A stretch of 64,000 nucleotides of DNA from Gaiellales bacterium (GTDB taxonomy: Bacteria > Actinomycetota > Thermoleophilia > Gaiellales > Gaiellaceae), in NCBI GenBank assembly GCA_038237665.1, contig JBBRYK010000006.1:4907-68906 (forward strand), given 5' to 3'. Positions within the stretch are counted from its first letter, which is position 1; every line of letters starts with the position of its first letter. Shown piece by piece: positions 1 through 64,000 of the stretch. Both the position numbers and the translations under genes were made by a program. Under the pieces are notes generated by a model. It had not been told where the DNA came from. It worked only from the letters and a program-made list of their open reading frames with translations, and searched no databases.

Positions 1-306
1 CAGCTGGAAGCGCTCCTCCGTGAAGCAGTCGGCGATCACGATCAACGGTCGATACCCCTTCGCGCGGCAGACGAGCGCGACCGCGGGGCCGGTGCTGCCG
101 CCGGTGTACTCCACGACCGTGTCCCCCACCGAGATCAGCCCGTCGCGCTCAGCGCCCTCGATCATCGCAAGTGCCATCCGGTCCTTCATCGACCCGGTGG
201 GGTTCTGGTACTCCAACTTCAGCCACAGCTCGGCGCCGTTGGCAGGCACGCACCGCCGCAACTGCACCAGTGGGGTGTTGCCGATCGTGTCGAGAACCGT
301 CGTCAT
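1..306 (-). CDS. cysteine synthase family PLP enzyme, N-terminal part (gene runs off the window start)
   Basis: Own translation of the minus strand from ATG at 304-306: MTTVLDTIGNTPLVQLRR...LKLEYQNPTGSMKDRMALAMIEGAERDG...GGSTGPAVALVCRAKGYRP. The PLP-lysine motif fits CysK/CysM/CBS-type enzymes. Absent from the ORF track because there is no stop inside the window. Confidence 0.8.
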   Translation of the reverse strand, partial: MTTVLDTIGNTPLVQLRRCVPANGAELWLKLEYQNPTGSMKDRMALAMIEGAERDGLISVGDTVVEYTGGSTGPAVALVCRAKGYRPLIVIADCFTEERFQL

Positions 307-1062
307 CAACTCATCCGCCGCGCTCAAGCTTGCGGCGCCGGCTGAAAGCCTAAACCTCGTTCGCCGTCTGAAGCGCCGCCGCTGCTAGACATGAAGGCAG
401 TGGCGAGTAAACGCACCGGGGCGCTCGCACTCTCGGCCGTTGCGCTCCTTCTCCTCGCAGGTCAGGTAGCCGGCGCGCCGCGGCTACGGCAGCCAACGCT
501 TTCACAACTCGTCGGCCAGCACCTGCTCGTCCGTATGCAGGACTCGACCCCGAGCGCTTCCTTTCTCGCCCGTGTGCGGCGCGGCGAGATCGGCGGCGTC
601 GTAATCTTCCGCAACAACATCCCTGCCTCGGGCCTCGCGGGACTGATCGCGAAGCTTCAGTCAGCCGCGGGAGCCGGCGGCCAGTTGCCGCTTCTGATCG
701 CCATCGACCAGGAAGGCGGCGCGGTGAGACGGCTTCCCGGCCCCCCGACCCTGGCGCCCTCGGCGATGACGAGCGCCCCGATCGGGCTTGCGCAGGGCAT
801 CGCCACCGGCCGCTACCTTCACCTGCGACGTGACCTGGAGTTCCGAGGCGTGACCTTGAGCGACGACCTCGGCACCGCGGGGGTATCGACGCGGATCCCT
901 CCGTTGGAAGCCGTCGTGCGCGCTGTGCAAGCCGGGATCGACATGGTGTACGTCGCCGGCGTAGGGAGCGACGACGACGCGATCGGCGAAAGGGCCTACG
1001 ACGCCTGCCTCCGACGCCGGGCCTTCCAGTCTCTCTCAGAGTGGACCGACTCAGAACAAAAC

Positions 1063-1088
1063 AAAAAGCCCGCTCAGTGCGGGCTTTT
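1063..1088. terminator. bidirectional intrinsic terminator hairpin
   Basis: AGCCCGC-TCAGT-GCGGGCT stem-loop (1067-1085) flanked by an A-tract and a T-tract. On the minus strand it directly follows the orphan tRNA-Pro 3' fragment, as a native tRNA terminator would. Confidence 0.6.
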
Positions 1089-1117
1089 CATCGGGGCGCC
1101 GAGATTTGAACTCGGGA
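1089..1117 (-). repeat. orphan copy of the tRNA-Pro 3' end (distal att site of the island)
   Basis: CATCGGGGCGCCGAGATTTGAACTCGGGA is identical over 29 nt to 27027-27055, which is the T-arm plus acceptor 3' strand of the tRNA-Pro gene and 2 nt beyond it. Confidence 0.8.
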
Positions 1118-1235
1118 ATGCAGGCGCGTAGTCGCCAGCTGGCTTCTAGAGCCAAATTTAGCCGGTTTTTGGTGGCCCCCTCGTTGGGAGTCATGCTGCC
1201 CGGCCCCCCTGCGCCTGCCGGAGTGTCTCCCCCGG

Positions 1236-2099
1236 TCAGAGGCCCAGTAGGCGTATTGCGTTCCGCTTGAGAATCAAAGGCTTCACCTCGTCCTTGAAGC
1301 CCGCGTCCTCGAAGTCCGCGAGCCAGCGGTCGGGCGTGATCATCGGGTAGTCGGAGCCGAAGAGCACTCGATCCTTGAGCAGCGTGTTCGCGTAGCGGAT
1401 CAATAGAGGCGGGAAGTACTTCGGTGACCAGCCGGAGAGGTCGATGTAGACCTGCTGCTTGTGCAGGGCGATCGAGATCGCCTCGTCCTGCCAGGGGAAC
1501 GAGGGGTGCGCGAGCACGATCTTCAACTCGGGAAAGTCGACCGCCACGTCGTCGACGTAGATCGGGTTCGAGTACTTGAGGCGGATGCCGCCGCCGCCAG
1601 GTAGACCGGCGCCGATCCCCGAATGGCCAGTGTGGAAGAGCGCGGGCAGGCCCGCTTCGGCGATCGTCTCGTAGAGCGGGTAGAACGCGTGGTCGTTCGG
1701 GAAGAACGCCTGGATGTTCGGGTGGAACTTGAAGCCCCGGACACCGTAATCCCGGATCAGCCGGGCCGCTTCCTCCACACCCTTGGCGCCCTTGTTCGGA
1801 TCGATCGACGCGAACGGGATCAGCACGTCGTCGTTGGCCGCGGCGACCTCGGCGATCTCCTCGTTCGGCACGGCACGCCGGCCGGTCACGGACTCCGCAT
1901 CGACGGTGAAGACGACGGCCGCCATGTTCCGCTCGCGGTAGTACGCGGCCACGTCCTCGACCGTGGGCAACCCCGATTCGCCGAAGTACCGCGCCGCGGC
2001 TTCGCGCCACTCGGGCCGGAGTCCGTCCTCCCCGCTCCGCCCCACCTCCGCATGGGTGTGCACGTCGATCGCGACGACGTTCTCGACGTCGATGCTCAT
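1236..2099 (-). CDS. amidohydrolase 2 / ACMSD-superfamily metal-dependent hydrolase or decarboxylase
   Basis: 287-aa ORF. N-terminal IDVHTHA (HxH metal motif), then FHPNIQ, HTGHSG and a C-terminal GSDYP, typical of the PF04909-type TIM-barrel fold. Confidence 0.85.
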   Translation of the reverse strand: MSIDVENVVAIDVHTHAEVGRSGEDGLRPEWREAAARYFGESGLPTVEDVAAYYRERNMAAVVFTVDAESVTGRRAVPNEEIAEVAAANDDVLIPFASIDPNKGAKGVEEAARLIRDYGVRGFKFHPNIQAFFPNDHAFYPLYETIAEAGLPALFHTGHSGIGAGLPGGGGIRLKYSNPIYVDDVAVDFPELKIVLAHPSFPWQDEAISIALHKQQVYIDLSGWSPKYFPPLLIRYANTLLKDRVLFGSDYPMITPDRWLADFEDAGFKDEVKPLILKRNAIRLLGL

Positions 2100-2141
2100 G
2101 CGAGTGCGGTGATGAACGGGCTGAGGAAGCCGGTGGTCGGC

Positions 2142-3536
2142 TCAACCTGGGCCATCGAGACCTCCTGTCGGGGTGGCTACGAAGACGGGATCGAGAGCTT
2201 GCACCGCCACGCGGGCGGCTGCGAGGGCCTCCGCCTCATGGAAGCGGCGAGCGACGATCTGGATGCCGTTGGGGAGCGCGATCGACGGCAGGCTGAGCAG
2301 ATTGACCCAGACGACGTCGCGCATGTGGTCGAAGAGGTCTCGGGTCGCGGCCTCGTCGAGCCAGAAGTCGAACTCGAGCGGCGGCGCCTTCATCCCCGCG
2401 ACGGGCGCGACGATCAGCGGGCACTCCTCCATCAGCAGTGCGGTCTCCTGAGCGGTCCGCCGGCGCTCGGCGTACGAGGCCGCGTAGCGCCCGAGGCTGT
2501 CGCCGATGTCGAAGAGGCCGAACATGACCTCGATGTGCTGCCGGTTCCCCTTCGCGATCAGCCCGTCCCAGGCGGGCAGCGCCGAGTGCAGCAGCTCTGA
2601 CCCCACGAGCTCGGCCCAGAGCTCCGGCGCCCGCGGGGCGTTCGGGATGCCGCCTGCGACGACCTCGTAGCCGTCCTGCTCGAGCGCTGCGCACATGCGG
2701 TCCAGCTCACGCTCGATGTCCGGCTCGATCGCCGCTCCCGTCTCGCGCAACATCCGCAGCACCTTGCGCGGGCCGGCCGGGACTGGGTCGACGACCGGAA
2801 CGCTGACCGGGTCGCGCGGATCAGGGCCGGCCAGAACCTCGTACGTCGCCCACAGATCGTCGAGCGAGCGGGCGAGCGGACCGATCGAGTTCATCAGGTC
2901 GAGCGTCATGCCCCCGGCCGCGGGGTTCAGCGCCTGCACGTGCGGGACCCGCCCCGCGGACGGCCGCAGGCCGAAGATGCCGCAGAAGCTCGCCGGCACG
3001 CGGATCGACCCGCCGTAGTCGGCACCGAGCCCGACGGCCGCCATGCCCGCGGTCACGGCGGCGGCGTCCCCACCGGTTGACCCTCCGGGTGTGAGGCTTA
3101 GATCCCGCGGGTTTCGCGTCGGAGGGTAGAGGTCGTTGACCGTGTTCCAGCGGATCTGGAAGTCGGGCTGGTTGCACTTGCCGACGACGAACGCCCCGGC
3201 GTCGAGAAGCCGTTGGACGGCGAGGGAGGTGCCGGGCGAGCGGCGGTCGGCGAAGGCCTTGACCGCCTCCGTGTGACGCATCCCCTCAACATCGAAGTGA
3301 TCCTTGATCGACACCGGGACGCCGTCGAGCGGCAGATGCCCGCGGCCCTCGTGCGCGCGGTCCGCGGCGTCCGCCTCGTCGAGCACGGACCCGCGAAGCT
3401 CGATGATTGCGTGGACGTCGCCGTCGACCGCCTCGATGCGGTCGAGGTGGGCCGCGAGCACGTCGCGGCGGCTGACCGTCCGCTCGCCGACCAACCGAAC
3501 GATCTCCGTCGCGGTCAACTCGTGGAGCTCAGCCAT
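2142..3536 (-). CDS. amidase (amidase-signature family)
   Basis: GGSTGGDAAAV and GGSIRVPASFCG signature motifs. The start is taken at MAELHELTA (ATG 3534-3536); an upstream start at 3548 is possible. Confidence 0.85.
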   Translation of the reverse strand: MAELHELTATEIVRLVGERTVSRRDVLAAHLDRIEAVDGDVHAIIELRGSVLDEADAADRAHEGRGHLPLDGVPVSIKDHFDVEGMRHTEAVKAFADRRSPGTSLAVQRLLDAGAFVVGKCNQPDFQIRWNTVNDLYPPTRNPRDLSLTPGGSTGGDAAAVTAGMAAVGLGADYGGSIRVPASFCGIFGLRPSAGRVPHVQALNPAAGGMTLDLMNSIGPLARSLDDLWATYEVLAGPDPRDPVSVPVVDPVPAGPRKVLRMLRETGAAIEPDIERELDRMCAALEQDGYEVVAGGIPNAPRAPELWAELVGSELLHSALPAWDGLIAKGNRQHIEVMFGLFDIGDSLGRYAASYAERRRTAQETALLMEECPLIVAPVAGMKAPPLEFDFWLDEAATRDLFDHMRDVVWVNLLSLPSIALPNGIQIVARRFHEAEALAAARVAVQALDPVFVATPTGGLDGPG

Positions 3537-5466
3537 GGGCCCGCGCAAAGGCGACGAACGGCTCGAGGACGGCCGGGTCGGCGAGCGCGTCCCGGCTCGC
3601 GACCTCCTCGAGGGCTGCGCCGAGCAGGATGCGCTTTACCGGGAGTTCGAGCTTCTTGCCCGTCAGCGTCTTCGGAATCGCGGGCACTGCCTCGATGCGG
3701 TCCGGCCCGTGCCGCGGCGACAGGCTCGAGCGCAGCGCGGCCACGATTCGCGCACGCAGCGCGTCGTCGAGCTCAAGCCCACCGATGAGGACGACGAAGA
3801 GGATCAGCTCGCCGGCTCCGCCCTCCGCGTCTTCGAGGTGGACGACCAGCCCCTCGCTCACCTCGTCGAGCTCCTCCAGAACGGCGTAGAAGTCGCCGGT
3901 GCCCAGACGCACTCCGCCGCGGTTGAGCGTGGCATCGGAGCGACCGGTGATGACTGAGCCTCCGCTCTCGGTGAGCAGGATCCAGTCGCCCTGCCGCCAG
4001 ACGCCCGCATAGCGGTCGAAGTACGACGCGCGGTACCGCACCCCACCGGGGTCGTTCCAGAAGCCGACCGGCATCGACGGCATCGGCTTCGCGATCACGA
4101 GCTCGCCGACCACGGGGCGGCCGTCGAGGTCGAGCGCCCGTGCGTCGACGCCGAGGCAGCGAACGGACATTTCCCCGGCGCGGAGCGGCACGAGCGGACT
4201 GCAGGCGGTGAAGCCGGAGCAGACGTCCGTGCCCCCGGAGCCGTTGTTGAGGAACACGTCCGGCCCGAACTGGCCCGTGACCCAGCCGTAGGCATCGGGC
4301 GAGAGCGGCGAGCCCGCCGAGCCGAGGACGCGGAGCGGGTGCAGGTCGAAATCGCGGGCGGGCTGGAGGCCGGCCTTCCGCCACAGCGCGATCATGGCCG
4401 GGTTCGTCCCGAACATCGTCGCGCGCGTCTCCGCGACGATGCGCCAGAGCTCGGCCACGTCCGGGTGCGCCGGGTTGCCGTCGAACGTGACGATCTCAGC
4501 GCCGACGAGGAGGCCCGAGACGAGCGCGTTCCACATCATCCAGGCAGTTGTCGTCGGCCAGAAGAGGCGGTCGCCGCGACCCAGGTCCCACTGGAGCCCA
4601 TGGAGCTTCAGGTGCTCGAGCAGGATGCCGCCGTGCCCGTGCACGATCGCCTTTGGCAATCCGGTCGTCCCCGACGAGAAGAGAACGTAGAGCGGGTGCG
4701 CGAACGGCACCGCCTCGAACGCGAGCGGCCCCGGCTCGGCGAGCAGCTCGTCCCAGCCCCCGCGCGAACCGAACTCGCCGTACGGCACGTGCACCGTCGT
4801 CGCCAGGGACGACAGGCCCGCCTCGACCGCGGCCACCTCGGCGGAGCGGTCGACCGCCTTGTCGCCGTAGCGGTACCCGGACACGGTTAGCAGAACCTTC
4901 GGCTCGATCTGGGCGAAGCGGTCGACGACCGCGCGCGCGCCGAACTCGGGCGCGCACGAGGCCCAGATCGCTCCGAGACTGGCCGTGGCGAGGAACGCGA
5001 CCAGCGTCTCGGGAATGTTCGGCAGGTAGGCGACGACGCGGTCGCCCTTGCCGACACCGAGTCGCTCGAGGCCCGCGCGCGCCCGTGCCACCTGGTCGCG
5101 AAGCTCGCCGAACGTGAGGTCGACCGGCGGCCGCGTGTGCGAGCGGCCGTGTACGGCCGGCCGGTCGAGGCCGTCCTCGGCGCCGACCATGTTCTCCGCA
5201 TAGTTGAGGAGCGCGGCCGGGAACCACTCGGCCCCGGGCATTGCACGTGAGCTGAGAACGGCGGTGTAGGGGGCTCGCGCGCGCACACCGAAGAAGTCCC
5301 AGACCGACGACCAGAAACCGTCGAGATCCTCGACCGACCAGCGCCACAGCTCGTCGTAGCTCTCGAACTCGAGGCCCCGGTGCTCGGCGAGCCACCTCAG
5401 ATAGCGACCGATCTCCGTCCGCTCCCGCACGTCAGCTGGCGGCGTCCACACGACGTTAGAAGCCAA
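3529..5466 (-). CDS. acetoacetyl-CoA synthetase-like acyl-CoA ligase
   Basis: 645 aa. The N-terminus VVWTPPADVRERTEIGRYLRWLAEHRGLEFESYDELWRWSVEDLDGFWSSVW is typical of acetoacetate-CoA ligases, with the AMP-binding motif LFSSGTTGLPKAIVH. TTG start overlaps the pobA stop by 11 nt. Confidence 0.85.
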   Translation of the reverse strand: MASNVVWTPPADVRERTEIGRYLRWLAEHRGLEFESYDELWRWSVEDLDGFWSSVWDFFGVRARAPYTAVLSSRAMPGAEWFPAALLNYAENMVGAEDGLDRPAVHGRSHTRPPVDLTFGELRDQVARARAGLERLGVGKGDRVVAYLPNIPETLVAFLATASLGAIWASCAPEFGARAVVDRFAQIEPKVLLTVSGYRYGDKAVDRSAEVAAVEAGLSSLATTVHVPYGEFGSRGGWDELLAEPGPLAFEAVPFAHPLYVLFSSGTTGLPKAIVHGHGGILLEHLKLHGLQWDLGRGDRLFWPTTTAWMMWNALVSGLLVGAEIVTFDGNPAHPDVAELWRIVAETRATMFGTNPAMIALWRKAGLQPARDFDLHPLRVLGSAGSPLSPDAYGWVTGQFGPDVFLNNGSGGTDVCSGFTACSPLVPLRAGEMSVRCLGVDARALDLDGRPVVGELVIAKPMPSMPVGFWNDPGGVRYRASYFDRYAGVWRQGDWILLTESGGSVITGRSDATLNRGGVRLGTGDFYAVLEELDEVSEGLVVHLEDAEGGAGELILFVVLIGGLELDDALRARIVAALRSSLSPRHGPDRIEAVPAIPKTLTGKKLELPVKRILLGAALEEVASRDALADPAVLEPFVAFARAHG

Positions 5467-6619
5467 CGTAGTTCTCCGCCAGCGAGACCGCCGCGGCGTG
5501 CGAGGTCGTCACGTATCGCAGCTGCGAGAGTCGCAGCTTGCGCTCGAACGGGTCGTCCCCGGGCGGGCGGTGGAGCATCGAGGTCATCCACCAGGAGAAG
5601 TGCTCCGCCCGCCACACCCGCGGCAGGCAAAGCTTGGAATAGCGCTCGAGCGCGACGGCGTCCCGGGTGCGATACCACTCGGCGATCGATTCGGCGAGCA
5701 ACCGGACGTCGCGAATGGCGAGGTTCAACCCCTTGGCGCCCGTCGGCGGGACGATGTGCGCGGCGTCGCCCGCGAGGAAGAGGCGGCCGAACTGCATCGG
5801 CTCGACCACGTAGCTCCGCATGCCGGTGACGCCCCTCTCGAGGATCGGGCCTTCCGCGAGCGTCCACCCGTCCACGCCCAGGCGCATCTGGAGCTCCTGC
5901 CAGATCCGCTCGTCGGGCCACCGGGCGATGTCCTCGTCCGGCCGGCACTGCACATAGAGGCGACTCAGCTCCGGCGTGCGCAGGCTGAGCAGCGCAAAGC
6001 CGCGATCGTGCGCGGAGTAGACGAGCTCGTCGTTCGAGGGCGCGACGGCGGCGAGGATGCCGAGCCAGCCGAACGGATACTCGCGTGAGAACTCGCTCAA
6101 CACGCCGTCGGGGACACTGGAGCGGCAGACGCCGTGGAAGCCGTCACAGCCGGCGATCAGGTCGCACTCGAGCTCTTCATCCCGGCCCTCGTGCCGGAAC
6201 AAGACGCGCGGCCGCTCCGACGTCAGGTCGTGGAGGGCGACCGCCTCGGCCTCGAAGAGCAAAGGCACACCTGAGGCGAGGCGGGCCTCGATCAGATCCT
6301 TCACGACCTCGGTCTGGCCGTAGATGACGATTGTCCTGCCGCCGGTCAGGTCGCTCAGCGGGATCCGGTGCCGCTCACCGTCGAACTGGAGCTCGATCCC
6401 GTGGTGGACGATTCCCTCGCGCTGGAGGCGCTCTCCGACGCCCGCCTCGACGAGCAGGTCGACGGTCCCTTGCTCGAGCACCCCGGCGCGGATCCGGTGC
6501 TCGACGTAGTCGCGGCTGCGCGCCTCGAGGACGACCGAGTCGATGCCCTCCAGGTCGAGCAGCCGGGCGAGCGTGAGACCTGCCGGTCCGGCACCGACGA
6601 TGCCGACCTGAGTTCTCAG
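5456..6619 (-). CDS. pobA: 4-hydroxybenzoate 3-monooxygenase
   Basis: Colinear with PobA as I recall it (GQTEV..DL, GCDGFHG, LAGDAAHIVPPTGAKGLNLA). The FAD GxGxxG motif (GIVGAGPAG) lies upstream of the first canonical start (GTG 6481). I therefore extend the gene to CTG at 6617-6619, giving (M)RTQVGIVGAGPAG. Confidence 0.8.
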   Translation of the reverse strand: MRTQVGIVGAGPAGLTLARLLDLEGIDSVVLEARSRDYVEHRIRAGVLEQGTVDLLVEAGVGERLQREGIVHHGIELQFDGERHRIPLSDLTGGRTIVIYGQTEVVKDLIEARLASGVPLLFEAEAVALHDLTSERPRVLFRHEGRDEELECDLIAGCDGFHGVCRSSVPDGVLSEFSREYPFGWLGILAAVAPSNDELVYSAHDRGFALLSLRTPELSRLYVQCRPDEDIARWPDERIWQELQMRLGVDGWTLAEGPILERGVTGMRSYVVEPMQFGRLFLAGDAAHIVPPTGAKGLNLAIRDVRLLAESIAEWYRTRDAVALERYSKLCLPRVWRAEHFSWWMTSMLHRPPGDDPFERKLRLSQLRYVTTSHAAAVSLAENYVGF

Positions 6620-6987
6620 CCCAACTCCTCCTCGAGGACGCGCTGGGCGATCGCGAAGGCCGAGTTCGCGGCCGGCACGCCGCAGTAGATCGTCGAGTGC
6701 AGGAGCACTTCCTTGATCTCGTCAGGGGTCAGGCCGTTGCGAAGGGCGGCTCGGACATGCAGCTCGAGCTCGTGGTCACGGCCGAGGGCGATCAGCGCAG
6801 TGAGCGTGATGCAGCTGCGCGTCTTACGGTCGAGGCCGGGCCGGGTCCAGATCTCGCCCCACGCGTAGCGCGTGATCAGATCCTGGAAGTCGGTCGTGAA
6901 TTCCGTCGCGTTGCCGGTCGCCCGGTCGACGTGGGCGTCGCCCAGCACCTCGCGGCGCACCTTCAGGCCGTCGTCGTACGTGCTCAA
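6616..6987 (-). CDS. pcaC: 4-carboxymuconolactone decarboxylase
   Basis: C-terminal 123 aa of the 414-aa track ORF: STYDDGLKVRREVLG...TRPGLDRKTRSCITLTALIALGRDHELELHVRAALRNGLTPDEIKEVLLH (CMD family). TTG start forms a TTGA overlap with the pcaD stop. Confidence 0.8.
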   Translation of the reverse strand: MSTYDDGLKVRREVLGDAHVDRATGNATEFTTDFQDLITRYAWGEIWTRPGLDRKTRSCITLTALIALGRDHELELHVRAALRNGLTPDEIKEVLLHSTIYCGVPAANSAFAIAQRVLEEELG

Positions 6988-7712
6988 GCGGGCACCTCCT
7001 GGCGAAGATGGGCGAGCACCGCGGCGTTGAACGCCTCCGATTGCTCGACATTGGCGAAATGGGCTGCATCCGGGATGACGACGAGCTCCGCGCCGGCGAT
7101 ACCACCGGCGATCAGCTCCGCATGCGCCGGTGGGGTCGCCGGATCGTGCGCCCCGGCGATCACGAGGGTCGGAGCATGGATCAGCGGCAAGAGCTCCCTG
7201 GCATCCCAGCCGGCAAGCGCTTCGCAGGTGCCCGCGTAGGTCTCGGGCGGGATCGCGAGCAGCATCTCCCGGAACGCGGCAGTCCCGGCAAAGCGGGGTG
7301 TGAGCCACCGGCCCAGCGAGCCCTCGGCGACCGCCGTCATGCCTTCGGCGCGAACGAGGCTCGCCCTCTGGTGATAGCCGTCGGCCGGCCCGAAGTGCGC
7401 CGACGTGCAGGCGAGGACAAGACACTCGATCCGGGCCGGAGCGTGCGCGTCGAGCCACATGCCGACTGCCCCGCCGATCGAGAGGCCGCAGAGCGACGCG
7501 CGGTTGACCTCGAGCTGGTCCAGTAGGTCGACCAACCCGGCCGCCAGACCTTCGATCGTGTTCGCGGACGGATGGTCGTACCGCAGCACGCGAAACGTCT
7601 CCGACAGTGCCGGAACCTGGCGGTCCCAGAGCTCGAACGTCGTCCCGATCGAGTTCGAAAGGACGAGGACGTCTGCTCCCGCCGGCCCGTCGAGTCGGTG
7701 GCGGAGCGTCAT
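6984..7712 (-). CDS. pcaD: 3-oxoadipate enol-lactonase (alpha/beta hydrolase)
   Basis: 242 aa with nucleophile elbow GLSIGG and a C-terminal His region (IPDAAHF). Lies between pcaB and pcaC. Confidence 0.85.
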   Translation of the reverse strand: MTLRHRLDGPAGADVLVLSNSIGTTFELWDRQVPALSETFRVLRYDHPSANTIEGLAAGLVDLLDQLEVNRASLCGLSIGGAVGMWLDAHAPARIECLVLACTSAHFGPADGYHQRASLVRAEGMTAVAEGSLGRWLTPRFAGTAAFREMLLAIPPETYAGTCEALAGWDARELLPLIHAPTLVIAGAHDPATPPAHAELIAGGIAGAELVVIPDAAHFANVEQSEAFNAAVLAHLRQEVPA

Positions 7713-8950
7713 CCGCCCCCGGCCCCGTAGCGTTCGAGCGCCCGATCGACGAACGCCTCGGACGAGCCGAGGTAGGTGGTTGGGTCGAGCGCATCAGCCG
7801 GCACGTCGAGCGCTCCGAAATCCCCGCCTGCGACGAGCCGGTGCGCCTCCTCGCGGCCATGTCGCTCGGAGAGGAGGAAAGCGAGCCGCTCGGAAACCGT
7901 CTCTCGACCGAGGTTCTCGCGCATCCGCTCGGCGTTCACCTCGAGCCCCTCGAGCGCTTCGCGGATCGCGGCGGCCGCGCCTCCCGTGAGCGCGAAGGCT
8001 GCGGACAGAGCGCTCCACTCGGCCTGCCAGGCCCCGGCGGCCCGCTCGAGCTCGTGCGCCAGACCGCCCGTGAGCACGCCGGCGTGGGCGTGCACCTGCA
8101 GCGCACACGCGCGCGCGAGCGTGGAGCGCACAGGATTCCGCTTCTGCGGCATCGTCGACGAGCCGCCGCCGCTGCCCTCGGCCACCTCCCCGACCTCGCT
8201 CTGCGACAGGAGGATGATGTCGAGGCCGACCTTGGCGAGAACACCTGCCACGACGTCGAGTGCGCCGCCGAGCTGCGCGACTCGGACCCGGTTCGTGTGC
8301 CAGGGCAGGGCCGGGTGGACGAGGTCGAGCTCGTTCGCGTAGAGCCGCCTGACCTCGCAGGCCTGCTCGCCGAGCGGCGCGAGCGTCCCTGCGGCTCCGC
8401 CGAGTTGCGCGGCGAGCTCGACCGCGCGCAGCCCCTCCGCCGCGTCGATCAGGGCGACGAGCCACCCGGCTGCGCGGAACCCAAAAGTGATCGGGACGGC
8501 CTGCTGGAGCAGGGTTCGTCCGGCCGTCGGTGCCGAACGATGCTCGCGGGCGAGTTCCGCGCACGCAGCCGTGACGCGGTCCAGCTCCTCGAAGATCATC
8601 GCCCGAACCCGGCGAGCAACGAGCATCGCGGCCGTGTCAACGATGTCCTGGCTCGTCGCGCCCCAGTGGACGTACGTCGCCGCGTCGGCACGGACGACCT
8701 TCCGGAGCGCCCGCACGAGTGGCTCTGCCGCGTTGCCGGGCTGCCGCGCTTCCTCGAGGATCGCGTCGACGTCGAAGAGCTCCGGCCGGCAGGCCTCCGC
8801 GATCGCCGCCGCGGCAGCGGCCGGAATCACGCCGGCGAGCGCCTCCGCGTTCGCAAGCGCGCGCTCGGCCTCGAGCATCGCCTCGAGCCAGGCCTGATCG
8901 GACACGGCCTCACGGAAGTCGTGCGGGACGAAAAGGGCGTCGAAGGTCAC
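7709..8950 (-). CDS. pcaB: 3-carboxy-cis,cis-muconate cycloisomerase
   Basis: Fumarate-lyase superfamily signature GSSTMPQKRNP and WGATSQDIVDT. GTG start (VTFDALFVPHDF) forms a GTGA overlap with the pcaG stop. The longer track ORF (to 9466) is rejected as Arg-rich read-through. Confidence 0.85.
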   Translation of the reverse strand: MTFDALFVPHDFREAVSDQAWLEAMLEAERALANAEALAGVIPAAAAAAIAEACRPELFDVDAILEEARQPGNAAEPLVRALRKVVRADAATYVHWGATSQDIVDTAAMLVARRVRAMIFEELDRVTAACAELAREHRSAPTAGRTLLQQAVPITFGFRAAGWLVALIDAAEGLRAVELAAQLGGAAGTLAPLGEQACEVRRLYANELDLVHPALPWHTNRVRVAQLGGALDVVAGVLAKVGLDIILLSQSEVGEVAEGSGGGSSTMPQKRNPVRSTLARACALQVHAHAGVLTGGLAHELERAAGAWQAEWSALSAAFALTGGAAAAIREALEGLEVNAERMRENLGRETVSERLAFLLSERHGREEAHRLVAGGDFGALDVPADALDPTTYLGSSEAFVDRALERYGAGGG

Positions 8951-9444
8951 AGCGCGAAGAAGGCCGTTTGCCGGTCGCCCTGGAGCCGGACGTCGAAGCG
9001 CAGCGCCGCATCGGTGCTCTCCGCGACCAGGGTCGCGGCCTCGTCCCCGGCTGCCGCGAGCACCGGATCCGCCGCGTTGGCCTCCGCTTCGTCCGGGAAG
9101 TAGACGCGCGTGAGGACGGGCCTGAGCAGGCCGCGCGCGAACACGAGTATCACGAGGTGGGGCGCCTGGCCGTCGACCGGCCCCGGCTTCTCCGTCACGA
9201 ACGAGTAGCGGCCCTCGCCGTCGGTGCCGCAGCGCCCCCAGCCGAAGCTCGGCAAGTACGTTCCTTCGGGGCCGGCCTGCCAGATCTCGACCATCGCGTC
9301 GGGCACCGGCTCGTCGGCACCGTCGAGCACGCGGCCCTCGATTCGAAGGGCACCGCCGGGGACGAGCTCGTTCGACGGCAGCACGCAGAGGCCGATCGAG
9401 AAGAACGGCCCGACCGTCTGGGAGGGGGTCGGCAGAAGCGTCAA
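8947..9444 (-). CDS. pcaG: protocatechuate 3,4-dioxygenase alpha subunit
   Basis: TPSQTVGPFF...VEIWQAGPEG...GRCGTDGEGRYSF..KPG motifs. TTG start forms a TTGA overlap with the pcaH stop; the alternative start at 9501 is less likely. Confidence 0.8.
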   Translation of the reverse strand: MTLLPTPSQTVGPFFSIGLCVLPSNELVPGGALRIEGRVLDGADEPVPDAMVEIWQAGPEGTYLPSFGWGRCGTDGEGRYSFVTEKPGPVDGQAPHLVILVFARGLLRPVLTRVYFPDEAEANAADPVLAAAGDEAATLVAESTDAALRFDVRLQGDRQTAFFAL

Positions 9445-10106
9445 TCGTCCTCCATCGGCGTGGCACCCAGCACCACGTCGAACCGGTAGCCGAGCGCCCA
9501 CTCGGGCGCCGTAGTCTCCCAGTCGAACGTGCTGACCAGCCGCTCGCGGGCCTTCTGGTCGCGCACCGACTGGAAGATCGGGTCGAACTCGAACAGCGGG
9601 TCGCCGGGGAAGTACATCTGGGTCACGAGTCGCTGCGTGAACGCGCGTCCGAAGAGCGACAGGTGGATGTGCGCCGGACGCCAGCCGTTCGGGTGGTTGC
9701 GCCAGGGGTACGCACCGGGCTTGATCGTGGTGAAGCGGTAGTGACCGTCGGCGTCCGTGAGGCAGCGCCCGGCGCCGGTGAAGTTCGGGTCGACCGGCGC
9801 GGGGTGGCGGTCGTTCTCGTGCACGTAGCGGCCCGCGGCGTTCGCTTGCCAGATCTCGACGAGCGCGTTCCGAACGGGCCGGCCGTCGCTTTCGAGGACG
9901 CGGCCGCTGACGACGATGCGCTCGCCGAGCGGCTCGCCCGGGTGCTGCCGCGTCAGGTCGGCGTCCAGCTCGCCCAGCGCGCCCTCACCGAACACCGGTC
10001 CTGTCAGCTCCGACAGCGTGTGCGGCAGGGGCAGCAGCGGCTTCCGGGGTGCGCGGAGCGCAGTCGAGCGGTACTCGGGATGGTCGTAGGGCGGGTCGAG
10101 GGTCAC
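9441..10106 (-). CDS. pcaH: protocatechuate 3,4-dioxygenase beta subunit
   Basis: 221 aa with VEIWQANAAGRYVHE, GAGRCLTDADGHYRFTTIKPGAYPW and RPAHIHLSLFG (iron-ligand region). Confidence 0.9.
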   Translation of the reverse strand: MTLDPPYDHPEYRSTALRAPRKPLLPLPHTLSELTGPVFGEGALGELDADLTRQHPGEPLGERIVVSGRVLESDGRPVRNALVEIWQANAAGRYVHENDRHPAPVDPNFTGAGRCLTDADGHYRFTTIKPGAYPWRNHPNGWRPAHIHLSLFGRAFTQRLVTQMYFPGDPLFEFDPIFQSVRDQKARERLVSTFDWETTAPEWALGYRFDVVLGATPMEDD

Positions 10107-10807
10107 GAGGCCACCTTCAGGGTTCTCAGCGCATCGAGCTCGGCCGGCGTCGGCTCCTCACCGGTCGCGACCGTGCCTCCCAGACGCAGCCTCCAGCCGG
10201 TGGCCGCGCGGGCGTCGTCGGCGCTGACACCCGGATGCAGCTCGGTCATGGTCAGCTCGTCCGTCTCCGGATCCGGCTCGAGGATCCCGAGGTCGGTGAC
10301 GACGACCCGCACCCGGCCGCGGCCTACGGTCGAGCAGAAGTCGAGCTCCTTGACGAACGTCCGCGGCGACTGGCGGAGCATGACGAACGTCTCCCGGCAG
10401 GAGGACGCGATCTCGGGCGCGCCTCCGGCGCCGGGCAGCCGGACCTTCGGGTGCTCGTAGTCGCCGATCACGGTGCTGTTCAGGTTGCCGAAGCGGTCGA
10501 TCTGAGCGGCGCCGAGAAAACCGACGTCGACGCGTCCGGCCTGCAGCCAGTAGCTGAAGATCTCCGGCACGGACACGACTGCATCGGCCGTCTCGGCGAG
10601 CTCGCCGTCCCCGATCGACAGCGGCAGGTGCTCCGGCTTCGCCCCGATCGTGCCGCTCTCGTAGATGAGCACGCACTTCGGCGCGTGCGTGGCGCGGGCG
10701 AGGTTCGCGGCGCGGCTGGGCAGGCCGATGCCCACGAAGCAAACGGTTCCTTCGGCGAGCCGTCGTGCGGCCGCGACGGCCATCATCTCCTCGGCGGTGT
10801 AGGTCAT
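10103..10807 (-). CDS. pcaJ: 3-oxoadipate CoA-transferase subunit B (glutaconate-CoA-transferase-type)
   Basis: 234 aa starting MTYTAEEMMAVAAARRL, with ESGTIG and GAAQIDRFGNLNST motifs. ATGA overlap with the pcaI stop. Assignment rests on family plus pca context. Confidence 0.8.
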   Translation of the reverse strand: MTYTAEEMMAVAAARRLAEGTVCFVGIGLPSRAANLARATHAPKCVLIYESGTIGAKPEHLPLSIGDGELAETADAVVSVPEIFSYWLQAGRVDVGFLGAAQIDRFGNLNSTVIGDYEHPKVRLPGAGGAPEIASSCRETFVMLRQSPRTFVKELDFCSTVGRGRVRVVVTDLGILEPDPETDELTMTELHPGVSADDARAATGWRLRLGGTVATGEEPTPAELDALRTLKVAS

Positions 10808-11622
10808 ACGGGCATCGTCCGGACCTGGAGCACGTGTTCTTCCATCCACTCGGTGAAGCGGTCGCGGTCGCGGCTGATCTCGTCCCACGCGAGGTAGAAC
10901 GCGTTGTCGCGGTCGTAGTAGCCGTGGGCATACGACGGATGCGCCCCGCCGGGGGCGATCGACACGGCCGTGATCGTCCACGACGGGAGCACGATCCCGC
11001 CGGGCCGGAGCTCCAGGCGCGGGACGACCTCCTCGACGGTGACGAGCGACCTCGCCGATGCCAGCACGGTTTCCTTCTGCACGCCGGTGATCCCCCACAG
11101 CTGGACGTTCCCGTCCTCGTCCGACTGCTGCGCATGGACGATCCCCACGTCCGGCCGGAGAGCCGGCACAGCCTCGAGCGTCTCGCCCGTAAAGGGACAG
11201 GTCACTTCTGCCACCCGCGTCTTCTCTGCGAGATCCGTGCCGCGGTAGCCCCGGAGGACGCCGAACGGCAGGTTCGCCGCACCGGCGGCGTACGCCGCCG
11301 CCATCCCGGCATGCGAGTGCTCCTCGAGCTCCAACGGCTGCGGCCAGCCGTTCTCGACCGCGTCGCGGAACCGGCGCAGCGACCCGACGCCGGGGTTCCC
11401 GCCCCACGAGAAGACGAGCTTGCGGGCGCAGCCCATGCCGATCAGCTGGTCGTAGACGAGGTCCGGCGTGAGCCGCACGAGCGTCAGGTCGCGCCGCCCC
11501 TGACGGATCAGCTCGTGTCCCGCCGCGTGTGGGATCAGGTGCGTGAAGCCCTCGAGCGCGACGACGTCCCCGTCGTGGACGAGCTCTGCAATCGCGTCAT
11601 GGAGGGGGATGACGTGGGCCAC
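10804..11622 (-). CDS. pcaI: 3-oxoadipate CoA-transferase subunit A (glutaconate-CoA-transferase-type)
   Basis: 272 aa; the CoA-transferase A-subunit pattern (VVALEGFTHLIP...SWGGNPG...) seen in actinobacterial PcaI. Confidence 0.8.
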   Translation of the reverse strand: MAHVIPLHDAIAELVHDGDVVALEGFTHLIPHAAGHELIRQGRRDLTLVRLTPDLVYDQLIGMGCARKLVFSWGGNPGVGSLRRFRDAVENGWPQPLELEEHSHAGMAAAYAAGAANLPFGVLRGYRGTDLAEKTRVAEVTCPFTGETLEAVPALRPDVGIVHAQQSDEDGNVQLWGITGVQKETVLASARSLVTVEEVVPRLELRPGGIVLPSWTITAVSIAPGGAHPSYAHGYYDRDNAFYLAWDEISRDRDRFTEWMEEHVLQVRTMPV

Positions 11623-11625
11623 GGC

Positions 11626-13098
11626 TCAGAACGGGAACGGGTGTGGTTTGCTCGTGACGGTGATCCAGCGGAGCTCTGTGAATTCGTCGACGAGAGCGGT
11701 GCCGCCGAAGCGTCCGAAGCCGCTGTCCTTGACGCCGCCGAACGGCATCTGCGGCTCGTCGCCGACGGGTTGGTCGTTGACGTGGACGATGCCCGCGTCG
11801 ATCCGCTGCGCAAGGGCGAGACCCCGGTCGGTGTCGGTCGTAATGATCCCCGACGAGAGGCCGTAGGTGGTCGCGTTCGCCCGCTCGACCGCCTCGTCGG
11901 CGCTGTCCACGATCTCGACCGCCGCCACCGGTCCAAACGTCTCGTGCTTTGCGAAGTCCGAGTCTTCCGGAACGTCGGTCAAAAGCGTCGCCTGGTACGC
12001 GGGCCCCGTGACCCCGCCTCCTGCCAGCACCTTCGCGCCCTTCTGCACTGCGTCGTCGACGCGGCTGCGAACGAGATCGAGTGCGCTCTCGTTGATCAGC
12101 GGTCCGATCACCGTGTCGCGCTCGCTCGGATCGCCGACCTTGAGACCCTTCGTCTTGGCCGCGAGCTTCTCGACGAACTCGTCGGCGATCGGCCGTTCGA
12201 CGATGATCTTCCGCGCCGACATGCAGATCTGGCCCTGGTGCATGAAGGCCCCAAACGCACTGGCATTGACCGCGTACTCGACGTCGGCGTCGGCGAGCAC
12301 GATCAGCGGGTTGTAGCCGCCGAGCTCGAGCACGACCCGCTTCAGCTGCTTGCCTGCGGCCTCGGCGAGCTTCCGGCCAGTGGCGGTGGAGCCCGTGAAG
12401 TTGATGCGCCGCACGGCGGGGTTCTCGACCAGCTCGTCGCCGATTTCGCCAGCCTCGCCGGGTGCATGCGTGACGATGTTCAGTACGCCCGGCGGCAGCC
12501 CCGCCTCCGTGAAGATCTCCCCCCAGAGCAGGCCGCCCGCGTACGGCGACAGCTCCGACGGCTTGAGCACGACCGTGTTGCCGAGCGCGATCGGGCCGGC
12601 GATCGACCGCGCGGAGAGGATGAGCGCGGCGTTCCAGGGCGCGATTGCCCCGACGACGCCGACTGGCCGCCGCAGGCCCATCGCGAACTGGCCGTGGTCG
12701 GAGGGGATCACCTCGCCGATCGGCGCATAGGCCAGCGCCGCCGCCTGCCGGAAGAGCCCGGGCACGAAGTGGAGCTGGAACATCGAGAAGCCGAAGGCGG
12801 ACCCGGTCTCGCGGATCAGCCAGCCGGCGACGTCCTCGAGCCGGCCCTCGAGAATATCTGCCGCCTTCAGGAAGATCCTCTGCTTCTCGGCCGGGGGGGT
12901 CTGCGACCACGCCGGGAACGCGGCGCTCGCCGCGTCGACCGCTCGGCGAGCGTCTTCGCGGGTGCCTGCGGCGACACGCCCGACAACCTCGCCCGTGTAC
13001 GGGTTGTAGTCGTCGAAGGTTGCGCCTCCGTCGGAGTCGACCCACTCGCCGCCGATGAAATGGCGGAAGTCCCGGGTCGCGGTCTCGGTCACGGTCAT
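11626..13098 (-). CDS. NAD(P)-dependent aldehyde dehydrogenase (aromatic aldehyde candidate)
   Basis: 490 aa from MTVTETATRDFRHFIGGEWV, with VVLELGGYNP and QGQICMSARK (catalytic Cys). A good SD (AAGGAGAGGAG) precedes the ATG at 13096-13098. Confidence 0.9.
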   Translation of the reverse strand: MTVTETATRDFRHFIGGEWVDSDGGATFDDYNPYTGEVVGRVAAGTREDARRAVDAASAAFPAWSQTPPAEKQRIFLKAADILEGRLEDVAGWLIRETGSAFGFSMFQLHFVPGLFRQAAALAYAPIGEVIPSDHGQFAMGLRRPVGVVGAIAPWNAALILSARSIAGPIALGNTVVLKPSELSPYAGGLLWGEIFTEAGLPPGVLNIVTHAPGEAGEIGDELVENPAVRRINFTGSTATGRKLAEAAGKQLKRVVLELGGYNPLIVLADADVEYAVNASAFGAFMHQGQICMSARKIIVERPIADEFVEKLAAKTKGLKVGDPSERDTVIGPLINESALDLVRSRVDDAVQKGAKVLAGGGVTGPAYQATLLTDVPEDSDFAKHETFGPVAAVEIVDSADEAVERANATTYGLSSGIITTDTDRGLALAQRIDAGIVHVNDQPVGDEPQMPFGGVKDSGFGRFGGTALVDEFTELRWITVTSKPHPFPF

Positions 13099-13112
13099 CT
13101 CGTCTCCTCTCC

Positions 13113-14216
13113 TTACTGCATCCTCAGGACTGGCTTGATCACGCGGCCGTTCTCTGCGTCGTGTGCGGCCTCCTCGATCCGGTCGAAGTCGTAGAAGGTC
13201 ATCATCCGCTCGACCGGGAAGCGGCCCTGCTCCCACAGGTGGACGAGCCGGGGCAGGAACTGGTCGGGAATGCTGTCGCCCTCCACGATTCCGCGAATCG
13301 TCCGGCCGCCGACGAGGATCGTGTTCATGTCGAGCGACACCTCGGTGCCGAACGCGGGCGCCCCGATCAGCCCGCAGACGCCGGTCGGCGCCGTGCAGTC
13401 CAACGCCTGCCGAAAGACCTGCGGCGACGCCGTCGCCTCGATCGAGAAATCGACCCCTGCGCCCGTGATGGCACGGATCGTCTCGACCGCATCCTGCTCG
13501 CCCGCATTGACCACGTGCGTCGCGCCCAGCTCGCGCGCGAGCTCGAGCCGCGCCGGGTTGAGATCGATCCCGATGATCGTCGTGCAGCCGGCGATGACGC
13601 CGCCGAGCACCGCCGCGAGCCCGACTGCCCCGGTGCCAAAGACGGCGAGCGAGCTACCGGCGGGAGCACGAAGCGTGTTCAGCACCCCGCCCGCTCCCGT
13701 CTGGAGGCCGCAGCCGAACGGCGCCGCGACCTCAAGCGGGATCTCACTGTCGAGCCTGACGACGTTCCGCTCGTTCGCGACCGAGTGGGTGGCAAAGCTC
13801 GACTGCCCGAAGAAGTGAGCGTGAATGGGCGCGCCGTCACGAGAGAGCGCGCTCGAGCCGTCGGCGGGGCGAGACGAGCCGAAGTTGTGCTCGAAGAAGC
13901 TGTGGCAGTACGAGGGACGGCCGCTGCTGCACGTCGAGCAGGTGCCGCAGGAATGGAAGCTCATGCCGACGCGGTCGCCGGGCGCCACCCGCGTTACTCC
14001 CGCGCCCACCTGCTCAACGACGCCGGCGCCTTCGTGGCCGAGCACCGCCGGCAGCGGTACCGGGTACCACTGGTCACGGCAGATCAGGTCGGTGTGGCAG
14101 ATCCCGGCCGCCGCCACCTTGACGAGCACCTCGTCCGCCCGCAGCTCGCCCAGGTCGAGCTCCTGCAGCTCGAAGGGCGCGCCCTTGCTCTCGGTCACGG
14201 CGGCGGTGATGCGCAT
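13113..14216 (-). CDS. zinc-dependent aryl-alcohol dehydrogenase (XylB-like)
   Basis: 367 aa: MRITAAVTESKGAPFELQELDL...GICHTDL...GHEGAGVVEQVG...CGTCSTCSSG. The start codon shares 1 nt with the upstream stop (TGATG). Confidence 0.9.
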   Translation of the reverse strand: MRITAAVTESKGAPFELQELDLGELRADEVLVKVAAAGICHTDLICRDQWYPVPLPAVLGHEGAGVVEQVGAGVTRVAPGDRVGMSFHSCGTCSTCSSGRPSYCHSFFEHNFGSSRPADGSSALSRDGAPIHAHFFGQSSFATHSVANERNVVRLDSEIPLEVAAPFGCGLQTGAGGVLNTLRAPAGSSLAVFGTGAVGLAAVLGGVIAGCTTIIGIDLNPARLELARELGATHVVNAGEQDAVETIRAITGAGVDFSIEATASPQVFRQALDCTAPTGVCGLIGAPAFGTEVSLDMNTILVGGRTIRGIVEGDSIPDQFLPRLVHLWEQGRFPVERMMTFYDFDRIEEAAHDAENGRVIKPVLRMQ

Positions 14217-15259
14217 CAGGCCTCTCGCTCCTTCGCCGGCTGTAACCCGCGCAGCCGATAGCCGACCGGAAGCAGCTGTAGGCCGAAGCGCTCCTCGACC
14301 GTCCCCCAGATCCCGCGCGGCAAGAACATCGCGAACAGGACGGCGGCCGAGCCGAGGCCGACCAGGTACCAGACGCCCTGGTCGCCGAACTGATCCTGGA
14401 TGATGAAGAAGATCAGCGCGCCGATGATCGGGCCCTCGAACGTGCCTAGCCCACCCACGAGGGCCATGAAGATCATGTAGGCCGTCCACTGGACGTTGAA
14501 GTAGGAGTTCGGCTGGAAGGTGATGTTCGTCGCGAGCCAGAGTGCCCCGGCCGCACCGCAGCCGACCGCGGCGAGCACGAAGATGATCCACTTGCCGCCG
14601 AGCACCCGAACGCCCACCGACGCGGCGGCCTCCTCGTCGTCGCGGATCGCCTGCAGGGAGGCGCCGATGCGGCTGCGGAGCAGGACGAAGACAAGCCCGA
14701 GCAGGACCACCATCGCCCCGAGCGTCATCCAGTAGTTGTAGCTGCGTCGATCGTCCACGGAGAAGCCGTTGAGGGCGACGAGGGACGTGCCGGTGACGCC
14801 CCCGACGGAGCCGTCGAGGTTGACGAGCAGGTGGAAGACCTCGGCCACGACCCACATGCCGATCGCGAACACGCCGCCGTGGAGGCGCAGGGTGAAGAGC
14901 GACGTCGGGATCGCGACCGCGCCGGCGATCAGCGCGGCCAGAAGGAGCGCGAGGTACACGGTCACGCCCCAGTTCGACAGCTGGATCGTCGCGTAGGCAC
15001 CGATGCCGAAGAACGCCTGCTGGCCGACCGAGACGAGGCCTGCGTACCCCGCGAGCGCGTTCCACATCGCCGCCAGGATCACGTAGACGAACAGGGTCGT
15101 CAGCTTGTCGATCGCGTTCGCGCCGAGCGCCAACGGGACGAACGAGAGCGCTGCGACGAGCGCGAGCAGCGCGGTCACTGAGCCGACCGAGAGGCCGGTC
15201 CAGCGCTGGATCGTCAGCTCACGCCGAGCGGCCACGGCGACGTCCGAGGCGGCGTTCAT
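14216..15259 (-). CDS. branched-chain-type ABC transporter permease (LivM-like)
   Basis: 347 aa, multi-TM, starting MNAASDVAVAARR. ATGA overlap with the upstream permease gene. Confidence 0.85.
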   Translation of the reverse strand: MNAASDVAVAARRELTIQRWTGLSVGSVTALLALVAALSFVPLALGANAIDKLTTLFVYVILAAMWNALAGYAGLVSVGQQAFFGIGAYATIQLSNWGVTVYLALLLAALIAGAVAIPTSLFTLRLHGGVFAIGMWVVAEVFHLLVNLDGSVGGVTGTSLVALNGFSVDDRRSYNYWMTLGAMVVLLGLVFVLLRSRIGASLQAIRDDEEAAASVGVRVLGGKWIIFVLAAVGCGAAGALWLATNITFQPNSYFNVQWTAYMIFMALVGGLGTFEGPIIGALIFFIIQDQFGDQGVWYLVGLGSAAVLFAMFLPRGIWGTVEERFGLQLLPVGYRLRGLQPAKEREA

Positions 15260-16158
15260 ACGCGTTGTGCGAGGACGACGCGGAAGCCGCCCCGGCTCGA
15301 GACCTCGGTCAGGACCAGCCGGGCGGCAAGGATGGCGAGGAAGACGATGTGGCCGGCGATGATCTGCCACTGCGGGTTGAGCTGGGCACCGACGTTCTGC
15401 GCGACCCCGAGGATGATCCCGCCGGCGAGCGTCCCCCACAACGACCCGAGACCGCCGATGACGACGGCTTCGAAGGCGAAGATCAGCTGCGGCGGCCCGC
15501 TGTACGGGTCGAACGACGAACGCATGGCGAGAAAGACCCCGGCCAGCCCTGCCGTGGCGACGGCGATGCCGGCGGCGACCGCGTAGACGGACTTCGAGTT
15601 GATGCCGACGAGCTCCGCCGTGTCCGCGTCCTCCGCCGTAGCCCGCAGAGCGCGGCCGATCGGCGTCAGCCGCAGGAGCAGGTGGAGGCCGCCCAGCACC
15701 GTGACGGCGACGCCGAAGATGATCACGCTCAGGTGGCTGATGTAGATCTGGTCGGTGATCGTCCAGCTACTGAAGGCGAGATCGCCGATCTGGGGTCCGA
15801 GCGAGCGGGTGTCGGCCCCGTATTCCTCGAAGAGGACGTTCTGGACCACGATCGCGAGCCCGAACGTGGTGAGGAGCGGGACGAGCACGCCCGCGCGGAG
15901 GCTGCGCTCGAGCATCGTCCGCTGCAGCAGCCACCCGAGAACGGCCAGTGCAGGCAGCACGACAGCGAGCGAGACAAACGGGTCGAGCCCCGCGTGGTCG
16001 GCCAGCAGGAGGGTCAGGAACGCGCCGAGGATCGCGAGGTCGCCGTGGGCGAGGTTGATGATCCGCATGACGCCGAACATCAGCGAGAGGCCGCTGGCGA
16101 TCAGCGCGTAGTACCCGCCGAGGAGAACCCCCTGGATGATCTGGTTGAGCCAGATCAC
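15256..16158 (-). CDS. branched-chain-type ABC transporter permease (LivH-like)
   Basis: 300 aa from GTG (VIWLNQIIQGVLLGGYYALIASGLSLMFGVMRIINLAHGD). GTGA overlap with the LivF-like stop. Confidence 0.85.
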   Translation of the reverse strand: MIWLNQIIQGVLLGGYYALIASGLSLMFGVMRIINLAHGDLAILGAFLTLLLADHAGLDPFVSLAVVLPALAVLGWLLQRTMLERSLRAGVLVPLLTTFGLAIVVQNVLFEEYGADTRSLGPQIGDLAFSSWTITDQIYISHLSVIIFGVAVTVLGGLHLLLRLTPIGRALRATAEDADTAELVGINSKSVYAVAAGIAVATAGLAGVFLAMRSSFDPYSGPPQLIFAFEAVVIGGLGSLWGTLAGGIILGVAQNVGAQLNPQWQIIAGHIVFLAILAARLVLTEVSSRGGFRVVLAQRV

Positions 16159-16871
16159 GCGGCCGCGCCCCGCCGGAGGCCGAAATACGCATCGACGATC
16201 TGGTCCCGGGAGACCGCTGCCGCGTCCCGCTCGAGCACGATCCGGCCCTCGAGCATGCAGGCGACGCGCGTCGCGGTGCCGAGCGCTCGCGCCACATCCT
16301 GCTCCACGAGCACGACCGTGGTGCCCTGCCTGCCGACCGACGCGATCGTCTCGTAGAGCGCCTGCACGACAACGGGAGCGAGCCCCAGCGACACCTCGTC
16401 GAGCAGCAGCAGGCGCGGATTGGCCATCAGCGCCCGCCCGATCGCACACATCTGCTGCTCCCCGCCGGAGATGACGCGGGCGCGGCGCCTTGTCAGCTCG
16501 CGCAACGCCGGAAAGAGCCCGTAGACGGCGTCGAGGTTCCATGGCCCCTTGCGCCCGCTGCGACCCCCGACGAGGAGGTTCTCCTCGACGGTCAGGCCCG
16601 GGAACAGCCTCCGTCCTTCGGGGACGAGCGAGATGCCGAGCCGCACGCGGCGGTAGGCCGGGGCGGTAGTGACGTCGGCGCCGTCCAGCAGTACCCGTCC
16701 GGCCGCCGGGCGGTGAGCACCCGCGATCGCGCGGAGCAGCGTCGTCTTCCCGGCTCCGTTCGCGCCGACGAGGGCGAGCGTCTCACCCTCCTGCAGCTCG
16801 AGGTCGACGGCCCGCACTGCCTGCAGCAAGCCGTGGCGGACGTCGAGGCGCTCGACCTTGAGGAGACTCAC
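16155..16871 (-). CDS. ABC transporter ATP-binding protein (LivF-like)
   Basis: Walker A GANGAGKTT and signature ISGGEQQM. GTG start was placed by residue counting within the track ORF 16155-17237. Confidence 0.85.
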   Translation of the reverse strand: MSLLKVERLDVRHGLLQAVRAVDLELQEGETLALVGANGAGKTTLLRAIAGAHRPAAGRVLLDGADVTTAPAYRRVRLGISLVPEGRRLFPGLTVEENLLVGGRSGRKGPWNLDAVYGLFPALRELTRRRARVISGGEQQMCAIGRALMANPRLLLLDEVSLGLAPVVVQALYETIASVGRQGTTVVLVEQDVARALGTATRVACMLEGRIVLERDAAAVSRDQIVDAYFGLRRGAAA

Positions 16872-17605
16872 GCCGCACTCCCGAGATAGGCGTCGATGAC
16901 GGCTGCGTCGGCCATGACCTCCTCGGGCGCGCCGTCGGCGATCACCCGGCCCGCGTCCATGCAGACGAGACGTTCCACGACCTGCACGAGCACGTGCACG
17001 ATGTGCTCGATCCAGACGATCGCGATCCCGCGGTCGTGGAGGCTGCGGATCGTCTCGACCAGCTGGCTCGCCTCCGCGTCGGTGAGGCCGCCGCCGATCT
17101 CGTCCAGGAGCAGGACGACGGGATCCGTGACGACGGCGCGCGCCAGCTCCAGGCGCTTGCGATCGAGCAGCCCGAGGGTCTCCGCCCGCCGGTTCGCCAC
17201 CTGGAGCATCCCGGAGAGCTCGAGGGACTCGATGCACCGCGTGTAGCCCGCTCGTCCGTGATGCCCACCGCCGGCCGAGGCGGCGACGAAGACGTTCTCG
17301 AACACGGTCATCCCGCCGAAAGGCCGCGGCACCTGATGGGCCCGCGCGATCCCGCGGCGGCAGCGGGCTGCGGCGCGGAGCGGCGTCACGTCGGCGCCGC
17401 GAAACGTGACCTTTCCTTCCGAGGCCGGCAGCGCCCCCGAGAGGACGTTGAGCAGCGTCGTCTTGCCGGCCCCGTTGGGGCCGACGATCCCGATCGCCTC
17501 ACCTTCAAGGACTGTGAAGTCGACCTTCTGGAGGACGACCAGCGCGCCGAAGCGCTTGCGGAGCCCGACCGCGGCGAGCATCGAGGTGCCGTCGGCCGGG
17601 CTCAC
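16868..17605 (-). CDS. ABC transporter ATP-binding protein (LivG-like)
   Basis: Walker A GPNGAGKTT and Walker B LLLLDE; 245 aa. Confidence 0.85.
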   Translation of the reverse strand: MSPADGTSMLAAVGLRKRFGALVVLQKVDFTVLEGEAIGIVGPNGAGKTTLLNVLSGALPASEGKVTFRGADVTPLRAAARCRRGIARAHQVPRPFGGMTVFENVFVAASAGGGHHGRAGYTRCIESLELSGMLQVANRRAETLGLLDRKRLELARAVVTDPVVLLLDEIGGGLTDAEASQLVETIRSLHDRGIAIVWIEHIVHVLVQVVERLVCMDAGRVIADGAPEEVMADAAVIDAYLGSAA

Positions 17606-17615
17606 GCAGCGCAGG

Positions 17616-18953
17616 TCAGGAGTTGTACGGCTTGAGCTTCGCCTGGATCGGCACGCGCTTGTCGTCCGCGTGTTCCGTGATCGGGAGGTCGAGCTTGAAC
17701 TTGCCCGACTTCGCCTTCACCCACTGGTCGCCGATGATCGGTGTGTTGACCACGTTCGGAATCGGGAACTTGCCCCAGTTGAGCTGTCCGAGAGGCGTCG
17801 CGACGTTCAGCTTGCGCATCGCGTTGGACACCGCGGTCTTGTTCTTGGGGTTCCCGGCCTTCTGGAGCGCGGCGACCGCGACGTCGAACAGCGCTGCGCT
17901 GGAGCCGAGGTTCTGGTTCCACTGCCGCCCCGTCGTCTTCGTGTAGCCGTCGGCGAGCGCCTTCGCGGAGAGGCCGGTGAGGTTCCACTTGTATGGGAAC
18001 ACCGGGTGCCAGTACGCGGCCGACGCGAGGTTGTACCCAATCGAGCCGAGCGCCTCCACCTGCGACGGGAAAAGTCCCGTCTTGGCGATCTGTGCGATCT
18101 TCACCATCCGGGTATAGCCCTGCTGCGCGGCCTGGCGCCAGAAGGTGGCGAAGTCGGGGGGGATCGGGAACGTGTTGAAGATCTCACAGTTCTCCGCCTT
18201 GAACTTCGCGATCTGCGCGGAGTAGTCGGTCGTACCGTCCTCGTATGCGCCCGGATCGACGATCGTGTAGCCGGCCTTCTTGAGCAGCGGCCCGAGCGCG
18301 GCGCGGATGGCGTTGCCGTCGGCGTCGTTCGGCCACATCACGCCGACCTTCTTGTTGGTGGAGATCGCCTTCCACTGCGAGATGTAGGCGTTGGCGAAGT
18401 CCTGCACGCCGAACGAGAAGTGGAAGGTCGACTTGAAGCCCTTCTTCGGGTCGCCCTTGCGGCCGAAGAACCACGCCTCCCACGGCTGCACCGTGGAGAC
18501 GCAGGGCACGCCGGCCGCCTCGGCCGCGTCGGCGACCGGGTTGTTCGTCTCCGGCGTCGACGTCGAGAGGATCAGGTCGACCTTGTTCTTGTTGATCAGC
18601 TCGCGAGCGAGCTGGCCGGCACGGACAGGGTCTGAGGTGGTGTCCTTGTCGATGATCTGAACGGCGTACTTCTTGCCGTGGATCGTCAGGCCGCCGGCGA
18701 GCTTCTTCCGGGCGAGGCCGAGGATGTACGGATCCGGCTCGCCGAAGCCGCCGAGCGGGCCGGTGCGCGGGCTGATGAACCCGATCTTCAGCGTGCTGGC
18801 CGCATCAGCTTGCTCCGTGACCCGGATGCTCCCCAACGCGCGTCCCGCGAACGCCCCCGAGAGAGCAAGGCCCGCAAGGCCGGCGCCACCCCGCTTCACC
18901 AGCTCTCGACGCGAGACCGCTGTCTCGAGAATGCCCTCGTGCTCGTCCGACAT
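17616..18953 (-). CDS. ABC transporter substrate-binding protein (type I periplasmic binding fold) with Tat-type signal
   Basis: 445 aa. SRRELVKRGGAGLAGLAL twin-arginine leader; unusually Lys-rich for this genome. First gene of the long minus-strand array. Confidence 0.9.
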   Translation of the reverse strand: MSDEHEGILETAVSRRELVKRGGAGLAGLALSGAFAGRALGSIRVTEQADAASTLKIGFISPRTGPLGGFGEPDPYILGLARKKLAGGLTIHGKKYAVQIIDKDTTSDPVRAGQLARELINKNKVDLILSTSTPETNNPVADAAEAAGVPCVSTVQPWEAWFFGRKGDPKKGFKSTFHFSFGVQDFANAYISQWKAISTNKKVGVMWPNDADGNAIRAALGPLLKKAGYTIVDPGAYEDGTTDYSAQIAKFKAENCEIFNTFPIPPDFATFWRQAAQQGYTRMVKIAQIAKTGLFPSQVEALGSIGYNLASAAYWHPVFPYKWNLTGLSAKALADGYTKTTGRQWNQNLGSSAALFDVAVAALQKAGNPKNKTAVSNAMRKLNVATPLGQLNWGKFPIPNVVNTPIIGDQWVKAKSGKFKLDLPITEHADDKRVPIQAKLKPYNS

Positions 18954-19048
18954 GAATGCCCTCCCTCAAACCGTTTACGGAGCCGCGGAACCTACGACGC
19001 GAAAAACCTACGACACGGAATGTCCACCCGTCAAGACACTGTTCTACT
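18954..19048. promoter_or_regulatory. divergent promoter/operator region between the catabolic array and iclR
   Basis: 95-nt spacer with a direct repeat AACCTACGAC at 18989-18998 and 19005-19014. An inverted repeat TGTTC-N8-GAACA (19040-19057) spans the iclR ATG. Confidence 0.35.
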
Positions 19049-19858
19049 ATGCGGAACATCACGTCCTCGTCCGCGAACGGCCACTCGCAGTCGCTCGAGC
19101 GCGGCCTCGCCGTGCTCTCGGCTTTCCGCCCCGCACGTTCGCACCTCGGCGTCAGCGAGCTCGCCCGCGAGGTCGGCCTGACCCGCAGCACCGTCCATCG
19201 CTACGTGGCCACGTTGAGCGCGCTCGGGTATCTCGAGCAGGACGCCTCGACGCGGAAGTACCGGCTCGGCCCGCGCGTCCTCGACCTCGGTTTCTCCGCG
19301 ATCAACTCGATGGAGCTGCGCGAGATCTCGGCGCCGCACCTGCGCGAGCTGAGCGACGAGACGGGCCATACCGTCAACATGGCCATTCTCGACGGCGTCG
19401 ACATCGTCTATGTCGAACGCTGCCGAAGCTCGCGAGAGGGTCAGCAGAACATCGACCTCGATCTGCACGTCGGCTCTCGGCTGCCCGCGTACTGCACGTC
19501 CATGGGCAAGGTGCTGCTCGCGTTCCTTCCTGAAGACGAGCGCTCCCGGCGGCTGGATCGGATCGAGCTCACCCAGCGTGGTCCCAACACGATGACCGAC
19601 ACGCGAACCCTGCGGGCCGAGCTCGAGCGCGTTCGGGATTCCGGCCTCGCAATCAACAACGAAGAGCTCGCCTACGGGCTGCGTTCGATCGCCATGCCCG
19701 TCCGCGGCCGCGAGGGCGAGGTCACGGCGGCGATCAACCTCGCCGTCCACCGCTCGATGATGTCGATGAAGGATCTCGTGGGGCGGCTGAGCCCACCCCT
19801 GCGGCGGGCCGCCGACATGATCTCCGCCCGCGCCGGGTATCGCCCGAACGGCGTCTAG
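19049..19858 (+). CDS. IclR-family transcriptional regulator (PcaR/PobR-like candidate)
   Basis: 269 aa from MRNITSS. Winged HTH (LGVSELAREVGLTRSTVHRYVATL) plus an IclR effector domain. Divergent from the catabolic array. Confidence 0.85.
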   Translation: MRNITSSSANGHSQSLERGLAVLSAFRPARSHLGVSELAREVGLTRSTVHRYVATLSALGYLEQDASTRKYRLGPRVLDLGFSAINSMELREISAPHLRELSDETGHTVNMAILDGVDIVYVERCRSSREGQQNIDLDLHVGSRLPAYCTSMGKVLLAFLPEDERSRRLDRIELTQRGPNTMTDTRTLRAELERVRDSGLAINNEELAYGLRSIAMPVRGREGEVTAAINLAVHRSMMSMKDLVGRLSPPLRRAADMISARAGYRPNGV

Positions 19859-20970
19859 CCCCAGACCTCCGACGCGACCTCGACGAGCAGCCGCAGCTTC
19901 GCCACCTGCTCCTCGTAGGTGAGCGCGTTTCCCTCGACGGTCGAGGAGAAGCCGCACTGCGGCGAGAGGCACAGCTGCTCGAGCGGCGCGTACCGTGACG
20001 CGTCCTCGATCCGGCGCTTGAGCTCGTCCTTCGATTCCAGGTCTCCCCGTTTGGTGGTCACGAGCCCGAGGACGACGCGCTTGTCGCCCTTCGGGAGGAA
20101 CCTCAGCGGCTCGAAGCCGCCCGAGCGTTCGTCGTCCCACTCCATGAAGTAGCCGTCGACGTCGAGCTCGTTGAGGAGCGCCTCCGCGACGAAGTCGTAG
20201 CCGCCTTCCGCGACCCAGGAGGAGCGGAAGTTGCCACGGCACATGTGCGTCGTCACGGTCATGCCGGCCGGTCGGCCGTCGAGCGCCGCGTTGACGTGCC
20301 GGATGTACTCCAGGTGTTGCCGTTCCGCATCGCCGCCGATCGACTCGACGTACCGGCGCTGCTCCGGATCGTTCAGGTAGGCGAGGCTCGTGTCGTCGAG
20401 TTGAAGGTACGTGCAGCCGAGCTCACCGAGCCGGCGGAGTTCGTCCCTGTAAGCGGCGACGAGGTCTACCCAGAACTCCTCGACATTCGGATAGACGCTC
20501 TCGTCGATGGCGCCGCGGCCGCCGCGGTAGTGAACCATGCTCGGCGAGGGAATGGTGAGCTTCGGCGTCGCCGTGCCACAGGTGCCCCGGAGGAAGCTGA
20601 AGTCGCCTCCGAAGATCGTTCTGGACAGGCCGATCCGGCCGTCCACGTGGAGCGCAGCGGCCATGAATTCGAGATCGCCCTGCTCATTGTGAAACGTCAC
20701 CTTGACTTTGTCGTCGGCGGTCGAGATGCCGTCGAGCTGGTAGATGAAGTCCATGTGCCAGGAGCTGCGGCGGAACTCCCCGTCCGTGGCCGACTGCAGG
20801 CCCACGCTCTCCTGCATCGCCACTGCTCCGCGGATCGCCTCGTTCTCGGCTGCGCGAAGCTCCCCGGCGTCGATCCGCCCTGCCGCGAGGTCCGCCCGAG
20901 CCTGAAGAAGTGCCGGCGGCCGGAGCAAGCTGCCGACGTGATCCGCGCGAAACGGCGGCCGCTCGAGCAT
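19855..20970 (-). CDS. cobalamin-independent methionine synthase (MetE C-terminal domain) family protein
   Basis: 371 aa: FRADHVGSLLRP...HMCRGNF...LSPQCGF pattern of MetE-like Zn methyltransferases of about 370 aa. Confidence 0.85.
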   Translation of the reverse strand: MLERPPFRADHVGSLLRPPALLQARADLAAGRIDAGELRAAENEAIRGAVAMQESVGLQSATDGEFRRSSWHMDFIYQLDGISTADDKVKVTFHNEQGDLEFMAAALHVDGRIGLSRTIFGGDFSFLRGTCGTATPKLTIPSPSMVHYRGGRGAIDESVYPNVEEFWVDLVAAYRDELRRLGELGCTYLQLDDTSLAYLNDPEQRRYVESIGGDAERQHLEYIRHVNAALDGRPAGMTVTTHMCRGNFRSSWVAEGGYDFVAEALLNELDVDGYFMEWDDERSGGFEPLRFLPKGDKRVVLGLVTTKRGDLESKDELKRRIEDASRYAPLEQLCLSPQCGFSSTVEGNALTYEEQVAKLRLLVEVASEVWG

Positions 20971-21044
20971 CGCGAGAGGCTAGTCGAGGAACTAGGATCG
21001 CGAGTTGGAGGCCTGGCCGACCCGTTCTCAACCGCGACGCGATC

Positions 21045-21308
21045 ATGCTCAGGGACGCTATTGCCGAGTTGGAGTCGACAGCTCGGCGGCTGGATCCTGG
21101 GCAAGAGCAGCGGGACGACCTGTGGGGCGCTGTAGGGGCTCACGTTCTCGGGAACCTCTCGAGCCTCGGGGAGGCCGCTGCGTTCTCGACCGACGGGGTG
21201 CCCGACGCTGAGGCATTTGCAATCGCGGAGACGCCGACAGAAATCGCCGATGCGCTGATAACGATCAAAGCCGTGGAGCAGACCGGCATCAACCAGGCGT
21301 CGGGGTGA
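21045..21308 (+). pseudogene. possible 5' fragment of a PLP-dependent decarboxylase gene
   Basis: 87-aa ORF MLRDAIAELESTARRLDPG...GINQASG. It stops where such enzymes continue (GHLGYIPGG as I recall) and the next gene starts 3 nt later. Weak, memory-based match. Confidence 0.3.
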
Positions 21309-21311
21309 GAC

Positions 21312-22262
21312 GTGCCACGAATGATGGCGCCCTTCAGGCCTAAACGACAGACCCTGGTCGTCGCGGCGCTCGTCGCCGTCATCCTCGTCCTGGTCTACGG
21401 CGGCGTTTCCTGGGTCTTCTCGGACAAGCTGATCGCGCAGACGTTCAAGCCCCTCGGCCCCGTCGACCTGGCCGCCTTCGGGCTGCCCCAACCCGAGGAG
21501 GCAACCATCCCCGGGGACGGCGGAGCCACGTTGGCAGCCTGGTATTTCGCCAATCCGCGGCACGAACGCTGTGCCGTGGTGATGCTGCACGGCTTCGGCG
21601 GCAGCAGATCCGAGATCATCGCCGCCACCCCGATCTTCTGGGGCCGCGGCTGCGACCTCCTGCTCTACGACGCCCGTGGACACGGCGAGAGCTCACCCTC
21701 CCTCCTCACCTACGGCGCCCACGAGCGGCAGAATCTGCGCCTCGCGATCGACTGGCTGGCCGGCAAGAGCGGGCTGCCGCGGATGCGGATCGGGCTGATC
21801 GGGTGGTCGTACGGTGCCGCCACCGCGATCCAGGCGGCCGCCGAGGTCTACGACGTCGCCTTCGTCGTCGCCGATTCTTCTTATTCCAGCCTCGGCGACA
21901 TCGCCCGCGCGCAGGCCGGCAAGCAGTTCGGGGCGTGGGCCAAGCTCTTCGTCCCCGGCGCCTTGCTGGTCTCCGGGCTGCGCGCCGGCTTCGACGCCAG
22001 GGACGTCGCACCGGCGAACGCGATCCGAGACGTGCAAGCGCCTGTATTGCTGATCCACTCCCGTCAGGACCGTTTCACTCCGGTCGGGCAATCCGAACGC
22101 ATCTACGCCCACAGCAACAAGAACCGCACCCGGCTCGTCATCCCGGCCTGGGAAGCGGAGCACGGGCATTCCTACACGACCAACGCGGTCGGCTACACCG
22201 CCGTGGTCGACCGCTTCCTGCAGACGTTGGCCCCCGGGTTCGGCGTGCGCCTCAAGCGGTGA
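21312..22262 (+). CDS. membrane-anchored alpha/beta hydrolase
   Basis: N-terminal TM (LVVAALVAVILVLVYGG), HGFGG oxyanion region, GWSYG nucleophile elbow, and a late Asp/His (SRQDRF, EHGH). Confidence 0.8.
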   Translation: MPRMMAPFRPKRQTLVVAALVAVILVLVYGGVSWVFSDKLIAQTFKPLGPVDLAAFGLPQPEEATIPGDGGATLAAWYFANPRHERCAVVMLHGFGGSRSEIIAATPIFWGRGCDLLLYDARGHGESSPSLLTYGAHERQNLRLAIDWLAGKSGLPRMRIGLIGWSYGAATAIQAAAEVYDVAFVVADSSYSSLGDIARAQAGKQFGAWAKLFVPGALLVSGLRAGFDARDVAPANAIRDVQAPVLLIHSRQDRFTPVGQSERIYAHSNKNRTRLVIPAWEAEHGHSYTTNAVGYTAVVDRFLQTLAPGFGVRLKR

Positions 22263-22269
22263 CGGGGAA

Positions 22270-22680
22270 ACGTGATCCTTGGCCCAGGCAGCGACGTTGT
22301 TACAACGGGAGCCGCGACAGGCGCCCGCGAAGCCAAGTCCGGTGCTCGAAACGATCACCAAGCGCTGCCGGGCGTGCGGATGCGGCTGATTGACTTCCAT
22401 CACCTTCAGCCCCGATGTCGCCAGCGCCGCACCAAGCGGCTCGCGAAGGCGCCCGTCGACTCACTCCGACCGGGTTGATCTGGCCGTGGCGGCGCACCCA
22501 TGAGACCAGATCCCGGTGCCCCGCTGCCGTCGTCGAAAAGACACGCGTGCCGAGCAGCGGTCGGTCAGATCGAGAGCACCGCTGCGCGGTGCGCGTCGGT
22601 GTTGGCGTGCTCGACAAGAGCACGCCGAGCGAGCTTCGCGGCGTGCTCGCCAAGCGGGTATGACGCCTGCTTCAGGAGCC
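22270..22680 (-). mobile_element. IS110-family transposase remnant (N-terminal third, several frameshifts)
   Basis: Pieces in three minus-strand frames: ...TDAHRAAVLSI / LLGTRVFSTTAAGHRDLVSWVRRHGQINPVGVE / STGAFASRLVRR / KVMEVNQPHPHARQRL. These follow the DEDD-transposase N-terminal order as I recall it. No intact ORF; boundaries are approximate. Confidence 0.45.
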
Positions 22681-22690
22681 GCTCGAAGAC

Positions 22691-24010
22691 TCAGTGTCGT
22701 TCACCTGGGAGGGGGAGCTTGACAGTGAAGCTGGTTCCCGTGTGGGGGCGGTTGAGGATTGTGACTGAGCCGTCCATCGCCTCGGTCAGCTCTTTGACGA
22801 TTGCGAGGCCGAGGCCGCTGCCGAGGCGGCGGTTGTGGCTGTAGCGCTCGTGGAGGTAGAAGCGTTCGAATGCGCGGGGGAGGTCGTGGCTGTCGATGCC
22901 TGGTCCGCTGTCGTTGACGATGAGCAGGCCGGGTTCGACGGTGACGGTCACGCTGCCGCCGGCCGGGGTCGAGCGGAGCGCGTTCTCGATCAGATTGGAG
23001 AGGACCTGGAGCAGGCGGTCGGGGTCTCCGACGGCCGAGGCTTCTGCCGCGCCGGCGATCTCGAGGCTGACATCGAGCGCGTCGGCCTGGTTCTGGTAGC
23101 GGGCCGCCGCGTCGTGTGCGACCTCGACGAGGTCGAGCGGCTCTCGCTTGACGGTGAAGGTGTGCTGGTTCAGCCTGGCGAGGTCGAGCAGGTCTTGGAC
23201 GAGCCGCTTGAGTCGCTTGGCCTCGCGCACGAGAACGTCGGCTGCGGTCTTGGGTTCGATCACGCCTTCGCTGATCGCCTCGGCGTGGCCGGAGATCGCG
23301 GTCAGCGGCGTCTTCAGCTCGTGGCTGACCGAGAGCAGGAAGGCTTTCTCGGTCGCGCGGGCGCGGTTGAGGTCGGCCGCCATCTCGTTGAACGCTTCGG
23401 CGAGGGCGACGGCTTCGTCGGGACCTGTCGCGGGGATGGGCGAAGGGTGGGCGCCGGCGGCGAGCTTGCGGGCGGCGGCGGCGACACGCCCGACTGGGCG
23501 CGCGATCGCTTGGGTCAGTAGGAGCGCGAAGATGGCCGCCAGGCTGGCGCCGATCAGGCCGGCGACGAGCAGGCTGATCGCGAATGGCCGCCCGTCGGCG
23601 GCCTCGAGGCGGGCGGATCGCAGCAGGATGACGACCCTGCGATCCGCGCGCCGGGCGGCGTAGAGGAACTTGCTTCCGCGGATGGTGAGGGTGCCGTCCG
23701 CAGGCCAGCCGGAGCGGAGCGCTGCGGCGCCGCTTGGAGGAAGGAGGAGCGCGGCCTGGTCGAGTGAGACGATCGAGAGGCGCTGCTCCTGGGTGGCGAG
23801 GAAGAGACCGAGGTTGGCGATCGGCGTGGAGGTGTTCGGTGCGGCCCGTGCCTGGACGGCGAGCAGGTCGGCTTGCCGGTCGAGTGATCTGCGCGCCTCG
23901 TGTGTGGCGGAGCGGCGGACGAGGAGGGCGCCGATCCCGACGGTCACGAAGATCGAGACGAGTACCGCGCTGACGGCGCCCAGGAAGAGCCGCGCGCGCA
24001 GTGAGTTCAC
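22691..24010 (-). CDS. sensor histidine kinase (two TM segments, HAMP, HisKA, HATPase)
   Basis: 439 aa with H-box SVSHELKTPLT, N-box LSNLIENALRST and G-boxes DSGPGI / GSGLGLAIV. GTGA overlap with the regulator stop. Confidence 0.9.
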   Translation of the reverse strand: MNSLRARLFLGAVSAVLVSIFVTVGIGALLVRRSATHEARRSLDRQADLLAVQARAAPNTSTPIANLGLFLATQEQRLSIVSLDQAALLLPPSGAAALRSGWPADGTLTIRGSKFLYAARRADRRVVILLRSARLEAADGRPFAISLLVAGLIGASLAAIFALLLTQAIARPVGRVAAAARKLAAGAHPSPIPATGPDEAVALAEAFNEMAADLNRARATEKAFLLSVSHELKTPLTAISGHAEAISEGVIEPKTAADVLVREAKRLKRLVQDLLDLARLNQHTFTVKREPLDLVEVAHDAAARYQNQADALDVSLEIAGAAEASAVGDPDRLLQVLSNLIENALRSTPAGGSVTVTVEPGLLIVNDSGPGIDSHDLPRAFERFYLHERYSHNRRLGSGLGLAIVKELTEAMDGSVTILNRPHTGTSFTVKLPLPGERH

Positions 24011-24705
24011 GGCGTTCGCTGGCTCGCGGGTTGGATTGCCTTGTAGCCGACCCTGCGGATCGTCTGGATCAGCTCTGGCCTGCCGAGCTTGCTGCGCAGC
24101 TGTGCGATGTGGACGTCAACGGTGCGTGTGCCGGCGGGGTACTCGAGGCCCCAGACTTTGTCGAGCAGTCGGTCGCGCGAGACGACCAGGCCCTTGTTCT
24201 GGATCAAGCAGGCAAGCAGATCGAACTCGCGTGCGCGTAGTTCGACGGGATGCCCGGAGACCGTGACCTCGCGCGCGTCGGCGTCGACGATCACGTCCCC
24301 GAGGATCAACGTGCCGCCCTGCGCGACGGTTTCGGTGCGGCGCAACACCGCCTTGATCCGGGCAACGAGCTCGCCTGGGGAGAAGGGCTTCGTGATGTAG
24401 TCGTCGGCACCGAGCTCGAGTCCCCCGATCCGGTCGGCCTCGCCGTCGCGGGCGGTGAGCATGATGATCGGCACGATCGATCCGGCCCGCATGCGCCGGC
24501 AGAGGTCGAAGCCGTCGCCATCGGGGAGGCCGATGTCGAGGACGATCAGCTGCGGCCGCTCACGGTTGAACTCGGCGAGCGCCTCGGCGCTGGTGGCGGC
24601 CCAGCTGACGCGGAAGCCCTCGCGCTCGAGGTAGGCGCGTACGAAGGAGGCGATCCCCTCCTCGTCCTCGACGATCAGGACGCTGGGCCCGTTCACGACC
24701 ACCAT
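24007..24705 (-). CDS. OmpR-family response regulator
   Basis: 232 aa from MVVVNGPSVLIVEDEEG. Receiver Asp in LIVLDIGLPDGDG and a winged-helix C-terminus (RTVDVHIAQLRSKL...IRRVGYK). Confidence 0.9.
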   Translation of the reverse strand: MVVVNGPSVLIVEDEEGIASFVRAYLEREGFRVSWAATSAEALAEFNRERPQLIVLDIGLPDGDGFDLCRRMRAGSIVPIIMLTARDGEADRIGGLELGADDYITKPFSPGELVARIKAVLRRTETVAQGGTLILGDVIVDADAREVTVSGHPVELRAREFDLLACLIQNKGLVVSRDRLLDKVWGLEYPAGTRTVDVHIAQLRSKLGRPELIQTIRRVGYKAIQPASQRTP

Positions 24706-24724
24706 GCCAAAGGTGTGAGGCTCG

Positions 24725-25582
24725 TTATAGGGCTCCGAACGCCCAGAGCTCGCGGCGGGCTCCGGTGCGGGCGACGGTGACGAAGCCGGGCTTGAGCTGC
24801 CCGATCGAGCCGCGTGCTCCGTTGAAGAAGACGCGCGTCTTCGCGGTGACCGCGATTCTGACGGTGCCGCCCCCTTCGGTGCGGAGCGCGATCGCCTGGC
24901 CGGTGACCGTGGCGATCGTGCCGCGGTAGAGATGCGCACTCGCTTGGCGCGGCGGTGAGAACGCGAACAGCTCGCGCAAGTGGATCGCTTTCTTCTTGCC
25001 GTTGTCCTCGGAGCTATCCGCCGTCGGGCGTACCACGACGACGTGGCCGGCCTTGAGCTCGGAAATCGACGAAGGCTCGCCGTCGAGGTGGAGTTGCGTC
25101 GCTCCGTCGATCACCATGGTGACGCTCTTGCCCTCGCTGACCAGCACGAGTTGGTTGTGTGAGACGGTGCGCAGAACACCAGCCAGGGGCTTGCCCGAGT
25201 GCGGCGGGGTGTGTGCCGGGGAGAAGGCGTCAACCTCCTGCGCCGCCTGCCCGCTCTTGCCACGCTCGGTCACCACGGCCACGAAGCCGGGTCGCACATC
25301 GAGGATCGAAGCCGGATGGCCGTCGACGAGCACACGCGTGCGCGCATCGACGGCCACGGCGACCGTGCTCCCGTCGAGCGTCTTCAGGACGAGCCCGTCC
25401 GCCGACACCGATTGCACAATCCCGCGCTCGCTCGACGGTCGGTCCCGGCTCGAGGACGGCGTATTCCCCGCCGGCAAATCGGCGGGTTTCCCTGCGCTAC
25501 CGGCTGACGAAGTGCCCGACCAAACGAGCCCGAGCGCAGCAGCGCACACGGGCAGCCAGACTCTCCATCGCCCCGGTTTCAT
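24725..25582 (-). CDS. secreted protein with three tandem DUF5666-like repeats
   Basis: Signal peptide, then three ~70-aa repeats of the form G-x-V-x-x-V-(8-10 aa)-L-x-T-x-x-G-x-x-V-x-V-x-V-x-x-x-T-x-V-x-x-x-G, each ending AFSP/AFGA. First gene of the RR-HK operon (19-nt gap). Confidence 0.75.
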   Translation of the reverse strand: MKPGRWRVWLPVCAAALGLVWSGTSSAGSAGKPADLPAGNTPSSSRDRPSSERGIVQSVSADGLVLKTLDGSTVAVAVDARTRVLVDGHPASILDVRPGFVAVVTERGKSGQAAQEVDAFSPAHTPPHSGKPLAGVLRTVSHNQLVLVSEGKSVTMVIDGATQLHLDGEPSSISELKAGHVVVVRPTADSSEDNGKKKAIHLRELFAFSPPRQASAHLYRGTIATVTGQAIALRTEGGGTVRIAVTAKTRVFFNGARGSIGQLKPGFVTVARTGARRELWAFGAL

Positions 25583-25795
25583 CTGCCTCCTAGGTTGCCC
25601 GAAAAAGTCATCCGTGCCTACGCGGTTTGCAAGCGGCGCGTAAAAAAGTCCGCAATCGCAGCGTCTGAGCGCTCAGTTTACGCCCCGAATACACGCGACG
25701 ACCTCAGCGGCCGACGTGTGCCGACAGAATGAGGTGATCGGAAATAACGGCAAGCAGGAGGTACTCACCTGCGCAAACCAAGAAGGGGAGGACTC

Positions 25796-26416
25796 ATGAA
25801 GCGAGCACTATTTCTGTTGTTCGTCGGCTTGCTCGCGGGGAGCGTGTTGGCTTCGGCTCAAGCGGCGCACAAGCCGCCGTCTGCGAAGAAGACGACGATC
25901 TGTCACCGCACACATTCAGCGACGAATCCTTACGTGACCTTGAGGGTCTCGACCGCCGCCCTGGCGGGACACATGCACCACTCGGGGGACATCATTCCTG
26001 CACCTGCAGGCGGTTGCCCGAAGGTCGCGATCGACCCCCATCACGGTGGTCATCTGCTCACGGCGACGCTGACGGGTCATGCGGAGGTTCCCGGCCCCGG
26101 CGACCCGGACGGTAGCGGTACAGCTTCGATTCGGCTGACAGGCGGCGAGGGCAGGCTGTGCTTCGAGCTGACGGCGAAGAACATCGTGCTACCGGCAACG
26201 GGCGCCCACATCCACCAGGGCGGAGCAACCGTGGCCGGACCGATCGTCGTCCCGCTGTCACCACCGGATGCCGGCGGCAGCTCGGCCGGCTGCGTTTCGG
26301 TGGATCGCGCACTGGTCGCGGCGATCCTTACGAATCCCGCCGGCTATTACGCGAACGTCCACACCTCGGACTATCCGGCCGGCGCAATCCGCGGCCAGCT
26401 GCAGCTGGTTCCGTAG
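25796..26416 (+). CDS. secreted CHRD-domain protein with a His/Cys-rich N-terminal module
   Basis: Signal peptide, then KKTTICHRTHSATNPYVTLRVSTAALAGHMHHSGD. CHRD-like segment: LTGHAEVPGPGDPDGSG...AHIHQGGATVAGPIV...YYANVHTSDYPAGAIRGQL. SD GGGGAGG precedes the ATG. Confidence 0.8.
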   Translation: MKRALFLLFVGLLAGSVLASAQAAHKPPSAKKTTICHRTHSATNPYVTLRVSTAALAGHMHHSGDIIPAPAGGCPKVAIDPHHGGHLLTATLTGHAEVPGPGDPDGSGTASIRLTGGEGRLCFELTAKNIVLPATGAHIHQGGATVAGPIVVPLSPPDAGGSSAGCVSVDRALVAAILTNPAGYYANVHTSDYPAGAIRGQLQLVP

Positions 26417-26427
26417 CAAGGCCCGAG

Positions 26428-26453
26428 GAGGGGGGAGGCGAGCCTCCCCCCTC
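26428..26453 (+). terminator. perfect 12-bp GC hairpin after the CHRD gene
   Basis: GAGGGGGGAGGC-GA-GCCTCCCCCCTC, 12 nt after the TAG stop. There is no strong T-tract. It directly abuts the truncated integrase fragment. Confidence 0.5.
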
Positions 26454-26457
26454 TCTA

Positions 26458-26977
26458 TTCGCCGGCCTGACGGGCCTGCGGCCCGAGGAGTGGATCGCGC
26501 TCGAACGCGGCGACGTCGACAGGGCCGCTGGCGTCGTCCATGTACGCCGCGTCTACACGGACGGTCGGGTCAAACCGTTCGGCAAGCAGGAGCGGTCGCT
26601 AACGCGCTGTCCCTCTTCCGTCCCGTGCGGCCCATGCGCTCGACGCGATGCCGCCACGGATCGACACTCGGCTTCTCTTCCCCGGCGACCGCGGCGGCCA
26701 CCTGAACCTGCACAACTGGCGGGCCGACCACTCGACGCCAGCCGTCAAAGCCGCCGGCCTCGAACACCGCACCCCCTACGCCCTGCGACACACGTTCGCG
26801 ACATTCGGGATCGCCGCTGGCGTTTCCCTGTTCGAGCTCGCCCGGTTCCTGGGGACCAGCGCCGAGCAGATCGACAAGACCTACGGGCACCTGCTCCCGG
26901 ACGCCCTCAACCGGACGCGTGGCGCGCTCGACACCTTCCTCGCGGAGCCTTCCGAAAAGGTAACCCGGGATGCTTAG
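26458..26977 (+). pseudogene. tyrosine recombinase (phage-integrase family) remnant: catalytic domain only, frameshifted
   Basis: Frame A: FAGLTGLRPEEWIALERGDVD...GKQERSLT. After a shift near 26590-26600, frame B: RAVPLPSRAAHALDAMPPRIDTRLLFPG...YALRHTFATFGIAAGV...GTSAEQIDKTYGHL (R..HxxR..Y catalytic pattern). No N-terminal core-binding or arm domain is present. Confidence 0.75.
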
Positions 26978-27026
26978 ACCTACCTGCGGATCATCATCGT
27001 TTGGGCCACGGTTTGGGCCAGAAAAC

Positions 27027-27055
27027 CATCGGGGCGCCGAGATTTGAACTCGGGA
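27027..27055 (-). repeat. proximal att copy (inside and just 3' of tRNA-Pro)
   Basis: Identical 29-mer to 1089-1117. Confidence 0.8.
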
Positions 27056-27103
27056 CCTCTAGTCCCCCAGACTAGCGCGCTAACCAGGCTGCGCCACGCC
27101 CCG
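27029..27103 (-). tRNA. tRNA-Pro (anticodon GGG)
   Basis: Hand-folded cloverleaf: CGGGGCG-TG-GCGC-AGCCTGGTTA-GCGC-G-CTAGT-CTGGGGG-ACTAG-AGGTC-CCGAG-TTCAAAT-CTCGG-CGCCCCG-A. All four stems pair perfectly. The 3' CCA is not encoded (next bases are TGG). Confidence 0.9.
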
Positions 27104-27171
27104 TCGGCGAGCACTGTAGCGCCTCACGCGGCGCGAGCTTCGGCGGCAGCTACGAAGTCACCACCGCGTCT

Positions 27172-27849
27172 TCACTGGATCCTCAGGCCTTGGATCCCCG
27201 GTTCCGGGCTCGGCAGCTGCGGGTCGATCCGCTCGAGAGCGTCCACCAGGAGGATCGCGGTGGCCAGACTCTTCGTCCAGTTGCTGTCTGCGGGCACCAC
27301 GTACCAAGGCGCCCAGTCGGTGGACGTCGCCTCAATGACCTCCTCCCAGGCTTTCAGGTACTCGTCGAAGCGTTCGCGCACCTTCAGGTCGTCGAGCCGG
27401 AACTTCCAGCGCTTCTCCGGATCGTCGATGCGCTCCTGGAGGCGCTTGCGCTGCTCCTCCTTCGAGACGTTCAGGAAGACCTTGACCAGCGACGTTCCCT
27501 CGTCGGTCAGCATCCGCTCCCAGTCGCAGCCACAGGTAGTCGTGCGCAAGCTCGGTCGAGGTTGGCGCCCGAAACGAGGTCACTCGGCAGCCTTGTGGAT
27601 TGACTCCGGTGAGCACGGCCCGGATCACGCCGTCCTTGCCGGATGCGTCGAGGCCTTGCAGCACGAGTAGAACGCTGTGCTTGCCTCGGCGAACAGCCGT
27701 GTCTGGATGACATCGAGCCGATCGTGGAGCTGGCCAAGGCGCTTGTGGGCCGCCTCCTTGCCTTCGATCCCGAGCGTGTCGCGCGGATCGCGCTCCAGGA
27801 GCTGAACCTTTGAGCCCGGAGCTACCCGCAGCGCCTCGATCTCCAGCAT
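27172..27849 (-). pseudogene. polyphosphate kinase 2 (PPK2) pseudogene
   Basis: Three frames carry consecutive PPK2 pieces: MLEIEALRVAPGSKVQLLERDP...LFAEA / LQGLDASGKDGVIRAVLTGVNPQGCRVTSFRAPTSTELAHDYLW / WERMLTDEGTSLVKVFLNVSKEEQRKRLQERIDDPEKRWKF...APWYVVPADSNW. There is a frameshift near 27660 and an out-of-frame internal deletion near 27530; the FNRSHYED segment is missing. Confidence 0.75.
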
Positions 27850-27870
27850 CGAAGCCCCTTGCCGGAGGTG

Positions 27871-28176
27871 CTACTTCTTCGAGCCGAGCTGGCGGTAGAG
27901 GCGGTCGACGAGCTTCGGCATCGACTCGAGCCGCCGCGTGATGACCCGCACCCTGTACTCGAGGAAGTGCTCCGGCTCGACCTTGAGCGCCTTCGCCAGG
28001 GCCTTCATGTGCTCCGTCGACGGCACCGGCCGGTTGCCGTGGACGACATGGTTCAGATAGCCGGCCGACAGTCCGGTCTTTTCGGCCAGGGCGCGGTACG
28101 TCACGCCCGTCTCCGCCATCAGCCGGCGGATGGTCGGGCCGAAAGGCTCCTCGCTGAACCGCCGCCTTCGTGCCAT
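27871..28176 (-). CDS. XRE-family helix-turn-helix transcriptional regulator
   Basis: 101 aa from MARRRRFSEEPFGPTIRRLMAETGVTYRALAEKTGLSAGYLNHVVHGNRPV. The start shares 1 nt with the proS stop (TGATG). Confidence 0.75.
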   Translation of the reverse strand: MARRRRFSEEPFGPTIRRLMAETGVTYRALAEKTGLSAGYLNHVVHGNRPVPSTEHMKALAKALKVEPEHFLEYRVRVITRRLESMPKLVDRLYRQLGSKK

Positions 28177-29861
28177 CAGAGCATCTCCTTCACGCGTGTC
28201 GCGATCTCGTTGGCCGGCACCCGTACTTGTTCGCCCGATGCCCGCAGGAGCATATCGAGGCTGCCGTCCTCGAGCGTCTTCTTGCCGACCGTAAGCCTGA
28301 TCGGGCACCCGATCAAGTCGGCGTCGTTGAACTTCTCTCCGGGACGCAGGTCACGGTCGTCGAGCAGCACCTCGATCCCTGCCTCGTCGAGCGACCGGGC
28401 CGCCTCCTCCGCCAGCTCGAGCACACCCTCCGCCGTCGCGGCCAGCGCGACGACGTGCACCTGGTACGGCGCGATCGCCGCCGGCCACTTGATCCCCTGC
28501 TCGTCGTGGGACTGCTCGACGACGGCCGCCATCACGCGACCCGGGCCGATGCCGTAGCTGCCACCGAGCAGCGGCCGCTCCTGTCCGTCCTCGTCCACGA
28601 AGGTCGCGCCCAACGGCTTCGAGTAACGGTCGCCGAAGTTGAAGATGTGGCCGATCTCGATCGCCGTGCGGAACTGGAGGGCTCCGCCGCACTCCGGGCA
28701 GAGGTCGCCCTCGACCGGTTCGCGAATGTCGGCGAAACGCGGCTCGTAGTCCCGGCCCGCCTCGACGCCGCGGAGGTGCCAGCCGTCCCGGTTCGCGCCC
28801 GCGACGAACTGTCCCCCGCGCAGAGCCTCGTCTGCGACCACCTCGAGCTCGACGCCCACCGGCCCGAGCGACCCGCCCGAGGCGCCGAACGCAGCCCGGA
28901 TCTCCTCATCCGTGGCGGGACGAGAGGCCGAGCTCAGCACACCCACCAGCTTCGACTCGCTCAGCCGGTCGTCGCCGCGAATCAGCGCCAGAACCAGCGC
29001 CCCGTCGTCCTTCACGACCGGCATCGCCTTGGAGGTCGCCGTGGCGTCGATCCCGAGGAACTGGGCCAGGCCCTCGATCGTCGTCACGTCCGGCGTCTCC
29101 ACCTCCTCCGGCGCCGTGAGCGGCTCGGGAAACTCGGGCGCGCGCGGGATCGCCCTGGCGATCTCCAGATCGGCGGCGAAGTCGCCGTTCTCGCACACGA
29201 CCAGAGTGTTTTCTCCGGAGCCGGAGGGCGCCAGGAAGTCGACGCTGTATTTCCCGCCCATGATCCCGCTCTCGGCCTGCACCGCGTGCGCCTCGACGCC
29301 ACAGCGCGCGAACATGCGGTCGTAAGCGTCGCGGTGGAGCTCGAAGCTCCGCTTCACGCCTTCCTCGTCCCGATCGAACGAGTAGGCGTCTTTCATGATG
29401 AACTCGCGGACCCGCAGCAGGCCTCCGCGCGGCCGGGGCTCGTCGCGGTCCTTGACCGCGAAGTGGTACCAGATCTGCGGCAGCTCCTTGTACGACTGGA
29501 TCTCGCGCGCGTGGAACGTGAACGTCTCCTCGTGGGTCATCGGGAGGATGAAGTGCCGGCCGTTGCGGTCGGTCAGGTGAAAGATCTCCGGAATCGACGC
29601 GCGCCCGGTCGCCTCCCAGAGCTCGACCGGCGTCAGCAGCGGGCAGAGGAATTCCTGCCCGCCGATCGCGTCCATCTCCTCGCGGATGATCTGCTCGATC
29701 TTGCGGTGCACGCGCCAGCCCAGCGGCAGGAACGACCACACGCCGGCGCTCACCTGCCTGATGAAACCGCCCCGTACGAGCAGCTTGTGGCTGGCCGCCT
29801 CGGCGTCGGCCGGCGGGTCGCGCAGGGTCGGGAGAAAGAGCTTTGAAGCCCGGGCAATCAT
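28176..29861 (-). CDS. proS: prolyl-tRNA synthetase
   Basis: 561 aa: SKLFLPTLRD.P.DAE..SH.LL.R.G.IRQ..AG, class II motifs and an editing-domain insert. Confidence 0.95.
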   Translation of the reverse strand: MIARASKLFLPTLRDPPADAEAASHKLLVRGGFIRQVSAGVWSFLPLGWRVHRKIEQIIREEMDAIGGQEFLCPLLTPVELWEATGRASIPEIFHLTDRNGRHFILPMTHEETFTFHAREIQSYKELPQIWYHFAVKDRDEPRPRGGLLRVREFIMKDAYSFDRDEEGVKRSFELHRDAYDRMFARCGVEAHAVQAESGIMGGKYSVDFLAPSGSGENTLVVCENGDFAADLEIARAIPRAPEFPEPLTAPEEVETPDVTTIEGLAQFLGIDATATSKAMPVVKDDGALVLALIRGDDRLSESKLVGVLSSASRPATDEEIRAAFGASGGSLGPVGVELEVVADEALRGGQFVAGANRDGWHLRGVEAGRDYEPRFADIREPVEGDLCPECGGALQFRTAIEIGHIFNFGDRYSKPLGATFVDEDGQERPLLGGSYGIGPGRVMAAVVEQSHDEQGIKWPAAIAPYQVHVVALAATAEGVLELAEEAARSLDEAGIEVLLDDRDLRPGEKFNDADLIGCPIRLTVGKKTLEDGSLDMLLRASGEQVRVPANEIATRVKEML

Positions 29862-29876
29862 CGTTGTCCCGGCAGG

Positions 29877-31010
29877 CTACTCCAGCGGGATGAGCGAAGC
29901 CTCGGCCATGGCCAGGGCTGCAGGCTTGGCCATCTTGAGGCGTGTTGGGCGGTGCATCCCATCGGCGATCCAGCGGTCGATCTCGTGGAAGAGCTCTTCG
30001 ATCAGGATGTCGGAGGAGACCTTCTTCAGCACCCGGCCGTGTGCGTACACGAAGCCGACGTCGCGCCCGCCGGCGATCCCGAAGTCGGCATCGCCTGCCT
30101 CTCCAGGGCCGTTCACTGCACAGCCGAGCACGGCGACCTCGAAGTGCTGCGGGTAGTCGCGGAGCCGCTGCTCGACCTTGACCGCGAGCTTCTCGACGCC
30201 GACGTTGTCGCGGCCGCAGGACGGGCAGGCGATCATGACCGGGCCGCGCTCCCGCAGGCCCAGCGCCTTGAGAATCTCGTAGGCGGTCTTGATTTCCTCG
30301 ACCGGGTCGGCGGTCAAGGAGACGCGAATCGTGTCGCCGATCCCGTCCACGAGCAGCGCGCCCATGCCGACCGCGGACTTGATCGAGCCGGAGAACGGCA
30401 TTCCCGCCTCGGTCACCCCCAGGTGCAGCGGGTAGGGCACCTTCGCGGAGAGCTTCCGGTAGGCGCGGATCATCGTCGGCACGTGGCTCGACTTGACCGA
30501 GATCTTGAAGTCGTGGAAGTCGAGCTTCTCCAGCAGCTCGACCTCCTCGATCGCCGCGGCGACGAGGGCGTCGGCCTGGTCCTGCTGGGCCAGTGCGTGC
30601 AGGTGCTTGGGGAGCGAGCCCGAGTTGGCTCCGATCCGCATCGGGATCCCGGCCTTCTTCGCCGCCTTCACCACCAGCTCGACCTTGTCGGGGCCGCCGA
30701 TGTTGCCCGGGTTGATGCGAACGGCCGCGACGCCGGCGTCGATCGCCTTCAGTGCCAGGCTGGCGTTGAAGTGGATATCCGCGATCACCGGGATCGGCGA
30801 AAAGCGCACGATCTTCCGCAGCGCCTCGGCGTCCTCGGTCTTGGGCACGGCGCAGCGGACGACCTCGCAACCGGCGGAGGCAAGCGCGGCGATCTGTGCC
30901 GTCGTCGCCTCCACATCATGCGTCAGGGTCAGCGTCATCGACTGGACGACGACGGGCGCTCCGCCGCCGATCCTGACGTTGCCCACGCTTATTTCACGCT
31001 CGCTCGGCAT
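29877..31010 (-). CDS. ispG: 4-hydroxy-3-methylbut-2-en-1-yl diphosphate synthase
   Basis: 377 aa: VRIGGGAPVVVQSMT, RINPGNIG, CPSCGR and GCAVNGPGE cluster-binding motifs. Confidence 0.95.
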   Translation of the reverse strand: MPSEREISVGNVRIGGGAPVVVQSMTLTLTHDVEATTAQIAALASAGCEVVRCAVPKTEDAEALRKIVRFSPIPVIADIHFNASLALKAIDAGVAAVRINPGNIGGPDKVELVVKAAKKAGIPMRIGANSGSLPKHLHALAQQDQADALVAAAIEEVELLEKLDFHDFKISVKSSHVPTMIRAYRKLSAKVPYPLHLGVTEAGMPFSGSIKSAVGMGALLVDGIGDTIRVSLTADPVEEIKTAYEILKALGLRERGPVMIACPSCGRDNVGVEKLAVKVEQRLRDYPQHFEVAVLGCAVNGPGEAGDADFGIAGGRDVGFVYAHGRVLKKVSSDILIEELFHEIDRWIADGMHRPTRLKMAKPAALAMAEASLIPLE

Positions 31011-31067
31011 GAGCTCGATTGTAGTCCGGGCCCGTGGAAGCGACGAGGTCTGGCTGAGTCGGCGCAG

Positions 31068-31916
31068 CTAGCTCGGCCGCAAACGGTTCGGACCCGCGAG
31101 CGTAAAGCGGACGATAGCGCGGCTGCGCGCGGAGCCGAAGACGCCTGTGGCCTCAGCAATGTAGCGTCCTGCCGGCAGCTGCTTGAAGAGCTCGGCCATG
31201 ACGTCGCGCGAGTAACCGGGCAGCACTACGCCAGTCCTCGGCGCCGTCGAGAAGACGATTCGGCCGCCGCGGTCGCGGACGTTCAGACGCAGCGCGGACA
31301 GGTAGCCGTGCACCCTGCCGGTGTTACGCACGAGCGTGAGGAAGCGGAGCCGGCTCGGGCCGGCCTGAAAAACCCTCACCGCCTCGATGCGGCCGCGGGG
31401 GGCCGGGGCGCGCACGCCGGGAATGAGCAGCGCGCCGAGCAGGCGCAACCGGTACGGTGGCGCGCGGCCCGCCGGAAGGTTCGGGACCGCCTCGACCACG
31501 GCGGCACCGACGGCCTCACCGGCCGGCACGGGCCGGAGCAGCCGCGCTCGAACGGTCGCTGTTCCGCCCGGGCGGAGGAGGAGAGTACGCGGGGCTAGTG
31601 CGAACCGGCGCGCTGCGGCCTGGAGCTCCGCCCGTCGCTCGCGGATTGTCAGACCTCCATCGAGCGTCTGGCGGACGAGCGCAGGGTAGATCCGGATGCG
31701 GAAGCGAACGTTCGTCCCGTTCGCAACCGTAATCGAAGGGAGTTCGCCCTCCGGCCCGGCGACGGTGTCGATGATCGCGGGCGAGATCGTGAGCGTCCCG
31801 CCGCCCGCCCTGCCCGCAGCCATCGCCGGTCGGCCGGAGACAAGTAGGAGGCACACCAGCGAGACCGAAACGAGCCCGGCAGCCACCGCGCGGCGGGAGC
31901 AGCCCCTGAGTCTCAC
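31068..31916 (-). CDS. secreted two-domain (Ig-like) protein, DUF916/DUF3324-like candidate
   Basis: 282 aa from GTG, 1 nt after the upstream TAG. Signal peptide AVAAGLVSVSLVCLLLVSGRPAMA, then two beta-rich halves (TLTISPAIID...ITVANGTNVRFRIRIYP; RLRFLTLVRNTGRVHGYL...LPAGRYIAE). Confidence 0.65.
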   Translation of the reverse strand: MRLRGCSRRAVAAGLVSVSLVCLLLVSGRPAMAAGRAGGGTLTISPAIIDTVAGPEGELPSITVANGTNVRFRIRIYPALVRQTLDGGLTIRERRAELQAAARRFALAPRTLLLRPGGTATVRARLLRPVPAGEAVGAAVVEAVPNLPAGRAPPYRLRLLGALLIPGVRAPAPRGRIEAVRVFQAGPSRLRFLTLVRNTGRVHGYLSALRLNVRDRGGRIVFSTAPRTGVVLPGYSRDVMAELFKQLPAGRYIAEATGVFGSARSRAIVRFTLAGPNRLRPS

Positions 31917-31917
31917 G

Positions 31918-32415
31918 CTACGTGGCCGAGACCGTCCAGGTGACCGTGAGCCCGTAGACGGAGCCCGCCGCGAGCTGCTCGGTCGCTCCGATCGGCTGCG
32001 AGTAGCTGACGCTGACCGAGTCGGAGAGCGTGCCCGAGGCGGCGACCGCGGCGGAACCACTCAGCGTCCCGCTGCCGCCGATGCCACCGAGCGTGGGCGA
32101 CGTCGACCAATCGAGCGCCTGCGCGAGCGCGGTGGCCCCACTCGAACCCGTTGTGCGCAGCAGATGTCCTGGATTCGTGACCGAGGCATCCTGGATGCGC
32201 AGCTTCCACGTCGGTCCGGTGGATGTGACGGTGACCGCCCCGGTGCCGGTCGCTGTCTGGCCCGGCGAGAAGTTCGTGAGCACGACCGGCCCCGAAGAGG
32301 CGATGCCGAGCACGGAGGCCGTCGTTCCGGAAACGGGCTGGGTGTCGGCCCGCACCGCGGCGGGCGCCGCGAGAGCAGCCGCTGCCAGACCAAGAGCTAG
32401 GAGAAGCCGCGTCAT
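31918..32415 (-). CDS. secreted WxL-domain-like surface protein
   Basis: 165 aa from MTRLLLALGLAAAALAAPAAVRA (SD GGAGGGAG upstream). Gly/Ser/Thr-rich, with TWKLRIQD and a C-terminal YGLTVTWTVSAT resembling the two WxL motifs. Confidence 0.65.
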   Translation of the reverse strand: MTRLLLALGLAAAALAAPAAVRADTQPVSGTTASVLGIASSGPVVLTNFSPGQTATGTGAVTVTSTGPTWKLRIQDASVTNPGHLLRTTGSSGATALAQALDWSTSPTLGGIGGSGTLSGSAAVAASGTLSDSVSVSYSQPIGATEQLAAGSVYGLTVTWTVSAT

Positions 32416-32492
32416 CCGTTTGTACTCCCTCCATCTCAAGCGCGTTGACCTTATTGATGCCTGCTATCGGCAAGACACCCGAGCAGCTTGAG

Positions 32493-32526
32493 GTGTTACC
32501 TGTAGTAGTTAGTAACACAGTGTTAC
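32493..32526. promoter_or_regulatory. palindromic operator-like site upstream of the WxL-like gene pair
   Basis: GTAACAC-A-GTGTTAC perfect palindrome (32512-32526) plus a third half-site GTGTTAC at 32493-32499, in an AT-richer 120-nt spacer. It could alternatively form a weak hairpin after rseP. Confidence 0.3.
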
Positions 32527-32535
32527 TTGCTCGGC

Positions 32536-33756
32536 CTACCCGCCGGAGAGGCGCCCGATGTCGTTCGAGAGCCCGACGACGAAGAGCAACAGCATGAGCG
32601 CGATGCCGATTGCCGACGCGCGCTCGTACACGGCCCTCCCTACGGCCCGGCCCCGGATGCCTTCGATCAGCGAGAAGACGATGTGCCCGCCGTCTAGCGG
32701 TAGCAGCGGCAAGAGGTTGAACAGGGCCAGAGAAAGGCTGATCAGGCCTAACACCCACATGTAGGCCTGCACCCCCTGGCTGGCCGCGTTGGACGAGGCT
32801 TGGACGATGCCGACCGTGCTCGAGAGCTCCTTGCGCTGGCTCTTGTGGACGAGTCGGACGATCGATTTCGCGATCTCCCGCGTCACGATCCCCGTCAGCT
32901 TGACCGATTGCCAGGCGGCGGCCGGCGCCGACAGGTGCTCACCGCTAAGGCGGAAGCCGAGCCGGTAGGCACCCTCTTCCTTCTGCGCACGAACGGGTCC
33001 GAGCAGCAGCCGGCGCTGGTGCCGCTGGACCGTCAACGTCAGCGGCTTTCCCTTCGAGGCCTGGATGCGAGTCGGGATGTCCGCGGCGACGACGGGCTTA
33101 TGGTCGATCTCGAGGATCCTGTCGCCCGGCTTCAGGCCGATTGCCGAGGCAGGGTGGTTCGGGAGCACGGCGGCGACGGTCGACGTCGCCTTGCCGCCGC
33201 CGAGCATGAACAGCACCGTGAAGAGCACGACGGCGACCAGGACGTTCGTCGCCGGGCCTGCGGCGACGACGGCGACGCGCTTCCACGTCCGCTGCCGCCA
33301 GTACGCCTCCCGGCTGACCGAGTCGGAGATCTCCTGGAGCCCCCGCAGCGCCGCCTCCAGCGCGGCGGTGCTGAGCGGCGCCGCCAGCACGGCTTCGCGC
33401 AGACGCTGGAGCTCCTCCTGCGCGCCCTCCGTATCGACCTCCTCGCCTCCGAGGCGCCGGCGCAGGCGATCGACGGGTCCGACGAGCTCCGGAACCTCGT
33501 GGAGCGCCCGGGTGAAGTGCACCTCGACGTCCTTCGACGCCGGACGATGCATCCCCGGGATCTTCACGTACCCGCCGAGAGGAATCGCCCGAACGGCATA
33601 GACGATCCCGTTGCGCGTCGTCTTCGCCAGCGGAGGGCCGAAGCCGATGTTGAAGCTCCGCGGCTTCATCCCCACCAGCACCGCGGTGAAGAAGTGGCCG
33701 GCCTCGTGGATGAGGATCAGGCCGGCCAGACCCAGGATCGCGACGAAGACGTTCAT
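32536..33756 (-). CDS. rseP: site-2 protease (RIP metalloprotease RseP/Rip1)
   Basis: 406 aa with HEAGHFF zinc motif, a PDZ region and a C-terminal LNLLPLLPLDGGH. Confidence 0.9.
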   Translation of the reverse strand: MNVFVAILGLAGLILIHEAGHFFTAVLVGMKPRSFNIGFGPPLAKTTRNGIVYAVRAIPLGGYVKIPGMHRPASKDVEVHFTRALHEVPELVGPVDRLRRRLGGEEVDTEGAQEELQRLREAVLAAPLSTAALEAALRGLQEISDSVSREAYWRQRTWKRVAVVAAGPATNVLVAVVLFTVLFMLGGGKATSTVAAVLPNHPASAIGLKPGDRILEIDHKPVVAADIPTRIQASKGKPLTLTVQRHQRRLLLGPVRAQKEEGAYRLGFRLSGEHLSAPAAAWQSVKLTGIVTREIAKSIVRLVHKSQRKELSSTVGIVQASSNAASQGVQAYMWVLGLISLSLALFNLLPLLPLDGGHIVFSLIEGIRGRAVGRAVYERASAIGIALMLLLFVVGLSNDIGRLSGG

Positions 33757-34817
33757 CAGGCGACCGGCAGCCGTCCGCCCGCGAGCCGTCGTGCCGAAGC
33801 GTTGGCCTCGAGGAGATCCTCGAGGTCGCGCGCCGGCGCGCCCGCGACCTGGTCGAGCGTTTCCCCGACCGTCTCCGCGATCGCGAGGAACGGCAGGCGT
33901 CCGTCGAGGAAAGCGGCCACGGCCACCTCGTTCGCGGCGTTGAACGCGCAGGGGTACGTTCCGCCGGCCTCGCCCGCGCGCCTCGCCAGCGCGAGGAGCG
34001 GGAACGTCTCGAGATCGGGCGCCTCGAACTCGAGGGTCAGGCCCCCGGCGAGGTCGAGCGGAGGCACGGGTGTGGCGGCCCGATCGGGATAGGTCAGTGC
34101 GAAGGAGATCGGCACACGCATGTCCGGATACCCCACGTGAGCGAGCGCCGAACCGTCGCGGAAGCGGACGAGCGCGTGCACCACGGACGTCGGATGCACC
34201 ACCACCTCGAGCCGCTCGTAGGGGAGCCCGAAGAGGAAGTGGGCCTCGATCAGCTCCAGCCCCTTGTTGGCGAGCGTCGCGGAATCGATCGTGATCTTCG
34301 GGCCCATCTCCCAGGTTGGATGAGCGAGCGCCTCGTCGGGCGTGACGTCTTCGAGCTCATCACGCGTGCGCCCCCGGAACGGGCCGCCGGACGCCGTCAG
34401 CACGAGCGATTCGACCGTCTCCGGATCCCGCTCCTGCAAACTCTGGAAGGCGGCCGAGTGCTCGCTGTCGACCGGGAGCAACCGGCCTCCACCCCGCTTC
34501 CAGGCCGCGAGAGCGAGCTCGCCCGCGGCGACCAGGCTCTCCTTGTTCGCGAGCGCCAGGTCGACGCCGCGCTCGAGCGTCCAGAGCGTCGCCGGGAGGC
34601 CGGCAAAGCCGACCACGGCGTTCAGGACGAGATCGGGCTCCGCCGCATCGAGGAGCTCGGTCAGGTCGCCGCCCACCTGTGTGATCGGGGCGAGATCGTC
34701 GATCGGCTGCGAGCCGGATGCGGCCGCCACGAGCTCGAGCTCGGGGTGCGCCTCGATCACCTGGAGCGCCTGCCGGCCGATCGACCCGGTCGCGCCGAGC
34801 AGGGCGATCCGTTTCAC
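33756..34817 (-). CDS. dxr: 1-deoxy-D-xylulose 5-phosphate reductoisomerase
   Basis: LGATGSIG, LANKESLV, PVDSEHSA and SGGPF motifs; 353 aa. Confidence 0.9.
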   Translation of the reverse strand: MKRIALLGATGSIGRQALQVIEAHPELELVAAASGSQPIDDLAPITQVGGDLTELLDAAEPDLVLNAVVGFAGLPATLWTLERGVDLALANKESLVAAGELALAAWKRGGGRLLPVDSEHSAAFQSLQERDPETVESLVLTASGGPFRGRTRDELEDVTPDEALAHPTWEMGPKITIDSATLANKGLELIEAHFLFGLPYERLEVVVHPTSVVHALVRFRDGSALAHVGYPDMRVPISFALTYPDRAATPVPPLDLAGGLTLEFEAPDLETFPLLALARRAGEAGGTYPCAFNAANEVAVAAFLDGRLPFLAIAETVGETLDQVAGAPARDLEDLLEANASARRLAGGRLPVA

Positions 34818-34826
34818 GCGCGCAGT

Positions 34827-35624
34827 TTAGGCCGCGCCGAAGGCCGCGATCACGTAGAACGAGGCGACCGAGGCGAAAAGCAGCGAGTCGATTCGGTCGA
34901 GCACGCCCCCGTGCCCGGCGAGCAGCCGGCCCGTGTCCTTGACGTCCATCTCCCGCTTCAACGCCGACTCGAACAGATCTCCCACCGGCCCGACGCACGC
35001 AATCACCCCTCCGAGGACGAGCGAGCGCCAACCGTCGGCGAAACCGGTCTTGTAGAGCGCTATCCAGGCCGCGAACACGGCTGCGACCGAGCCGACGAGG
35101 AATCCCTCCCAGGTCTTGCCGGGAGAGATCGTCGGCGCCATCCGCCGCCGTCCGACCATCCGGCCGCCGAGGTACGCCGCGGTGTCCGACGCGAACACGG
35201 CAATCAGGACGGCGAAGACCGCAAGCCGGCCGTGTTCGGCGATCCGCCGGAGCAGCAGTACATGGGCAAGCCCGAAGCCGACCCAGGCCGTGCCGAGAAC
35301 GGTGATCGCGACGCTCACCGCAACGGGCGCGCGCGTGTCTCCGAAGCCCTTCAGCACGAAGGCGATCGGCAGGGTGGCGAGGAAGCCGGCGGCCATCCAG
35401 GCCGGGCCACCGCGGCTCGCCCCCAGCAGGGTCAGCAGCATGCCGGCGTACGCGGCCAGGACGACCGGCCGCATCGGGCGCATCAACGCGCAGAATTCGT
35501 GCAGCGCCACGACGCCGGCGGCGGCAGTCAGCGCCAGCAGCCACCAGCCGCCCGCCCAGGCGAGGCCGAGTACCACGGGAAGGCCGACCGCGGTCACCGC
35601 CAGCCGCGACCAGAACGAGGTCAT
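34827..35624 (-). CDS. cdsA: phosphatidate cytidylyltransferase
   Basis: 265 aa, multi-TM, signature SPGKTWEG...GDLFES..KR..DVKD...GHGG.LDR.DS. Confidence 0.9.
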   Translation of the reverse strand: MTSFWSRLAVTAVGLPVVLGLAWAGGWWLLALTAAAGVVALHEFCALMRPMRPVVLAAYAGMLLTLLGASRGGPAWMAAGFLATLPIAFVLKGFGDTRAPVAVSVAITVLGTAWVGFGLAHVLLLRRIAEHGRLAVFAVLIAVFASDTAAYLGGRMVGRRRMAPTISPGKTWEGFLVGSVAAVFAAWIALYKTGFADGWRSLVLGGVIACVGPVGDLFESALKREMDVKDTGRLLAGHGGVLDRIDSLLFASVASFYVIAAFGAA

Positions 35625-36295
35625 CGGCCTCCGAACCGCCGCCGCCGCCCCGCATAGGCCTCGAGAGCCTCGCGCAGCTGGTCGCCTCCGAAGTCGGGCC
35701 AGAGCGTGTCGACGAAAACGAGCTCCGAGTACGCGATCTGCCAGAGCAGGAAGTTCGAGATGCGCAACTCACCCGACGTGCGGATAACGAGGTCGGGGTC
35801 GGGCAGGTCAGGCGCGTCGAGGTGCTCGGCGAACCGTTCCTCATCGATCTCGTCCGGCGAAATCCCCGACTCGACGAGCGCGCGCGCAGCTTCGACGAGC
35901 TCCGCACGGCCGCCGTAGTCGAAGGCGATCCAGAGGTCGAGCTTGTCCTTGGCTGCCGTTCCCGCCTCCATCGCGGCCATCTTCTCCTGCAGCTCGAGGG
36001 GGGCGCGGTCGCGGCGTCCGAAGAATCGCGTGCGGACGCCCTTCACCGCGAGTTCCGGCAGCTCGCGGTCGATCGTCTCGCCGAAGATCACCATCAGCTC
36101 CTCGACCTCTTCGGGCGGGCGCGTCCAGTTCTCGGTCGAGAAGGCGTACACGGCGATCGACTTGACGCCGAGGTCCAGCGCGGCCTCGACGACGCGGTGC
36201 ACCGCCCGGGCACCCTCGCGGTGGCCCTCGGCGATCGACAGCCCACGCCCGCGGGCCCAGCGGGCGTTGCCGTCCATGATGATGGCGATGTTCAC
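35621..36295 (-). CDS. uppS: undecaprenyl diphosphate synthase
   Basis: IAIIMDGNARWA, FSTENW.RP and RTSGE.R.SNFLLWQ motifs. ATGA overlap with the cdsA start. Confidence 0.9.
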   Translation of the reverse strand: MNIAIIMDGNARWARGRGLSIAEGHREGARAVHRVVEAALDLGVKSIAVYAFSTENWTRPPEEVEELMVIFGETIDRELPELAVKGVRTRFFGRRDRAPLELQEKMAAMEAGTAAKDKLDLWIAFDYGGRAELVEAARALVESGISPDEIDEERFAEHLDAPDLPDPDLVIRTSGELRISNFLLWQIAYSELVFVDTLWPDFGGDQLREALEAYAGRRRRFGGR

Positions 36296-36316
36296 GATCG
36301 CTGCCCGGGGCCGCGA

Positions 36317-38484
<2,168 letters not shown>

Positions 38485-38485
<1 letters not shown>

Positions 38486-39417
38486 CAGGCCTCCTCGGTT
38501 TCGGCGGGCTCGGCTGCGGCCTCGGCTGCGGCCGGCTCTGGCGTTGTGCGCTCAGGCATCGTCGGCTCAGGCCCCGCCGCCGGCTCGGTCTCCGCCGCCG
38601 CCGGCTCGGGCTGCGCGGGCTCCACGGCCCGTGCCTCGGCCGGTTCTTTCGGGGTCGCCTCGGCTGGCGGCTCGGCCTGCTCCTCCTGGTCCGCGTCGCC
38701 GTTCGTGCTCGCCGGTGCGAAGTCCGCGACGGTCGCCTTCGAGCTGCCTGCCGCGATCCCGTCCGCGATCGCGCGGACGATCAGGCTGCAGGAGCGAATC
38801 GCGTCGTCGTTGCCCGGAATGACGTAGTCGGCCTCGTCGGGATCGCAATTCGTGTCGACGAGGGCGATCACCGGCAGGCCCAGGCGGCGCGCCTCGCGGA
38901 CGGCGAGCTGCTCCTTGCGCAGGTCGAGGATGAAGACCGCATCGGGCTGGCGCCGCATGTCGGCGACACCGCCGAGGTTGGCCTCGAGCTTCTCGAGCTG
39001 GGCGAGCATGGCAAGCCGCTCCTTGGCGGGCAGGAGCTCGAGCTGGCCTTCCTCATTCAGCCGCCTCAGCTCGTGGAGGCGCTCGATCCGGTCGGAGATG
39101 GTGCGCCAGTTCGTCAGCAGGCCGCCGAGCCAGCGATGGTTGACGAACGGCATGCCCACGCGGGTCGCCTGGTCTCGGACGGCGTCCTGCGCCTGCTTCT
39201 TGGTGCCGACGAAGAGAATCGATCCGCCCCGCTCGGCCAGGTTGCGGGCGAAGCTGTGAGCCTCCTCCAGCAACTCCAGCGTCTGGCGGAGGTCGATGAT
39301 GTAGATGCCGCCGCGCTCGGAGAAGATGAACCGCTTCATCTTCGGGTTCCAGCGGCGGGTCTGATGGCCGAAGTGAACCCCGGCCTCGAGGAGCTCTCGC
39401 ATGGAGACGACGGACAC
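38485..39417 (-). CDS. rpsB: 30S ribosomal protein S2 with an acidic Pro/Ala/Glu-rich C-terminal tail
   Basis: GTG start giving [27 protein letters not shown]. The ~75-aa low-complexity tail ([15 protein letters not shown]...) is encoded by repetitive GC-rich DNA. Confidence 0.95.
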
Positions 39418-39585
39418 GGGTGTGAAACCCCCTTCTGGTTGGGAACCGCTGCACCGGCGGGGCTCGGGCGGACCGGCATCCGTCAGGTGCCGGCACCCCC
39501 GCCCGGGGAAACCGCCGGGGTAGAAAACAAAGGCCGGAGCATCGTAGCAACGGCCTCGATCCAGCCCCCGGCCATGGCCAGGCAA

Positions 39586-39751
39586 GACACGTCCGAGGGA
39601 CTGTCCATGGGACACGTCGCCCGCGGACATGTCAGGGGCCAGACCCCGGCCGTGTCCGAAGTGGACCGACGCCGCGCAACCATGCGCCTCTCGGTCCGAA
39701 ACGGGCACGTCGGGGGTCTGGCCCCTGGCATGTCCCGAGGAGACACGTCCC
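39586..39751. repeat. ~166-nt palindromic (REP/MITE-like) intergenic element
   Basis: Two ~60-nt arms (39609-39668 and 39692-39751) in inverted orientation, 46/60 identical by hand alignment, around a 23-nt spacer. The arms contain a GGGGCCAGACCCC core flanked by G(A/G)CA(C/T)GTC octamers. Confidence 0.6.
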
Positions 39752-39772
39752 GGAGATGGTCGGTCGCGTCGT

Positions 39773-40654
39773 TCAGGCGCGAGCTCGGTCGAGCGCCGCC
39801 TCCAGCTCTGCCGGCAGCGGCGACTCGACTTCCAGCCGCTCGCCGCTGAACGGATGGTCGAACCCGAGGCGCGTGGCGTGCAGGAACTGGCGCGCCAGGC
39901 CGTCCTCCGTGACCCCGTAGACGCGGTCGCCGGCGACCGGCAGGCCGACCGCGGCCAGGTGCACGCGGATCTGGTGCATCCGCCCCGTTTCGAGCCGCAC
40001 CCTGAGCAGCGCGTGCCGCGGCAGGAGCTCGAGCACCTCGAAGTGGGTGACCGCGTCGCGGGGCGAGTCGCTGTCGAGCGACTGCCGCGTGGGCTCCGAG
40101 CGATCGCGCCCGATGGGCGCCTCGATCCGCCCTTTCCACGACTGGGGCTTGCCGCGTACGAGCGCGAGGTAGCGACGATCGATCGCTCTCCGCCGGACGA
40201 GGCCCTGGAGTCGCCGGTGCGCCTCCTCGCTTCGCGCCACCACCATCAATCCGGACGTATCCCGATCGAGCCGGTGCACGATTCCGGGCCGTTCCGGGTC
40301 CTCGCCCCCGGCGGCGCCGTGGGCTCCGAGCGCCTGTACGAGCGTGCCCGACGCCCGCCCGGCGCCCGGGTGGACGACGAGCCCGGCAGGCTTGTCGACG
40401 ACGAGCAGGTGCTCGTCCTCGTAGGCGATGGCCACGTCGGGAACGGGCGTTTCGGCTCGGGAGGCATCGGCGGGCACGGCCACCTCGACGACCTCGCCGC
40501 CCTCGAGCCGGTGGCTCTTGCCGCGCGCCACTCCGTCGACCGTGACCCGCCCCGCGGCCACCAGGCGCTCCGCCTCTGCACGCGAGCCGACCGAGGGGAG
40601 GCCGGCGACGAAGCGATCGAGCCGCTCCCCCGCCGCCTCGGGCGGAACCGTCAG
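39773..40654 (-). CDS. rluD: RluA-family 23S rRNA pseudouridine synthase (RluD-like)
   Basis: Catalytic HRLDRDTSG and a C-terminal MHQIRVH. The S4 domain ([32 protein letters not shown]) starts upstream of the first canonical start (GTG 40561). I therefore extend the gene to CTG at 40652-40654, overlapping the lspA stop. Confidence 0.8.
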
Positions 40655-41238
40655 ACCGGTCGCCAGGAGCGCCAGGGCCGCCTGCCCGGGCGCGGCTCAC
40701 GGTCGGCGGCCGCGAGCGCGAGCAGCAAGATCGCGACGCCGATGACGATGAAACTGTCGGCGAGATTGAACGCGGGCCAGTAGCGGAAGTCGAGGAAGTC
40801 TGTGACGTGGCCGAGCCGGATCCGGTCGATCAGGTTCGACATGCTTCCGCCGATCAGCAGGCCGAGCGCCGTCGGCAGGATCGGATGCCGCGCGCCGGAG
40901 CGCGCGAAGAACAGCAGCATCCACCCGACCGCTACCGCAGTTAGTGCCGTTACGATCACCGTCGCGCTCGCAAAGAGCCCGAACGCGATTCCCGAGTTCT
41001 CCACATGGTGAATCGAGAATGGCCCGAGCACGTGAACCTGCTCGTTGAGCGCGAGCGTCCCGGTGACGAGCTGCTTGGTCAGCTGGTCGGCGAGGAGCGC
41101 CGCGACGGCGATCGTCCCGAGCGCAAGCCACTGCGCCGTCCTTGCGCCGAGCGACCGCTCCGCCGCAGAGATCGGCGCCAGGCCGTTCGTGTTCGACCCG
41201 AAGCGAACCTCGACTGCCTTTCGGGCCGGCTCGGTCAG
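40651..41238 (-). CDS. lspA: lipoprotein signal peptidase II
   Basis: DQLTK, NSGIAFG, IGGSMSNLIDR and FNLADS motifs. The start is tentatively CTG 41236-41238 (CTGA overlap). The only canonical alternative is GTG 41334, which overlaps the upstream gene by 100 nt. Confidence 0.75.
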   Translation of the reverse strand: MTEPARKAVEVRFGSNTNGLAPISAAERSLGARTAQWLALGTIAVAALLADQLTKQLVTGTLALNEQVHVLGPFSIHHVENSGIAFGLFASATVIVTALTAVAVGWMLLFFARSGARHPILPTALGLLIGGSMSNLIDRIRLGHVTDFLDFRYWPAFNLADSFIVIGVAILLLALAAADREPRPGRRPWRSWRPV

Positions 41239-41600
41239 CCTCGTTCGTCCTTCCGCTTGTCGTCGATGCACAGCGTGGCGTACGGAAGGGCGCGAAGCCG
41301 CTCCTGGGCGATCGGTTGACCGCAGCGCTGGCACCGGCCGTACGTCCCGTCCTCGATGCGGGCAAGCGCCGCGTCGACCGCGGCCAGCAGCTCCTCCTCG
41401 TTCTCCTCGAGCGTGTAGTCGATCTCGCGGTCGAGGGTCACGGACGCGGTCTCGGCGAGGTGGTTGTCGACGGACACCTCGCTGGTCTCGTCCCTCATCG
41501 AGCCCGGGTTCTCGCGGTGGAGGTACTCGATTGCCGCCACCACCGCGGCGCGCTGCTCCTCGAGCAGCTTCCGGAACTCGCTCGTGTCGAGTGCGGTCAC
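41235..41600 (-). CDS. DksA/TraR-family C4-type zinc-finger protein
   Basis: 121 aa: acidic coiled-coil N-terminus, then GTYGRCQRCGQPIAQERLRALPYATLCIDDK. Confidence 0.8.
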   Translation of the reverse strand: MTALDTSEFRKLLEEQRAAVVAAIEYLHRENPGSMRDETSEVSVDNHLAETASVTLDREIDYTLEENEEELLAAVDAALARIEDGTYGRCQRCGQPIAQERLRALPYATLCIDDKRKDERG

Positions 41601-41875
41601 GACTGCGCTCCGAGCCGCCGCTCGGCTTCGTCGGCGTCGAGCCCGTCGAGCGCGACGACCTTGTCGCGCGCGCTGTGGCCCGAGACGAGAGTGACGTTCC
41701 TGCGTGGGATCTCCAGCGTCTCGGCGAGCAGCCGAAGCACTGCCTCGTTGGCGCGGCCGCCCTCAGGCGGAGCGGCGACGCGAATCTTCCAGGCGCCGCC
41801 GTGTGGGCCCACCAACTCGGAGCGGCGGGCTCCGGGCGAGACCCTCAGGCGCAGCGTGGTCGCCGGCTCAGCCAC
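41597..41875 (-). CDS. DUF167 (YggU-like) protein
   Basis: 92 aa: LRLRVSPGARRSELVG...WKIRVAAPPEGGRANEAVLRLLAE.L....V.LVSG.S.R.K. Confidence 0.8.
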   Translation of the reverse strand: MAEPATTLRLRVSPGARRSELVGPHGGAWKIRVAAPPEGGRANEAVLRLLAETLEIPRRNVTLVSGHSARDKVVALDGLDADEAERRLGAQS

Positions 41876-41895
41876 GCTCCCAGTATAGGTCTGGG

Positions 41896-42333
41896 CTACG
41901 CAGCCTCTGCGCGGCCGGCTCCCCCGTTTGCGTCCTCGACCGCCTCGAGCGCCGCGCCCAGCAGGGCCTTGATCCGGCGGATCTCCGCGCCCAGCCGTTC
42001 GCGCTCCGCCGCAGCGTGGCGGACGACCTCGCGAGCTTCGGCATGCGCCTCGGAGAGGATCAGGTCCGATTCGCGCCGGGCCTTGTCTTTGAGGTCGTGC
42101 GCGGCGCTCTCGGCGGACGTCAGCGTCGTCCGCAGCAGCGTCTCGAGGTCGCGGTGGCGGATCAGCTCACCCTCCAGGTGCTCCACCTTGTCGGCCAGGT
42201 CCGCCCGTTCACGCCAGACGATCTCGTAGCTGTCGGCGATGTCTGTGAGCAGTTCGTCGACGGGAACCCTCCGGTAGCCGAACAGGCCCCGCTTCAGTCG
42301 TACGTGTCTGATCTCTACGGGTGTGTAGGACAT
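41896..42333 (-). CDS. divIVA: DivIVA-domain cell-division protein
   Basis: 145 aa from MSYTPVEIRHVRLKRGLFGYRRVPVDELL, with SD AAGGAGGGGAG upstream. Coiled-coil C-terminus. Confidence 0.85.
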   Translation of the reverse strand: MSYTPVEIRHVRLKRGLFGYRRVPVDELLTDIADSYEIVWRERADLADKVEHLEGELIRHRDLETLLRTTLTSAESAAHDLKDKARRESDLILSEAHAEAREVVRHAAAERERLGAEIRRIKALLGAALEAVEDANGGAGRAEAA

Positions 42334-42343
42334 CTCCCCTCCT

Positions 42344-42661
42344 TCAGTGGAGCCGGCTGAGCACGTTGTCGATGACCGCCTCGAGGACGATGAGCAAGAT
42401 GACTGCCACCATCGGTGACAGGTCGATCGCGCCGAGAGGCGGCAGGAAACGCCGGAAGAGGCGCAGATACGGGTCACAGACGTCGGACAGAAACTGTCTG
42501 ATCCGGTGCAGCCAGGGCCGATAGGGCAGCTGGAACCAGGACAGCAGGATGTGAATGAAGATCAGGAGGACGTAGACGTAGATGAACACGCGGACGAAGT
42601 TCTGGATCGACGAGATCGCGTCCGCGAGTAGACCGAAGTAGGCGCCTAACGCCACCAGCAC
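42344..42661 (-). CDS. YggT-family membrane protein
   Basis: About 105 aa from GTG; FVRVFIYVYVLLIFIHILLSW...DLSPMVAVILL pattern. Position after sepF is typical. Confidence 0.8.
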   Translation of the reverse strand: MLVALGAYFGLLADAISSIQNFVRVFIYVYVLLIFIHILLSWFQLPYRPWLHRIRQFLSDVCDPYLRLFRRFLPPLGAIDLSPMVAVILLIVLEAVIDNVLSRLH

Positions 42662-42695
42662 AGTTTCGCGTCCCGGCGCGACGTTCCTGTCGCGA

Positions 42696-43247
42696 TCAGG
42701 CCTGGTTGAAGAACCCGCCGCGCTCCAGCAGGCGCGCGCGTTCCTCAGCAGACACTTCGACGTTCCGCGGGGTGAGCAGGAAGACCTTGTCGGCGACGCG
42801 CTGCATCCCGCCGTCCAGGGCATAGGTCAGGCCGCTGGTGAAGTCGATCAGGCGCTTCGAGAGCTCCTGGTCGGTGCTCTGGAGGTTGAGGATGACCGGA
42901 ATGGCGTCCTTGAACTTGTCCGCGATCTGCTGGGCGTCGTTGAAGCTCCTCGGAACGACGAGATGGACGCGCACTGACGCCGGGTTCGGAATCCCCTCCA
43001 AGCGCGCGCGCGGCGCGGACCGCAGCGCGCGCGGCGGGGGCTGCGCGGGGGCTGCTTCCTCCGATTCGGTCCAATCGTCGAACTCCGCACCGCGGCGACG
43101 CGCCGAGAGCCGGCGGACGTTCGGCCTCTCGCTGTACGTCCGCTCGAGCTCCTCGTTCGTGTAGTAGCCGTCCTCGTCCCAGTCCTCTTCCTCTTCGGCG
43201 ATCCCGAAGTAGACGAGCGTCCGGTTCCAAAGGTCACCCATGCCCAC
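42696..43247 (-). CDS. sepF: cell-division protein SepF
   Basis: 183 aa: WNRTLVYFG N-terminus and the C-terminal domain V..P.SFNDAQQIADKFKDAIPVILNL. Confidence 0.9.
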   Translation of the reverse strand: MGMGDLWNRTLVYFGIAEEEEDWDEDGYYTNEELERTYSERPNVRRLSARRRGAEFDDWTESEEAAPAQPPPRALRSAPRARLEGIPNPASVRVHLVVPRSFNDAQQIADKFKDAIPVILNLQSTDQELSKRLIDFTSGLTYALDGGMQRVADKVFLLTPRNVEVSAEERARLLERGGFFNQA

Positions 43248-43259
43248 GACCGGAGAATG

Positions 43260-43859
43260 TTAGCTCCGCCACAGGGCGGATCCCACCCGCACGTACGTCG
43301 CGCCCTCCTCCGCAGCGACACGATAGTCCTGCGTCGTGCCCATCGAGAGCTCGGCGAGGCCGTGTTGCCCGGCCAGCTCACGCAAACGCCGGAAATACGG
43401 CCGGGAGGACTCGGGATCCTCGGCGAACGGCGGCATGGTCGAGAGCCCTCGGACCTCGCGGGCCACCGCCAGGAGCGCACCCAGGCTCTCCGGGGCCACA
43501 CCCGATTTCGTCTCCTCGCCCGCCAGGTTCACCTGGATCAGGGCCGGTATCTCCAGCCGCTCGGCAGCCGACTCGGAGTCGAGCGAATGCACGAGCTCGC
43601 AGATCCGGCCAACGGTCTTCGCCTTGCGGCTCTGCAGATGTCCGATGAAATGCCAGCGGAAGGCGTTGCCGTACTCGGCGTGCTTTTGCTCGAGATCCTG
43701 CGCACGGTTCTCGCCCACGACCTCCACCCCGGCCTCGGCCAGCGCGGCCATGTCCTCGACGGACACGTACTTTGTGGCGGCGACAACCGTCACGTTCGGG
43801 CCGACCTCGGCTTGAAGACGCTCGTACCGGGCCCGGATCTCGTCAGGCGATAGCGGCAA
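43260..43859 (-). CDS. YggS-family pyridoxal-phosphate homeostasis protein
   Basis: VVAATKYVS (PLP Lys), VGENRAQDL, HFIGHLQSRK and SMGTTQDY motifs. TTG start is tentative and overlaps the pgeF end by 17 nt. Confidence 0.8.
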   Translation of the reverse strand: MPLSPDEIRARYERLQAEVGPNVTVVAATKYVSVEDMAALAEAGVEVVGENRAQDLEQKHAEYGNAFRWHFIGHLQSRKAKTVGRICELVHSLDSESAAERLEIPALIQVNLAGEETKSGVAPESLGALLAVAREVRGLSTMPPFAEDPESSRPYFRRLRELAGQHGLAELSMGTTQDYRVAAEEGATYVRVGSALWRS

Positions 43860-44550
43860 TGACTCCCTGACGGCCGGTGCGGGCTTTGTCGCGCCGGTGC
43901 GAGAAGAAGCGGTCGCGGTCGCAGGCGGTGCAGGCCTCAACGTGGTCGATCTGCTCCACGCCGGCCTCGCGGAGGAGCAGCTCGGCGGCCGCCCGCAGGT
44001 CGACATGCGCGTTTGCGACGACGCGCGCGCCGAACCGCTCCCGGTACGGAGAGCGCACCTCCTCGCCGACCTCGTAGCAGCAAGGGCCGATGCCGGGCCC
44101 AATCGCGGCAGCGACCCGACCGCCGACCGCCCGTACACCGGCCTCGACGATTCCTTCCAGCAGGCCGATCCTGCCTGCGTGGAGGACGGCGACGCACGGC
44201 GCGCCCTCGACGCGCACGAGGGCGATCGGCAGGCAATCGGCCCCGAGCGCGAGCAGTGGCACCTCGGCTTCCTCGGTGCAGAGCCCGTCGCCCTCGGCGC
44301 CGCGCACCCCGGCCACTGCGCGGTTCACCGTTGCGCCGTGCACCTGGCGATTCATCGCCAGCCTGCGTGCGTCGGCGCCGAGCTCGGTGCACACCAAGCG
44401 CCGATTCTCCTCGACGCGTTCCGGCTCGTCGGCCGTCAACAAGCCGAGATTGAGCGAGTCGTACGGGCCGGTGCTGACGCCCCCGAGGCGGGTCGAGAAC
44501 GCGACCCGGTACGGGCCCGGCGCCTCCCAGCGGAGCAGCTCGATACTCAT
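43843..44550 (-). CDS. pgeF: peptidoglycan editing factor PgeF (YfiH/DUF152 laccase-domain protein)
   Basis: 235 aa: FSTRLGGVS..PYDSLNLG, QVHG, ADC.P and HAGR.G motifs. Confidence 0.85.
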   Translation of the reverse strand: MSIELLRWEAPGPYRVAFSTRLGGVSTGPYDSLNLGLLTADEPERVEENRRLVCTELGADARRLAMNRQVHGATVNRAVAGVRGAEGDGLCTEEAEVPLLALGADCLPIALVRVEGAPCVAVLHAGRIGLLEGIVEAGVRAVGGRVAAAIGPGIGPCCYEVGEEVRSPYRERFGARVVANAHVDLRAAAELLLREAGVEQIDHVEACTACDRDRFFSHRRDKARTGRQGVIAAIA

Positions 44551-44762
44551 CTGCGCCTCGCGAAGATCCAGAGAAAGAACCCCTCGACACCGTGCTCGAG
44601 CTGCGGGAGGAGCTCGTGCTGCTCGAGGAGGAAGCCGGCCTCTCCGACCATGCGCAAGCTCGTCTCGGCGTCGAAATGACTCATGTACATCGGCGCGCCG
44701 AGCCAGTCCTCCTCGACCTGGCAGGCGATCGCGTCATAGCCCGGCTCGACGAGCTCGCTCAC
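44547..44762 (-). CDS. 71-aa ORF resembling the C-terminal end of a class I SAM-dependent methyltransferase (possible remnant)
   Basis: VSELVEPGYDAIACQVEEDWLGAPMYMSHFDAETSLRMVGEAGFLLEQH...FFLWIFARRR. GTGA overlap upstream and ATGA overlap downstream. No SAM-binding N-terminal half is present. Confidence 0.35.
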   Translation of the reverse strand: MSELVEPGYDAIACQVEEDWLGAPMYMSHFDAETSLRMVGEAGFLLEQHELLPQLEHGVEGFFLWIFARRR

Positions 44763-47323
44763 GGCTGCGCGATCAGCTCCCGCGCGGCCGCGAGCTCGGA
44801 CTCGCGGCCGTCCAGCTGCCCGTTGAGCTTGCGGCGCCGGAGCTCGCCGAGGATCTCCCCGACGCGGGGAGACTCGCCGAGGCCGAGGTCGGCTAGATCG
44901 GTGCCGGTGATCTCCAGGCGGATGCTCTTCAGGCTCGTGAAGTACTCGCGCAGACGGTCGTCGTCGGTCAGGGCAAGCGCGAAGAGCGGGGCGTCCGGCG
45001 CATAGGGTTCGGCGAGCGCGACGAGCTCCGAGGCTTCGAGCGTGCGCGAGCGAAGCTGCTCGACCAGCCGGGGCCCGACGGTCACGGCCGCGGCCACGAG
45101 CTCGGCATCCTTGCGCGCCACCTTCAGCCGGGAAAGCCATTCATAGGCCTCGTGCGAGGAAAGACGCCTCCCGAGCGCCGCGAGTCCGAGCCGCCACGCC
45201 GGCACGCCGAGGGCGAACTCGGCGTTCAGCTCGCGTAGGCGTCCGATCAACTCGATCGCCTCCTCGTCCGCGGCGAGGTGCGGATGGACGGCGTCGTCCG
45301 CGCTCAGCTCCGCCAGCCGGCGGATCGAGTGGGCGATCTCGCCCTCCTCGAGCAGCGCGACTCGCTCGACGCGCAGCCGCGCCGACGAGAGGTCGCCGAC
45401 GAGGCCCATCTCGATGCAGCCGTGCGCAAGCGCGAGCGTGTGCTCGTCCATCCGGAAGCCGTAGCGATTCTCGTAGCGGATGGCCCGAAAGATGCGAGTC
45501 GGGTCGTCGATGAACGAGAGGTTGTGCAGGACGCGGATCCGGCCCGCCTCGAGGTCGCGCTGCCCGCCGAACGGATCCACGAGCCGACCGAAGTCGTCGC
45601 CCTTGAGCGAGGCGGCCATGGCGTTGATCGTGAAGTCGCGGCGGAAGAGATCCTCGCGGATCGTCGCGTGCTCGACCGAGGGGAGCGCTCCCGGAGCGTC
45701 GTAGAACTCGGTCCGTGCAGTGACCACGTCGACGTGCTGGTCGTCGTCGCCGTAGACGACGACCGCGGTCGCGAACTTCTCGTGTGGGCGGACCCTGCCG
45801 CCGAGAGCAGCGGCGAGCGTATGCGCAAGCGCGACCGCATCGCCTTCGACGGCGATGTCGACGTCGAAGTTCGGCGCGCCGAGCAGGATGTCGCGCACCG
45901 TGCCCCCGACGAGGTAGACGCCTCCCGCGTGCTCGCCCGCCGCAGCCACCGCTTCGAAGACCCGGGTCAGGTGCGGGAGCGACTCGAGGGCCTCGGCAAT
46001 GCTCGCCTGCGCCGTCGGCTCCGTCTCCTCTGCGGCACCGAGCGCGCGCAGAACGTCGGTGCGCGTCACCACCCCGACGACGCGGTCGTGCTGGACCACG
46101 GCGACGCGGCCCTCGCCCGAAGGGACGAGCAGCTCCTGCAGTTGGGGCAGCGGCGTGTCCTCGGCGCAGGTCGGGACGTTGCGACTCATGATCCCGCGGA
46201 CGGGGGCGTGCGCAAGGCCGTGACCGACTGCCTTGTCGAGATCCTCGCGCGCGACAGATCCGACGAGCCGGTCTCGGTCAAGCACGAGGACCCCGCTCTG
46301 GCCATGGCGCTGGCAGACGACCATCGCGTGGGCGACGGTGTCGTCAGGCCCCACGCACCGGGGAGGACGTGACATCAGCTCGCCCGCGCTCGGGGCGCGG
46401 CGAACGGCGGAGCGAAGGCCTTCGATCAGTTGCTCCCGCGCCTGCTCGAGCGGTACCCGCGCGATTGCGGACGCCGCCTGTGCGTGCCCGCCACCCCCGA
46501 GAGCCGAGGCCGCGGCTGACGCGTCGAGCTCGGTCGTGCGGCTCCGGACGACGGCGAACACGCGCTCGTCCATCTCGACGAGGAGGGCTAGCGCGCGGCA
46601 GCCGGTCAGGTCGACGATCTTGTGCGCCAGGTTGGAGACGCCCTCGACGTAGGTCGGCCACGCGAGGGCGGCGACGAGAACCTCGACACCGTCCGCCTCG
46701 ATGGGCTCGAGCCGCTCGAGCAGCGCGTTCAGGAGCTCGCGCTCGGCTTCGGCGAGCGGCATGTGCAGGTAGCGCGCGAGCAGCTCCTGCTTGGCGCCGT
46801 GACGCAGACACCAGGCGAGCGCGTCGGCATCACGCTGGGTGGCGCTCGGGTAGGTGATCGACCCGGTGTCCTCGTGGATTCCGAGCGCGAAGACCGTGGC
46901 CTCGAGCGGCGAGATGGGGATCTCGCGCTCGGCCAGGATCCCGACGAGCGTCGTTGTCAGCGCCCCGTCCTGCGAGAGGACGGCGGTCTCCGGATTGACC
47001 CAGTCGGGAAGCGGCTCGTCGTGGTGGTCGAAGACGACCTTCTCGACGCTCGGGTCGAGCGCGACCTGCTCGAGCTCGCCAAGCCGCGAGGCCTGAACCG
47101 TCTCCACGATCACGAGGCGGCGAATCGCGTCGAGCTCGAGGCGGCCGGCGTCGACGATCGGGAGCTCGTCGGCGTGCAGGCGATAGAACTCCCGGACGTT
47201 GCGGTTCAGCGAGCCCGGGAGGCACACCACCGCCTCGGGATAGAGGCGCTGCGCAGCCAGCGTCGCCGCAAAGGCGTCGAAATCGGTGTTGCCATGGGTG
47301 ACGATCACCTCTGCGGCGCGCAT
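44759..47323 (-). CDS. DHH/DHHA1 - tandem CBS - tRNA nucleotidyltransferase (CCA-adding / poly(A) polymerase family) fusion protein
   Basis: 854 aa from MRAAEVIVTHGNTDFDAF (DHH), then GGGGHAQAAS (DHHA1) and two CBS-like segments. These are followed by GGTVRDILLG..NFDVDIAV and RDFTINAM (nucleotidyltransferase head). The longer track start (47590) is rejected. Confidence 0.85.
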   Translation of the reverse strand: MRAAEVIVTHGNTDFDAFAATLAAQRLYPEAVVCLPGSLNRNVREFYRLHADELPIVDAGRLELDAIRRLVIVETVQASRLGELEQVALDPSVEKVVFDHHDEPLPDWVNPETAVLSQDGALTTTLVGILAEREIPISPLEATVFALGIHEDTGSITYPSATQRDADALAWCLRHGAKQELLARYLHMPLAEAERELLNALLERLEPIEADGVEVLVAALAWPTYVEGVSNLAHKIVDLTGCRALALLVEMDERVFAVVRSRTTELDASAAASALGGGGHAQAASAIARVPLEQAREQLIEGLRSAVRRAPSAGELMSRPPRCVGPDDTVAHAMVVCQRHGQSGVLVLDRDRLVGSVAREDLDKAVGHGLAHAPVRGIMSRNVPTCAEDTPLPQLQELLVPSGEGRVAVVQHDRVVGVVTRTDVLRALGAAEETEPTAQASIAEALESLPHLTRVFEAVAAAGEHAGGVYLVGGTVRDILLGAPNFDVDIAVEGDAVALAHTLAAALGGRVRPHEKFATAVVVYGDDDQHVDVVTARTEFYDAPGALPSVEHATIREDLFRRDFTINAMAASLKGDDFGRLVDPFGGQRDLEAGRIRVLHNLSFIDDPTRIFRAIRYENRYGFRMDEHTLALAHGCIEMGLVGDLSSARLRVERVALLEEGEIAHSIRRLAELSADDAVHPHLAADEEAIELIGRLRELNAEFALGVPAWRLGLAALGRRLSSHEAYEWLSRLKVARKDAELVAAAVTVGPRLVEQLRSRTLEASELVALAEPYAPDAPLFALALTDDDRLREYFTSLKSIRLEITGTDLADLGLGESPRVGEILGELRRRKLNGQLDGRESELAAARELIAQP

Positions 47324-47552
47324 CCAGGCATTGTGCCTTCGGTTGCGGGGCCGCAGCCGTGACGCTTTCGGCACAGAACGTGCACACACGCGTGCGCCCG
47401 GCGTGGCTACGCTCATCGGCGGGGGAAAGAACACGAGGGGCCCCCGGGGGAAGCACTCCTTTGCCGGCCGGACACGACTCCTGTGGGCCTGGCTTCCTTG
47501 GACAGATTTGGCAACGGCCCGCACGCAGGCCAGGCCGCCGGCAACCGGGTCG

Positions 47553-47942
47553 CTAGGCGATCGCGATCGCCTCGATCTCGACCAGCGCACCGCTCGGCAG
47601 GCGCGATACCTCCAGAGTCGCCCTGGCCGGCGGGTTCTCCCCGACGTGCTGCGCGTAGACCGAGTTCATGCCCTGGAAGTCGTCGAGGTTCGTGAGGTAC
47701 ACGGTCGTCTTGACCAGGCGGTCCAGACCGGTGCCGGCCTCCTCGAGGATCGCCCGCAGGTTGGCGAACACCTGCTCGGTTTGCTGCTCGATCGTCTTGC
47801 CCACGATCTCGTGGGCGCCCGGGCGCAGCGAGAGCTGCCCCGACACGAACACGAAGCCGCCGGCCTCGATCGCCTGCGAGTACGACGCCCCCTGGAACGG
47901 CGCGGGCGCCGCCTCGGTCCGAACCACGGCCTTACCGGTCAC
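47553..47942 (-). CDS. ridA: RidA/YjgF-family reactive-intermediate deaminase
   Basis: 129 aa: APAPFQGASYSQAIEAGGFVFVSGQ...TTVYL.....F..MN.VY...F...PAR..VEV..LP.GALVEIE. Confidence 0.9.
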   Translation of the reverse strand: MTGKAVVRTEAAPAPFQGASYSQAIEAGGFVFVSGQLSLRPGAHEIVGKTIEQQTEQVFANLRAILEEAGTGLDRLVKTTVYLTNLDDFQGMNSVYAQHVGENPPARATLEVSRLPSGALVEIEAIAIA

Positions 47943-48472
47943 TGTTCCTCCTTCCGCACGCGCGGCCGGGCTGCCTGCGCCAGCGCCACACCGAGTGCCT
48001 TGAAGATCGCCTCCAGCACATGCTGAGGGTCGGCGCCCTCGATCAGTCGCACGTGCAGCGTCAACCCTGCGGTCTCGGCGAACTCGCGCAGGAAGACCGA
48101 TGCGAGGTCGCTATCGAGGCCGCCGACCATCGCATCCGACAGGTCCACGTTCGCAACGAAGAGCGGTCGTCCCGATGCCTCGAGAGCGACGTGCGCGAGC
48201 GCCTCGTCTGCCGGGACGACGCACGACCCGTGGCCGCGAACACCCTCCTCGCGGAGCTGGTCGGCCAGCGCCTTGCCGAGCGCCTGAGCCGCGGCCACGA
48301 CCTCGGCCCCGGGGCTTCCCGGTGCGACCTCGAGGTTGAGACCCAGCGACCCGTACTGCGACATCAGCGTCAGGAGGTGATCGAGCACCGGCAGACCGGT
48401 GCTCACGTGCGCCTCGCCGGGGCCGGCGACGCTCGCATGCACCTGCAGCCGCTCGTGCGTCTGCTCGCTCAT
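47939..48472 (-). CDS. imidazoleglycerol-phosphate dehydratase-like protein with degenerate metal-binding motifs
   Basis: 177 aa colinear with IGPD (TGLPVLDHLL, PADEALAHVALEASGRP, LHVRL..G.D.QH..EA.FKALG.AL.QA). The HHxxED motif is replaced by GAEVVAAA, the second HH is QH, and the N-terminal R-T-x-E-T is absent. Confidence 0.75.
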   Translation of the reverse strand: MSEQTHERLQVHASVAGPGEAHVSTGLPVLDHLLTLMSQYGSLGLNLEVAPGSPGAEVVAAAQALGKALADQLREEGVRGHGSCVVPADEALAHVALEASGRPLFVANVDLSDAMVGGLDSDLASVFLREFAETAGLTLHVRLIEGADPQHVLEAIFKALGVALAQAARPRVRKEEQ

Positions 48473-48478
48473 CGCGGT

Positions 48479-49786
48479 TTAGCCCTCGATCCGCTCGATG
48501 TGGGCGCCGAGCGCACGCAGCCGCTCGTCGATCCGCTCGTAGCCCTTGTCGATCTGGTCGGCGGCGCCGATCGTCGACTCGCCGTCCGCGCACAGGCCGG
48601 CCAGGAGCATGGCCATTCCGGCGCGGATATCCGGACTCTCCATGCGTTGGCCTTTCAGCCGCGTGGGGCCGGTCACAACTGCGCGATGCGGGTCGCAGAG
48701 GATGATCCGCGCGCCCATGCCGACGAGCTTGTCCGTGAAGAACAGGCGGTTTTCGAACATCTTCTCGAATACGAGCAGCGCTCCACGGGCCTGGGTTGCA
48801 ACCGTCAGGGCGATCGAAGTCAAGTCGGACGGAAACGCAGGCCACGGCCCGTCCTCGATCTTCGGAATGAACCCGCCGAGGTCGTCCTGGATCACGAGCT
48901 CCTGACCCGGCGGCACGCGCACGCTCGTGCCCTCGATCTCGACCTCGACGCCCAGCTTCCGGAAAGCGGGCACGATCGAGATCAGATCCTTGGCGTGGGC
49001 GTCATCGATCGTCACATCGCCTCCCGTCATCGCGGCGAGCCCGATGAAGCTGCCCACCTCGATGTGATCGGTTCCGATCCGCCACGAGCCACCGGCGAGC
49101 GCCTGGACGCCGTGGATCCGCAGAACGTTCGACTCGATTCCCTCGATGTGCGCGCCGAGCGAGACGAGGAAGCGGCACAGGTCCTGCACGTGGGGCTCGC
49201 AGGCCGCGTTGCCGACCACGGTCTCCCCTTGAGCCAGCACCGCAGCCATGACCGTGTTCTCGGTCGCCATCACGCTCGCCTCGTCGAGGAACACCTCGAC
49301 GCCGCGCAGACCGTCGGTGTGCATCTCGTAGCGCCCGTCGATATCGATTCGCGCTCCCAGCTTCGCCAGCGCATGGATGTGCGGGTCGAGGCGCCGCCGT
49401 CCAATCACGTCTCCGCCCGGCGGCGGCATGCCCACGCGGCCGGCCCGTGCGAGCAGAGGGCCGGCAAGCAGGAACGAGGCCCGCATGCGGCTGGCGAGGT
49501 CGGCATCGACTTCGTGCCGCGCGAGATCAGCCACGTGGACGCGCACCTCGTTCGCGCCGGTCCACTCGACTTCGGCACCCAGATGCTCGAGGAGGTCGAG
49601 CATCGTCTGAACGTCGCGGATCCGCGGGACGTTCGAGAGCTCGACCGGCTCGGATGTCAGAACGCACGCCGCCAGGATCGGCAGTGCGCCGTTCTTGTTT
49701 CCGGCGGCTCGGATCCGCCCATGGAGCGGACGGCCGCCCTCGATGACGAATGACTCGGCCAACGCGTCTGCGACGGCGATTGACAT
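48479..49786 (-). CDS. murA: UDP-N-acetylglucosamine 1-carboxyvinyltransferase
   Basis: 435 aa from MSIAVADALAESFVIEGG...AAGNKNGALP. The active-site loop is PPPGGDVIGRRRLD (Asp126, codon 49409-49411) where E. coli MurA has Cys. Confidence 0.9.
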   Translation of the reverse strand: MSIAVADALAESFVIEGGRPLHGRIRAAGNKNGALPILAACVLTSEPVELSNVPRIRDVQTMLDLLEHLGAEVEWTGANEVRVHVADLARHEVDADLASRMRASFLLAGPLLARAGRVGMPPPGGDVIGRRRLDPHIHALAKLGARIDIDGRYEMHTDGLRGVEVFLDEASVMATENTVMAAVLAQGETVVGNAACEPHVQDLCRFLVSLGAHIEGIESNVLRIHGVQALAGGSWRIGTDHIEVGSFIGLAAMTGGDVTIDDAHAKDLISIVPAFRKLGVEVEIEGTSVRVPPGQELVIQDDLGGFIPKIEDGPWPAFPSDLTSIALTVATQARGALLVFEKMFENRLFFTDKLVGMGARIILCDPHRAVVTGPTRLKGQRMESPDIRAGMAMLLAGLCADGESTIGAADQIDKGYERIDERLRALGAHIERIEG

Positions 49787-50378
49787 GGAGCGGGAGGCTA
49801 TCCTAGCTCGCCTCATGGAGGTCACCCGCGAACGAGCCTGGGAGACGCTGACCCAGTACACGAAGAGCGAGGCGCTCCGCCGCCACGCGCTCGCCGTCGA
49901 AGCTGCGACTCGAGCCTACGCCAGACGCTTCGGCGAGGACGAGGAGGTCTGGGGAGTGACCGCCCTACTGCACGACTTCGACTGGGAGATCCACCCCACC
50001 CTCGACCAGCACCCCCAGGAGGGCGCGCCCATCCTGCGTGAGGAGGGCTACCCCGAGGTCGTGATCGAAGGCATCCTCTCGCACGCGCAGCACCTCGGTA
50101 TGCCTCGCGACACGCCGCTCAAGAAAACGCTCTTCGCCTGTGACGAGCTCGCCGGCTTCATCCACGCCTGCGGCCTCGTGCGGCCGGACGGGATCGAGAC
50201 TCTCGAGCCCAAGTCGGTCCGCAAGAAGCTAAAGCAGCCCTCGTTCGCTGCCGGGGTCAACCGCGACGACGTCTACCAGGGTGCGGAGGAGCTGGGCGTG
50301 GAGCTCGACGAGCACATCGCATTCGTGACCGAGGCGCTGCGACCGATCGCGGCCGACCTCGGCCTGCGAACCGGCTGA
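49785..50378 (+). CDS. HD-domain metal-dependent phosphohydrolase
   Basis: 197 aa from MEREAILARLMEV, with RRHALAVEAA...TALLHDFDWE (H...HD) and SHA motifs. Confidence 0.8.
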   Translation: MEREAILARLMEVTRERAWETLTQYTKSEALRRHALAVEAATRAYARRFGEDEEVWGVTALLHDFDWEIHPTLDQHPQEGAPILREEGYPEVVIEGILSHAQHLGMPRDTPLKKTLFACDELAGFIHACGLVRPDGIETLEPKSVRKKLKQPSFAAGVNRDDVYQGAEELGVELDEHIAFVTEALRPIAADLGLRTG

Positions 50379-50480
50379 GCCGAAGAAATCACAGAACCGG
50401 CACAGTCACGCGCGAACGCTCGCGCTAGGGTCAGCCACGAGGGAGGCGGGCATGAAGCCCCACTCTGGGTGGGGGAACGC

Positions 50481-51584
50481 TCATGCTCCGAGCGCGTCGA
50501 CCAGGCGCTCCAGATCGTCGTCGCTCGTCCAGTAGCCGCAGGAGGCCCGTAGCCACCCGAGGCCCGGGGCGTCGCGGATGACCACCCCGCGCTCGTAGGC
50601 CTGCCGCACGAGCGCGGCAGGATCGCCGTCGACCCGGAAGGAGACGAGCGTTGCCTGACCGGGCTCGGTGACGACCTCGAAGGTGCGAGCGAGCAGCGAA
50701 CGGCAGTGCTCCGCCGTCTCCCGAGCGTGCTCGAACCGCCAGTCCGGGCGGCGCTCGAGAGCCGCTTCGAGTCCGGCCAGCGAGGCCGCCGGAATCCAGC
50801 CGGTGTCGAAGCGCGCCGCGCCGGGCTTCGGCTCGAACGCGCCGTCCTCTTCGTACGAGACCTGCGAGAAGTAGATCGGCCGCGCGATCCGCAGCCGTTC
50901 CGGATCGGCGACGTACAGCGCGCCCGTCGAGTCGGGGCCGCAGAGCCACTTCTGGCCGGAGACGGTGTAGAAGTCGGCCGGCGCGGCGGCGACCGGAATC
51001 GCGCCCACCGACTGGGCGCCATCGACGAGGAGCGGCGCGGAAATGTGCTCCTTCAGCTCGGCGAGTGGCAGGACGTGACCGGCGGTCCAGGTCACGTGCG
51101 AAATCGCCACCAGCCTCGTTCGAGGCCCGGTCTCGGCCAGGATCGCTTCGAGCGCCTGATCGGCGGGCCGCTCGCGGATTTTCGCGACGCGCACGCGCGC
51201 GCCGGAGGCATGCAACGGGCCTAGAAGTCCGAAGTGCTCGGAGTCGGTGGTGACGACCTCGTCACCCGCCTCCAGGCCGAGGCCGCCGACCACCACGTTG
51301 CACGCATCCGACGTCGAGTAGGTGAGCGCCAGCTGTCCGGGATCGACCGAGAGCTCCGCGGCGAGGAGCGCCCGGACGCGGCTGCGCAGATCGTGTACCG
51401 CTTCGTAGTACGGCCGGCCACCTCGCCCCTGCTCGAGATCGGCCTGCAATCGGGCGGCGAACGCCCCTGTTGTTCCCCGCGCGAGCGGACCGAAGGTGCC
51501 CGCATTCAGGTACGCGAGCCGCTCGAGCACCGGGAACTGCGCACGAACCTCGTCAAACGTCAACGCGGACCTCCACGGGGGCAT
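50481..51584 (-). CDS. class V aminotransferase / cysteine desulfurase-like PLP enzyme
   Basis: YLNAGTFGP, DSEHF, VDGAQSVG and SGQKWLCGP (PLP Lys) motifs. The start is uncertain: ATG 51584 overlaps the upstream gene by 32 nt; TTG 51563 is the alternative. Confidence 0.8.
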   Translation of the reverse strand: MPPWRSALTFDEVRAQFPVLERLAYLNAGTFGPLARGTTGAFAARLQADLEQGRGGRPYYEAVHDLRSRVRALLAAELSVDPGQLALTYSTSDACNVVVGGLGLEAGDEVVTTDSEHFGLLGPLHASGARVRVAKIRERPADQALEAILAETGPRTRLVAISHVTWTAGHVLPLAELKEHISAPLLVDGAQSVGAIPVAAAPADFYTVSGQKWLCGPDSTGALYVADPERLRIARPIYFSQVSYEEDGAFEPKPGAARFDTGWIPAASLAGLEAALERRPDWRFEHARETAEHCRSLLARTFEVVTEPGQATLVSFRVDGDPAALVRQAYERGVVIRDAPGLGWLRASCGYWTSDDDLERLVDALGA

Positions 51585-52227
51585 GGTCCGACAAAACGCG
51601 CCCGTGCACGATCCGGCGCTCCAGGGGCCAGGCCTCCACGGGCGTCGCCGGCGCCCCACGCACGAGGATGTGGTCGATCCCCGGCCCGGGCGGCGAGAAC
51701 CCCTCCAGCTGCGACCGCATGTTGAAGTCGCCGGCGAGGATGGACACCGACCCGCCGACGGCATCCAGCAGCGCGACCGCCCGGGCGAGCTCGGCGGCGC
51801 CGGATCCACGGCGGTCGCCGCTGGCGTGCAGGTTTCCGATCACGATCCCGCCGTCGATCTTCACCGCCTGGCAGCGGCGGTGCTCCTTCTTCTGGAGCAG
51901 TACGGAGCGCCGCTCCACGACGGTCAGCCGCTTCGCCAGCAGAATCGCGTTCGCCTGGCCGGTGAACGCCGAGCGGAAGAGCCCGTGGTGCAGGTCGGTG
52001 ATTGCCTTTGCGAGCGGCCTCGGCAGCAGCGGCCGCTCCGTGACGTCCCCGCCCGCGGTCATGCCGGTCCACCGCTCCAGCCGTGAGAGCGACCACACGG
52101 GGAGCTCCTGCAAGCAGACCACGTCGGGGTGATCAGCCGTGACGAGGCTGATCATCTCCTCGAGGTAGTCCCGCCGCTCGAGCGGATCCGCGTTGCCGTG
52201 ATAGACGTTCCAGCTCCGGACGAGCAC
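51553..52227 (-). CDS. endonuclease/exonuclease/phosphatase (EEP) family protein
   Basis: 224 aa: SWNVYHGN, VVCLQE, GDFN and a C-terminal SDHAPV. Confidence 0.8.
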   Translation of the reverse strand: MLVRSWNVYHGNADPLERRDYLEEMISLVTADHPDVVCLQELPVWSLSRLERWTGMTAGGDVTERPLLPRPLAKAITDLHHGLFRSAFTGQANAILLAKRLTVVERRSVLLQKKEHRRCQAVKIDGGIVIGNLHASGDRRGSGAAELARAVALLDAVGGSVSILAGDFNMRSQLEGFSPPGPGIDHILVRGAPATPVEAWPLERRIVHGRVLSDHAPVEVRVDV

Positions 52228-52414
52228 GGTCAGAATCCTCCGGCAAAGGCGCCGACGATCGTGCCGTACGCAAGATGTCCGAACAGCGTGATGAGCGCGG
52301 TCTGACGCCCGTAGTTTAAGAGCATGAAGCCCGGCGGCTCGAGGATCGGCGTCTCCTCGGCGTCCGTCCAGGGCGTGCCCATCCGCGGGTTCACCGACGG
52401 AAGCACGACCGTGA

Positions 52415-52768
52415 TCAGCGAACGATCTCCCGCATCGGACCGAGGCCTTCGCCGATCAGGCACATCGCGTCGGTGAGCCGGACGGTGCCGCCCGCGGTTC
52501 GGAACGTCGTCTCCAGGACGTTCGTACCGTCGAGGTAGCGGCGCTCGGCCTCGAACGGCCCGGCCGGGGTGATGCGGAAGGTGCCGCCGCGGTCGGCGTC
52601 GAGCACGGCCGCGAACACGGAGCCGGAATCGAAGTTCGGCACGCAGAGCCAGTCGATCGCGCCGTCGAGCGCCACCAACGCCGCCGTGCGCCCGTCCCCG
52701 ATGATCGCGTAGTCGCGGATCGGGGCATAGCCATCCGTTCGCCGCGCCTGCGGGCTATCGGTGGCCAA
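52415..52768 (-). pseudogene. glycoside hydrolase family 15 (glucoamylase/trehalase-like) N-terminal fragment
   Basis: [44 protein letters not shown]...GGTFRI.P...[12 protein letters not shown] matches the first ~110 aa of ~600-aa GH15 proteins, then stops. The catalytic (alpha/alpha)6 domain is missing. Confidence 0.55.
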
Positions 52769-55700
52769 AGTGATGTGCAGGGGGAAGGGAAGAGGACACT
52801 TCGGTGGCGTTGGCCACCTCTCGGGCGAGAGGGGCGAGAGTGACCAGTTCCCGAACGACCAGGTTTTGATTCCGGTCGTGGCGCTCGAAGACACCGCGCG
52901 CCAGGATGAGCGGCTCTCCACGCACGATCGGCCGGTATCGCTCGTAGATCGGCGGAGGGACGATCAGGTTGACCTGGCCGTGCTCGTCCTCGAGCAACAT
53001 GAAGACGACGCCCTTGGCCGTCGCAGGCCGCTGGCGGGCGACTGCCATGCCGGCGACCTCGATTGCGGCGCCGTTCTCGACCCCGGACAGGTCGGCGCTC
53101 GACAGGACCCCGCTCGAAAGGTGCGGCCGGAGCAGGGCCAGGGGGTGCACGTCCGCCGAGAGGCTCGTGTGCCGATAGTCGGCCAGCATCCGCTCCCAGT
53201 CTGTCTGCTGGGGCAGGTCCGGAACAGCCGTCGTCGGCTCGATCGGCAAGACCAGCTGGCGCTCCTCGCCGCCCGAGCCGGGCACGCTCTGTGAGCGGGG
53301 TGTGAGGCCGAACTCCCAGAGCAGCTCGCGGCGAGGCCGGCCGAAAGCGTCGCATGCCCCGGCGGCCACGAGCGCCTCAAGCGACGGGCGATCGAGCGAG
53401 CTTCGCTGCGCGAGCTCGCGAACGCTGGCGAAGCGCCCTCCCCGCTTGCGTTCGTCGACGACCGCCTCGGCGTCCTTCTCGCCGAGCGAGCGGACGTAGC
53501 CGAGCCCGACACGGACGGCATCGTCCTCGAGCGAGCACTTGGCCGCGCTGACGTTGAGGTCGGGCGGCAGCACTGCCACACCGCGCCGCTGCCCGTCGCG
53601 GACGAGGCTCGCCGGCGGATAGAAGCCCATCGGCTGCGCGTTCAGGAGCGCGCACAGGAACTCGGCCGGATAGTGGTGGCGAAGCCAGGCCGACTGGTAG
53701 GCGAGCAGCCCGAACGCGGCCGCATGCGATTTCGGGAAGCCGAAGCCGGAGAAGCCGACGAGCTTGTCGTAGACGCGGTTCGCCGTCTCGGCGTCGACGC
53801 CCTTCGTCGCCGCGCCGGCGACGAAGCGCTCGCGGAAGGCCTCCAGCGCCTCCTCGCTCCGCTTCCGGCTCATCGCGCGCCGCAGGCCCTCGGCGTCACC
53901 GACCGAGAACCCGGCCAGCGCGATCGCCACCTCCAGCACCTGGTCCTGGAAGACGACCACGCCGAGCGTCTCTCGAAGCGGCTCGGCGAGCAGCGGATGG
54001 TCGACCGGCGGAACGAACGCGGGATCCTCTCGCAGCCGCTGGCGGTGAGCGATGTACGGATTGACGGCCTTGCCCTGGATCGGCCCCGGGCGGACCAGCG
54101 CCACCTGAACGGTCAGATCGTCCAGGTTCTCCGGACGCGTCCGCAGCAGGCTCTGCATCTGCGCACGACTCTCGATCTGGAAGTCGCCGACCGTATCCGC
54201 CTGCTGGATCTCGGCGTAGACCGCCTGGTCGTCGAGCGGGATCCGCGAGAGGTCGATCACCTCGCCCCGCTCGACCGCGATCTGCTCGACGCACTCCTCG
54301 ACCGCGGAAAGCATCCCGAGGCCGAGCAGGTCGATCTTCAGAAAGCCGGCATCCGCGCAGGAATCCTTGTCCCACTGGCAGATCTGGCGGCCTGCCATCG
54401 CAGCCGGCTGAACCGGCACGAGCTCCACCAGCGGACGGCTCGAGATGACCATGCCGCCGGGATGCTGGGAGATGTGCCGCGGCAGGCCGCCGATCTCAGC
54501 GCAGGCGTCGGCGAAAGCGCGCCAGCGGGGCGAGGCGAGCTTCGCCGCTCCGTCGGGAAGCGCAGCGAGCTCGTCGACGACGCGGCGCGGGTTGCCCTCG
54601 GTCAGCCGCGCGAGCCGTTCAAGCTCGCCGAAGGGAAGGCCGAGCGCCTTGCCGACGTCGCGGATCGCACCGCGCGCGTGATAGGTCGAGAACGTGGCGA
54701 CGAGGGCTGCATGCTCGCGCCCGTAGCGCTCGGTCGCGGCGACGATCAGCTTCTCGCGGATGTCGCGCGGAAAGTCGAGATCGATGTCCGGAACGGAGGC
54801 GAGATCGCGGTTGAGGAACCGCCCGATCGAGAGCCCCGCTTCGACCGGGTCGACGTGTGAAAGCCCCGTCAGGTAGCACACGATCGAACCGACCGAGCTT
54901 CCACGACCCCTCCCCGGCGGCAGGACGCGCCGCGGCGACCCGGCTCCCCTGACCTCCCGCGCGACCTCCTGGGCCAGTTCGAGCACCTCCCAGTGCAGGA
55001 GGAAGAAGCCCGCGAGGCCGAGCTCGTCGATCAGCACCAGCTCCTCGTCGAGACGCCGGCGCGCCCGCCGCTTCAGGCCGTTCGCGCCCTCGTAGCGGTC
55101 CCGGAATGCGTGGTCGCAGACCCGCGTGAGCTGTGCGATCGCCGGCTCGTCGCCGTCGGAGAAGTCGGGGTAGCGGTAGCCGAGCTCCTGCGTCAGGTCG
55201 AACTCGAGACGCTCACCGAGCTCGACCGTGCGCGCGACGGCGTCGCGGGCGTCCGGGAAGCGCTCGGCCATCTCGCCGGGCGGACGGAGGACGCATTCGC
55301 GGTTGCCGCGGCGCTCGCGCTCGCAGCCGTCGAGCGAGGTGCGGTTCCGGATCGCCACGAGGACGTCCTGGAGGGGCACGCGGCGGTCGTGGTGCGCGTG
55401 GACGTCGCCGGTCGCAATCGTCTTCACGCCGAGCGCCTCGGCCAGGTCTCGGAGTGCCGCGTTGCGTCGTGCATCGCCCCGCTCGTAGGGCCGTTGGAGC
55501 TCGACGAAGAAGCGGTCGCGGCCGAAGGCGCGGGCGAGCCCGGCCGAAGCGTTGGGATCGTGGACGGCGAGCCCCTCGCGGGCGCAGCCGGATAGGCAAA
55601 CGAGCCCGTCGTTCAGCTCGGCCAAAAGTGTGGGATCCAGCGCAGGTGGAAGAGGCTCTCTGTTTGCGTTCCGCGTCGGGGGAACCTCTCGGTTCCCCCG

Positions 55701-56054
55701 AACCCCCTCCCCTGGTCCGCTGGCGCGGACAGGCCGCTGCGCGGCCTCTTTGACCCTTGTCCCCGCATGCGCCGCGGTCAGCAGCCGGCAGAGGTTGGCG
55801 TAGCCGCGAGCGGTCTCGACGAGGAGCGTGACATGGCACCCGCCGGCGAGCGTGACCTCGGCGCCGGTGATCGGTCGGACGCCGAACGCCTTGGCCGCCT
55901 GCGCGAACTCGAGCGACCCGCTGACGCCGTCGTGGTCGGTCAGTGCCAGGGCCTCGTAGCCGAGCTCCGCCGCGCGGACGACGAGTTCTTCCGGCCGCGA
56001 AGCCCCGTCCAGGAACGAATACGCGGAGTGCGCGTGCAGCTCGACGTACCCCAT
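52755..56054 (-). CDS. dnaE2: error-prone DNA polymerase III alpha-like subunit (DnaE2/ImuC)
   Basis: 1099 aa: [39 protein letters not shown] (PHP domain), with a pol III alpha core. Context with imuB. Confidence 0.9.
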
Positions 56055-56065
56055 ACTCAGCGGTG

Positions 56066-56380
56066 ATGGATCCGCAGGCCCGGTACGACGAGATCTGCGA
56101 CGACCTCGTTGCCCGTGACCCCGACGTCGTGCTCGGCCAGATGATGGGAATGCCGGCGATCAAGCGGGGCGGGAAGATGATCGGCGGCTTCTGGCGCGAG
56201 CACATGGTCTTCAAGCTCCCCGATGAAGGGCAGCGCGCGGCTGCTCTCGCACTCGACGGCGCGGCCCTCTTCGACCCGTCCGAGCGAGGCCGGCCGATGA
56301 AGGAATGGGTCGCCGTGCCGGCGCACCATGCCGACCGGTGGTCCGACCTCGCCGATCAGGCCGCCTCCTCCTGGCGTTAG
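56066..56380 (+). CDS. TfoX N-terminal-domain-like small protein
   Basis: 104 aa from the ATG at 56066: ...GQMMGMPAIKRGGKMIGGFWREHMVFKLPDEGQ...GAALFDPSERGRPMKEWVAVP. Third-position GC is high, as in real genes here. The antisense 119-aa ORF looks like a shadow. Confidence 0.6.
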   Translation: MDPQARYDEICDDLVARDPDVVLGQMMGMPAIKRGGKMIGGFWREHMVFKLPDEGQRAAALALDGAALFDPSERGRPMKEWVAVPAHHADRWSDLADQAASSWR

Positions 56381-56412
56381 GGCGTCAAGCGGCCCGTGCG
56401 CGACCGCGAGGC

Positions 56413-56646
56413 TCACGCGCGCTGGGCGAACCAGCCGCCGTTCTCTTCATCCCTGAAGACGACCTTGTTCTCGCCGCCCTCTAGCACGACCTCGAAGTAG
56501 CGCCGGCTGACCGGCTCCTCCGTCCACCAGCGGTCGACCACCCTCCACTCCTCGCGGACCAGCGCTACCGGCTGGCGGTTCACCTCCCACGGAGTGCCGT
56601 CGAACGTGGCTTCGACGAGCGCCGGGCGTGGAGCGTTGAGCCGCAT
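56413..56646 (-). CDS. small conserved protein between imuB and dnaE2 (DUF6504-like candidate)
   Basis: 77 aa: MRLNAPRPALVEATFDGTPWEVNRQPVALVREEWRVVDRWWTEEPVSRRYFEVVLEGG. Begins 31 nt after the imuB stop. Confidence 0.6.
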   Translation of the reverse strand: MRLNAPRPALVEATFDGTPWEVNRQPVALVREEWRVVDRWWTEEPVSRRYFEVVLEGGENKVVFRDEENGGWFAQRA

Positions 56647-56677
56647 GGGTTGTGAATTGAGCGATCGTCCAGGCACA

Positions 56678-57859
56678 TCACTCCTTCGGCACGAGGAGTG
56701 CTCGTTGCTCGGGGATGCGCGACCACGGAGCAACCTCCACGACCGTGCAGACTGCGCCGGCCCCTGCGCTCGCCCGCGCCTGACGCAGTCCTTCCTTGAG
56801 GCGAACCCGCAGCTCGTCGCCTTCCGGACGCACGAGCTCGAGCTGGCGTCCGGTCGAATCGCCGAGCTCGGCAAGCTCCAGCTTGAGCTTCAGCACCGGT
56901 GCCGTCAGCTCTGTGAGCTTGGGCCCGATCGCCGCCCGGAGCCGGGCAACCTCGGCGGTGGCCTCTCGCAACGTCACCGTCCGCCGCCACGAGCCTCCCC
57001 CGACAAGCCGCGCCGAGACAGCGACCTTGCGCGGCTCGCGCCCTGCCCGTTCAGGCCGTGCAAGTAGGCGATCGAGCAGCGCCCAGAGCGCCCGCCGCAG
57101 GGTCAACTCGTTCCCGACCGCCTCGGGGAATTCGAGCAGCTCGGCGAGCTCGGCCGCCGGACGCCGCGCGTCGACCTTTCCCGATGCACCACCTCTCGCC
57201 AGACTCCAGGCGCGGCGGCCGTCCGGCCCCAAACGGTCGGCCACAGCCGCGCCCGGAAGCCCGGCAAGCTCTCCCAGCGTGCGCACACCCAGCTCAGCGA
57301 GCTCCTCCCGCCGATCGGACTCGAGCGGTAGGAGCGTGAGCGGGAGCGGCGCGAGGAAATCTCGAGTGCGCTCGCCGGCTACGACGAGGATCTGACCCGG
57401 CCGCGCCACGCTCGCCGCTGCGAGGGCTGCGAAGCGGCGATCGGCGGCTCCGGCGCGTGGGTCCCACTGTGAGCCGACGGACGCAATCGCCCGGCGCAGC
57501 GCTCGCTCGACACCGCCGTAGAGCCGTTCCACGCCACGCGTGTCGAAATAGGCACAGCCCGGCTCGTCCGGCTCGATCCCGAAGCCTGCGTCCTCGAGGC
57601 GGCGGAGAACTCCCTCCCACTCCTGTTCGGCGCTCGCCGGATCGTGCTCGACGAGAACGAGCGACGGACACATCGCGAGCGCCTCGCCCAGCCGCATCGC
57701 GGGCCGAACGCCTGCCTTCTCGGCCGCAGCCGTGACCGGGCCGAGCCGCGGCTCCGTTCCGGGAACCGGCGCGAGCGCTGCAGGCCCGAGCGCAAGAGAT
57801 GGCCGCCGCAGTAGCGCCGCTCGAAGCTCGAAGCCGGGAATGAGGATGCAGGCGATCAT
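56678..57859 (-). CDS. imuB: Y-family-polymerase-like mutasome protein ImuB
   Basis: 393 aa from MIACILIPGFELRAALLRRP. UmuC/DinB-like fold without the acidic catalytic triad pattern, upstream of dnaE2. Confidence 0.85.
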   Translation of the reverse strand: MIACILIPGFELRAALLRRPSLALGPAALAPVPGTEPRLGPVTAAAEKAGVRPAMRLGEALAMCPSLVLVEHDPASAEQEWEGVLRRLEDAGFGIEPDEPGCAYFDTRGVERLYGGVERALRRAIASVGSQWDPRAGAADRRFAALAAASVARPGQILVVAGERTRDFLAPLPLTLLPLESDRREELAELGVRTLGELAGLPGAAVADRLGPDGRRAWSLARGGASGKVDARRPAAELAELLEFPEAVGNELTLRRALWALLDRLLARPERAGREPRKVAVSARLVGGGSWRRTVTLREATAEVARLRAAIGPKLTELTAPVLKLKLELAELGDSTGRQLELVRPEGDELRVRLKEGLRQARASAGAGAVCTVVEVAPWSRIPEQRALLVPKE

Positions 57860-57892
57860 GGGAACGTATGTTCTACCAGAACATACGTTCCC
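57860..57892. promoter_or_regulatory. double LexA (SOS / Cheo-type) box
   Basis: Perfect 33-bp palindrome GGGAACGTATGTTCT-ACC-AGAACATACGTTCCC. It contains two GAAC-N4-GTTC boxes (57862-57873 and 57879-57890) and directly abuts the imuB ATG. Confidence 0.7.
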
Positions 57893-57918
57893 CTGCAAGA
57901 GTGTCCTAAACCGGCACC

Positions 57919-59023
57919 TCAGGGACGCAGGAGCTCGGCCAGCGCAGCGTGCCCTCCGAAGTCCGCCCACCCCCAGGCAGGCCCGTCGTGGAGCAGGTCC
58001 TGGATCGTCGGGTCGGCGCCGCCCTCGAGCAGAGCCTCGACCGCTTGCCGATGGCCACCCTGAGCCGCGAGATGCAGGGCCGTGACCCCCTCGCCGTGGG
58101 TCGGGCCGCCGAACGTTCCTCTGAGGTTCGGGTCGGCGCCGAGCTCGAGCAGCCGCCGGATCGCCGCTACGCGGCCGTTCGCGGCCGCCCAGGTGAGGGC
58201 GGTGCCGCGATAGGGGTCGGCGTCGAGCCGCGCGCCGAGCTCGACGAGCAGGTCGAGCGCCTCGACGCGGTCGCTCTTCGCCGCCCACACGAGCGCCTCG
58301 TCGAGTATCTCCTGCGGGTCGTCCGAGGGCTCCCAGGCCGGGAAGCCGCCATGGGGCCGGTAGAACGCCCGATGCGCGCCCGCCTCGGGCGTCCCGGCCA
58401 GTCGGCGAATCTCGTCCACCAGTCCGAGCCCGGCGGCCACACGAAGGTTCCCCGGCGCCCGGCCCAGCACGTCCACGACGTCACGGTGCCCCCAGAACAG
58501 CGCGACGAACCACAGGCGTCCCGCCGTCACCGCGGGCCGAGAGTCCGGGGTCTGCGCCGGCGCCCAGGAGGAGCTCCGCGAGCTCACGTTGATCTGAATA
58601 CCCGGCCTGGTGGAGCGCCGTCCAGTCGTACTCGTTGCCGCGGTTCGGGTCGGCGCCTCGCTTCAGCAAGAGCCGGACCAGGTCGAGGTCGCACGTGGCC
58701 GCGGCCATTCCGAGAAGATCGTTGCCATTCGTCCCGCGCGTGTGAACGAGCTCCGGGTGGCGATCGAGCAGCCGCACCAGCTCGGCCTTGTCGCCCGCCT
58801 CGAGCGCCCGATAGGCCAGCATGAAGGGGGGTGGCGGTTCGCTCCCGTCCCTCAGTGCCTCGACATGCTGACGGAGCAGGTCCCAGCTGGCGAAGCCGTG
58901 CCTTCGCGCCAGCTCGCCTCTCGCCTCGTCCTCGCCGATCCCCGCGACGGTCGCGATTCCCGCCGCGCGCCCCTCGTAGTAATCGAGGTCGGTGTGGAAC
59001 GGTTGCTCCGCGTCCACGCTCAA
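57919..59023 (-). pseudogene. ankyrin-repeat protein gene split by a 1-nt frameshift
   Basis: ORFs 58481-59023 and 57919-58587 join into one ankyrin-repeat protein: ...LSARGDGGTP | LWFVALFWGHRDVVDVL.... The frame changes at about 58513-58520. Confidence 0.65.
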
Positions 59024-59212
59024 TGTCCCTTCAGGAGATGATTTCTACGTCCCAGCGAACCGATCCGCTAGCAAGTTGCGCATTCTTCCCCACAACCGGA
59101 CAAGGAGGCTGCCATGCGTTCCACGCAGGCACACCGCCAGTCCGGGTCGGGGGCTGAAGGGCTACAACGAGCTCCTGCCTGTCGTTCCTGCCCGAGGCCC
59201 ATTGATCGGTCG

Positions 59213-59243
59213 GGGGAGCCTTGCGCCAAGCGCGGGGCTCCCC
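59213..59243 (-). terminator. stem-loop immediately after glpK
   Basis: GGGGAGCC-TT-GCGC-CAA-GCGC-G-GGCTCCCC extended hairpin, 3 nt past the glpK TAG. No U-tract. Confidence 0.4.
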
Positions 59244-59245
59244 TG

Positions 59246-60652
59246 CTAATGCAACAGCGCGCGCCGCACCGCGAGCCGCCAGCCCTCGCGGAGCGTTTCG
59301 GCCTCGTCGCGGCCGATCCGAGGCTCGTAGACGGCCCCCGGGCGAAGCAGCGACCGCACCTCCGCCAGATCCGGCCACAGGCCGACGCCCAGACCCGCGA
59401 GCGCAGCCGCACCGAGTGCCGTCGTCTCCCGCTCTGCTGCGACCTCGATCGGCAGGCCGAGCAGGTCGGCCTGGAACTGGAGCAGGAACGTGTTCCGGGC
59501 CGCTCCGCCGTCGGCGCGCAACGCCTGCAGCTCGAGCGGCAGCGCCTCGACCACGTCGGCCACCTGAAAGGCGACCGCCTCGAGGGTCGCGCGCACGAGC
59601 TGGGCGCCGGTCGTGCTCCGCGTGATGCCGGTGATCAAGCCGCGGGCCTCGGGATCCCAGTAGGGCGAGCCGAGTCCCGCCAGCGCCGGAACGAAGACGA
59701 CGCCGCCCGAGGAATCGACACTCTCCGCAATCGCCTCGGTCTCGGCAGCGTCCGTAAACAGACCCAGCCCGTCTCGAAGCCACTGCACGGCGGCGCCGCT
59801 TGCCAACACGGCTCCCTCGAGCGCAAAGCCGGCGGGCGCGGCGGCCGTCTTCAGCAGCCCGTCCGGGGCCGGCTCGCGCGAGTCGCCCACGTGCGCCAGG
59901 AGGAAGCTGCCGGTTCCGTACGTGACCTTCGCTTCACCCGGTTCGAAGCAGCCCTGTCCGACGAGCGCCGCCTGCTGGTCACCGGCGATCCCCGAGAGCG
60001 GCGCGCGCAGGCCCAGCAGCTCTGCCTCGCCGACGACCTCGGCCGATCCGCTGATCCGCGGCAGAACGGCGCGTGGAACCGCGAAGAGGTCGAGGAGCTC
60101 GTCGTCCCAACCGCCGGCGTCGAGCCCGAAGAGGAGCGTCCGCGAGGCGTTCGTCCGGTCGGTGGCGTGCTCGCCCGTCAGCTTCCAGACGAGCCAGGAG
60201 TCGACCGTTCCAAAAGCGAGCTCCTCTGCAGCCTGCTCGGAGCGGGCCAGCAGCCATTCCAGCTTCGTCGCCGAGAAGTACGGATCGGGGACGAGCCCTG
60301 TTCGCTCACGGATCAGCTCGGGCGGAAGCTCACGGCAGCGCTCGGCCGTTCGCCGGTCCTGCCAGACGATCGCGGGCGCAGCGGCGATTCCCGTGGCGCG
60401 GTCCCAGAGCACGGTCGTCTCCCGCTGATTCGCAATCCCGATCGCCCGCACCGTTGGCCGGCCGGCCGCGGCGAGGGCGTCGGCCGCGGCCCCCTCGACG
60501 CTCGTCCAGATCTCCTCCGGGTCGTGCTCGACCCACCCCGGCTGCGGGAAGTGCTGTGGCAGCTCGCGGTAACCGCGTCCGACCACCTGCAGCCCGTCGT
60601 CGACGACCAGGCAGGTCGTACCGGTCGTGCCCTGATCGATGGCGAGGATCAC
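59246..60652 (-). CDS. glpK: glycerol kinase
   Basis: 468 aa from GTG (ILAIDQGTTGTT), with ANQRETT, DQQAAL.GQ and YGTG.F motifs. The longer track ORF is rejected. Confidence 0.85.
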   Translation of the reverse strand: MILAIDQGTTGTTCLVVDDGLQVVGRGYRELPQHFPQPGWVEHDPEEIWTSVEGAAADALAAAGRPTVRAIGIANQRETTVLWDRATGIAAAPAIVWQDRRTAERCRELPPELIRERTGLVPDPYFSATKLEWLLARSEQAAEELAFGTVDSWLVWKLTGEHATDRTNASRTLLFGLDAGGWDDELLDLFAVPRAVLPRISGSAEVVGEAELLGLRAPLSGIAGDQQAALVGQGCFEPGEAKVTYGTGSFLLAHVGDSREPAPDGLLKTAAAPAGFALEGAVLASGAAVQWLRDGLGLFTDAAETEAIAESVDSSGGVVFVPALAGLGSPYWDPEARGLITGITRSTTGAQLVRATLEAVAFQVADVVEALPLELQALRADGGAARNTFLLQFQADLLGLPIEVAAERETTALGAAALAGLGVGLWPDLAEVRSLLRPGAVYEPRIGRDEAETLREGWRLAVRRALLH

Positions 60653-60668
60653 GCGATCCTCGACCCTG

Positions 60669-62796
<2,128 letters not shown>

Positions 62797-62810
62797 CTCG
62801 TAATTCTCAC

Positions 62811-62888
62811 CTTCCTGCGCCGGCATGACCCGGATCAGGTTCAGACGGTCGGCGGCTGCGCCGCCCTCTCAGCCGATGGGCTCCCGTG
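62811..62888 (-). promoter_or_regulatory. TPP (THI-box) riboswitch
   Basis: Minus-strand reading: CACGGGAGCCCATCGGCTGAGAGGGCGGC...GCCGCCGACCGTCTGAACCTGATCCGGGTCATGCCGGCGCAGGAAG. It contains the conserved CUGAGA and ACCUGAUCCGG.U.AUGCCGGCG elements, just upstream of thiO. Confidence 0.8.
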
Positions 62889-62912
62889 CGCCGCAATGGT
62901 AGCTTCGGCGCC

Positions 62913-63527
62913 GTGCGCCGCGAAGCTCTCGCCGCTGCCCGCCTCTACTTCGTCGTCGATCTCCGCGCCGAGACGGAGCGGATCGTCCGAGCGGCGCTCG
63001 AGGGCGGTGCCGACATCGTCCAGCTTCGCGACAAGGAAGCACCCGACGACGAGCTCCTCACCGCGGGACGGCGGCTTGCCGCACTCAGCCGCTCCCACGG
63101 GGCGCTCTTCATCCTCAACGACCGGCCCGACCTTGCGGTCGCCTGCGACGCCGACGGCGTCCACGTCGGTCAGGAGGATCTGACCGTCGCCGGCGCACGC
63201 GAACTGGTCGGACCGGAGCGCCTGATCGGCCTGTCGACCCACTCCCGCGAGCAGTTGGCCGCCGCGGAGGGCGTCGACTACGTCAGCGTCGGCCCGGTCT
63301 GGGAGACGCCGACGAAGGAGGGACGACCCGCGGTCGGCCTCGAGCTCGTGCGCTTCGGGGCCGGCGAGGCGCGGTTCCCGTTCTTCGCGATCGGCGGGAT
63401 CGACGAGGCCAACGTCGCCGACGTCGTCGAGGCCGGGGCCACGCGCATCGCCATCGTGCGGGCAATCCGCGACGCCGCGGATCCCGGCGAGGCCACCCGC
63501 CGCCTTCGCGCCTCGTTGCCTGCGTAG
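62913..63527 (+). CDS. thiE: thiamine-phosphate synthase
   Basis: LYFVVD, VQLRDK, ILNDRPDLA, GVHVGQED, GLSTH and IGGI motifs. GTG 62913 is preferred; the track start at 62886 would overlap the riboswitch. Confidence 0.85.
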   Translation: MRREALAAARLYFVVDLRAETERIVRAALEGGADIVQLRDKEAPDDELLTAGRRLAALSRSHGALFILNDRPDLAVACDADGVHVGQEDLTVAGARELVGPERLIGLSTHSREQLAAAEGVDYVSVGPVWETPTKEGRPAVGLELVRFGAGEARFPFFAIGGIDEANVADVVEAGATRIAIVRAIRDAADPGEATRRLRASLPA

Positions 63528-63590
63528 ACAACGATTCTTGGCCGTCTCAACCGCTGACCCACCCGCCCTAGCGGACGGGCTCAGTCCAGC

Positions 63591-63640
63591 CACGACCGGG
63601 GTCTGGCCCCGGACGTGGCCGCCGCCGACGTGGCCGCTTC
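63591..63640. repeat. single-arm copy of the palindromic repeat family seen at 39586-39751
   Basis: CACGACCGGGGTCTGGCCCCGGACGTGGCCGCCGCCGACGTGGCC shares the core CGGGGTCTGGCCCC and the flanking GAC(A)CGT-type octamer layout with the right arm at 39692-39751. Confidence 0.45.
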
Positions 63641-63842
63641 GGGCTAAAGGGCCCTGATCTCGGCCGCTGGACCGATCATGCCGGTGTAGTGGCGCTCCTG
63701 CGCAGCGGCCGCCAGAGCCCGCAGGTTGATCGCGCGCACCACCCCGGCGACGACAGCGACCGGCGCCGACACGGCTTCTTCAGGCGTGAACCCGACGTCC
63801 ACTCGCACAGGCCGGGGTACGCTACGGCGCGGCCCCGTGACG

Positions 63843-64000
63843 ATGTACTGCTACCGCCACCCCGACCGGGAAACCGGTCTCTCGTGCTCGGAGTGCGGGC
63901 GGCCGATCTGCGTGGACTGCATGACTGCGGCGCCCGTCGGCATCCGGTGTCCCGAGCACTCGGGCAAGGCGAGCGGTCCGCAACGGGTTACCCAGACGGT
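63843..64000 (+). CDS. rhomboid-family protease, N-terminal zinc-ribbon part (runs off the window end)
   Basis: Own translation from the ATG at 63843: MYCYRHPDRETGLSCSECGRPICVDCMTAAPVGIRCPEHSGK. This is the typical N-terminus of actinobacterial rhomboid proteases. There is no stop in the window. Confidence 0.55.
   Translation, partial: MYCYRHPDRETGLSCSECGRPICVDCMTAAPVGIRCPEHSGKASGPQRVTQT

Follow-up and report, generated by a model that had tools for sequence, protein, structure and literature searches.

[quoted passage not shown] It is an island of the ordinary, well-understood tRNA-integrated kind. Integration at the tRNA 3' end had been proposed by a sequence-only reading of this DNA, and our analyses bore this out: the repeats are derived from the tRNA, the integrase is tRNA-proximal, and the family to which it belongs recurs at tRNA-Pro(GGG).

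Direct repeats and the tRNA-Pro(GGG) gene

The island is bounded by an exact direct repeat of 29 nt, as previously noted. The 29-mer CATCGGGGCGCCGAGATTTGAACTCGGGA occurs exactly twice in the window, at 1089-1117 and 27027-27055, and a search of the window revealed no extra copies with three or fewer mismatches. None of 100 shuffled sequences contained a match, and the chance expectation is 0. This repeat (family D18) is the sole exact long repeat within 1-30000. ARAGORN and Rfam (RF00005, 62.4 bits) each predicted a single tRNA in the whole window, tRNA-Pro(GGG) at 27029-27103 on the minus strand. This intact gene is the integration target, and relatives have an identical or nearly identical tRNA downstream of proS-HTH. 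Because the tRNA spans these positions on the minus strand, the right copy (27027-27055) takes in the 3'-terminal 27 nt of the tRNA and a further 2 nt outside the gene. It is the proximal, attL-like copy and forms the 3' end of the functional tRNA.

The left copy (1089-1117) is the distal, attR-like copy, an orphan tRNA-Pro 3' end made of 27 nt of tRNA and 2 flanking nt. Neither ARAGORN nor Rfam predicted a tRNA there, consistent with the earlier description of this copy as an orphan fragment. A terminator scan placed a terminator-like minus-strand hairpin, GAAAAGCCCGC-ACTGA-GCGGGCTTTTTGTTTTG, at 1092-1060, where it overlaps the left copy. This intrinsic terminator (1060-1092, a hairpin with a T-tract) has homologues that follow the intact tRNA-Pro(GGG) of relatives, which supports the description of the left copy as an orphan beside the native tRNA terminator. 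As judged from these homologues, the hairpin appears to be the original terminator of tRNA-Pro, now downstream of the catabolic operon.

The left copy is shorter (29 nt) than those of related elements, which are 36-45 nt long and reach the anticodon arm, and its inner edge has therefore probably been eroded. The island-side DNA next to the left copy does not significantly resemble the arm that is conserved in L093 and L101. Beyond the 29 nt, similarity is at chance level, since 8.8% of random segments score equally high. These data also bear on another explanation, in which the left copy stems from a tandem-duplicated second tRNA-Pro gene, or arose by chance, with no integration at all. Nothing except the bare existence of the repeat speaks for this. 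A chance repeat is at odds with an expectation of 0, the left copy has no tRNA or tRNA-like continuation past the chance level just mentioned, and an integrase of a tRNA-Pro-specific family lies at the opposite end. The repeat statistics, the tRNA scans and the integrase effectively refute this explanation, and we consider it extremely improbable.

The integrase remnant

The right copy completes an intact tRNA-Pro, and a recombinase remnant lies 51 nt away, oriented toward the tRNA, as had been reported. The remnant (26455-26977, plus strand) was delineated by three-frame translations, homologue alignments and a match to the PHROG_1 integrase family (E=7e-24). It ends at 26977, leaving 51 nt to the tRNA 3' end. 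It represents the C-terminal ~55% of a tyrosine integrase and retains the catalytic domain only; the motifs TGLRPEE, ALRHTF and TYGHL correspond to the R...(H)xxR...Y catalytic domain of tyrosine recombinases. A 124-aa piece of it scored 23.7 bits against Pfam PF00589 (Phage_integrase), under the cutoff of 27.1, and its homologues carry PF00589.

In alignments with the 304-aa integrase of L093, the remnant is 75% identical over residues 132-184 and 81% identical over residues 183-298, in two frames. It is 69% identical to the 351-aa integrase of L092 over residues 183-338. About 130-180 N-terminal residues, comprising the arm- and core-binding domains, are missing; the L092 integrase has N-terminal matches to Arm-DNA-bind_4 and Phage_int_M, both missing from the remnant. 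The remnant begins abruptly at homologue residue ~132, right behind the terminator of the CHRD gene, and has a +1 frameshift at ~26602. No complete single-frame integrase with N-terminal domains is present at 26455-26977 in translations and alignments. The sequence-only reading had described an integrase that lost its N-terminal half and was frameshifted, and the alignments, whose first aligned residue is 132 (of 304) or 183 (of 351) and which contain one frame change, agree with it. The frameshift and the CHRD/integrase junction are read from a single NCBI contig, the only one known to contain P0084. Because the integrase is truncated, xis is absent and the left att copy is short, no excision of a circle is predicted, and the island has presumably lost its capacity for excision.

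A family of elements at tRNA-Pro(GGG)

The integrase family contains more than 1,270 proteins. In all six contexts examined (L092, L093/L094, L095/L096, L101, L102 and L004), a member adjoins tRNA-Pro(GGG) or fragments of it. The closest integrases of cultured phages are only 28-30% identical. L092 is a prophage fragment (IMG/VR UViG_3300044521_000079) encoding a portal protein, TerL and a prohead protease. L093/L094 is a 10.6 kb element with 43-nt tRNA repeats that carries AAA_25, an HTH_17 excisionase and int. Other orphan tRNA-Pro fragments were observed in L002, L005, L083/85/88, L089 and L090, indicating that this site is a hot spot.

The island shares with L092 and L093/L094 the integrase family (69-81% identity across the part that the remnant keeps), the target, tRNA-Pro(GGG), and the direction of int toward the tRNA 3' end. 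It differs in that these relatives still encode an integrase of full length together with an excisionase and/or an AAA_25 replication gene, and their repeats are 43 nt long. They carry genes for phage structural proteins or a small number of minor accessory genes, whereas the island holds a metabolic block of 25 kb. The island might be a fossil of an undescribed and abundant family of tRNA-Pro(GGG)-specific elements, ranging from prophages to small replicative elements in soil Gaiellales/Thermoleophilia and represented by the more than 1,270 metagenome integrases, each less than 30% identical to any integrase of a cultured phage, that moved a whole operon for degradation and uptake of 4-hydroxybenzoate/protocatechuate between uncultured Gaiellaceae. 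We offer this broader interpretation tentatively, as a possibility with somewhat less than an even chance. If it is true, the island is a direct example of the exchange of a carbon-use trait within an uncultured Gaiellaceae clade.

Metabolic cargo of the island

Most of the island is a long minus-strand operon of 17 genes for the 4-hydroxybenzoate/protocatechuate (beta-ketoadipate) pathway and an ABC transporter. A divergent gene at 18956-19858 (plus strand) encodes an IclR-family regulator (Pfam HTH_IclR, IclR_C). The other genes in this paragraph are on the minus strand. A branched-chain-type ABC uptake system (14216-18953) consists of two permeases, two ATPases and a solute-binding protein (Pfam BPD_transp_2 x2, ABC_tran x2 and Peripla_BP_6). 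It is followed by a Zn alcohol dehydrogenase (13113-~14200; PF08240, PF00107) and an aldehyde dehydrogenase (11626-~13050; PF00171, E=5e-156), whose starts were both taken from a GC3 phase plot. Two CoA-transferase subunits, pcaI-like (10804-11622) and pcaJ-like (10103-10801), were assigned on Pfam (PF01144) and synteny only, with 70-78% identity to the syntenic genes of L103; the match to TIGR02428 is weak and below cutoff. Equivalog models matched above cutoff for pcaH (protocatechuate 3,4-dioxygenase beta, 9441-10106; TIGR02422, 358 bits), pcaG (the alpha subunit, 8947-9501; TIGR02423, 158 bits), pcaB (3-carboxy-cis,cis-muconate cycloisomerase, 7709-8950, start approximate; TIGR02426, 357 bits) and pcaC (4-carboxymuconolactone decarboxylase, 6616-6990; TIGR02425, 180 bits). 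The assignment of pcaD (3-oxoadipate enol-lactonase, 6984-7712) comes from a Pfam abhydrolase match and a TIGR02427 score of 241 bits, just under cutoff. A 4-hydroxybenzoate 3-monooxygenase, pobA (5456-6619), matched the subfamily model NF006091 of NCBIfam above cutoff (611 bits). The operon ends with an acetoacetate-CoA ligase-like acyl-CoA synthetase (3529-5466; Pfam AMP-binding, NCBIfam NF002937, 854 bits), an amidase (2142-3548; PF01425, E=8e-76) and, as its last gene, a TIM-barrel metal hydrolase of the Amidohydrolase_2 family (1236-2099; PF04909, E=7e-52).

The protocatechuate-branch set pobA, pcaHG, pcaB, pcaC, pcaD and pcaIJ is all present in the island. As for pcaF, the beta-ketoadipyl-CoA thiolase gene, Pfam detected no thiolase within the island, and a copy could lie elsewhere in the genome; the syntenic operon of L103 has a thiolase between pcaC and pobA. 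The pcaC gene has a TTG start overlapping the pcaD stop, and pobA has no ATG, GTG or TTG at the homologous position, where a CTG overlaps the pcaC stop; in L103 the corresponding start is GTG.

The gene order of the operon is the same in L103-L106, and no tRNA, integrase-remnant match or att-region match was found in the operon context of these four. Hundreds of Gaiella/Gaiellaceae proteins match the amidohydrolase at 82-87% identity. By these comparisons of sequence and gene order, the catabolic operon is a common, typical Gaiellaceae operon and not a foreign one. It would serve in the uptake of 4-hydroxybenzoate-type aromatics and their conversion via protocatechuate and the beta-ketoadipate pathway.

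Between the IclR gene and the integrase remnant lie a MetE-like cobalamin-independent methyltransferase (19855-20970, minus; Pfam Meth_synt_2, NCBIfam NF005085, 449 bits), an alpha/beta hydrolase (21312-22262, plus; Pfam abhydrolase families) and, both on the minus strand and assigned by Pfam, a two-component system of a HAMP/HisKA histidine kinase (22691-24010) and an OmpR-type response regulator (24007-~24700). An ORF of unknown function at 24725-25582 (minus) has a coding-like GC3 phase and no Pfam or PHROG match. A CHRD-domain protein (25796-26416, plus; PF07452, E=2e-27) is followed by a G/C-rich hairpin at 26431-26454. Pfam and PHROG detected no phage structural, packaging or lysis genes in the island, and it does not qualify as a prophage. 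The sequence-only reading had listed the cargo as metabolic and regulatory, not phage-like, and the Pfam and NCBIfam calls agree.

Chromosomal flanks and relatives

The left flank contains a decayed GH3-like ORF (391-1131, plus strand; partial Pfam GH3 match and translation). Both ends of the GH3 N-domain, N- and C-terminal, remain, as does a signal peptide, but the central catalytic region is missing. The ORF runs through the terminator into the att copy, and the same ORF is present in L097. In the right flank, Pfam and translation identified, all on the minus strand, a PPK2 pseudogene (27172-27849), an XRE-type HTH gene (27871-28176) and proS, encoding prolyl-tRNA synthetase (28176-29861). 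The order ispG-proS-HTH-tRNA-Pro is kept in Gaiellales relatives in GTDB, and none of 12 relatives has island genes within 10 kb of proS.

In seven metagenome contigs (L081, L082, L084, L086, L087, L089 and L091), an intact tRNA-Pro(GGG) is directly followed by the homologous terminator. The HTH gene was also found in four of the seven, in L087 at 90% identity, and two of those four have ProRS as well. This arrangement of tRNA and adjoining terminator probably represents the uninterrupted configuration, as far as the sequences of the contigs tell. The particular empty site that had been predicted, with the GH3-like gene, terminator, tRNA-Pro and PPK2 in a row, was not found; relatives have terminator, tRNA, HTH and ProRS, without PPK2. 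No relative with the left flank of the window (GH3/PALP) beside the tRNA was found, and orthologues of the left-flank PALP gene (87-88% identity) have different neighbours in relatives.

The source is apparently an NCBI contig of an uncultured organism, and a metagenome contig could have been misjoined at the shared tRNA sequence, in which case the 26 kb and the flanks would not be contiguous in a real genome. Indeed, independent short-read contigs break in or at the tRNA-derived sequence (L098 at 1088; L099/L100 at 27075-27078). Such breaks are to be anticipated, given that the tRNA and terminator edge recur in identical form in many co-occurring relatives. Independent assemblies of two further sequencing runs reproduce both the left junction and the PPK2 pseudogene, at 99.4-99.9% identity. 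L097, from another run, crosses the left junction at 99.9% identity in the order PALP-GH3-terminator-att-amidohydrolase-amidase. Moreover, k-mers commonly used in assembly are longer than the 29-nt repeat, and an integrase remnant beside the tRNA is the biologically expected layout and recurs in relatives. A misjoin is thus very unlikely.

Origin of the island

[quoted passage not shown] Recombination would have rebuilt the tRNA from element DNA, giving the right copy beside int, and moved the native 3' end of the tRNA, along with the terminator, 25.9 kb away, giving the left copy. Later deletions would have removed the mobility module, including the excisionase, the AAA_25 replication protein and the first 130-180 residues of the integrase, and probably also the inward-facing portion of the distal att site. 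The leftover integrase fragment would then have gained its +1 frameshift, and transcription of the catabolic operon would now read out into the old tRNA terminator.

Composition, put forward in the sequence-only reading as a check, did not set the island apart; an atypical composition is usual for islands of this kind, though not a requirement. GC is 0.66-0.72 in the island vs 0.67-0.73 in the other 37 kb, and the correlation of tetranucleotide deviations between the two is 0.977. Given this native composition and an operon typical of Gaiellaceae, with 82-87% identity and synteny in places that have no att sites, any donor must be a close relative. All 25 kb probably arrived as element cargo, presumably from another Gaiellaceae, and the 26 kb may have been transferred as a single unit.

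The original element has lost its inner edge on either side, which is also compatible with a later replacement of the interior. Here, only a prophage or other small element, similar to L092 or L093, entered tRNA-Pro, and its interior, from within the distal att site to within int, was later exchanged for a 25 kb chromosomal block of the host or a sister strain by illegitimate or homologous recombination; the catabolic operon was then never cargo of the element that bore the integrase. Consistent with this, the left att copy measures 29 nt vs 36-45 nt and has no conserved arm of the family, the integrase is cut off at residue ~132 directly behind the CHRD terminator, and the cargo is native in composition. 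Furthermore, the operon is a standard Gaiellaceae one that occurs elsewhere in a setting that lacks a tRNA and any match to the integrase remnant or the att region, and the known family members, a prophage fragment and a 10.6 kb element, have no large metabolic cargo. However, such a replacement requires a rare double-ended swap exactly between the att copies that left a 17-gene operon unharmed, and the observations are also accounted for by two ordinary deletions that discarded useless mobility DNA. The island interior yielded no trace of a second junction, an IS element or an additional att copy, and large tRNA-Pro islands grown on small integrative elements are documented in actinomycetes (PMC2440964). 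We regard interior replacement as unlikely, though as the most serious alternative to transfer as element cargo.

Comparison with known systems

[quoted passage not shown] The intact relative L093 (~10 kb) is AICE-like in having int, a MerR/HTH_17-type excisionase and a replication-type NTPase; it has AAA_25 and HTH_17, and no FtsK-like gene. Pfam detected no FtsK/SpoIIIE-type transfer, RepSA/RepAM, Kor or Pif modules in the window, and L093 has none of these either. Nor is a RepSA/RepAM/prim-pol replication module among the Pfam results for the island. Family member L092 differs further from AICEs, with phage head and packaging genes instead. Lacking transfer, RepSA/RepAM/prim-pol and Kor/Pif modules, the island was not classified as an AICE.

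ICEclc of Pseudomonas knackmussii B13 is a self-transmissible ICE of ~100 kb in tRNA-Gly that encodes a type IV secretion system and whose integrase is active. Both ICEclc and the island have an aromatic-degradation pathway between tRNA 3'-end repeats and a tRNA-proximal tyrosine integrase. Unlike ICEclc, the island has no transfer genes, its integrase is dead, and its pathway is native to its own family.

The 153 kb island SCO6806-SCO6953 of Streptomyces coelicolor is flanked by 43-bp repeats, one of which is the 3' end of a Pro-tRNA; it is thought to originate from a small integrative element, and its cargo consists of non-mobility 'fitness' genes (PMC2440964). It is six times larger than the island described here, contains IS elements and multiple insertions, and has an intact integrase of the pSE222/AICE group, whereas we observed an integrase fragment of a different family, a 29-nt repeat and no IS element or secondary insertion. 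The two islands have in common a short direct repeat, a tyrosine integrase adjoining a Pro-tRNA and a non-mobility cargo.

The direct repeats and the native tRNA locus

The window contains exactly two copies of the 29-mer CATCGGGGCGCCGAGATTTGAACTCGGGA, at 1089-1117 and 27027-27055, and this is the only exact long repeat within the first 30 kb. No third copy was present in the window at up to three mismatches, and 0 of 100 shuffles matched. Both ARAGORN and Rfam detected a single tRNA, tRNA-Pro(GGG), at 27029-27103 on the minus strand. Therefore, the right copy takes in the final 27 nt of the tRNA together with two bases of flank. Read on the tRNA strand, the repeat begins with the final two bases of the variable loop, crosses the T arm and the 3' strand of the acceptor, and closes with TG. 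The left copy belongs to no tRNA according to either program, and a sequence scan revealed a terminator-like hairpin, GAAAAGCCCGC-ACTGA-GCGGGCTTTTTGTTTTG, that overlaps it on the minus strand. Thus, the sequence-only reading, which had described an exact direct repeat at both ends with an orphan fragment beside a terminator on the left and an intact tRNA completed on the right, was confirmed on these points, and the left copy is not part of a second complete tRNA gene, since the window holds only one tRNA.

ProRS, encoded at 28176-29861, shows at most 77% identity to GTDB species representatives, the best of which are MAGs of Gaiellaceae, Gaiellales and Thermoleophilia. The gene order ispG-like/proS/small XRE-HTH gene/tRNA-Pro(GGG) is kept in these relatives, so that the tRNA occupies its ancestral place. 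Island genes were found within 10 kb of proS in none of the 12 closest loci. Metagenomes scanned with the left junction (the final ten terminator/flank bases, GGGCTTTTCA, plus the rest of the 29-mer) yielded 11 contigs. In seven of them (L081, L082, L084, L086, L087, L089 and L091), the hairpin AAAAGCCCGC-loop-GCGGGCTTTTCA lies directly 3' of an intact tRNA-Pro(GGG), with the HTH and ProRS genes beyond the tRNA wherever the contig is long enough; the HTH protein of L087 is 90% identical to that of the window. These seven contigs represent the uninterrupted configuration. Because the same hairpin directly follows an intact tRNA in them, the terminator beside the orphan copy is the tRNA's own. 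In the remaining four contigs, unrelated DNA follows orphan tRNA fragments of 39-45 nt, which marks other insertions at the same site.

A same-species empty site would read ...GCGGGCTTTTCATCGG...GGGA joined directly to CCTCTAGTCCCCCAG, between the GH3 flank and PPK2. Look-ups with ProRS, HTH, amidohydrolase and PALP yielded no such site with the window's left flank from the same species or genus: the exact-protein look-up with ProRS gave no record, HTH gave only same-species contigs ending inside the tRNA, the same-species contigs retrieved with amidohydrolase confirm the left junction, and PALP homologues with 87-88% identity have different upstream neighbours. We also considered CHRD beside PALP in a relative's contig (L110) as an ancestral linkage and dismissed it as a coincidence, since the proteins are only 45% identical.

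The integrase remnant and its family

Three-frame translation of 26420-26979 gives an integrase in two pieces in adjacent frames, LFAGLTGLRPEEWIALERGDVDR...GKQERSL in one and RAVPLPSRAAHALD...ALRHTFATF...TYGHLLPD... up to the stop in the next, with one extra base between them at about 26602. Taken together, the pieces share 69% identity with residues 183-338 of the 351-aa integrase of L092, an IMG/VR provirus fragment. Compared with P0002, the 304-aa integrase of a 10.6 kb element (L093), they show 75% identity to residues 132-184 and 81% to residues 183-298. No integrase sequence was found 5' of 26455, which is directly after the hairpin of the CHRD gene, and the arm-binding and core-binding domains present in the L092 integrase are absent from the remnant. 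The integrase had been described as frameshifted and lacking its N-terminal half, and both features were recovered; the single-base shift is known from one NCBI contig alone (ORF P0084) and could be a sequencing error. Relics of AAA_25, xis or phage genes were not detected inside the island by tblastn with L092 and L093 proteins or by PHROGs. Between the two copies of an 11-nt direct repeat, GGCCCGAGGAG, at 26420-26430 and 26480-26490, lie the CHRD terminator hairpin and the initial 25 nt of the remnant; the second copy codes for the integrase residues RPEE. The repeat may have been left by the event in which the integrase was truncated, or it may simply belong to a long GC-rich hairpin.

At E<=1e-10, more than 1,270 homologues of the remnant were found, mostly in soil metagenomes. 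In all readable contexts, the family is located at tRNA-Pro(GGG) or at fragments of it. Genes in L092 specify a prohead protease/capsid protein, portal, large terminase, an AAA_25 NTPase and an integrase reading into the tRNA, and the 10.6 kb element (L093/L094) encodes AAA_25, an HTH_17 excisionase and an integrase beside the tRNA, with a 43-nt repeat at its ends that runs from the tRNA 3' end to exactly the 5' edge of the anticodon loop. This shows that the family covers both prophages and non-phage elements. In other contigs the integrase adjoins the tRNA or a tRNA-derived end (L095, L096 and L102), lies between two orphan copies (L101, 5102/11374), or is a fragment adjoining the tRNA (L004). 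Small islands of 1.9-3.2 kb are also found at the site in L002 (12067/15277), L005 (17460/19389) and L089 (295/2870). Since all readable contexts are at tRNA-Pro(GGG) or its fragments, this gene is a general insertion hot spot in Gaiellales, where tandem or decayed elements are common, and the family is specific for it. The closest integrases of cultured phages, those of mycobacteriophages, are only 28-30% identical. Orphan copies of the tRNA 3' end, 36-45 nt long, some mismatched and 1.9-6 kb apart, were observed in L002, L005, L089, L101, L083, L085, L088 and L090. In L093 (9805-10915), the closest intact element, the arm-binding N-terminus of the integrase is encoded by a 70-aa ORF of its own that overlaps the 304-aa ORF and shows homology to the L092 integrase (residues 5-66). 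Either the gene is split or there is a frameshift, whether real or a long-read error.

Edges of the element

Repeats of related elements are 36-45 nt long and extend to the anticodon arm, and immediately inward of the orphan copy, the elements in L093 and L101 share an arm that is clearly homologous. Identity of the window's repeat ends at 29 nt. Because the repeat stops there and the integrase starts abruptly, both inner edges of the original element have been lost. Two deletions would have removed dispensable mobility DNA, leaving the edges as they are seen now. These deletions are the favoured explanation of the edges, within an island reading that as a whole is very probably correct; a tRNA-Pro island of S. 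coelicolor with 43-bp flanking repeats provides a precedent (PMC2440964). A degenerate continuation of the left att site to the anticodon loop (TAGTCGCCAG vs TAGTCCCCCAG, then GCTTCT as in L093) was rejected as chance by randomisation (8.8%; 28-35% for the arm). The 43-nt repeats of related elements suggest that the family's crossover may fall in the anticodon loop. If so, the left copy would no longer contain the crossover site, and the island would thus be immobile even if a helper integrase were supplied.

The cargo and its origin

GC3 phase and Pfam/NCBIfam revealed a tightly packed minus-strand array from 18953 to 1236. In order of transcription it encodes a branched-chain-type ABC system (solute-binding protein, two ATPases and two permeases), a Zn alcohol dehydrogenase and an aldehyde dehydrogenase, two CoA-transferase subunits, PcaH, PcaG, PcaB, PcaD and PcaC, PobA (4-hydroxybenzoate 3-monooxygenase), and finally an acetoacetate-CoA-ligase-like enzyme, an amidase and an amidohydrolase_2. 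An IclR regulator (18956-19858) is divergent from the array, and the genes past it encode a MetE-like enzyme, an alpha/beta hydrolase, a histidine kinase/OmpR pair, an ORF of no assigned function and a CHRD protein. The island was found to lack phage genes as well as genes for conjugation, replication or excision, consistent with the initial description of the cargo as metabolic and regulatory rather than phage-like. A distance of 118 nt separates the end of the last array gene from the orphan att copy, so that transcription of the array would now enter the old tRNA terminator.

The homologous start of pobA (6560-6640, minus strand) lacks ATG, GTG or TTG and reads GGG-CTGA-GAACTCAGG, with a CTG overlapping the pcaC stop codon and GAGGAGGAG upstream of it. 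L103, a contig of another Gaiellaceae lineage, has GTGA in place of CTGA (7150-7240) and a thiolase gene (pcaF) between pcaC and pobA that is missing from the window. This suggests that a precise deletion of pcaF left pobA relying on a CTG start or on translational coupling. On the plus strand, ORFs 20910-21308 and 21312-22262 (the alpha/beta hydrolase) are in the same frame with one stop codon between them; coding-like GC3 starts near 21000, and the upstream ORF has no match in Pfam or PHROG. The region could be one longer gene with an in-frame stop or two separate genes.

GC and tetranucleotide usage of the island match those of the other 37 kb of the window (correlation 0.977), and the compositional comparison proposed in the sequence-only reading thus gave no signal. 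Hundreds of proteins, several of them labelled Gaiella or Gaiellaceae, share 82-87% identity with the amidohydrolase; the best matches reach 95% and 92%. L103-L106, from the other Gaiellaceae lineage (including GCA_037025265.1), have the same gene order as the island operon (aldh, pcaIJ, pcaHG, pcaB, pcaD, pcaC, thiolase, pobA, ligase, amidohydrolase), with 47-84% identity between orthologous genes; their ligase is of a different family (about 26% identity). The L103-L106 operon lies in chromosomal surroundings that contain no tRNA and match neither the integrase remnant nor the att region. By composition and homology, the cargo does not appear foreign, which points to a close relative as the donor or to an old, ameliorated island. 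All 25 kb may, but need not, have travelled with the integrase. The main rival explanation, that the interior of the element was replaced once by native DNA, is improbable in our estimate, and we retain the island with two deleted edges.

The repeats, the intact tRNA, the homology of the terminator and the remnant are all consistent with a tRNA-integrated island with a decayed integrase, as first proposed. The locus is a real, degraded and probably fixed catabolic island of a well-known kind, and its mechanism is textbook. Its value is local. Gaiellales are abundant soil actinobacteria that are almost wholly uncultured, and their mobile elements are, to our knowledge, essentially undescribed. 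The Gaiellales tRNA-Pro(GGG) gene is a recurrent landing site of one integrase family, and defining the att sites, the family and the hot spot helps annotation of Gaiellaceae MAGs. The locus is also a candidate case of capture of an aromatic-catabolism module by a tRNA-integrated element: a complete lignin-monomer (4-hydroxybenzoate/protocatechuate) module may reside in such an element and become fixed once its mobility genes decay, a candidate within-family transfer of a carbon-use trait.

Assembly support and flanking pseudogenes

Independent short-read contigs from two other runs are 99.4-99.9% identical to the window. One of them, L097, covers PALP-GH3-terminator-att-amidohydrolase-amidase; therefore, the left junction is real. 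The right junction (CHRD/int/tRNA) is known from the window's own assembly alone. L098 ends at window position 1088, the edge of the att copy, and L099 and L100 end inside the tRNA, at 27078 and 27075, which is to be expected where many co-occurring relatives share an identical tRNA. The breaks are likely caused by the tRNA and terminator edge being identical among these relatives, and they neither support nor oppose an empty-site allele.

PPK2 (27172-27849, minus strand) is a pseudogene, with its Walker-A segment (VLLVLQGLDASGKDG...) in another frame and about 60 residues deleted after HDYLW. Sequencing error is unlikely because L099 and L100, two independent short-read assemblies, show the same lesions. 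The HTH gene and the tRNA, which PPK2 separates here, are only about 20-100 nt apart in most relatives; the gap is 9 kb in L008 and 4 kb in L102, indicating that the 5' side of the tRNA is variable too. The GH3-like ORF (391-1131, plus strand) comprises a signal peptide and the N- and C-terminal portions of the GH3 N-domain; the catalytic region in between is missing. With no stop of its own, the ORF continues across the terminator into the att copy. The gene has probably decayed, and with PPK2 this probably places pseudogenes in both chromosomal flanks of the island. Elsewhere in the window, a TPP riboswitch (RF00059, 61.6 bits) was found at 62794-62897 on the minus strand, where ORF 61663-62826 of the same strand has its 5' end.

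Follow-up and report, generated by a model that had tools for sequence, protein, structure and literature searches.

Coupled translation of neighbouring genes by termination and re-initiation has been demonstrated at 4-nt overlaps (ATGA) and at TGATG junctions (Huber et al., 2019, PMC6728339; reviewed in PMC12548453). The restart codon in such systems is ATG, GTG or TTG. CTGA, GTGA and TTGA are not mentioned in the former study (PMC6728339), and CUG, CTG and near-cognate codons are not mentioned in the 2025 review (PMC12548453). In E. coli, re-initiation requires formylated initiator tRNA, IF3 discriminates against non-canonical start codons and an excess of IF3 inhibits re-initiation (PMC2268962), while initiation at CUG amounts to 1-2% of that at AUG (bioRxiv 10.1101/063800). 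Re-initiation at non-canonical codons has also been described in PMC4648390, which deals with the eukaryotic 40S/Kozak system rather than with a bacterial one and is not relevant here.

Among bacterial genes, the CTG start of Deinococcus rpsL was proven by N-terminal proteomics (Baudet et al., 2010, PMC2830850), and a CTG start has been reported for the RepA of an E. coli plasmid (PMC2830850). Besides these, PMC2830850 and PMC2268962 cite the AUU codons of E. coli infC and pcnB as weak non-canonical starts serving low or regulated expression.

The pobA case described here combines two known things, a CTG start and a restart inside a stop-start overlap. It comes from the genome of an uncultured soil actinobacterium of the order Gaiellales, of which a stretch of 64,000 nucleotides is called the window below. 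The assembly, a metagenome-assembled genome (MAG), comprises 2.87 Mb in 135 contigs with 69% G+C; in this incomplete MAG, aragorn finds 37 tRNAs, with a single tRNA-Met(CAT) that is not initiator-like. With the coupling known at 4-nt and 1-nt overlaps, the pcaC-pobA junction shares co-directional genes, the common NTGA, a Shine-Dalgarno (SD) motif within the upstream gene and a chained operon. It differs in its restart codon, CTG, and the coupling is here a proposed one. With rpsL and RepA, it shares a conserved N-terminus devoid of a canonical start and a CTG at the homologous start position; the reports on those genes were not framed in terms of stop-start overlaps, whereas the putative pobA CTG start sits on the upstream TGA. 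Finally, as at infC and pcnB, the codon is near-cognate and the expected output low; a regulatory loop, however, is not evident at pobA.

Operon context and proposed start site of pobA

From 5' to 3' on the minus strand, the genes follow each other in the order CoA-transferase subunit B-like gene (weak family match), pcaH, pcaG, pcaB, pcaD, pcaC and pobA. The annotated genes are the following:

10106-9441, minus strand: pcaH, NTGA-chained
9444-8947, minus strand: pcaG, NTGA-chained
8950-7709, minus strand: pcaB, NTGA-chained
6984..7712, minus strand: pcaD, 3-oxoadipate enol-lactonase (family match), with an ATG start in an ATGA overlap with pcaB
6616..6987, minus strand: pcaC, 4-carboxymuconolactone decarboxylase (TIGR02425 over residues 3-120 of 123), with a TTG start in a TTGA overlap with pcaD
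5456..6619, minus strand: pobA, 4-hydroxybenzoate 3-monooxygenase (NF006091 and PDB match), 387 codons and a TAA stop (5458-5456)
3529..5451, minus strand: acetoacetate-CoA ligase gene (NF002937, 851 bits), directly 3' of pobA

The pcaHGBDC operon is complete, with NTGA overlaps linking its genes. An earlier note on this DNA had described the rest of the operon as joined by ATGA, GTGA and TTGA; this holds at six neighbouring junctions (TTGA 6987, ATGA 7712, GTGA 8950, TTGA 9444, GTGA 10106 and ATGA 10807), the pcaH/pcaG/pcaB block (7709..10106, minus strand) being linked through TTGA and GTGA overlaps.

The pobA product scores 610.9 bits against the NCBIfam model of 4-hydroxybenzoate 3-monooxygenase, NF006091 (cut-off 351), over residues 2-386. 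In the PDB, its residues 1-386 align with residues 1-389 of 7on9 and 1-387 of 1pbe (E=1e-141). It thus resembles the Pseudomonas enzyme (1pbe) and 7on9 in its full-length alignment, its GxGxxG fold and the protocatechuate-branch context of its operon. The start codon alone sets the gene apart from known pobA, together with a score about 3 bits below the cut-off of the TIGR02360 equivalog (535.5 versus 538.7). Hydroxylation of 4-hydroxybenzoate to protocatechuate is the predicted activity, supported by the context, with pcaHGBDC directly 5'.

The elements that bear on the start site are listed below:

6722..6724, minus strand: in-frame stop closing the pobA frame on its 5' side (frame scan)
6625..6633, minus strand: Shine-Dalgarno-like GAGGAGGAG, read from the sequence
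6617..6619, minus strand: CTG, proposed initiation codon of pobA (Met1 alignment, switch of the coding score)
6616..6618, minus strand: TGA, stop codon of pcaC (sequence; CTGA overlap)
6479..6481, minus strand: GTG, first canonical start in the pobA frame and start of a public 341-aa record

The pobA frame extends from stop to stop over 6721..5456 (minus strand). From the upstream in-frame stop down to GTG 6481, no ATG, GTG or TTG occurs in this frame, and GTG 6481 itself lies 46 codons past the CTG, 3' of the GIVGAGPAG motif. In the alignment to solved structures, CTG 6619-6617 is the codon opposite Met1 of crystallised PobA (7on9: MRTQVGIIGAGPAGL). With the pcaC stop TGA 6618-6616, this CTG forms the 4-nt overlap CTGA (6619-6616). 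The minus-strand sequence across the junction is ...GAG GAG GAG TTG GGC TGA in the pcaC frame and GTT GGG CTG AGA ACT CAG GTC GGC ATC GTC GGT GCC GGA CCG GCA GGT in the pobA frame. The earlier note had claimed as much: that the CTG aligns with Met1 of PobA, that the first canonical start comes 46 codons in and past GxGxxG, and that the CTG overlaps the pcaC stop. The alignments to 7on9 and 1pbe, the frame scan and the sequence itself agree with it, and all its coordinates were correct.

Using codon log-odds trained on the genome itself, the pobA frame scores -0.65 per codon 5' of the CTG, +0.38 from the CTG to GTG 6481 and +0.41 over the remainder, and the sign of the coding score changes exactly at CTG 6619-6617. 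The SD-like motif is strong and lies within the final pcaC codons, its GGAGG core (6631-6627, minus strand) being placed 7 nt before the pobA CTG. Other near-cognate codons of the frame are CTG 6685, ATC 6601 and then ACG, CTG and ATC codons deeper in the fold; at the homologous start position, CTG 6619-6617 is the sole near-cognate codon. A start at CTG 6685 was rejected: this codon lies 22 codons further 5', within the pcaC coding sequence, where the pobA frame is non-coding (-0.65 per codon) and has no homology to PobA. Read-through of the pcaC TGA was likewise rejected, the pobA and pcaC frames being different.

The GxGxxG motif (GIVGAGPAG) and its FAD-binding beta-alpha-beta fold are present in the product only with the CTG as start. 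The public protein collection contains the exact 341-aa form beginning at GTG 6481, which is devoid of this fold, and the 387-aa form was not found in that collection. It should be noted that canonical starts represent about 4.4% of codons, which gives P of about 0.13 for 46 coding codons without ATG, GTG or TTG, so that such a stretch is not unusual by chance. The notable feature is the conserved PobA N-terminus without any canonical start, not the length of the start-free stretch.

We consider it probable that pobA is functional and that its translation starts at CTG 6619-6617 by termination-reinitiation coupling. In the proposed mechanism, the ribosome translating pcaC would terminate at UGA 6618-6616, and this ribosome or its 30S subunit would remain on the mRNA, aided by the GGAGG 7 nt upstream. 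Re-initiation with fMet-tRNA on the overlapping CUG would then yield the full-length 387-aa PobA, beginning with M-R-T-Q-V. The CTG would thereby be decoded as fMet by the initiator tRNA, and would be usable mainly since the terminating ribosome is delivered onto it; the strong SD motif may add to the coupling. The output of PobA is probably low, because CUG is a weak start, and probably tied to the translation of pcaC.

CTGA junctions across the genome and at recF

The genome was searched for each NTGA at which the coding potential, taken over 40 codons per side, moves from the frame of the stop to that of the NTG. Such frame-switch junctions number 618, with GTG in 264, ATG in 174, TTG in 59 and CTG in 121. 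Most of the CTG class is CTGATG, in which the ATG that follows is the true start. There are, however, 18 CTGA junctions, pobA among them, with no canonical start either 5' in the open frame or within at least 20 codons 3'. In at least 11 of the other 17, the domain recognised by Pfam begins before the first canonical start. The respective residues are 9 and 64 for ECH_1, 3 and 25 for the SMC_N domain of RecF, 10 and 31 for the S4 domain of RluD, 17 and 60 for PALP, 32 and 61 for tRNA_edit, 5 and 28 for GT2, 16 and 74 for GntR, 8 and 105 for DHDPS, and 24 and 133 for GrpB. The two further cases are an Aminotran_5 protein and a ChlI-like ATPase, the latter counted by the position of its Walker A motif as read and not by Pfam coordinates. 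Five of the 17 have no clear assignment, and one (C37) was set aside as the C-terminal half of a frameshifted PGA_cap gene, not a CTG start. A more generic scan for coding potential ahead of any canonical start returned 101 ORFs, many of them antisense artefacts at 69% G+C, and was dropped in favour of this junction census.

As a control geometry, junctions having the same stop but the other frame (NNTGA, n=127) were considered. Eight of these 127 lack a canonical start. Inspection of the translations showed six spurious-looking ORFs, one normal signal-peptide Met and one real FabG-like dehydrogenase, the sole plausible start of which is also a CTG, in an 8-nt CTGGCTGA overlap. Domain-supported cases thus amount to 12/121 for CTGA and 1/127 for the control (Fisher p=0.001). 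Unlike pobA, most CTGA junctions of the genome have no SD motif, which fits re-initiation by a ribosome already in place.

The base composition at stop codons indicates how weak such a start is. Among confident ORFs with nothing coding 3' (n=196), the base before TGA is C in 59%, G in 23%, T in 13% and A in 6%. At working overlaps, by contrast, C precedes TGA in only about 3%. CTG is therefore a weak, disfavoured start that is strongly selected against, with which the E. coli findings on CUG and IF3 cited above are consistent. Composition pressure keeps recreating C before TGA, and some of the CTGA cases may be transient, slightly deleterious states. CTG is presumably tolerated where little protein is required, as is plausible for recF, rluD, regulators and catabolic enzymes. 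The depletion of C at overlaps points more to tolerance than to design, with recF as a possible exception.

The recF gene of this genome starts with CTG-ATC-GTC, in a CTGA overlap with dnaN. Seventeen other genomes, each belonging to a different genus of the family, keep this dnaN-recF CTGA, located 29 codons ahead of the Walker A glycine. In these 17 genomes, no canonical start occurs from the CTG until the last nine codons (mostly the last five) before the Walker A glycine, and only one of them (L115) has a canonical start 5' of the CTG, 53 codons away. Three other genera, as well as the order's other families, have GTG, TTG or ATG as this recF codon. A CTGA is also found at the homologous start in several other genera for rluD (position 40654 of the window) and for the gene of the PALP enzyme. 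The family-wide retention of CTGA at a conserved repair gene argues that the recF start is functional, since a useless start would not persist. A sensible picture from these comparisons is that the recF CTGA has been conserved over the long term, and that CTG is maintained at certain genes, recF among them, but elsewhere transient.

The homologous codon in other pobA loci and competing explanations

Comparison of the homologous codon in relatives, which the earlier note had proposed as a check, was carried out over about 165 pobA loci. Most have ATG, GTG or TTG at the Met1 position or 1-3 codons 5' of it, and these canonical starts very often overlap the upstream stop (NTGA or TGATG). The loci nearest to that of the window come from soil MAGs of uncultured Gaiellaceae, Gaiellales and Thermoleophilia; no relative with more than 80% protein identity to the window PobA was found in genome or metagenome collections. 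G004 (79%), the nearest relative to share the pcaC-pobA synteny, carries GTGA at the very position of the window's CTGA; near relatives have GTG or ATG at the start, and the closest of all (L141, 80%) has CTGA. Since the closest same-synteny relative has GTGA, the C at 6619 appears to be the derived, weaker state in the window. In this respect, recF resembles rpsL in that its CTG is conserved across genera, whereas the CTG of pobA is not so conserved among its nearest relatives.

CTGA without a nearby canonical start is found in seven further pobA loci, which makes eight of about 165 with the window. Only two of the seven have a canonical start 5' in the open frame (L050 and L069, 34 and 40 codons upstream). 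The CTGA pobA follows pcaC in L046, L050 and L157, the last with the same codon as in the window, an aldehyde dehydrogenase gene in L141 and a third kind of gene in L065, L069 and L162. In a maximum-likelihood tree, L065 and L069, both with CTG, form a clade with 100/99 support, L050 has a GTGA locus as its sister and the window stands separately. The tree implies at least three to four origins of the pobA CTG, a number that grows if L141 and L157 are included; overall, the CTGA state has at least 4 independent origins. That CTG is the recurrent codon is in itself trivial, since an NTGA overlap leaves C as the only non-canonical option; the evidential weight lies in the recurrence together with the intact genes. 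Another start-less locus (L004, genome G023) has an apparent 8-nt insertion just past GTGAGGACG; this probably reflects an indel error or a pseudogene, and the locus was left out of the count. The name of its MAG contains 'MFD', and this MAG is probably long-read-based.

Of the 135 alignment columns with at least 95% conservation among the other 86 sequences, the window PobA deviates at 1. The corresponding numbers are 2, 2, 3 and 5 for other CTG loci and 0-13 for loci with canonical starts. As judged from these columns, there is no sign of relaxed constraint on pobA, with the reservation that a very recent lesion would stay invisible.

A start-codon lesion was the other option considered in the earlier note. 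On this reading, a recent G-to-C change would have turned GTGA into CTGA, leaving pobA silent or nearly so, an incipient pseudogene in which other damage has not yet accrued. The change is synonymous in the last codon of pcaC (GGG to GGC), it would start from the GTGA seen in the closest synteny-conserving relative, and mutation or composition pressure favours C before TGA (the 59% given above). Even so, CTGA recurs in seven more pobA genes that are intact, two of which make up a clade that keeps CTG throughout, and the recF CTGA is kept across 17 genera. The low efficiency of CTG in E. coli, about 1-2% of that of ATG (10.1101/063800), agrees with a lesion, and the single deviation in 135 conserved columns speaks against one, with the proviso that no relative above 80% identity is available to date the C and that a recent lesion would show no decay yet. 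A strong SD motif has moreover been retained, and the remaining pathway is intact. On this comparative evidence, initiation at the CTG by termination-reinitiation coupling is favoured, and a start-codon lesion is in our view unlikely.

Much less probable still is that translation starts at a different near-cognate codon, such as ATC 6601-6599 (codon 7), which would give a slightly shorter protein. ATC is a rare start permitted in table 11 and lies only six codons 3' of the CTG, but a protein starting there would lose half of beta-strand 1 of the FAD-binding fold. This ATC has neither an SD motif at a usable distance nor an overlap with a stop, and the feature shared by the 18 CTGA junctions and the recF series is a CTG overlapping the stop rather than an ATC further 3'.

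It is also very doubtful that PcaC and PobA are made as a fusion, for which no start codon would be needed, through a -1 ribosomal frameshift at the pcaC stop in which tRNA-Gly slips from GGC to GGG. In the window, as in L065, L069 and L162, the last upstream codon is a GGC that follows a G, so that -1 re-pairing is possible. The site (G_TTG_GGC_TGA) does not, however, match the X_XXY_YYZ heptamer, the last codons at other CTGA junctions (ATC, CTC, TTC, GAC and others) cannot slip, and PobA homologues are stand-alone proteins starting at the CTG-encoded residue. An assembly or consensus error, the true base at 6619 being G, is equally hard to credit: the genome is a 135-contig MAG, but consensus assemblies seldom carry substitution errors, this genome has at least 11 further supported CTGA starts and MAGs of independent studies show the same geometry.

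Consequences for annotation and for translation in Gaiellales

Gene finders limited to ATG, GTG and TTG shorten CTGA genes, and in this genome this concerns pobA, recF, rluD and at least nine others. The 341-aa PobA record would be scored as non-functional in reconstructions of 4-hydroxybenzoate and lignin-monomer metabolism in the abundant soil Gaiellales. Taken singly, the pobA case is of moderate weight. Re-initiation on CUG at CUGA, if true, extends the accepted rules of termination-reinitiation coupling, and CUGA overlaps would then offer a natural system to address how strictly IF3 and the initiator tRNA check the first start-codon base when a ribosome re-initiates.

A broader proposition, which we regard as evenly poised, concerns the Gaiellales and perhaps many high-G+C soil lineages: a ribosome terminating at UGA could there restart on an overlapping CUG well enough to serve real genes. 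Any N would then do in NUGA coupling. CUGA-coupled genes, in this genome about 0.5% of all genes and about 3% of the 4-nt overlaps, would form a hidden class that standard gene finders systematically cut short, and at some genes, as family-wide at recF, the CUG would be actively maintained for low expression.

CTG codons at the recF and rluD junctions

In this section, a canonical start means ATG, GTG or TTG, and CTGA designates a CTG that shares bases with the TGA stop of the upstream gene (4-nt overlap). Outside the pobA locus, such junctions include the following, on contig C5 of the window's own genome (G000, an incomplete MAG of 135 contigs) and in the window itself:

C5:7723-8775 (locus L111), plus strand: recF, beginning with CTG-ATC-GTC and overlapping the TGA of dnaN
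Window 40652-40654, minus strand: rluD start, CTG in a CTGA overlap
Window 41236-41238, minus strand: CTGA junction adjoining rluD, at a gene that is probably lspA, with a canonical start 11 codons upstream

The CTGA of recF is kept in 17 other genomes, each from a different genus of the family; elsewhere in the order, the recF start codon is GTG, TTG or ATG. In rluD, the S4 domain is matched from residue 10 and the first canonical start is reached only at codon 31. In several other genera of the family, the homologous rluD start is either a CTGA or lacks a canonical start.

pobA in the public record and at other loci

The window's pobA is present in the public protein collection as a truncated protein of 341 aa (5456-6481, minus strand, starting at GTG 6481) that forms a singleton cluster; the 387-aa form is absent from this collection. 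The start region is also unusual at two other pobA loci:

L004, contig C9 of a relative's genome (G023), immediately 5' of the pobA match: no in-frame start for pobA
L215, metagenome contig Ga0066789_10006280: pobA preceded by an aldehyde dehydrogenase gene with a TAG stop

Upstream of the L004 pobA, the sequence GTGAGGACG-CGCGGACG-CAGGTC resembles an 8-nt duplication-type insertion, and owing to this apparent insertion the GTG in a GTGA overlap is no longer in frame with pobA. The locus is either a pseudogene or the product of an indel error in long-read data. At L215, the position aligned with PobA Met1 is occupied by ACG, and the sole canonical start is a GTG that precedes this position by 17 codons and the opening residue of the VGIVGAGPAG motif by 21 codons. 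This pobA either starts at the ACG or carries an extended N-terminus.

Genomic context and a CTG in a longer overlap

Over the whole of G000, confident ORFs end with TGA (910), TAG (782) or TAA (176). Of the TGA stops behind which no gene lies, 59% have C as the preceding base, versus about 3% of those at working NTGA overlaps. Using aragorn, only 37 tRNAs were detected in this incomplete MAG, with no clear initiator tRNA among them; the calls include tRNA-SeC(tca) and tRNA-Pyl(cta), the latter of which may be false. Two further CTG junctions belong to this genome:

C37, minus strand, reverse-complement index 14422: split PGA_cap (CapA-like) gene, ORF from a CTGA junction
C5, about 24,860, plus strand: FabG-like short-chain dehydrogenase gene, 65 codons without a canonical start

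The C37 ORF covers only positions 127-253 of the 255-position PGA_cap profile, which points to a frameshift in the gene or to an indel introduced during assembly. In the FabG-like gene, the frame opens only two codons before the CTG, which forms part of an 8-nt overlap with the preceding gene (CTGGCTGA). Thus, 4-nt overlaps may not be the sole setting for CTG starts.
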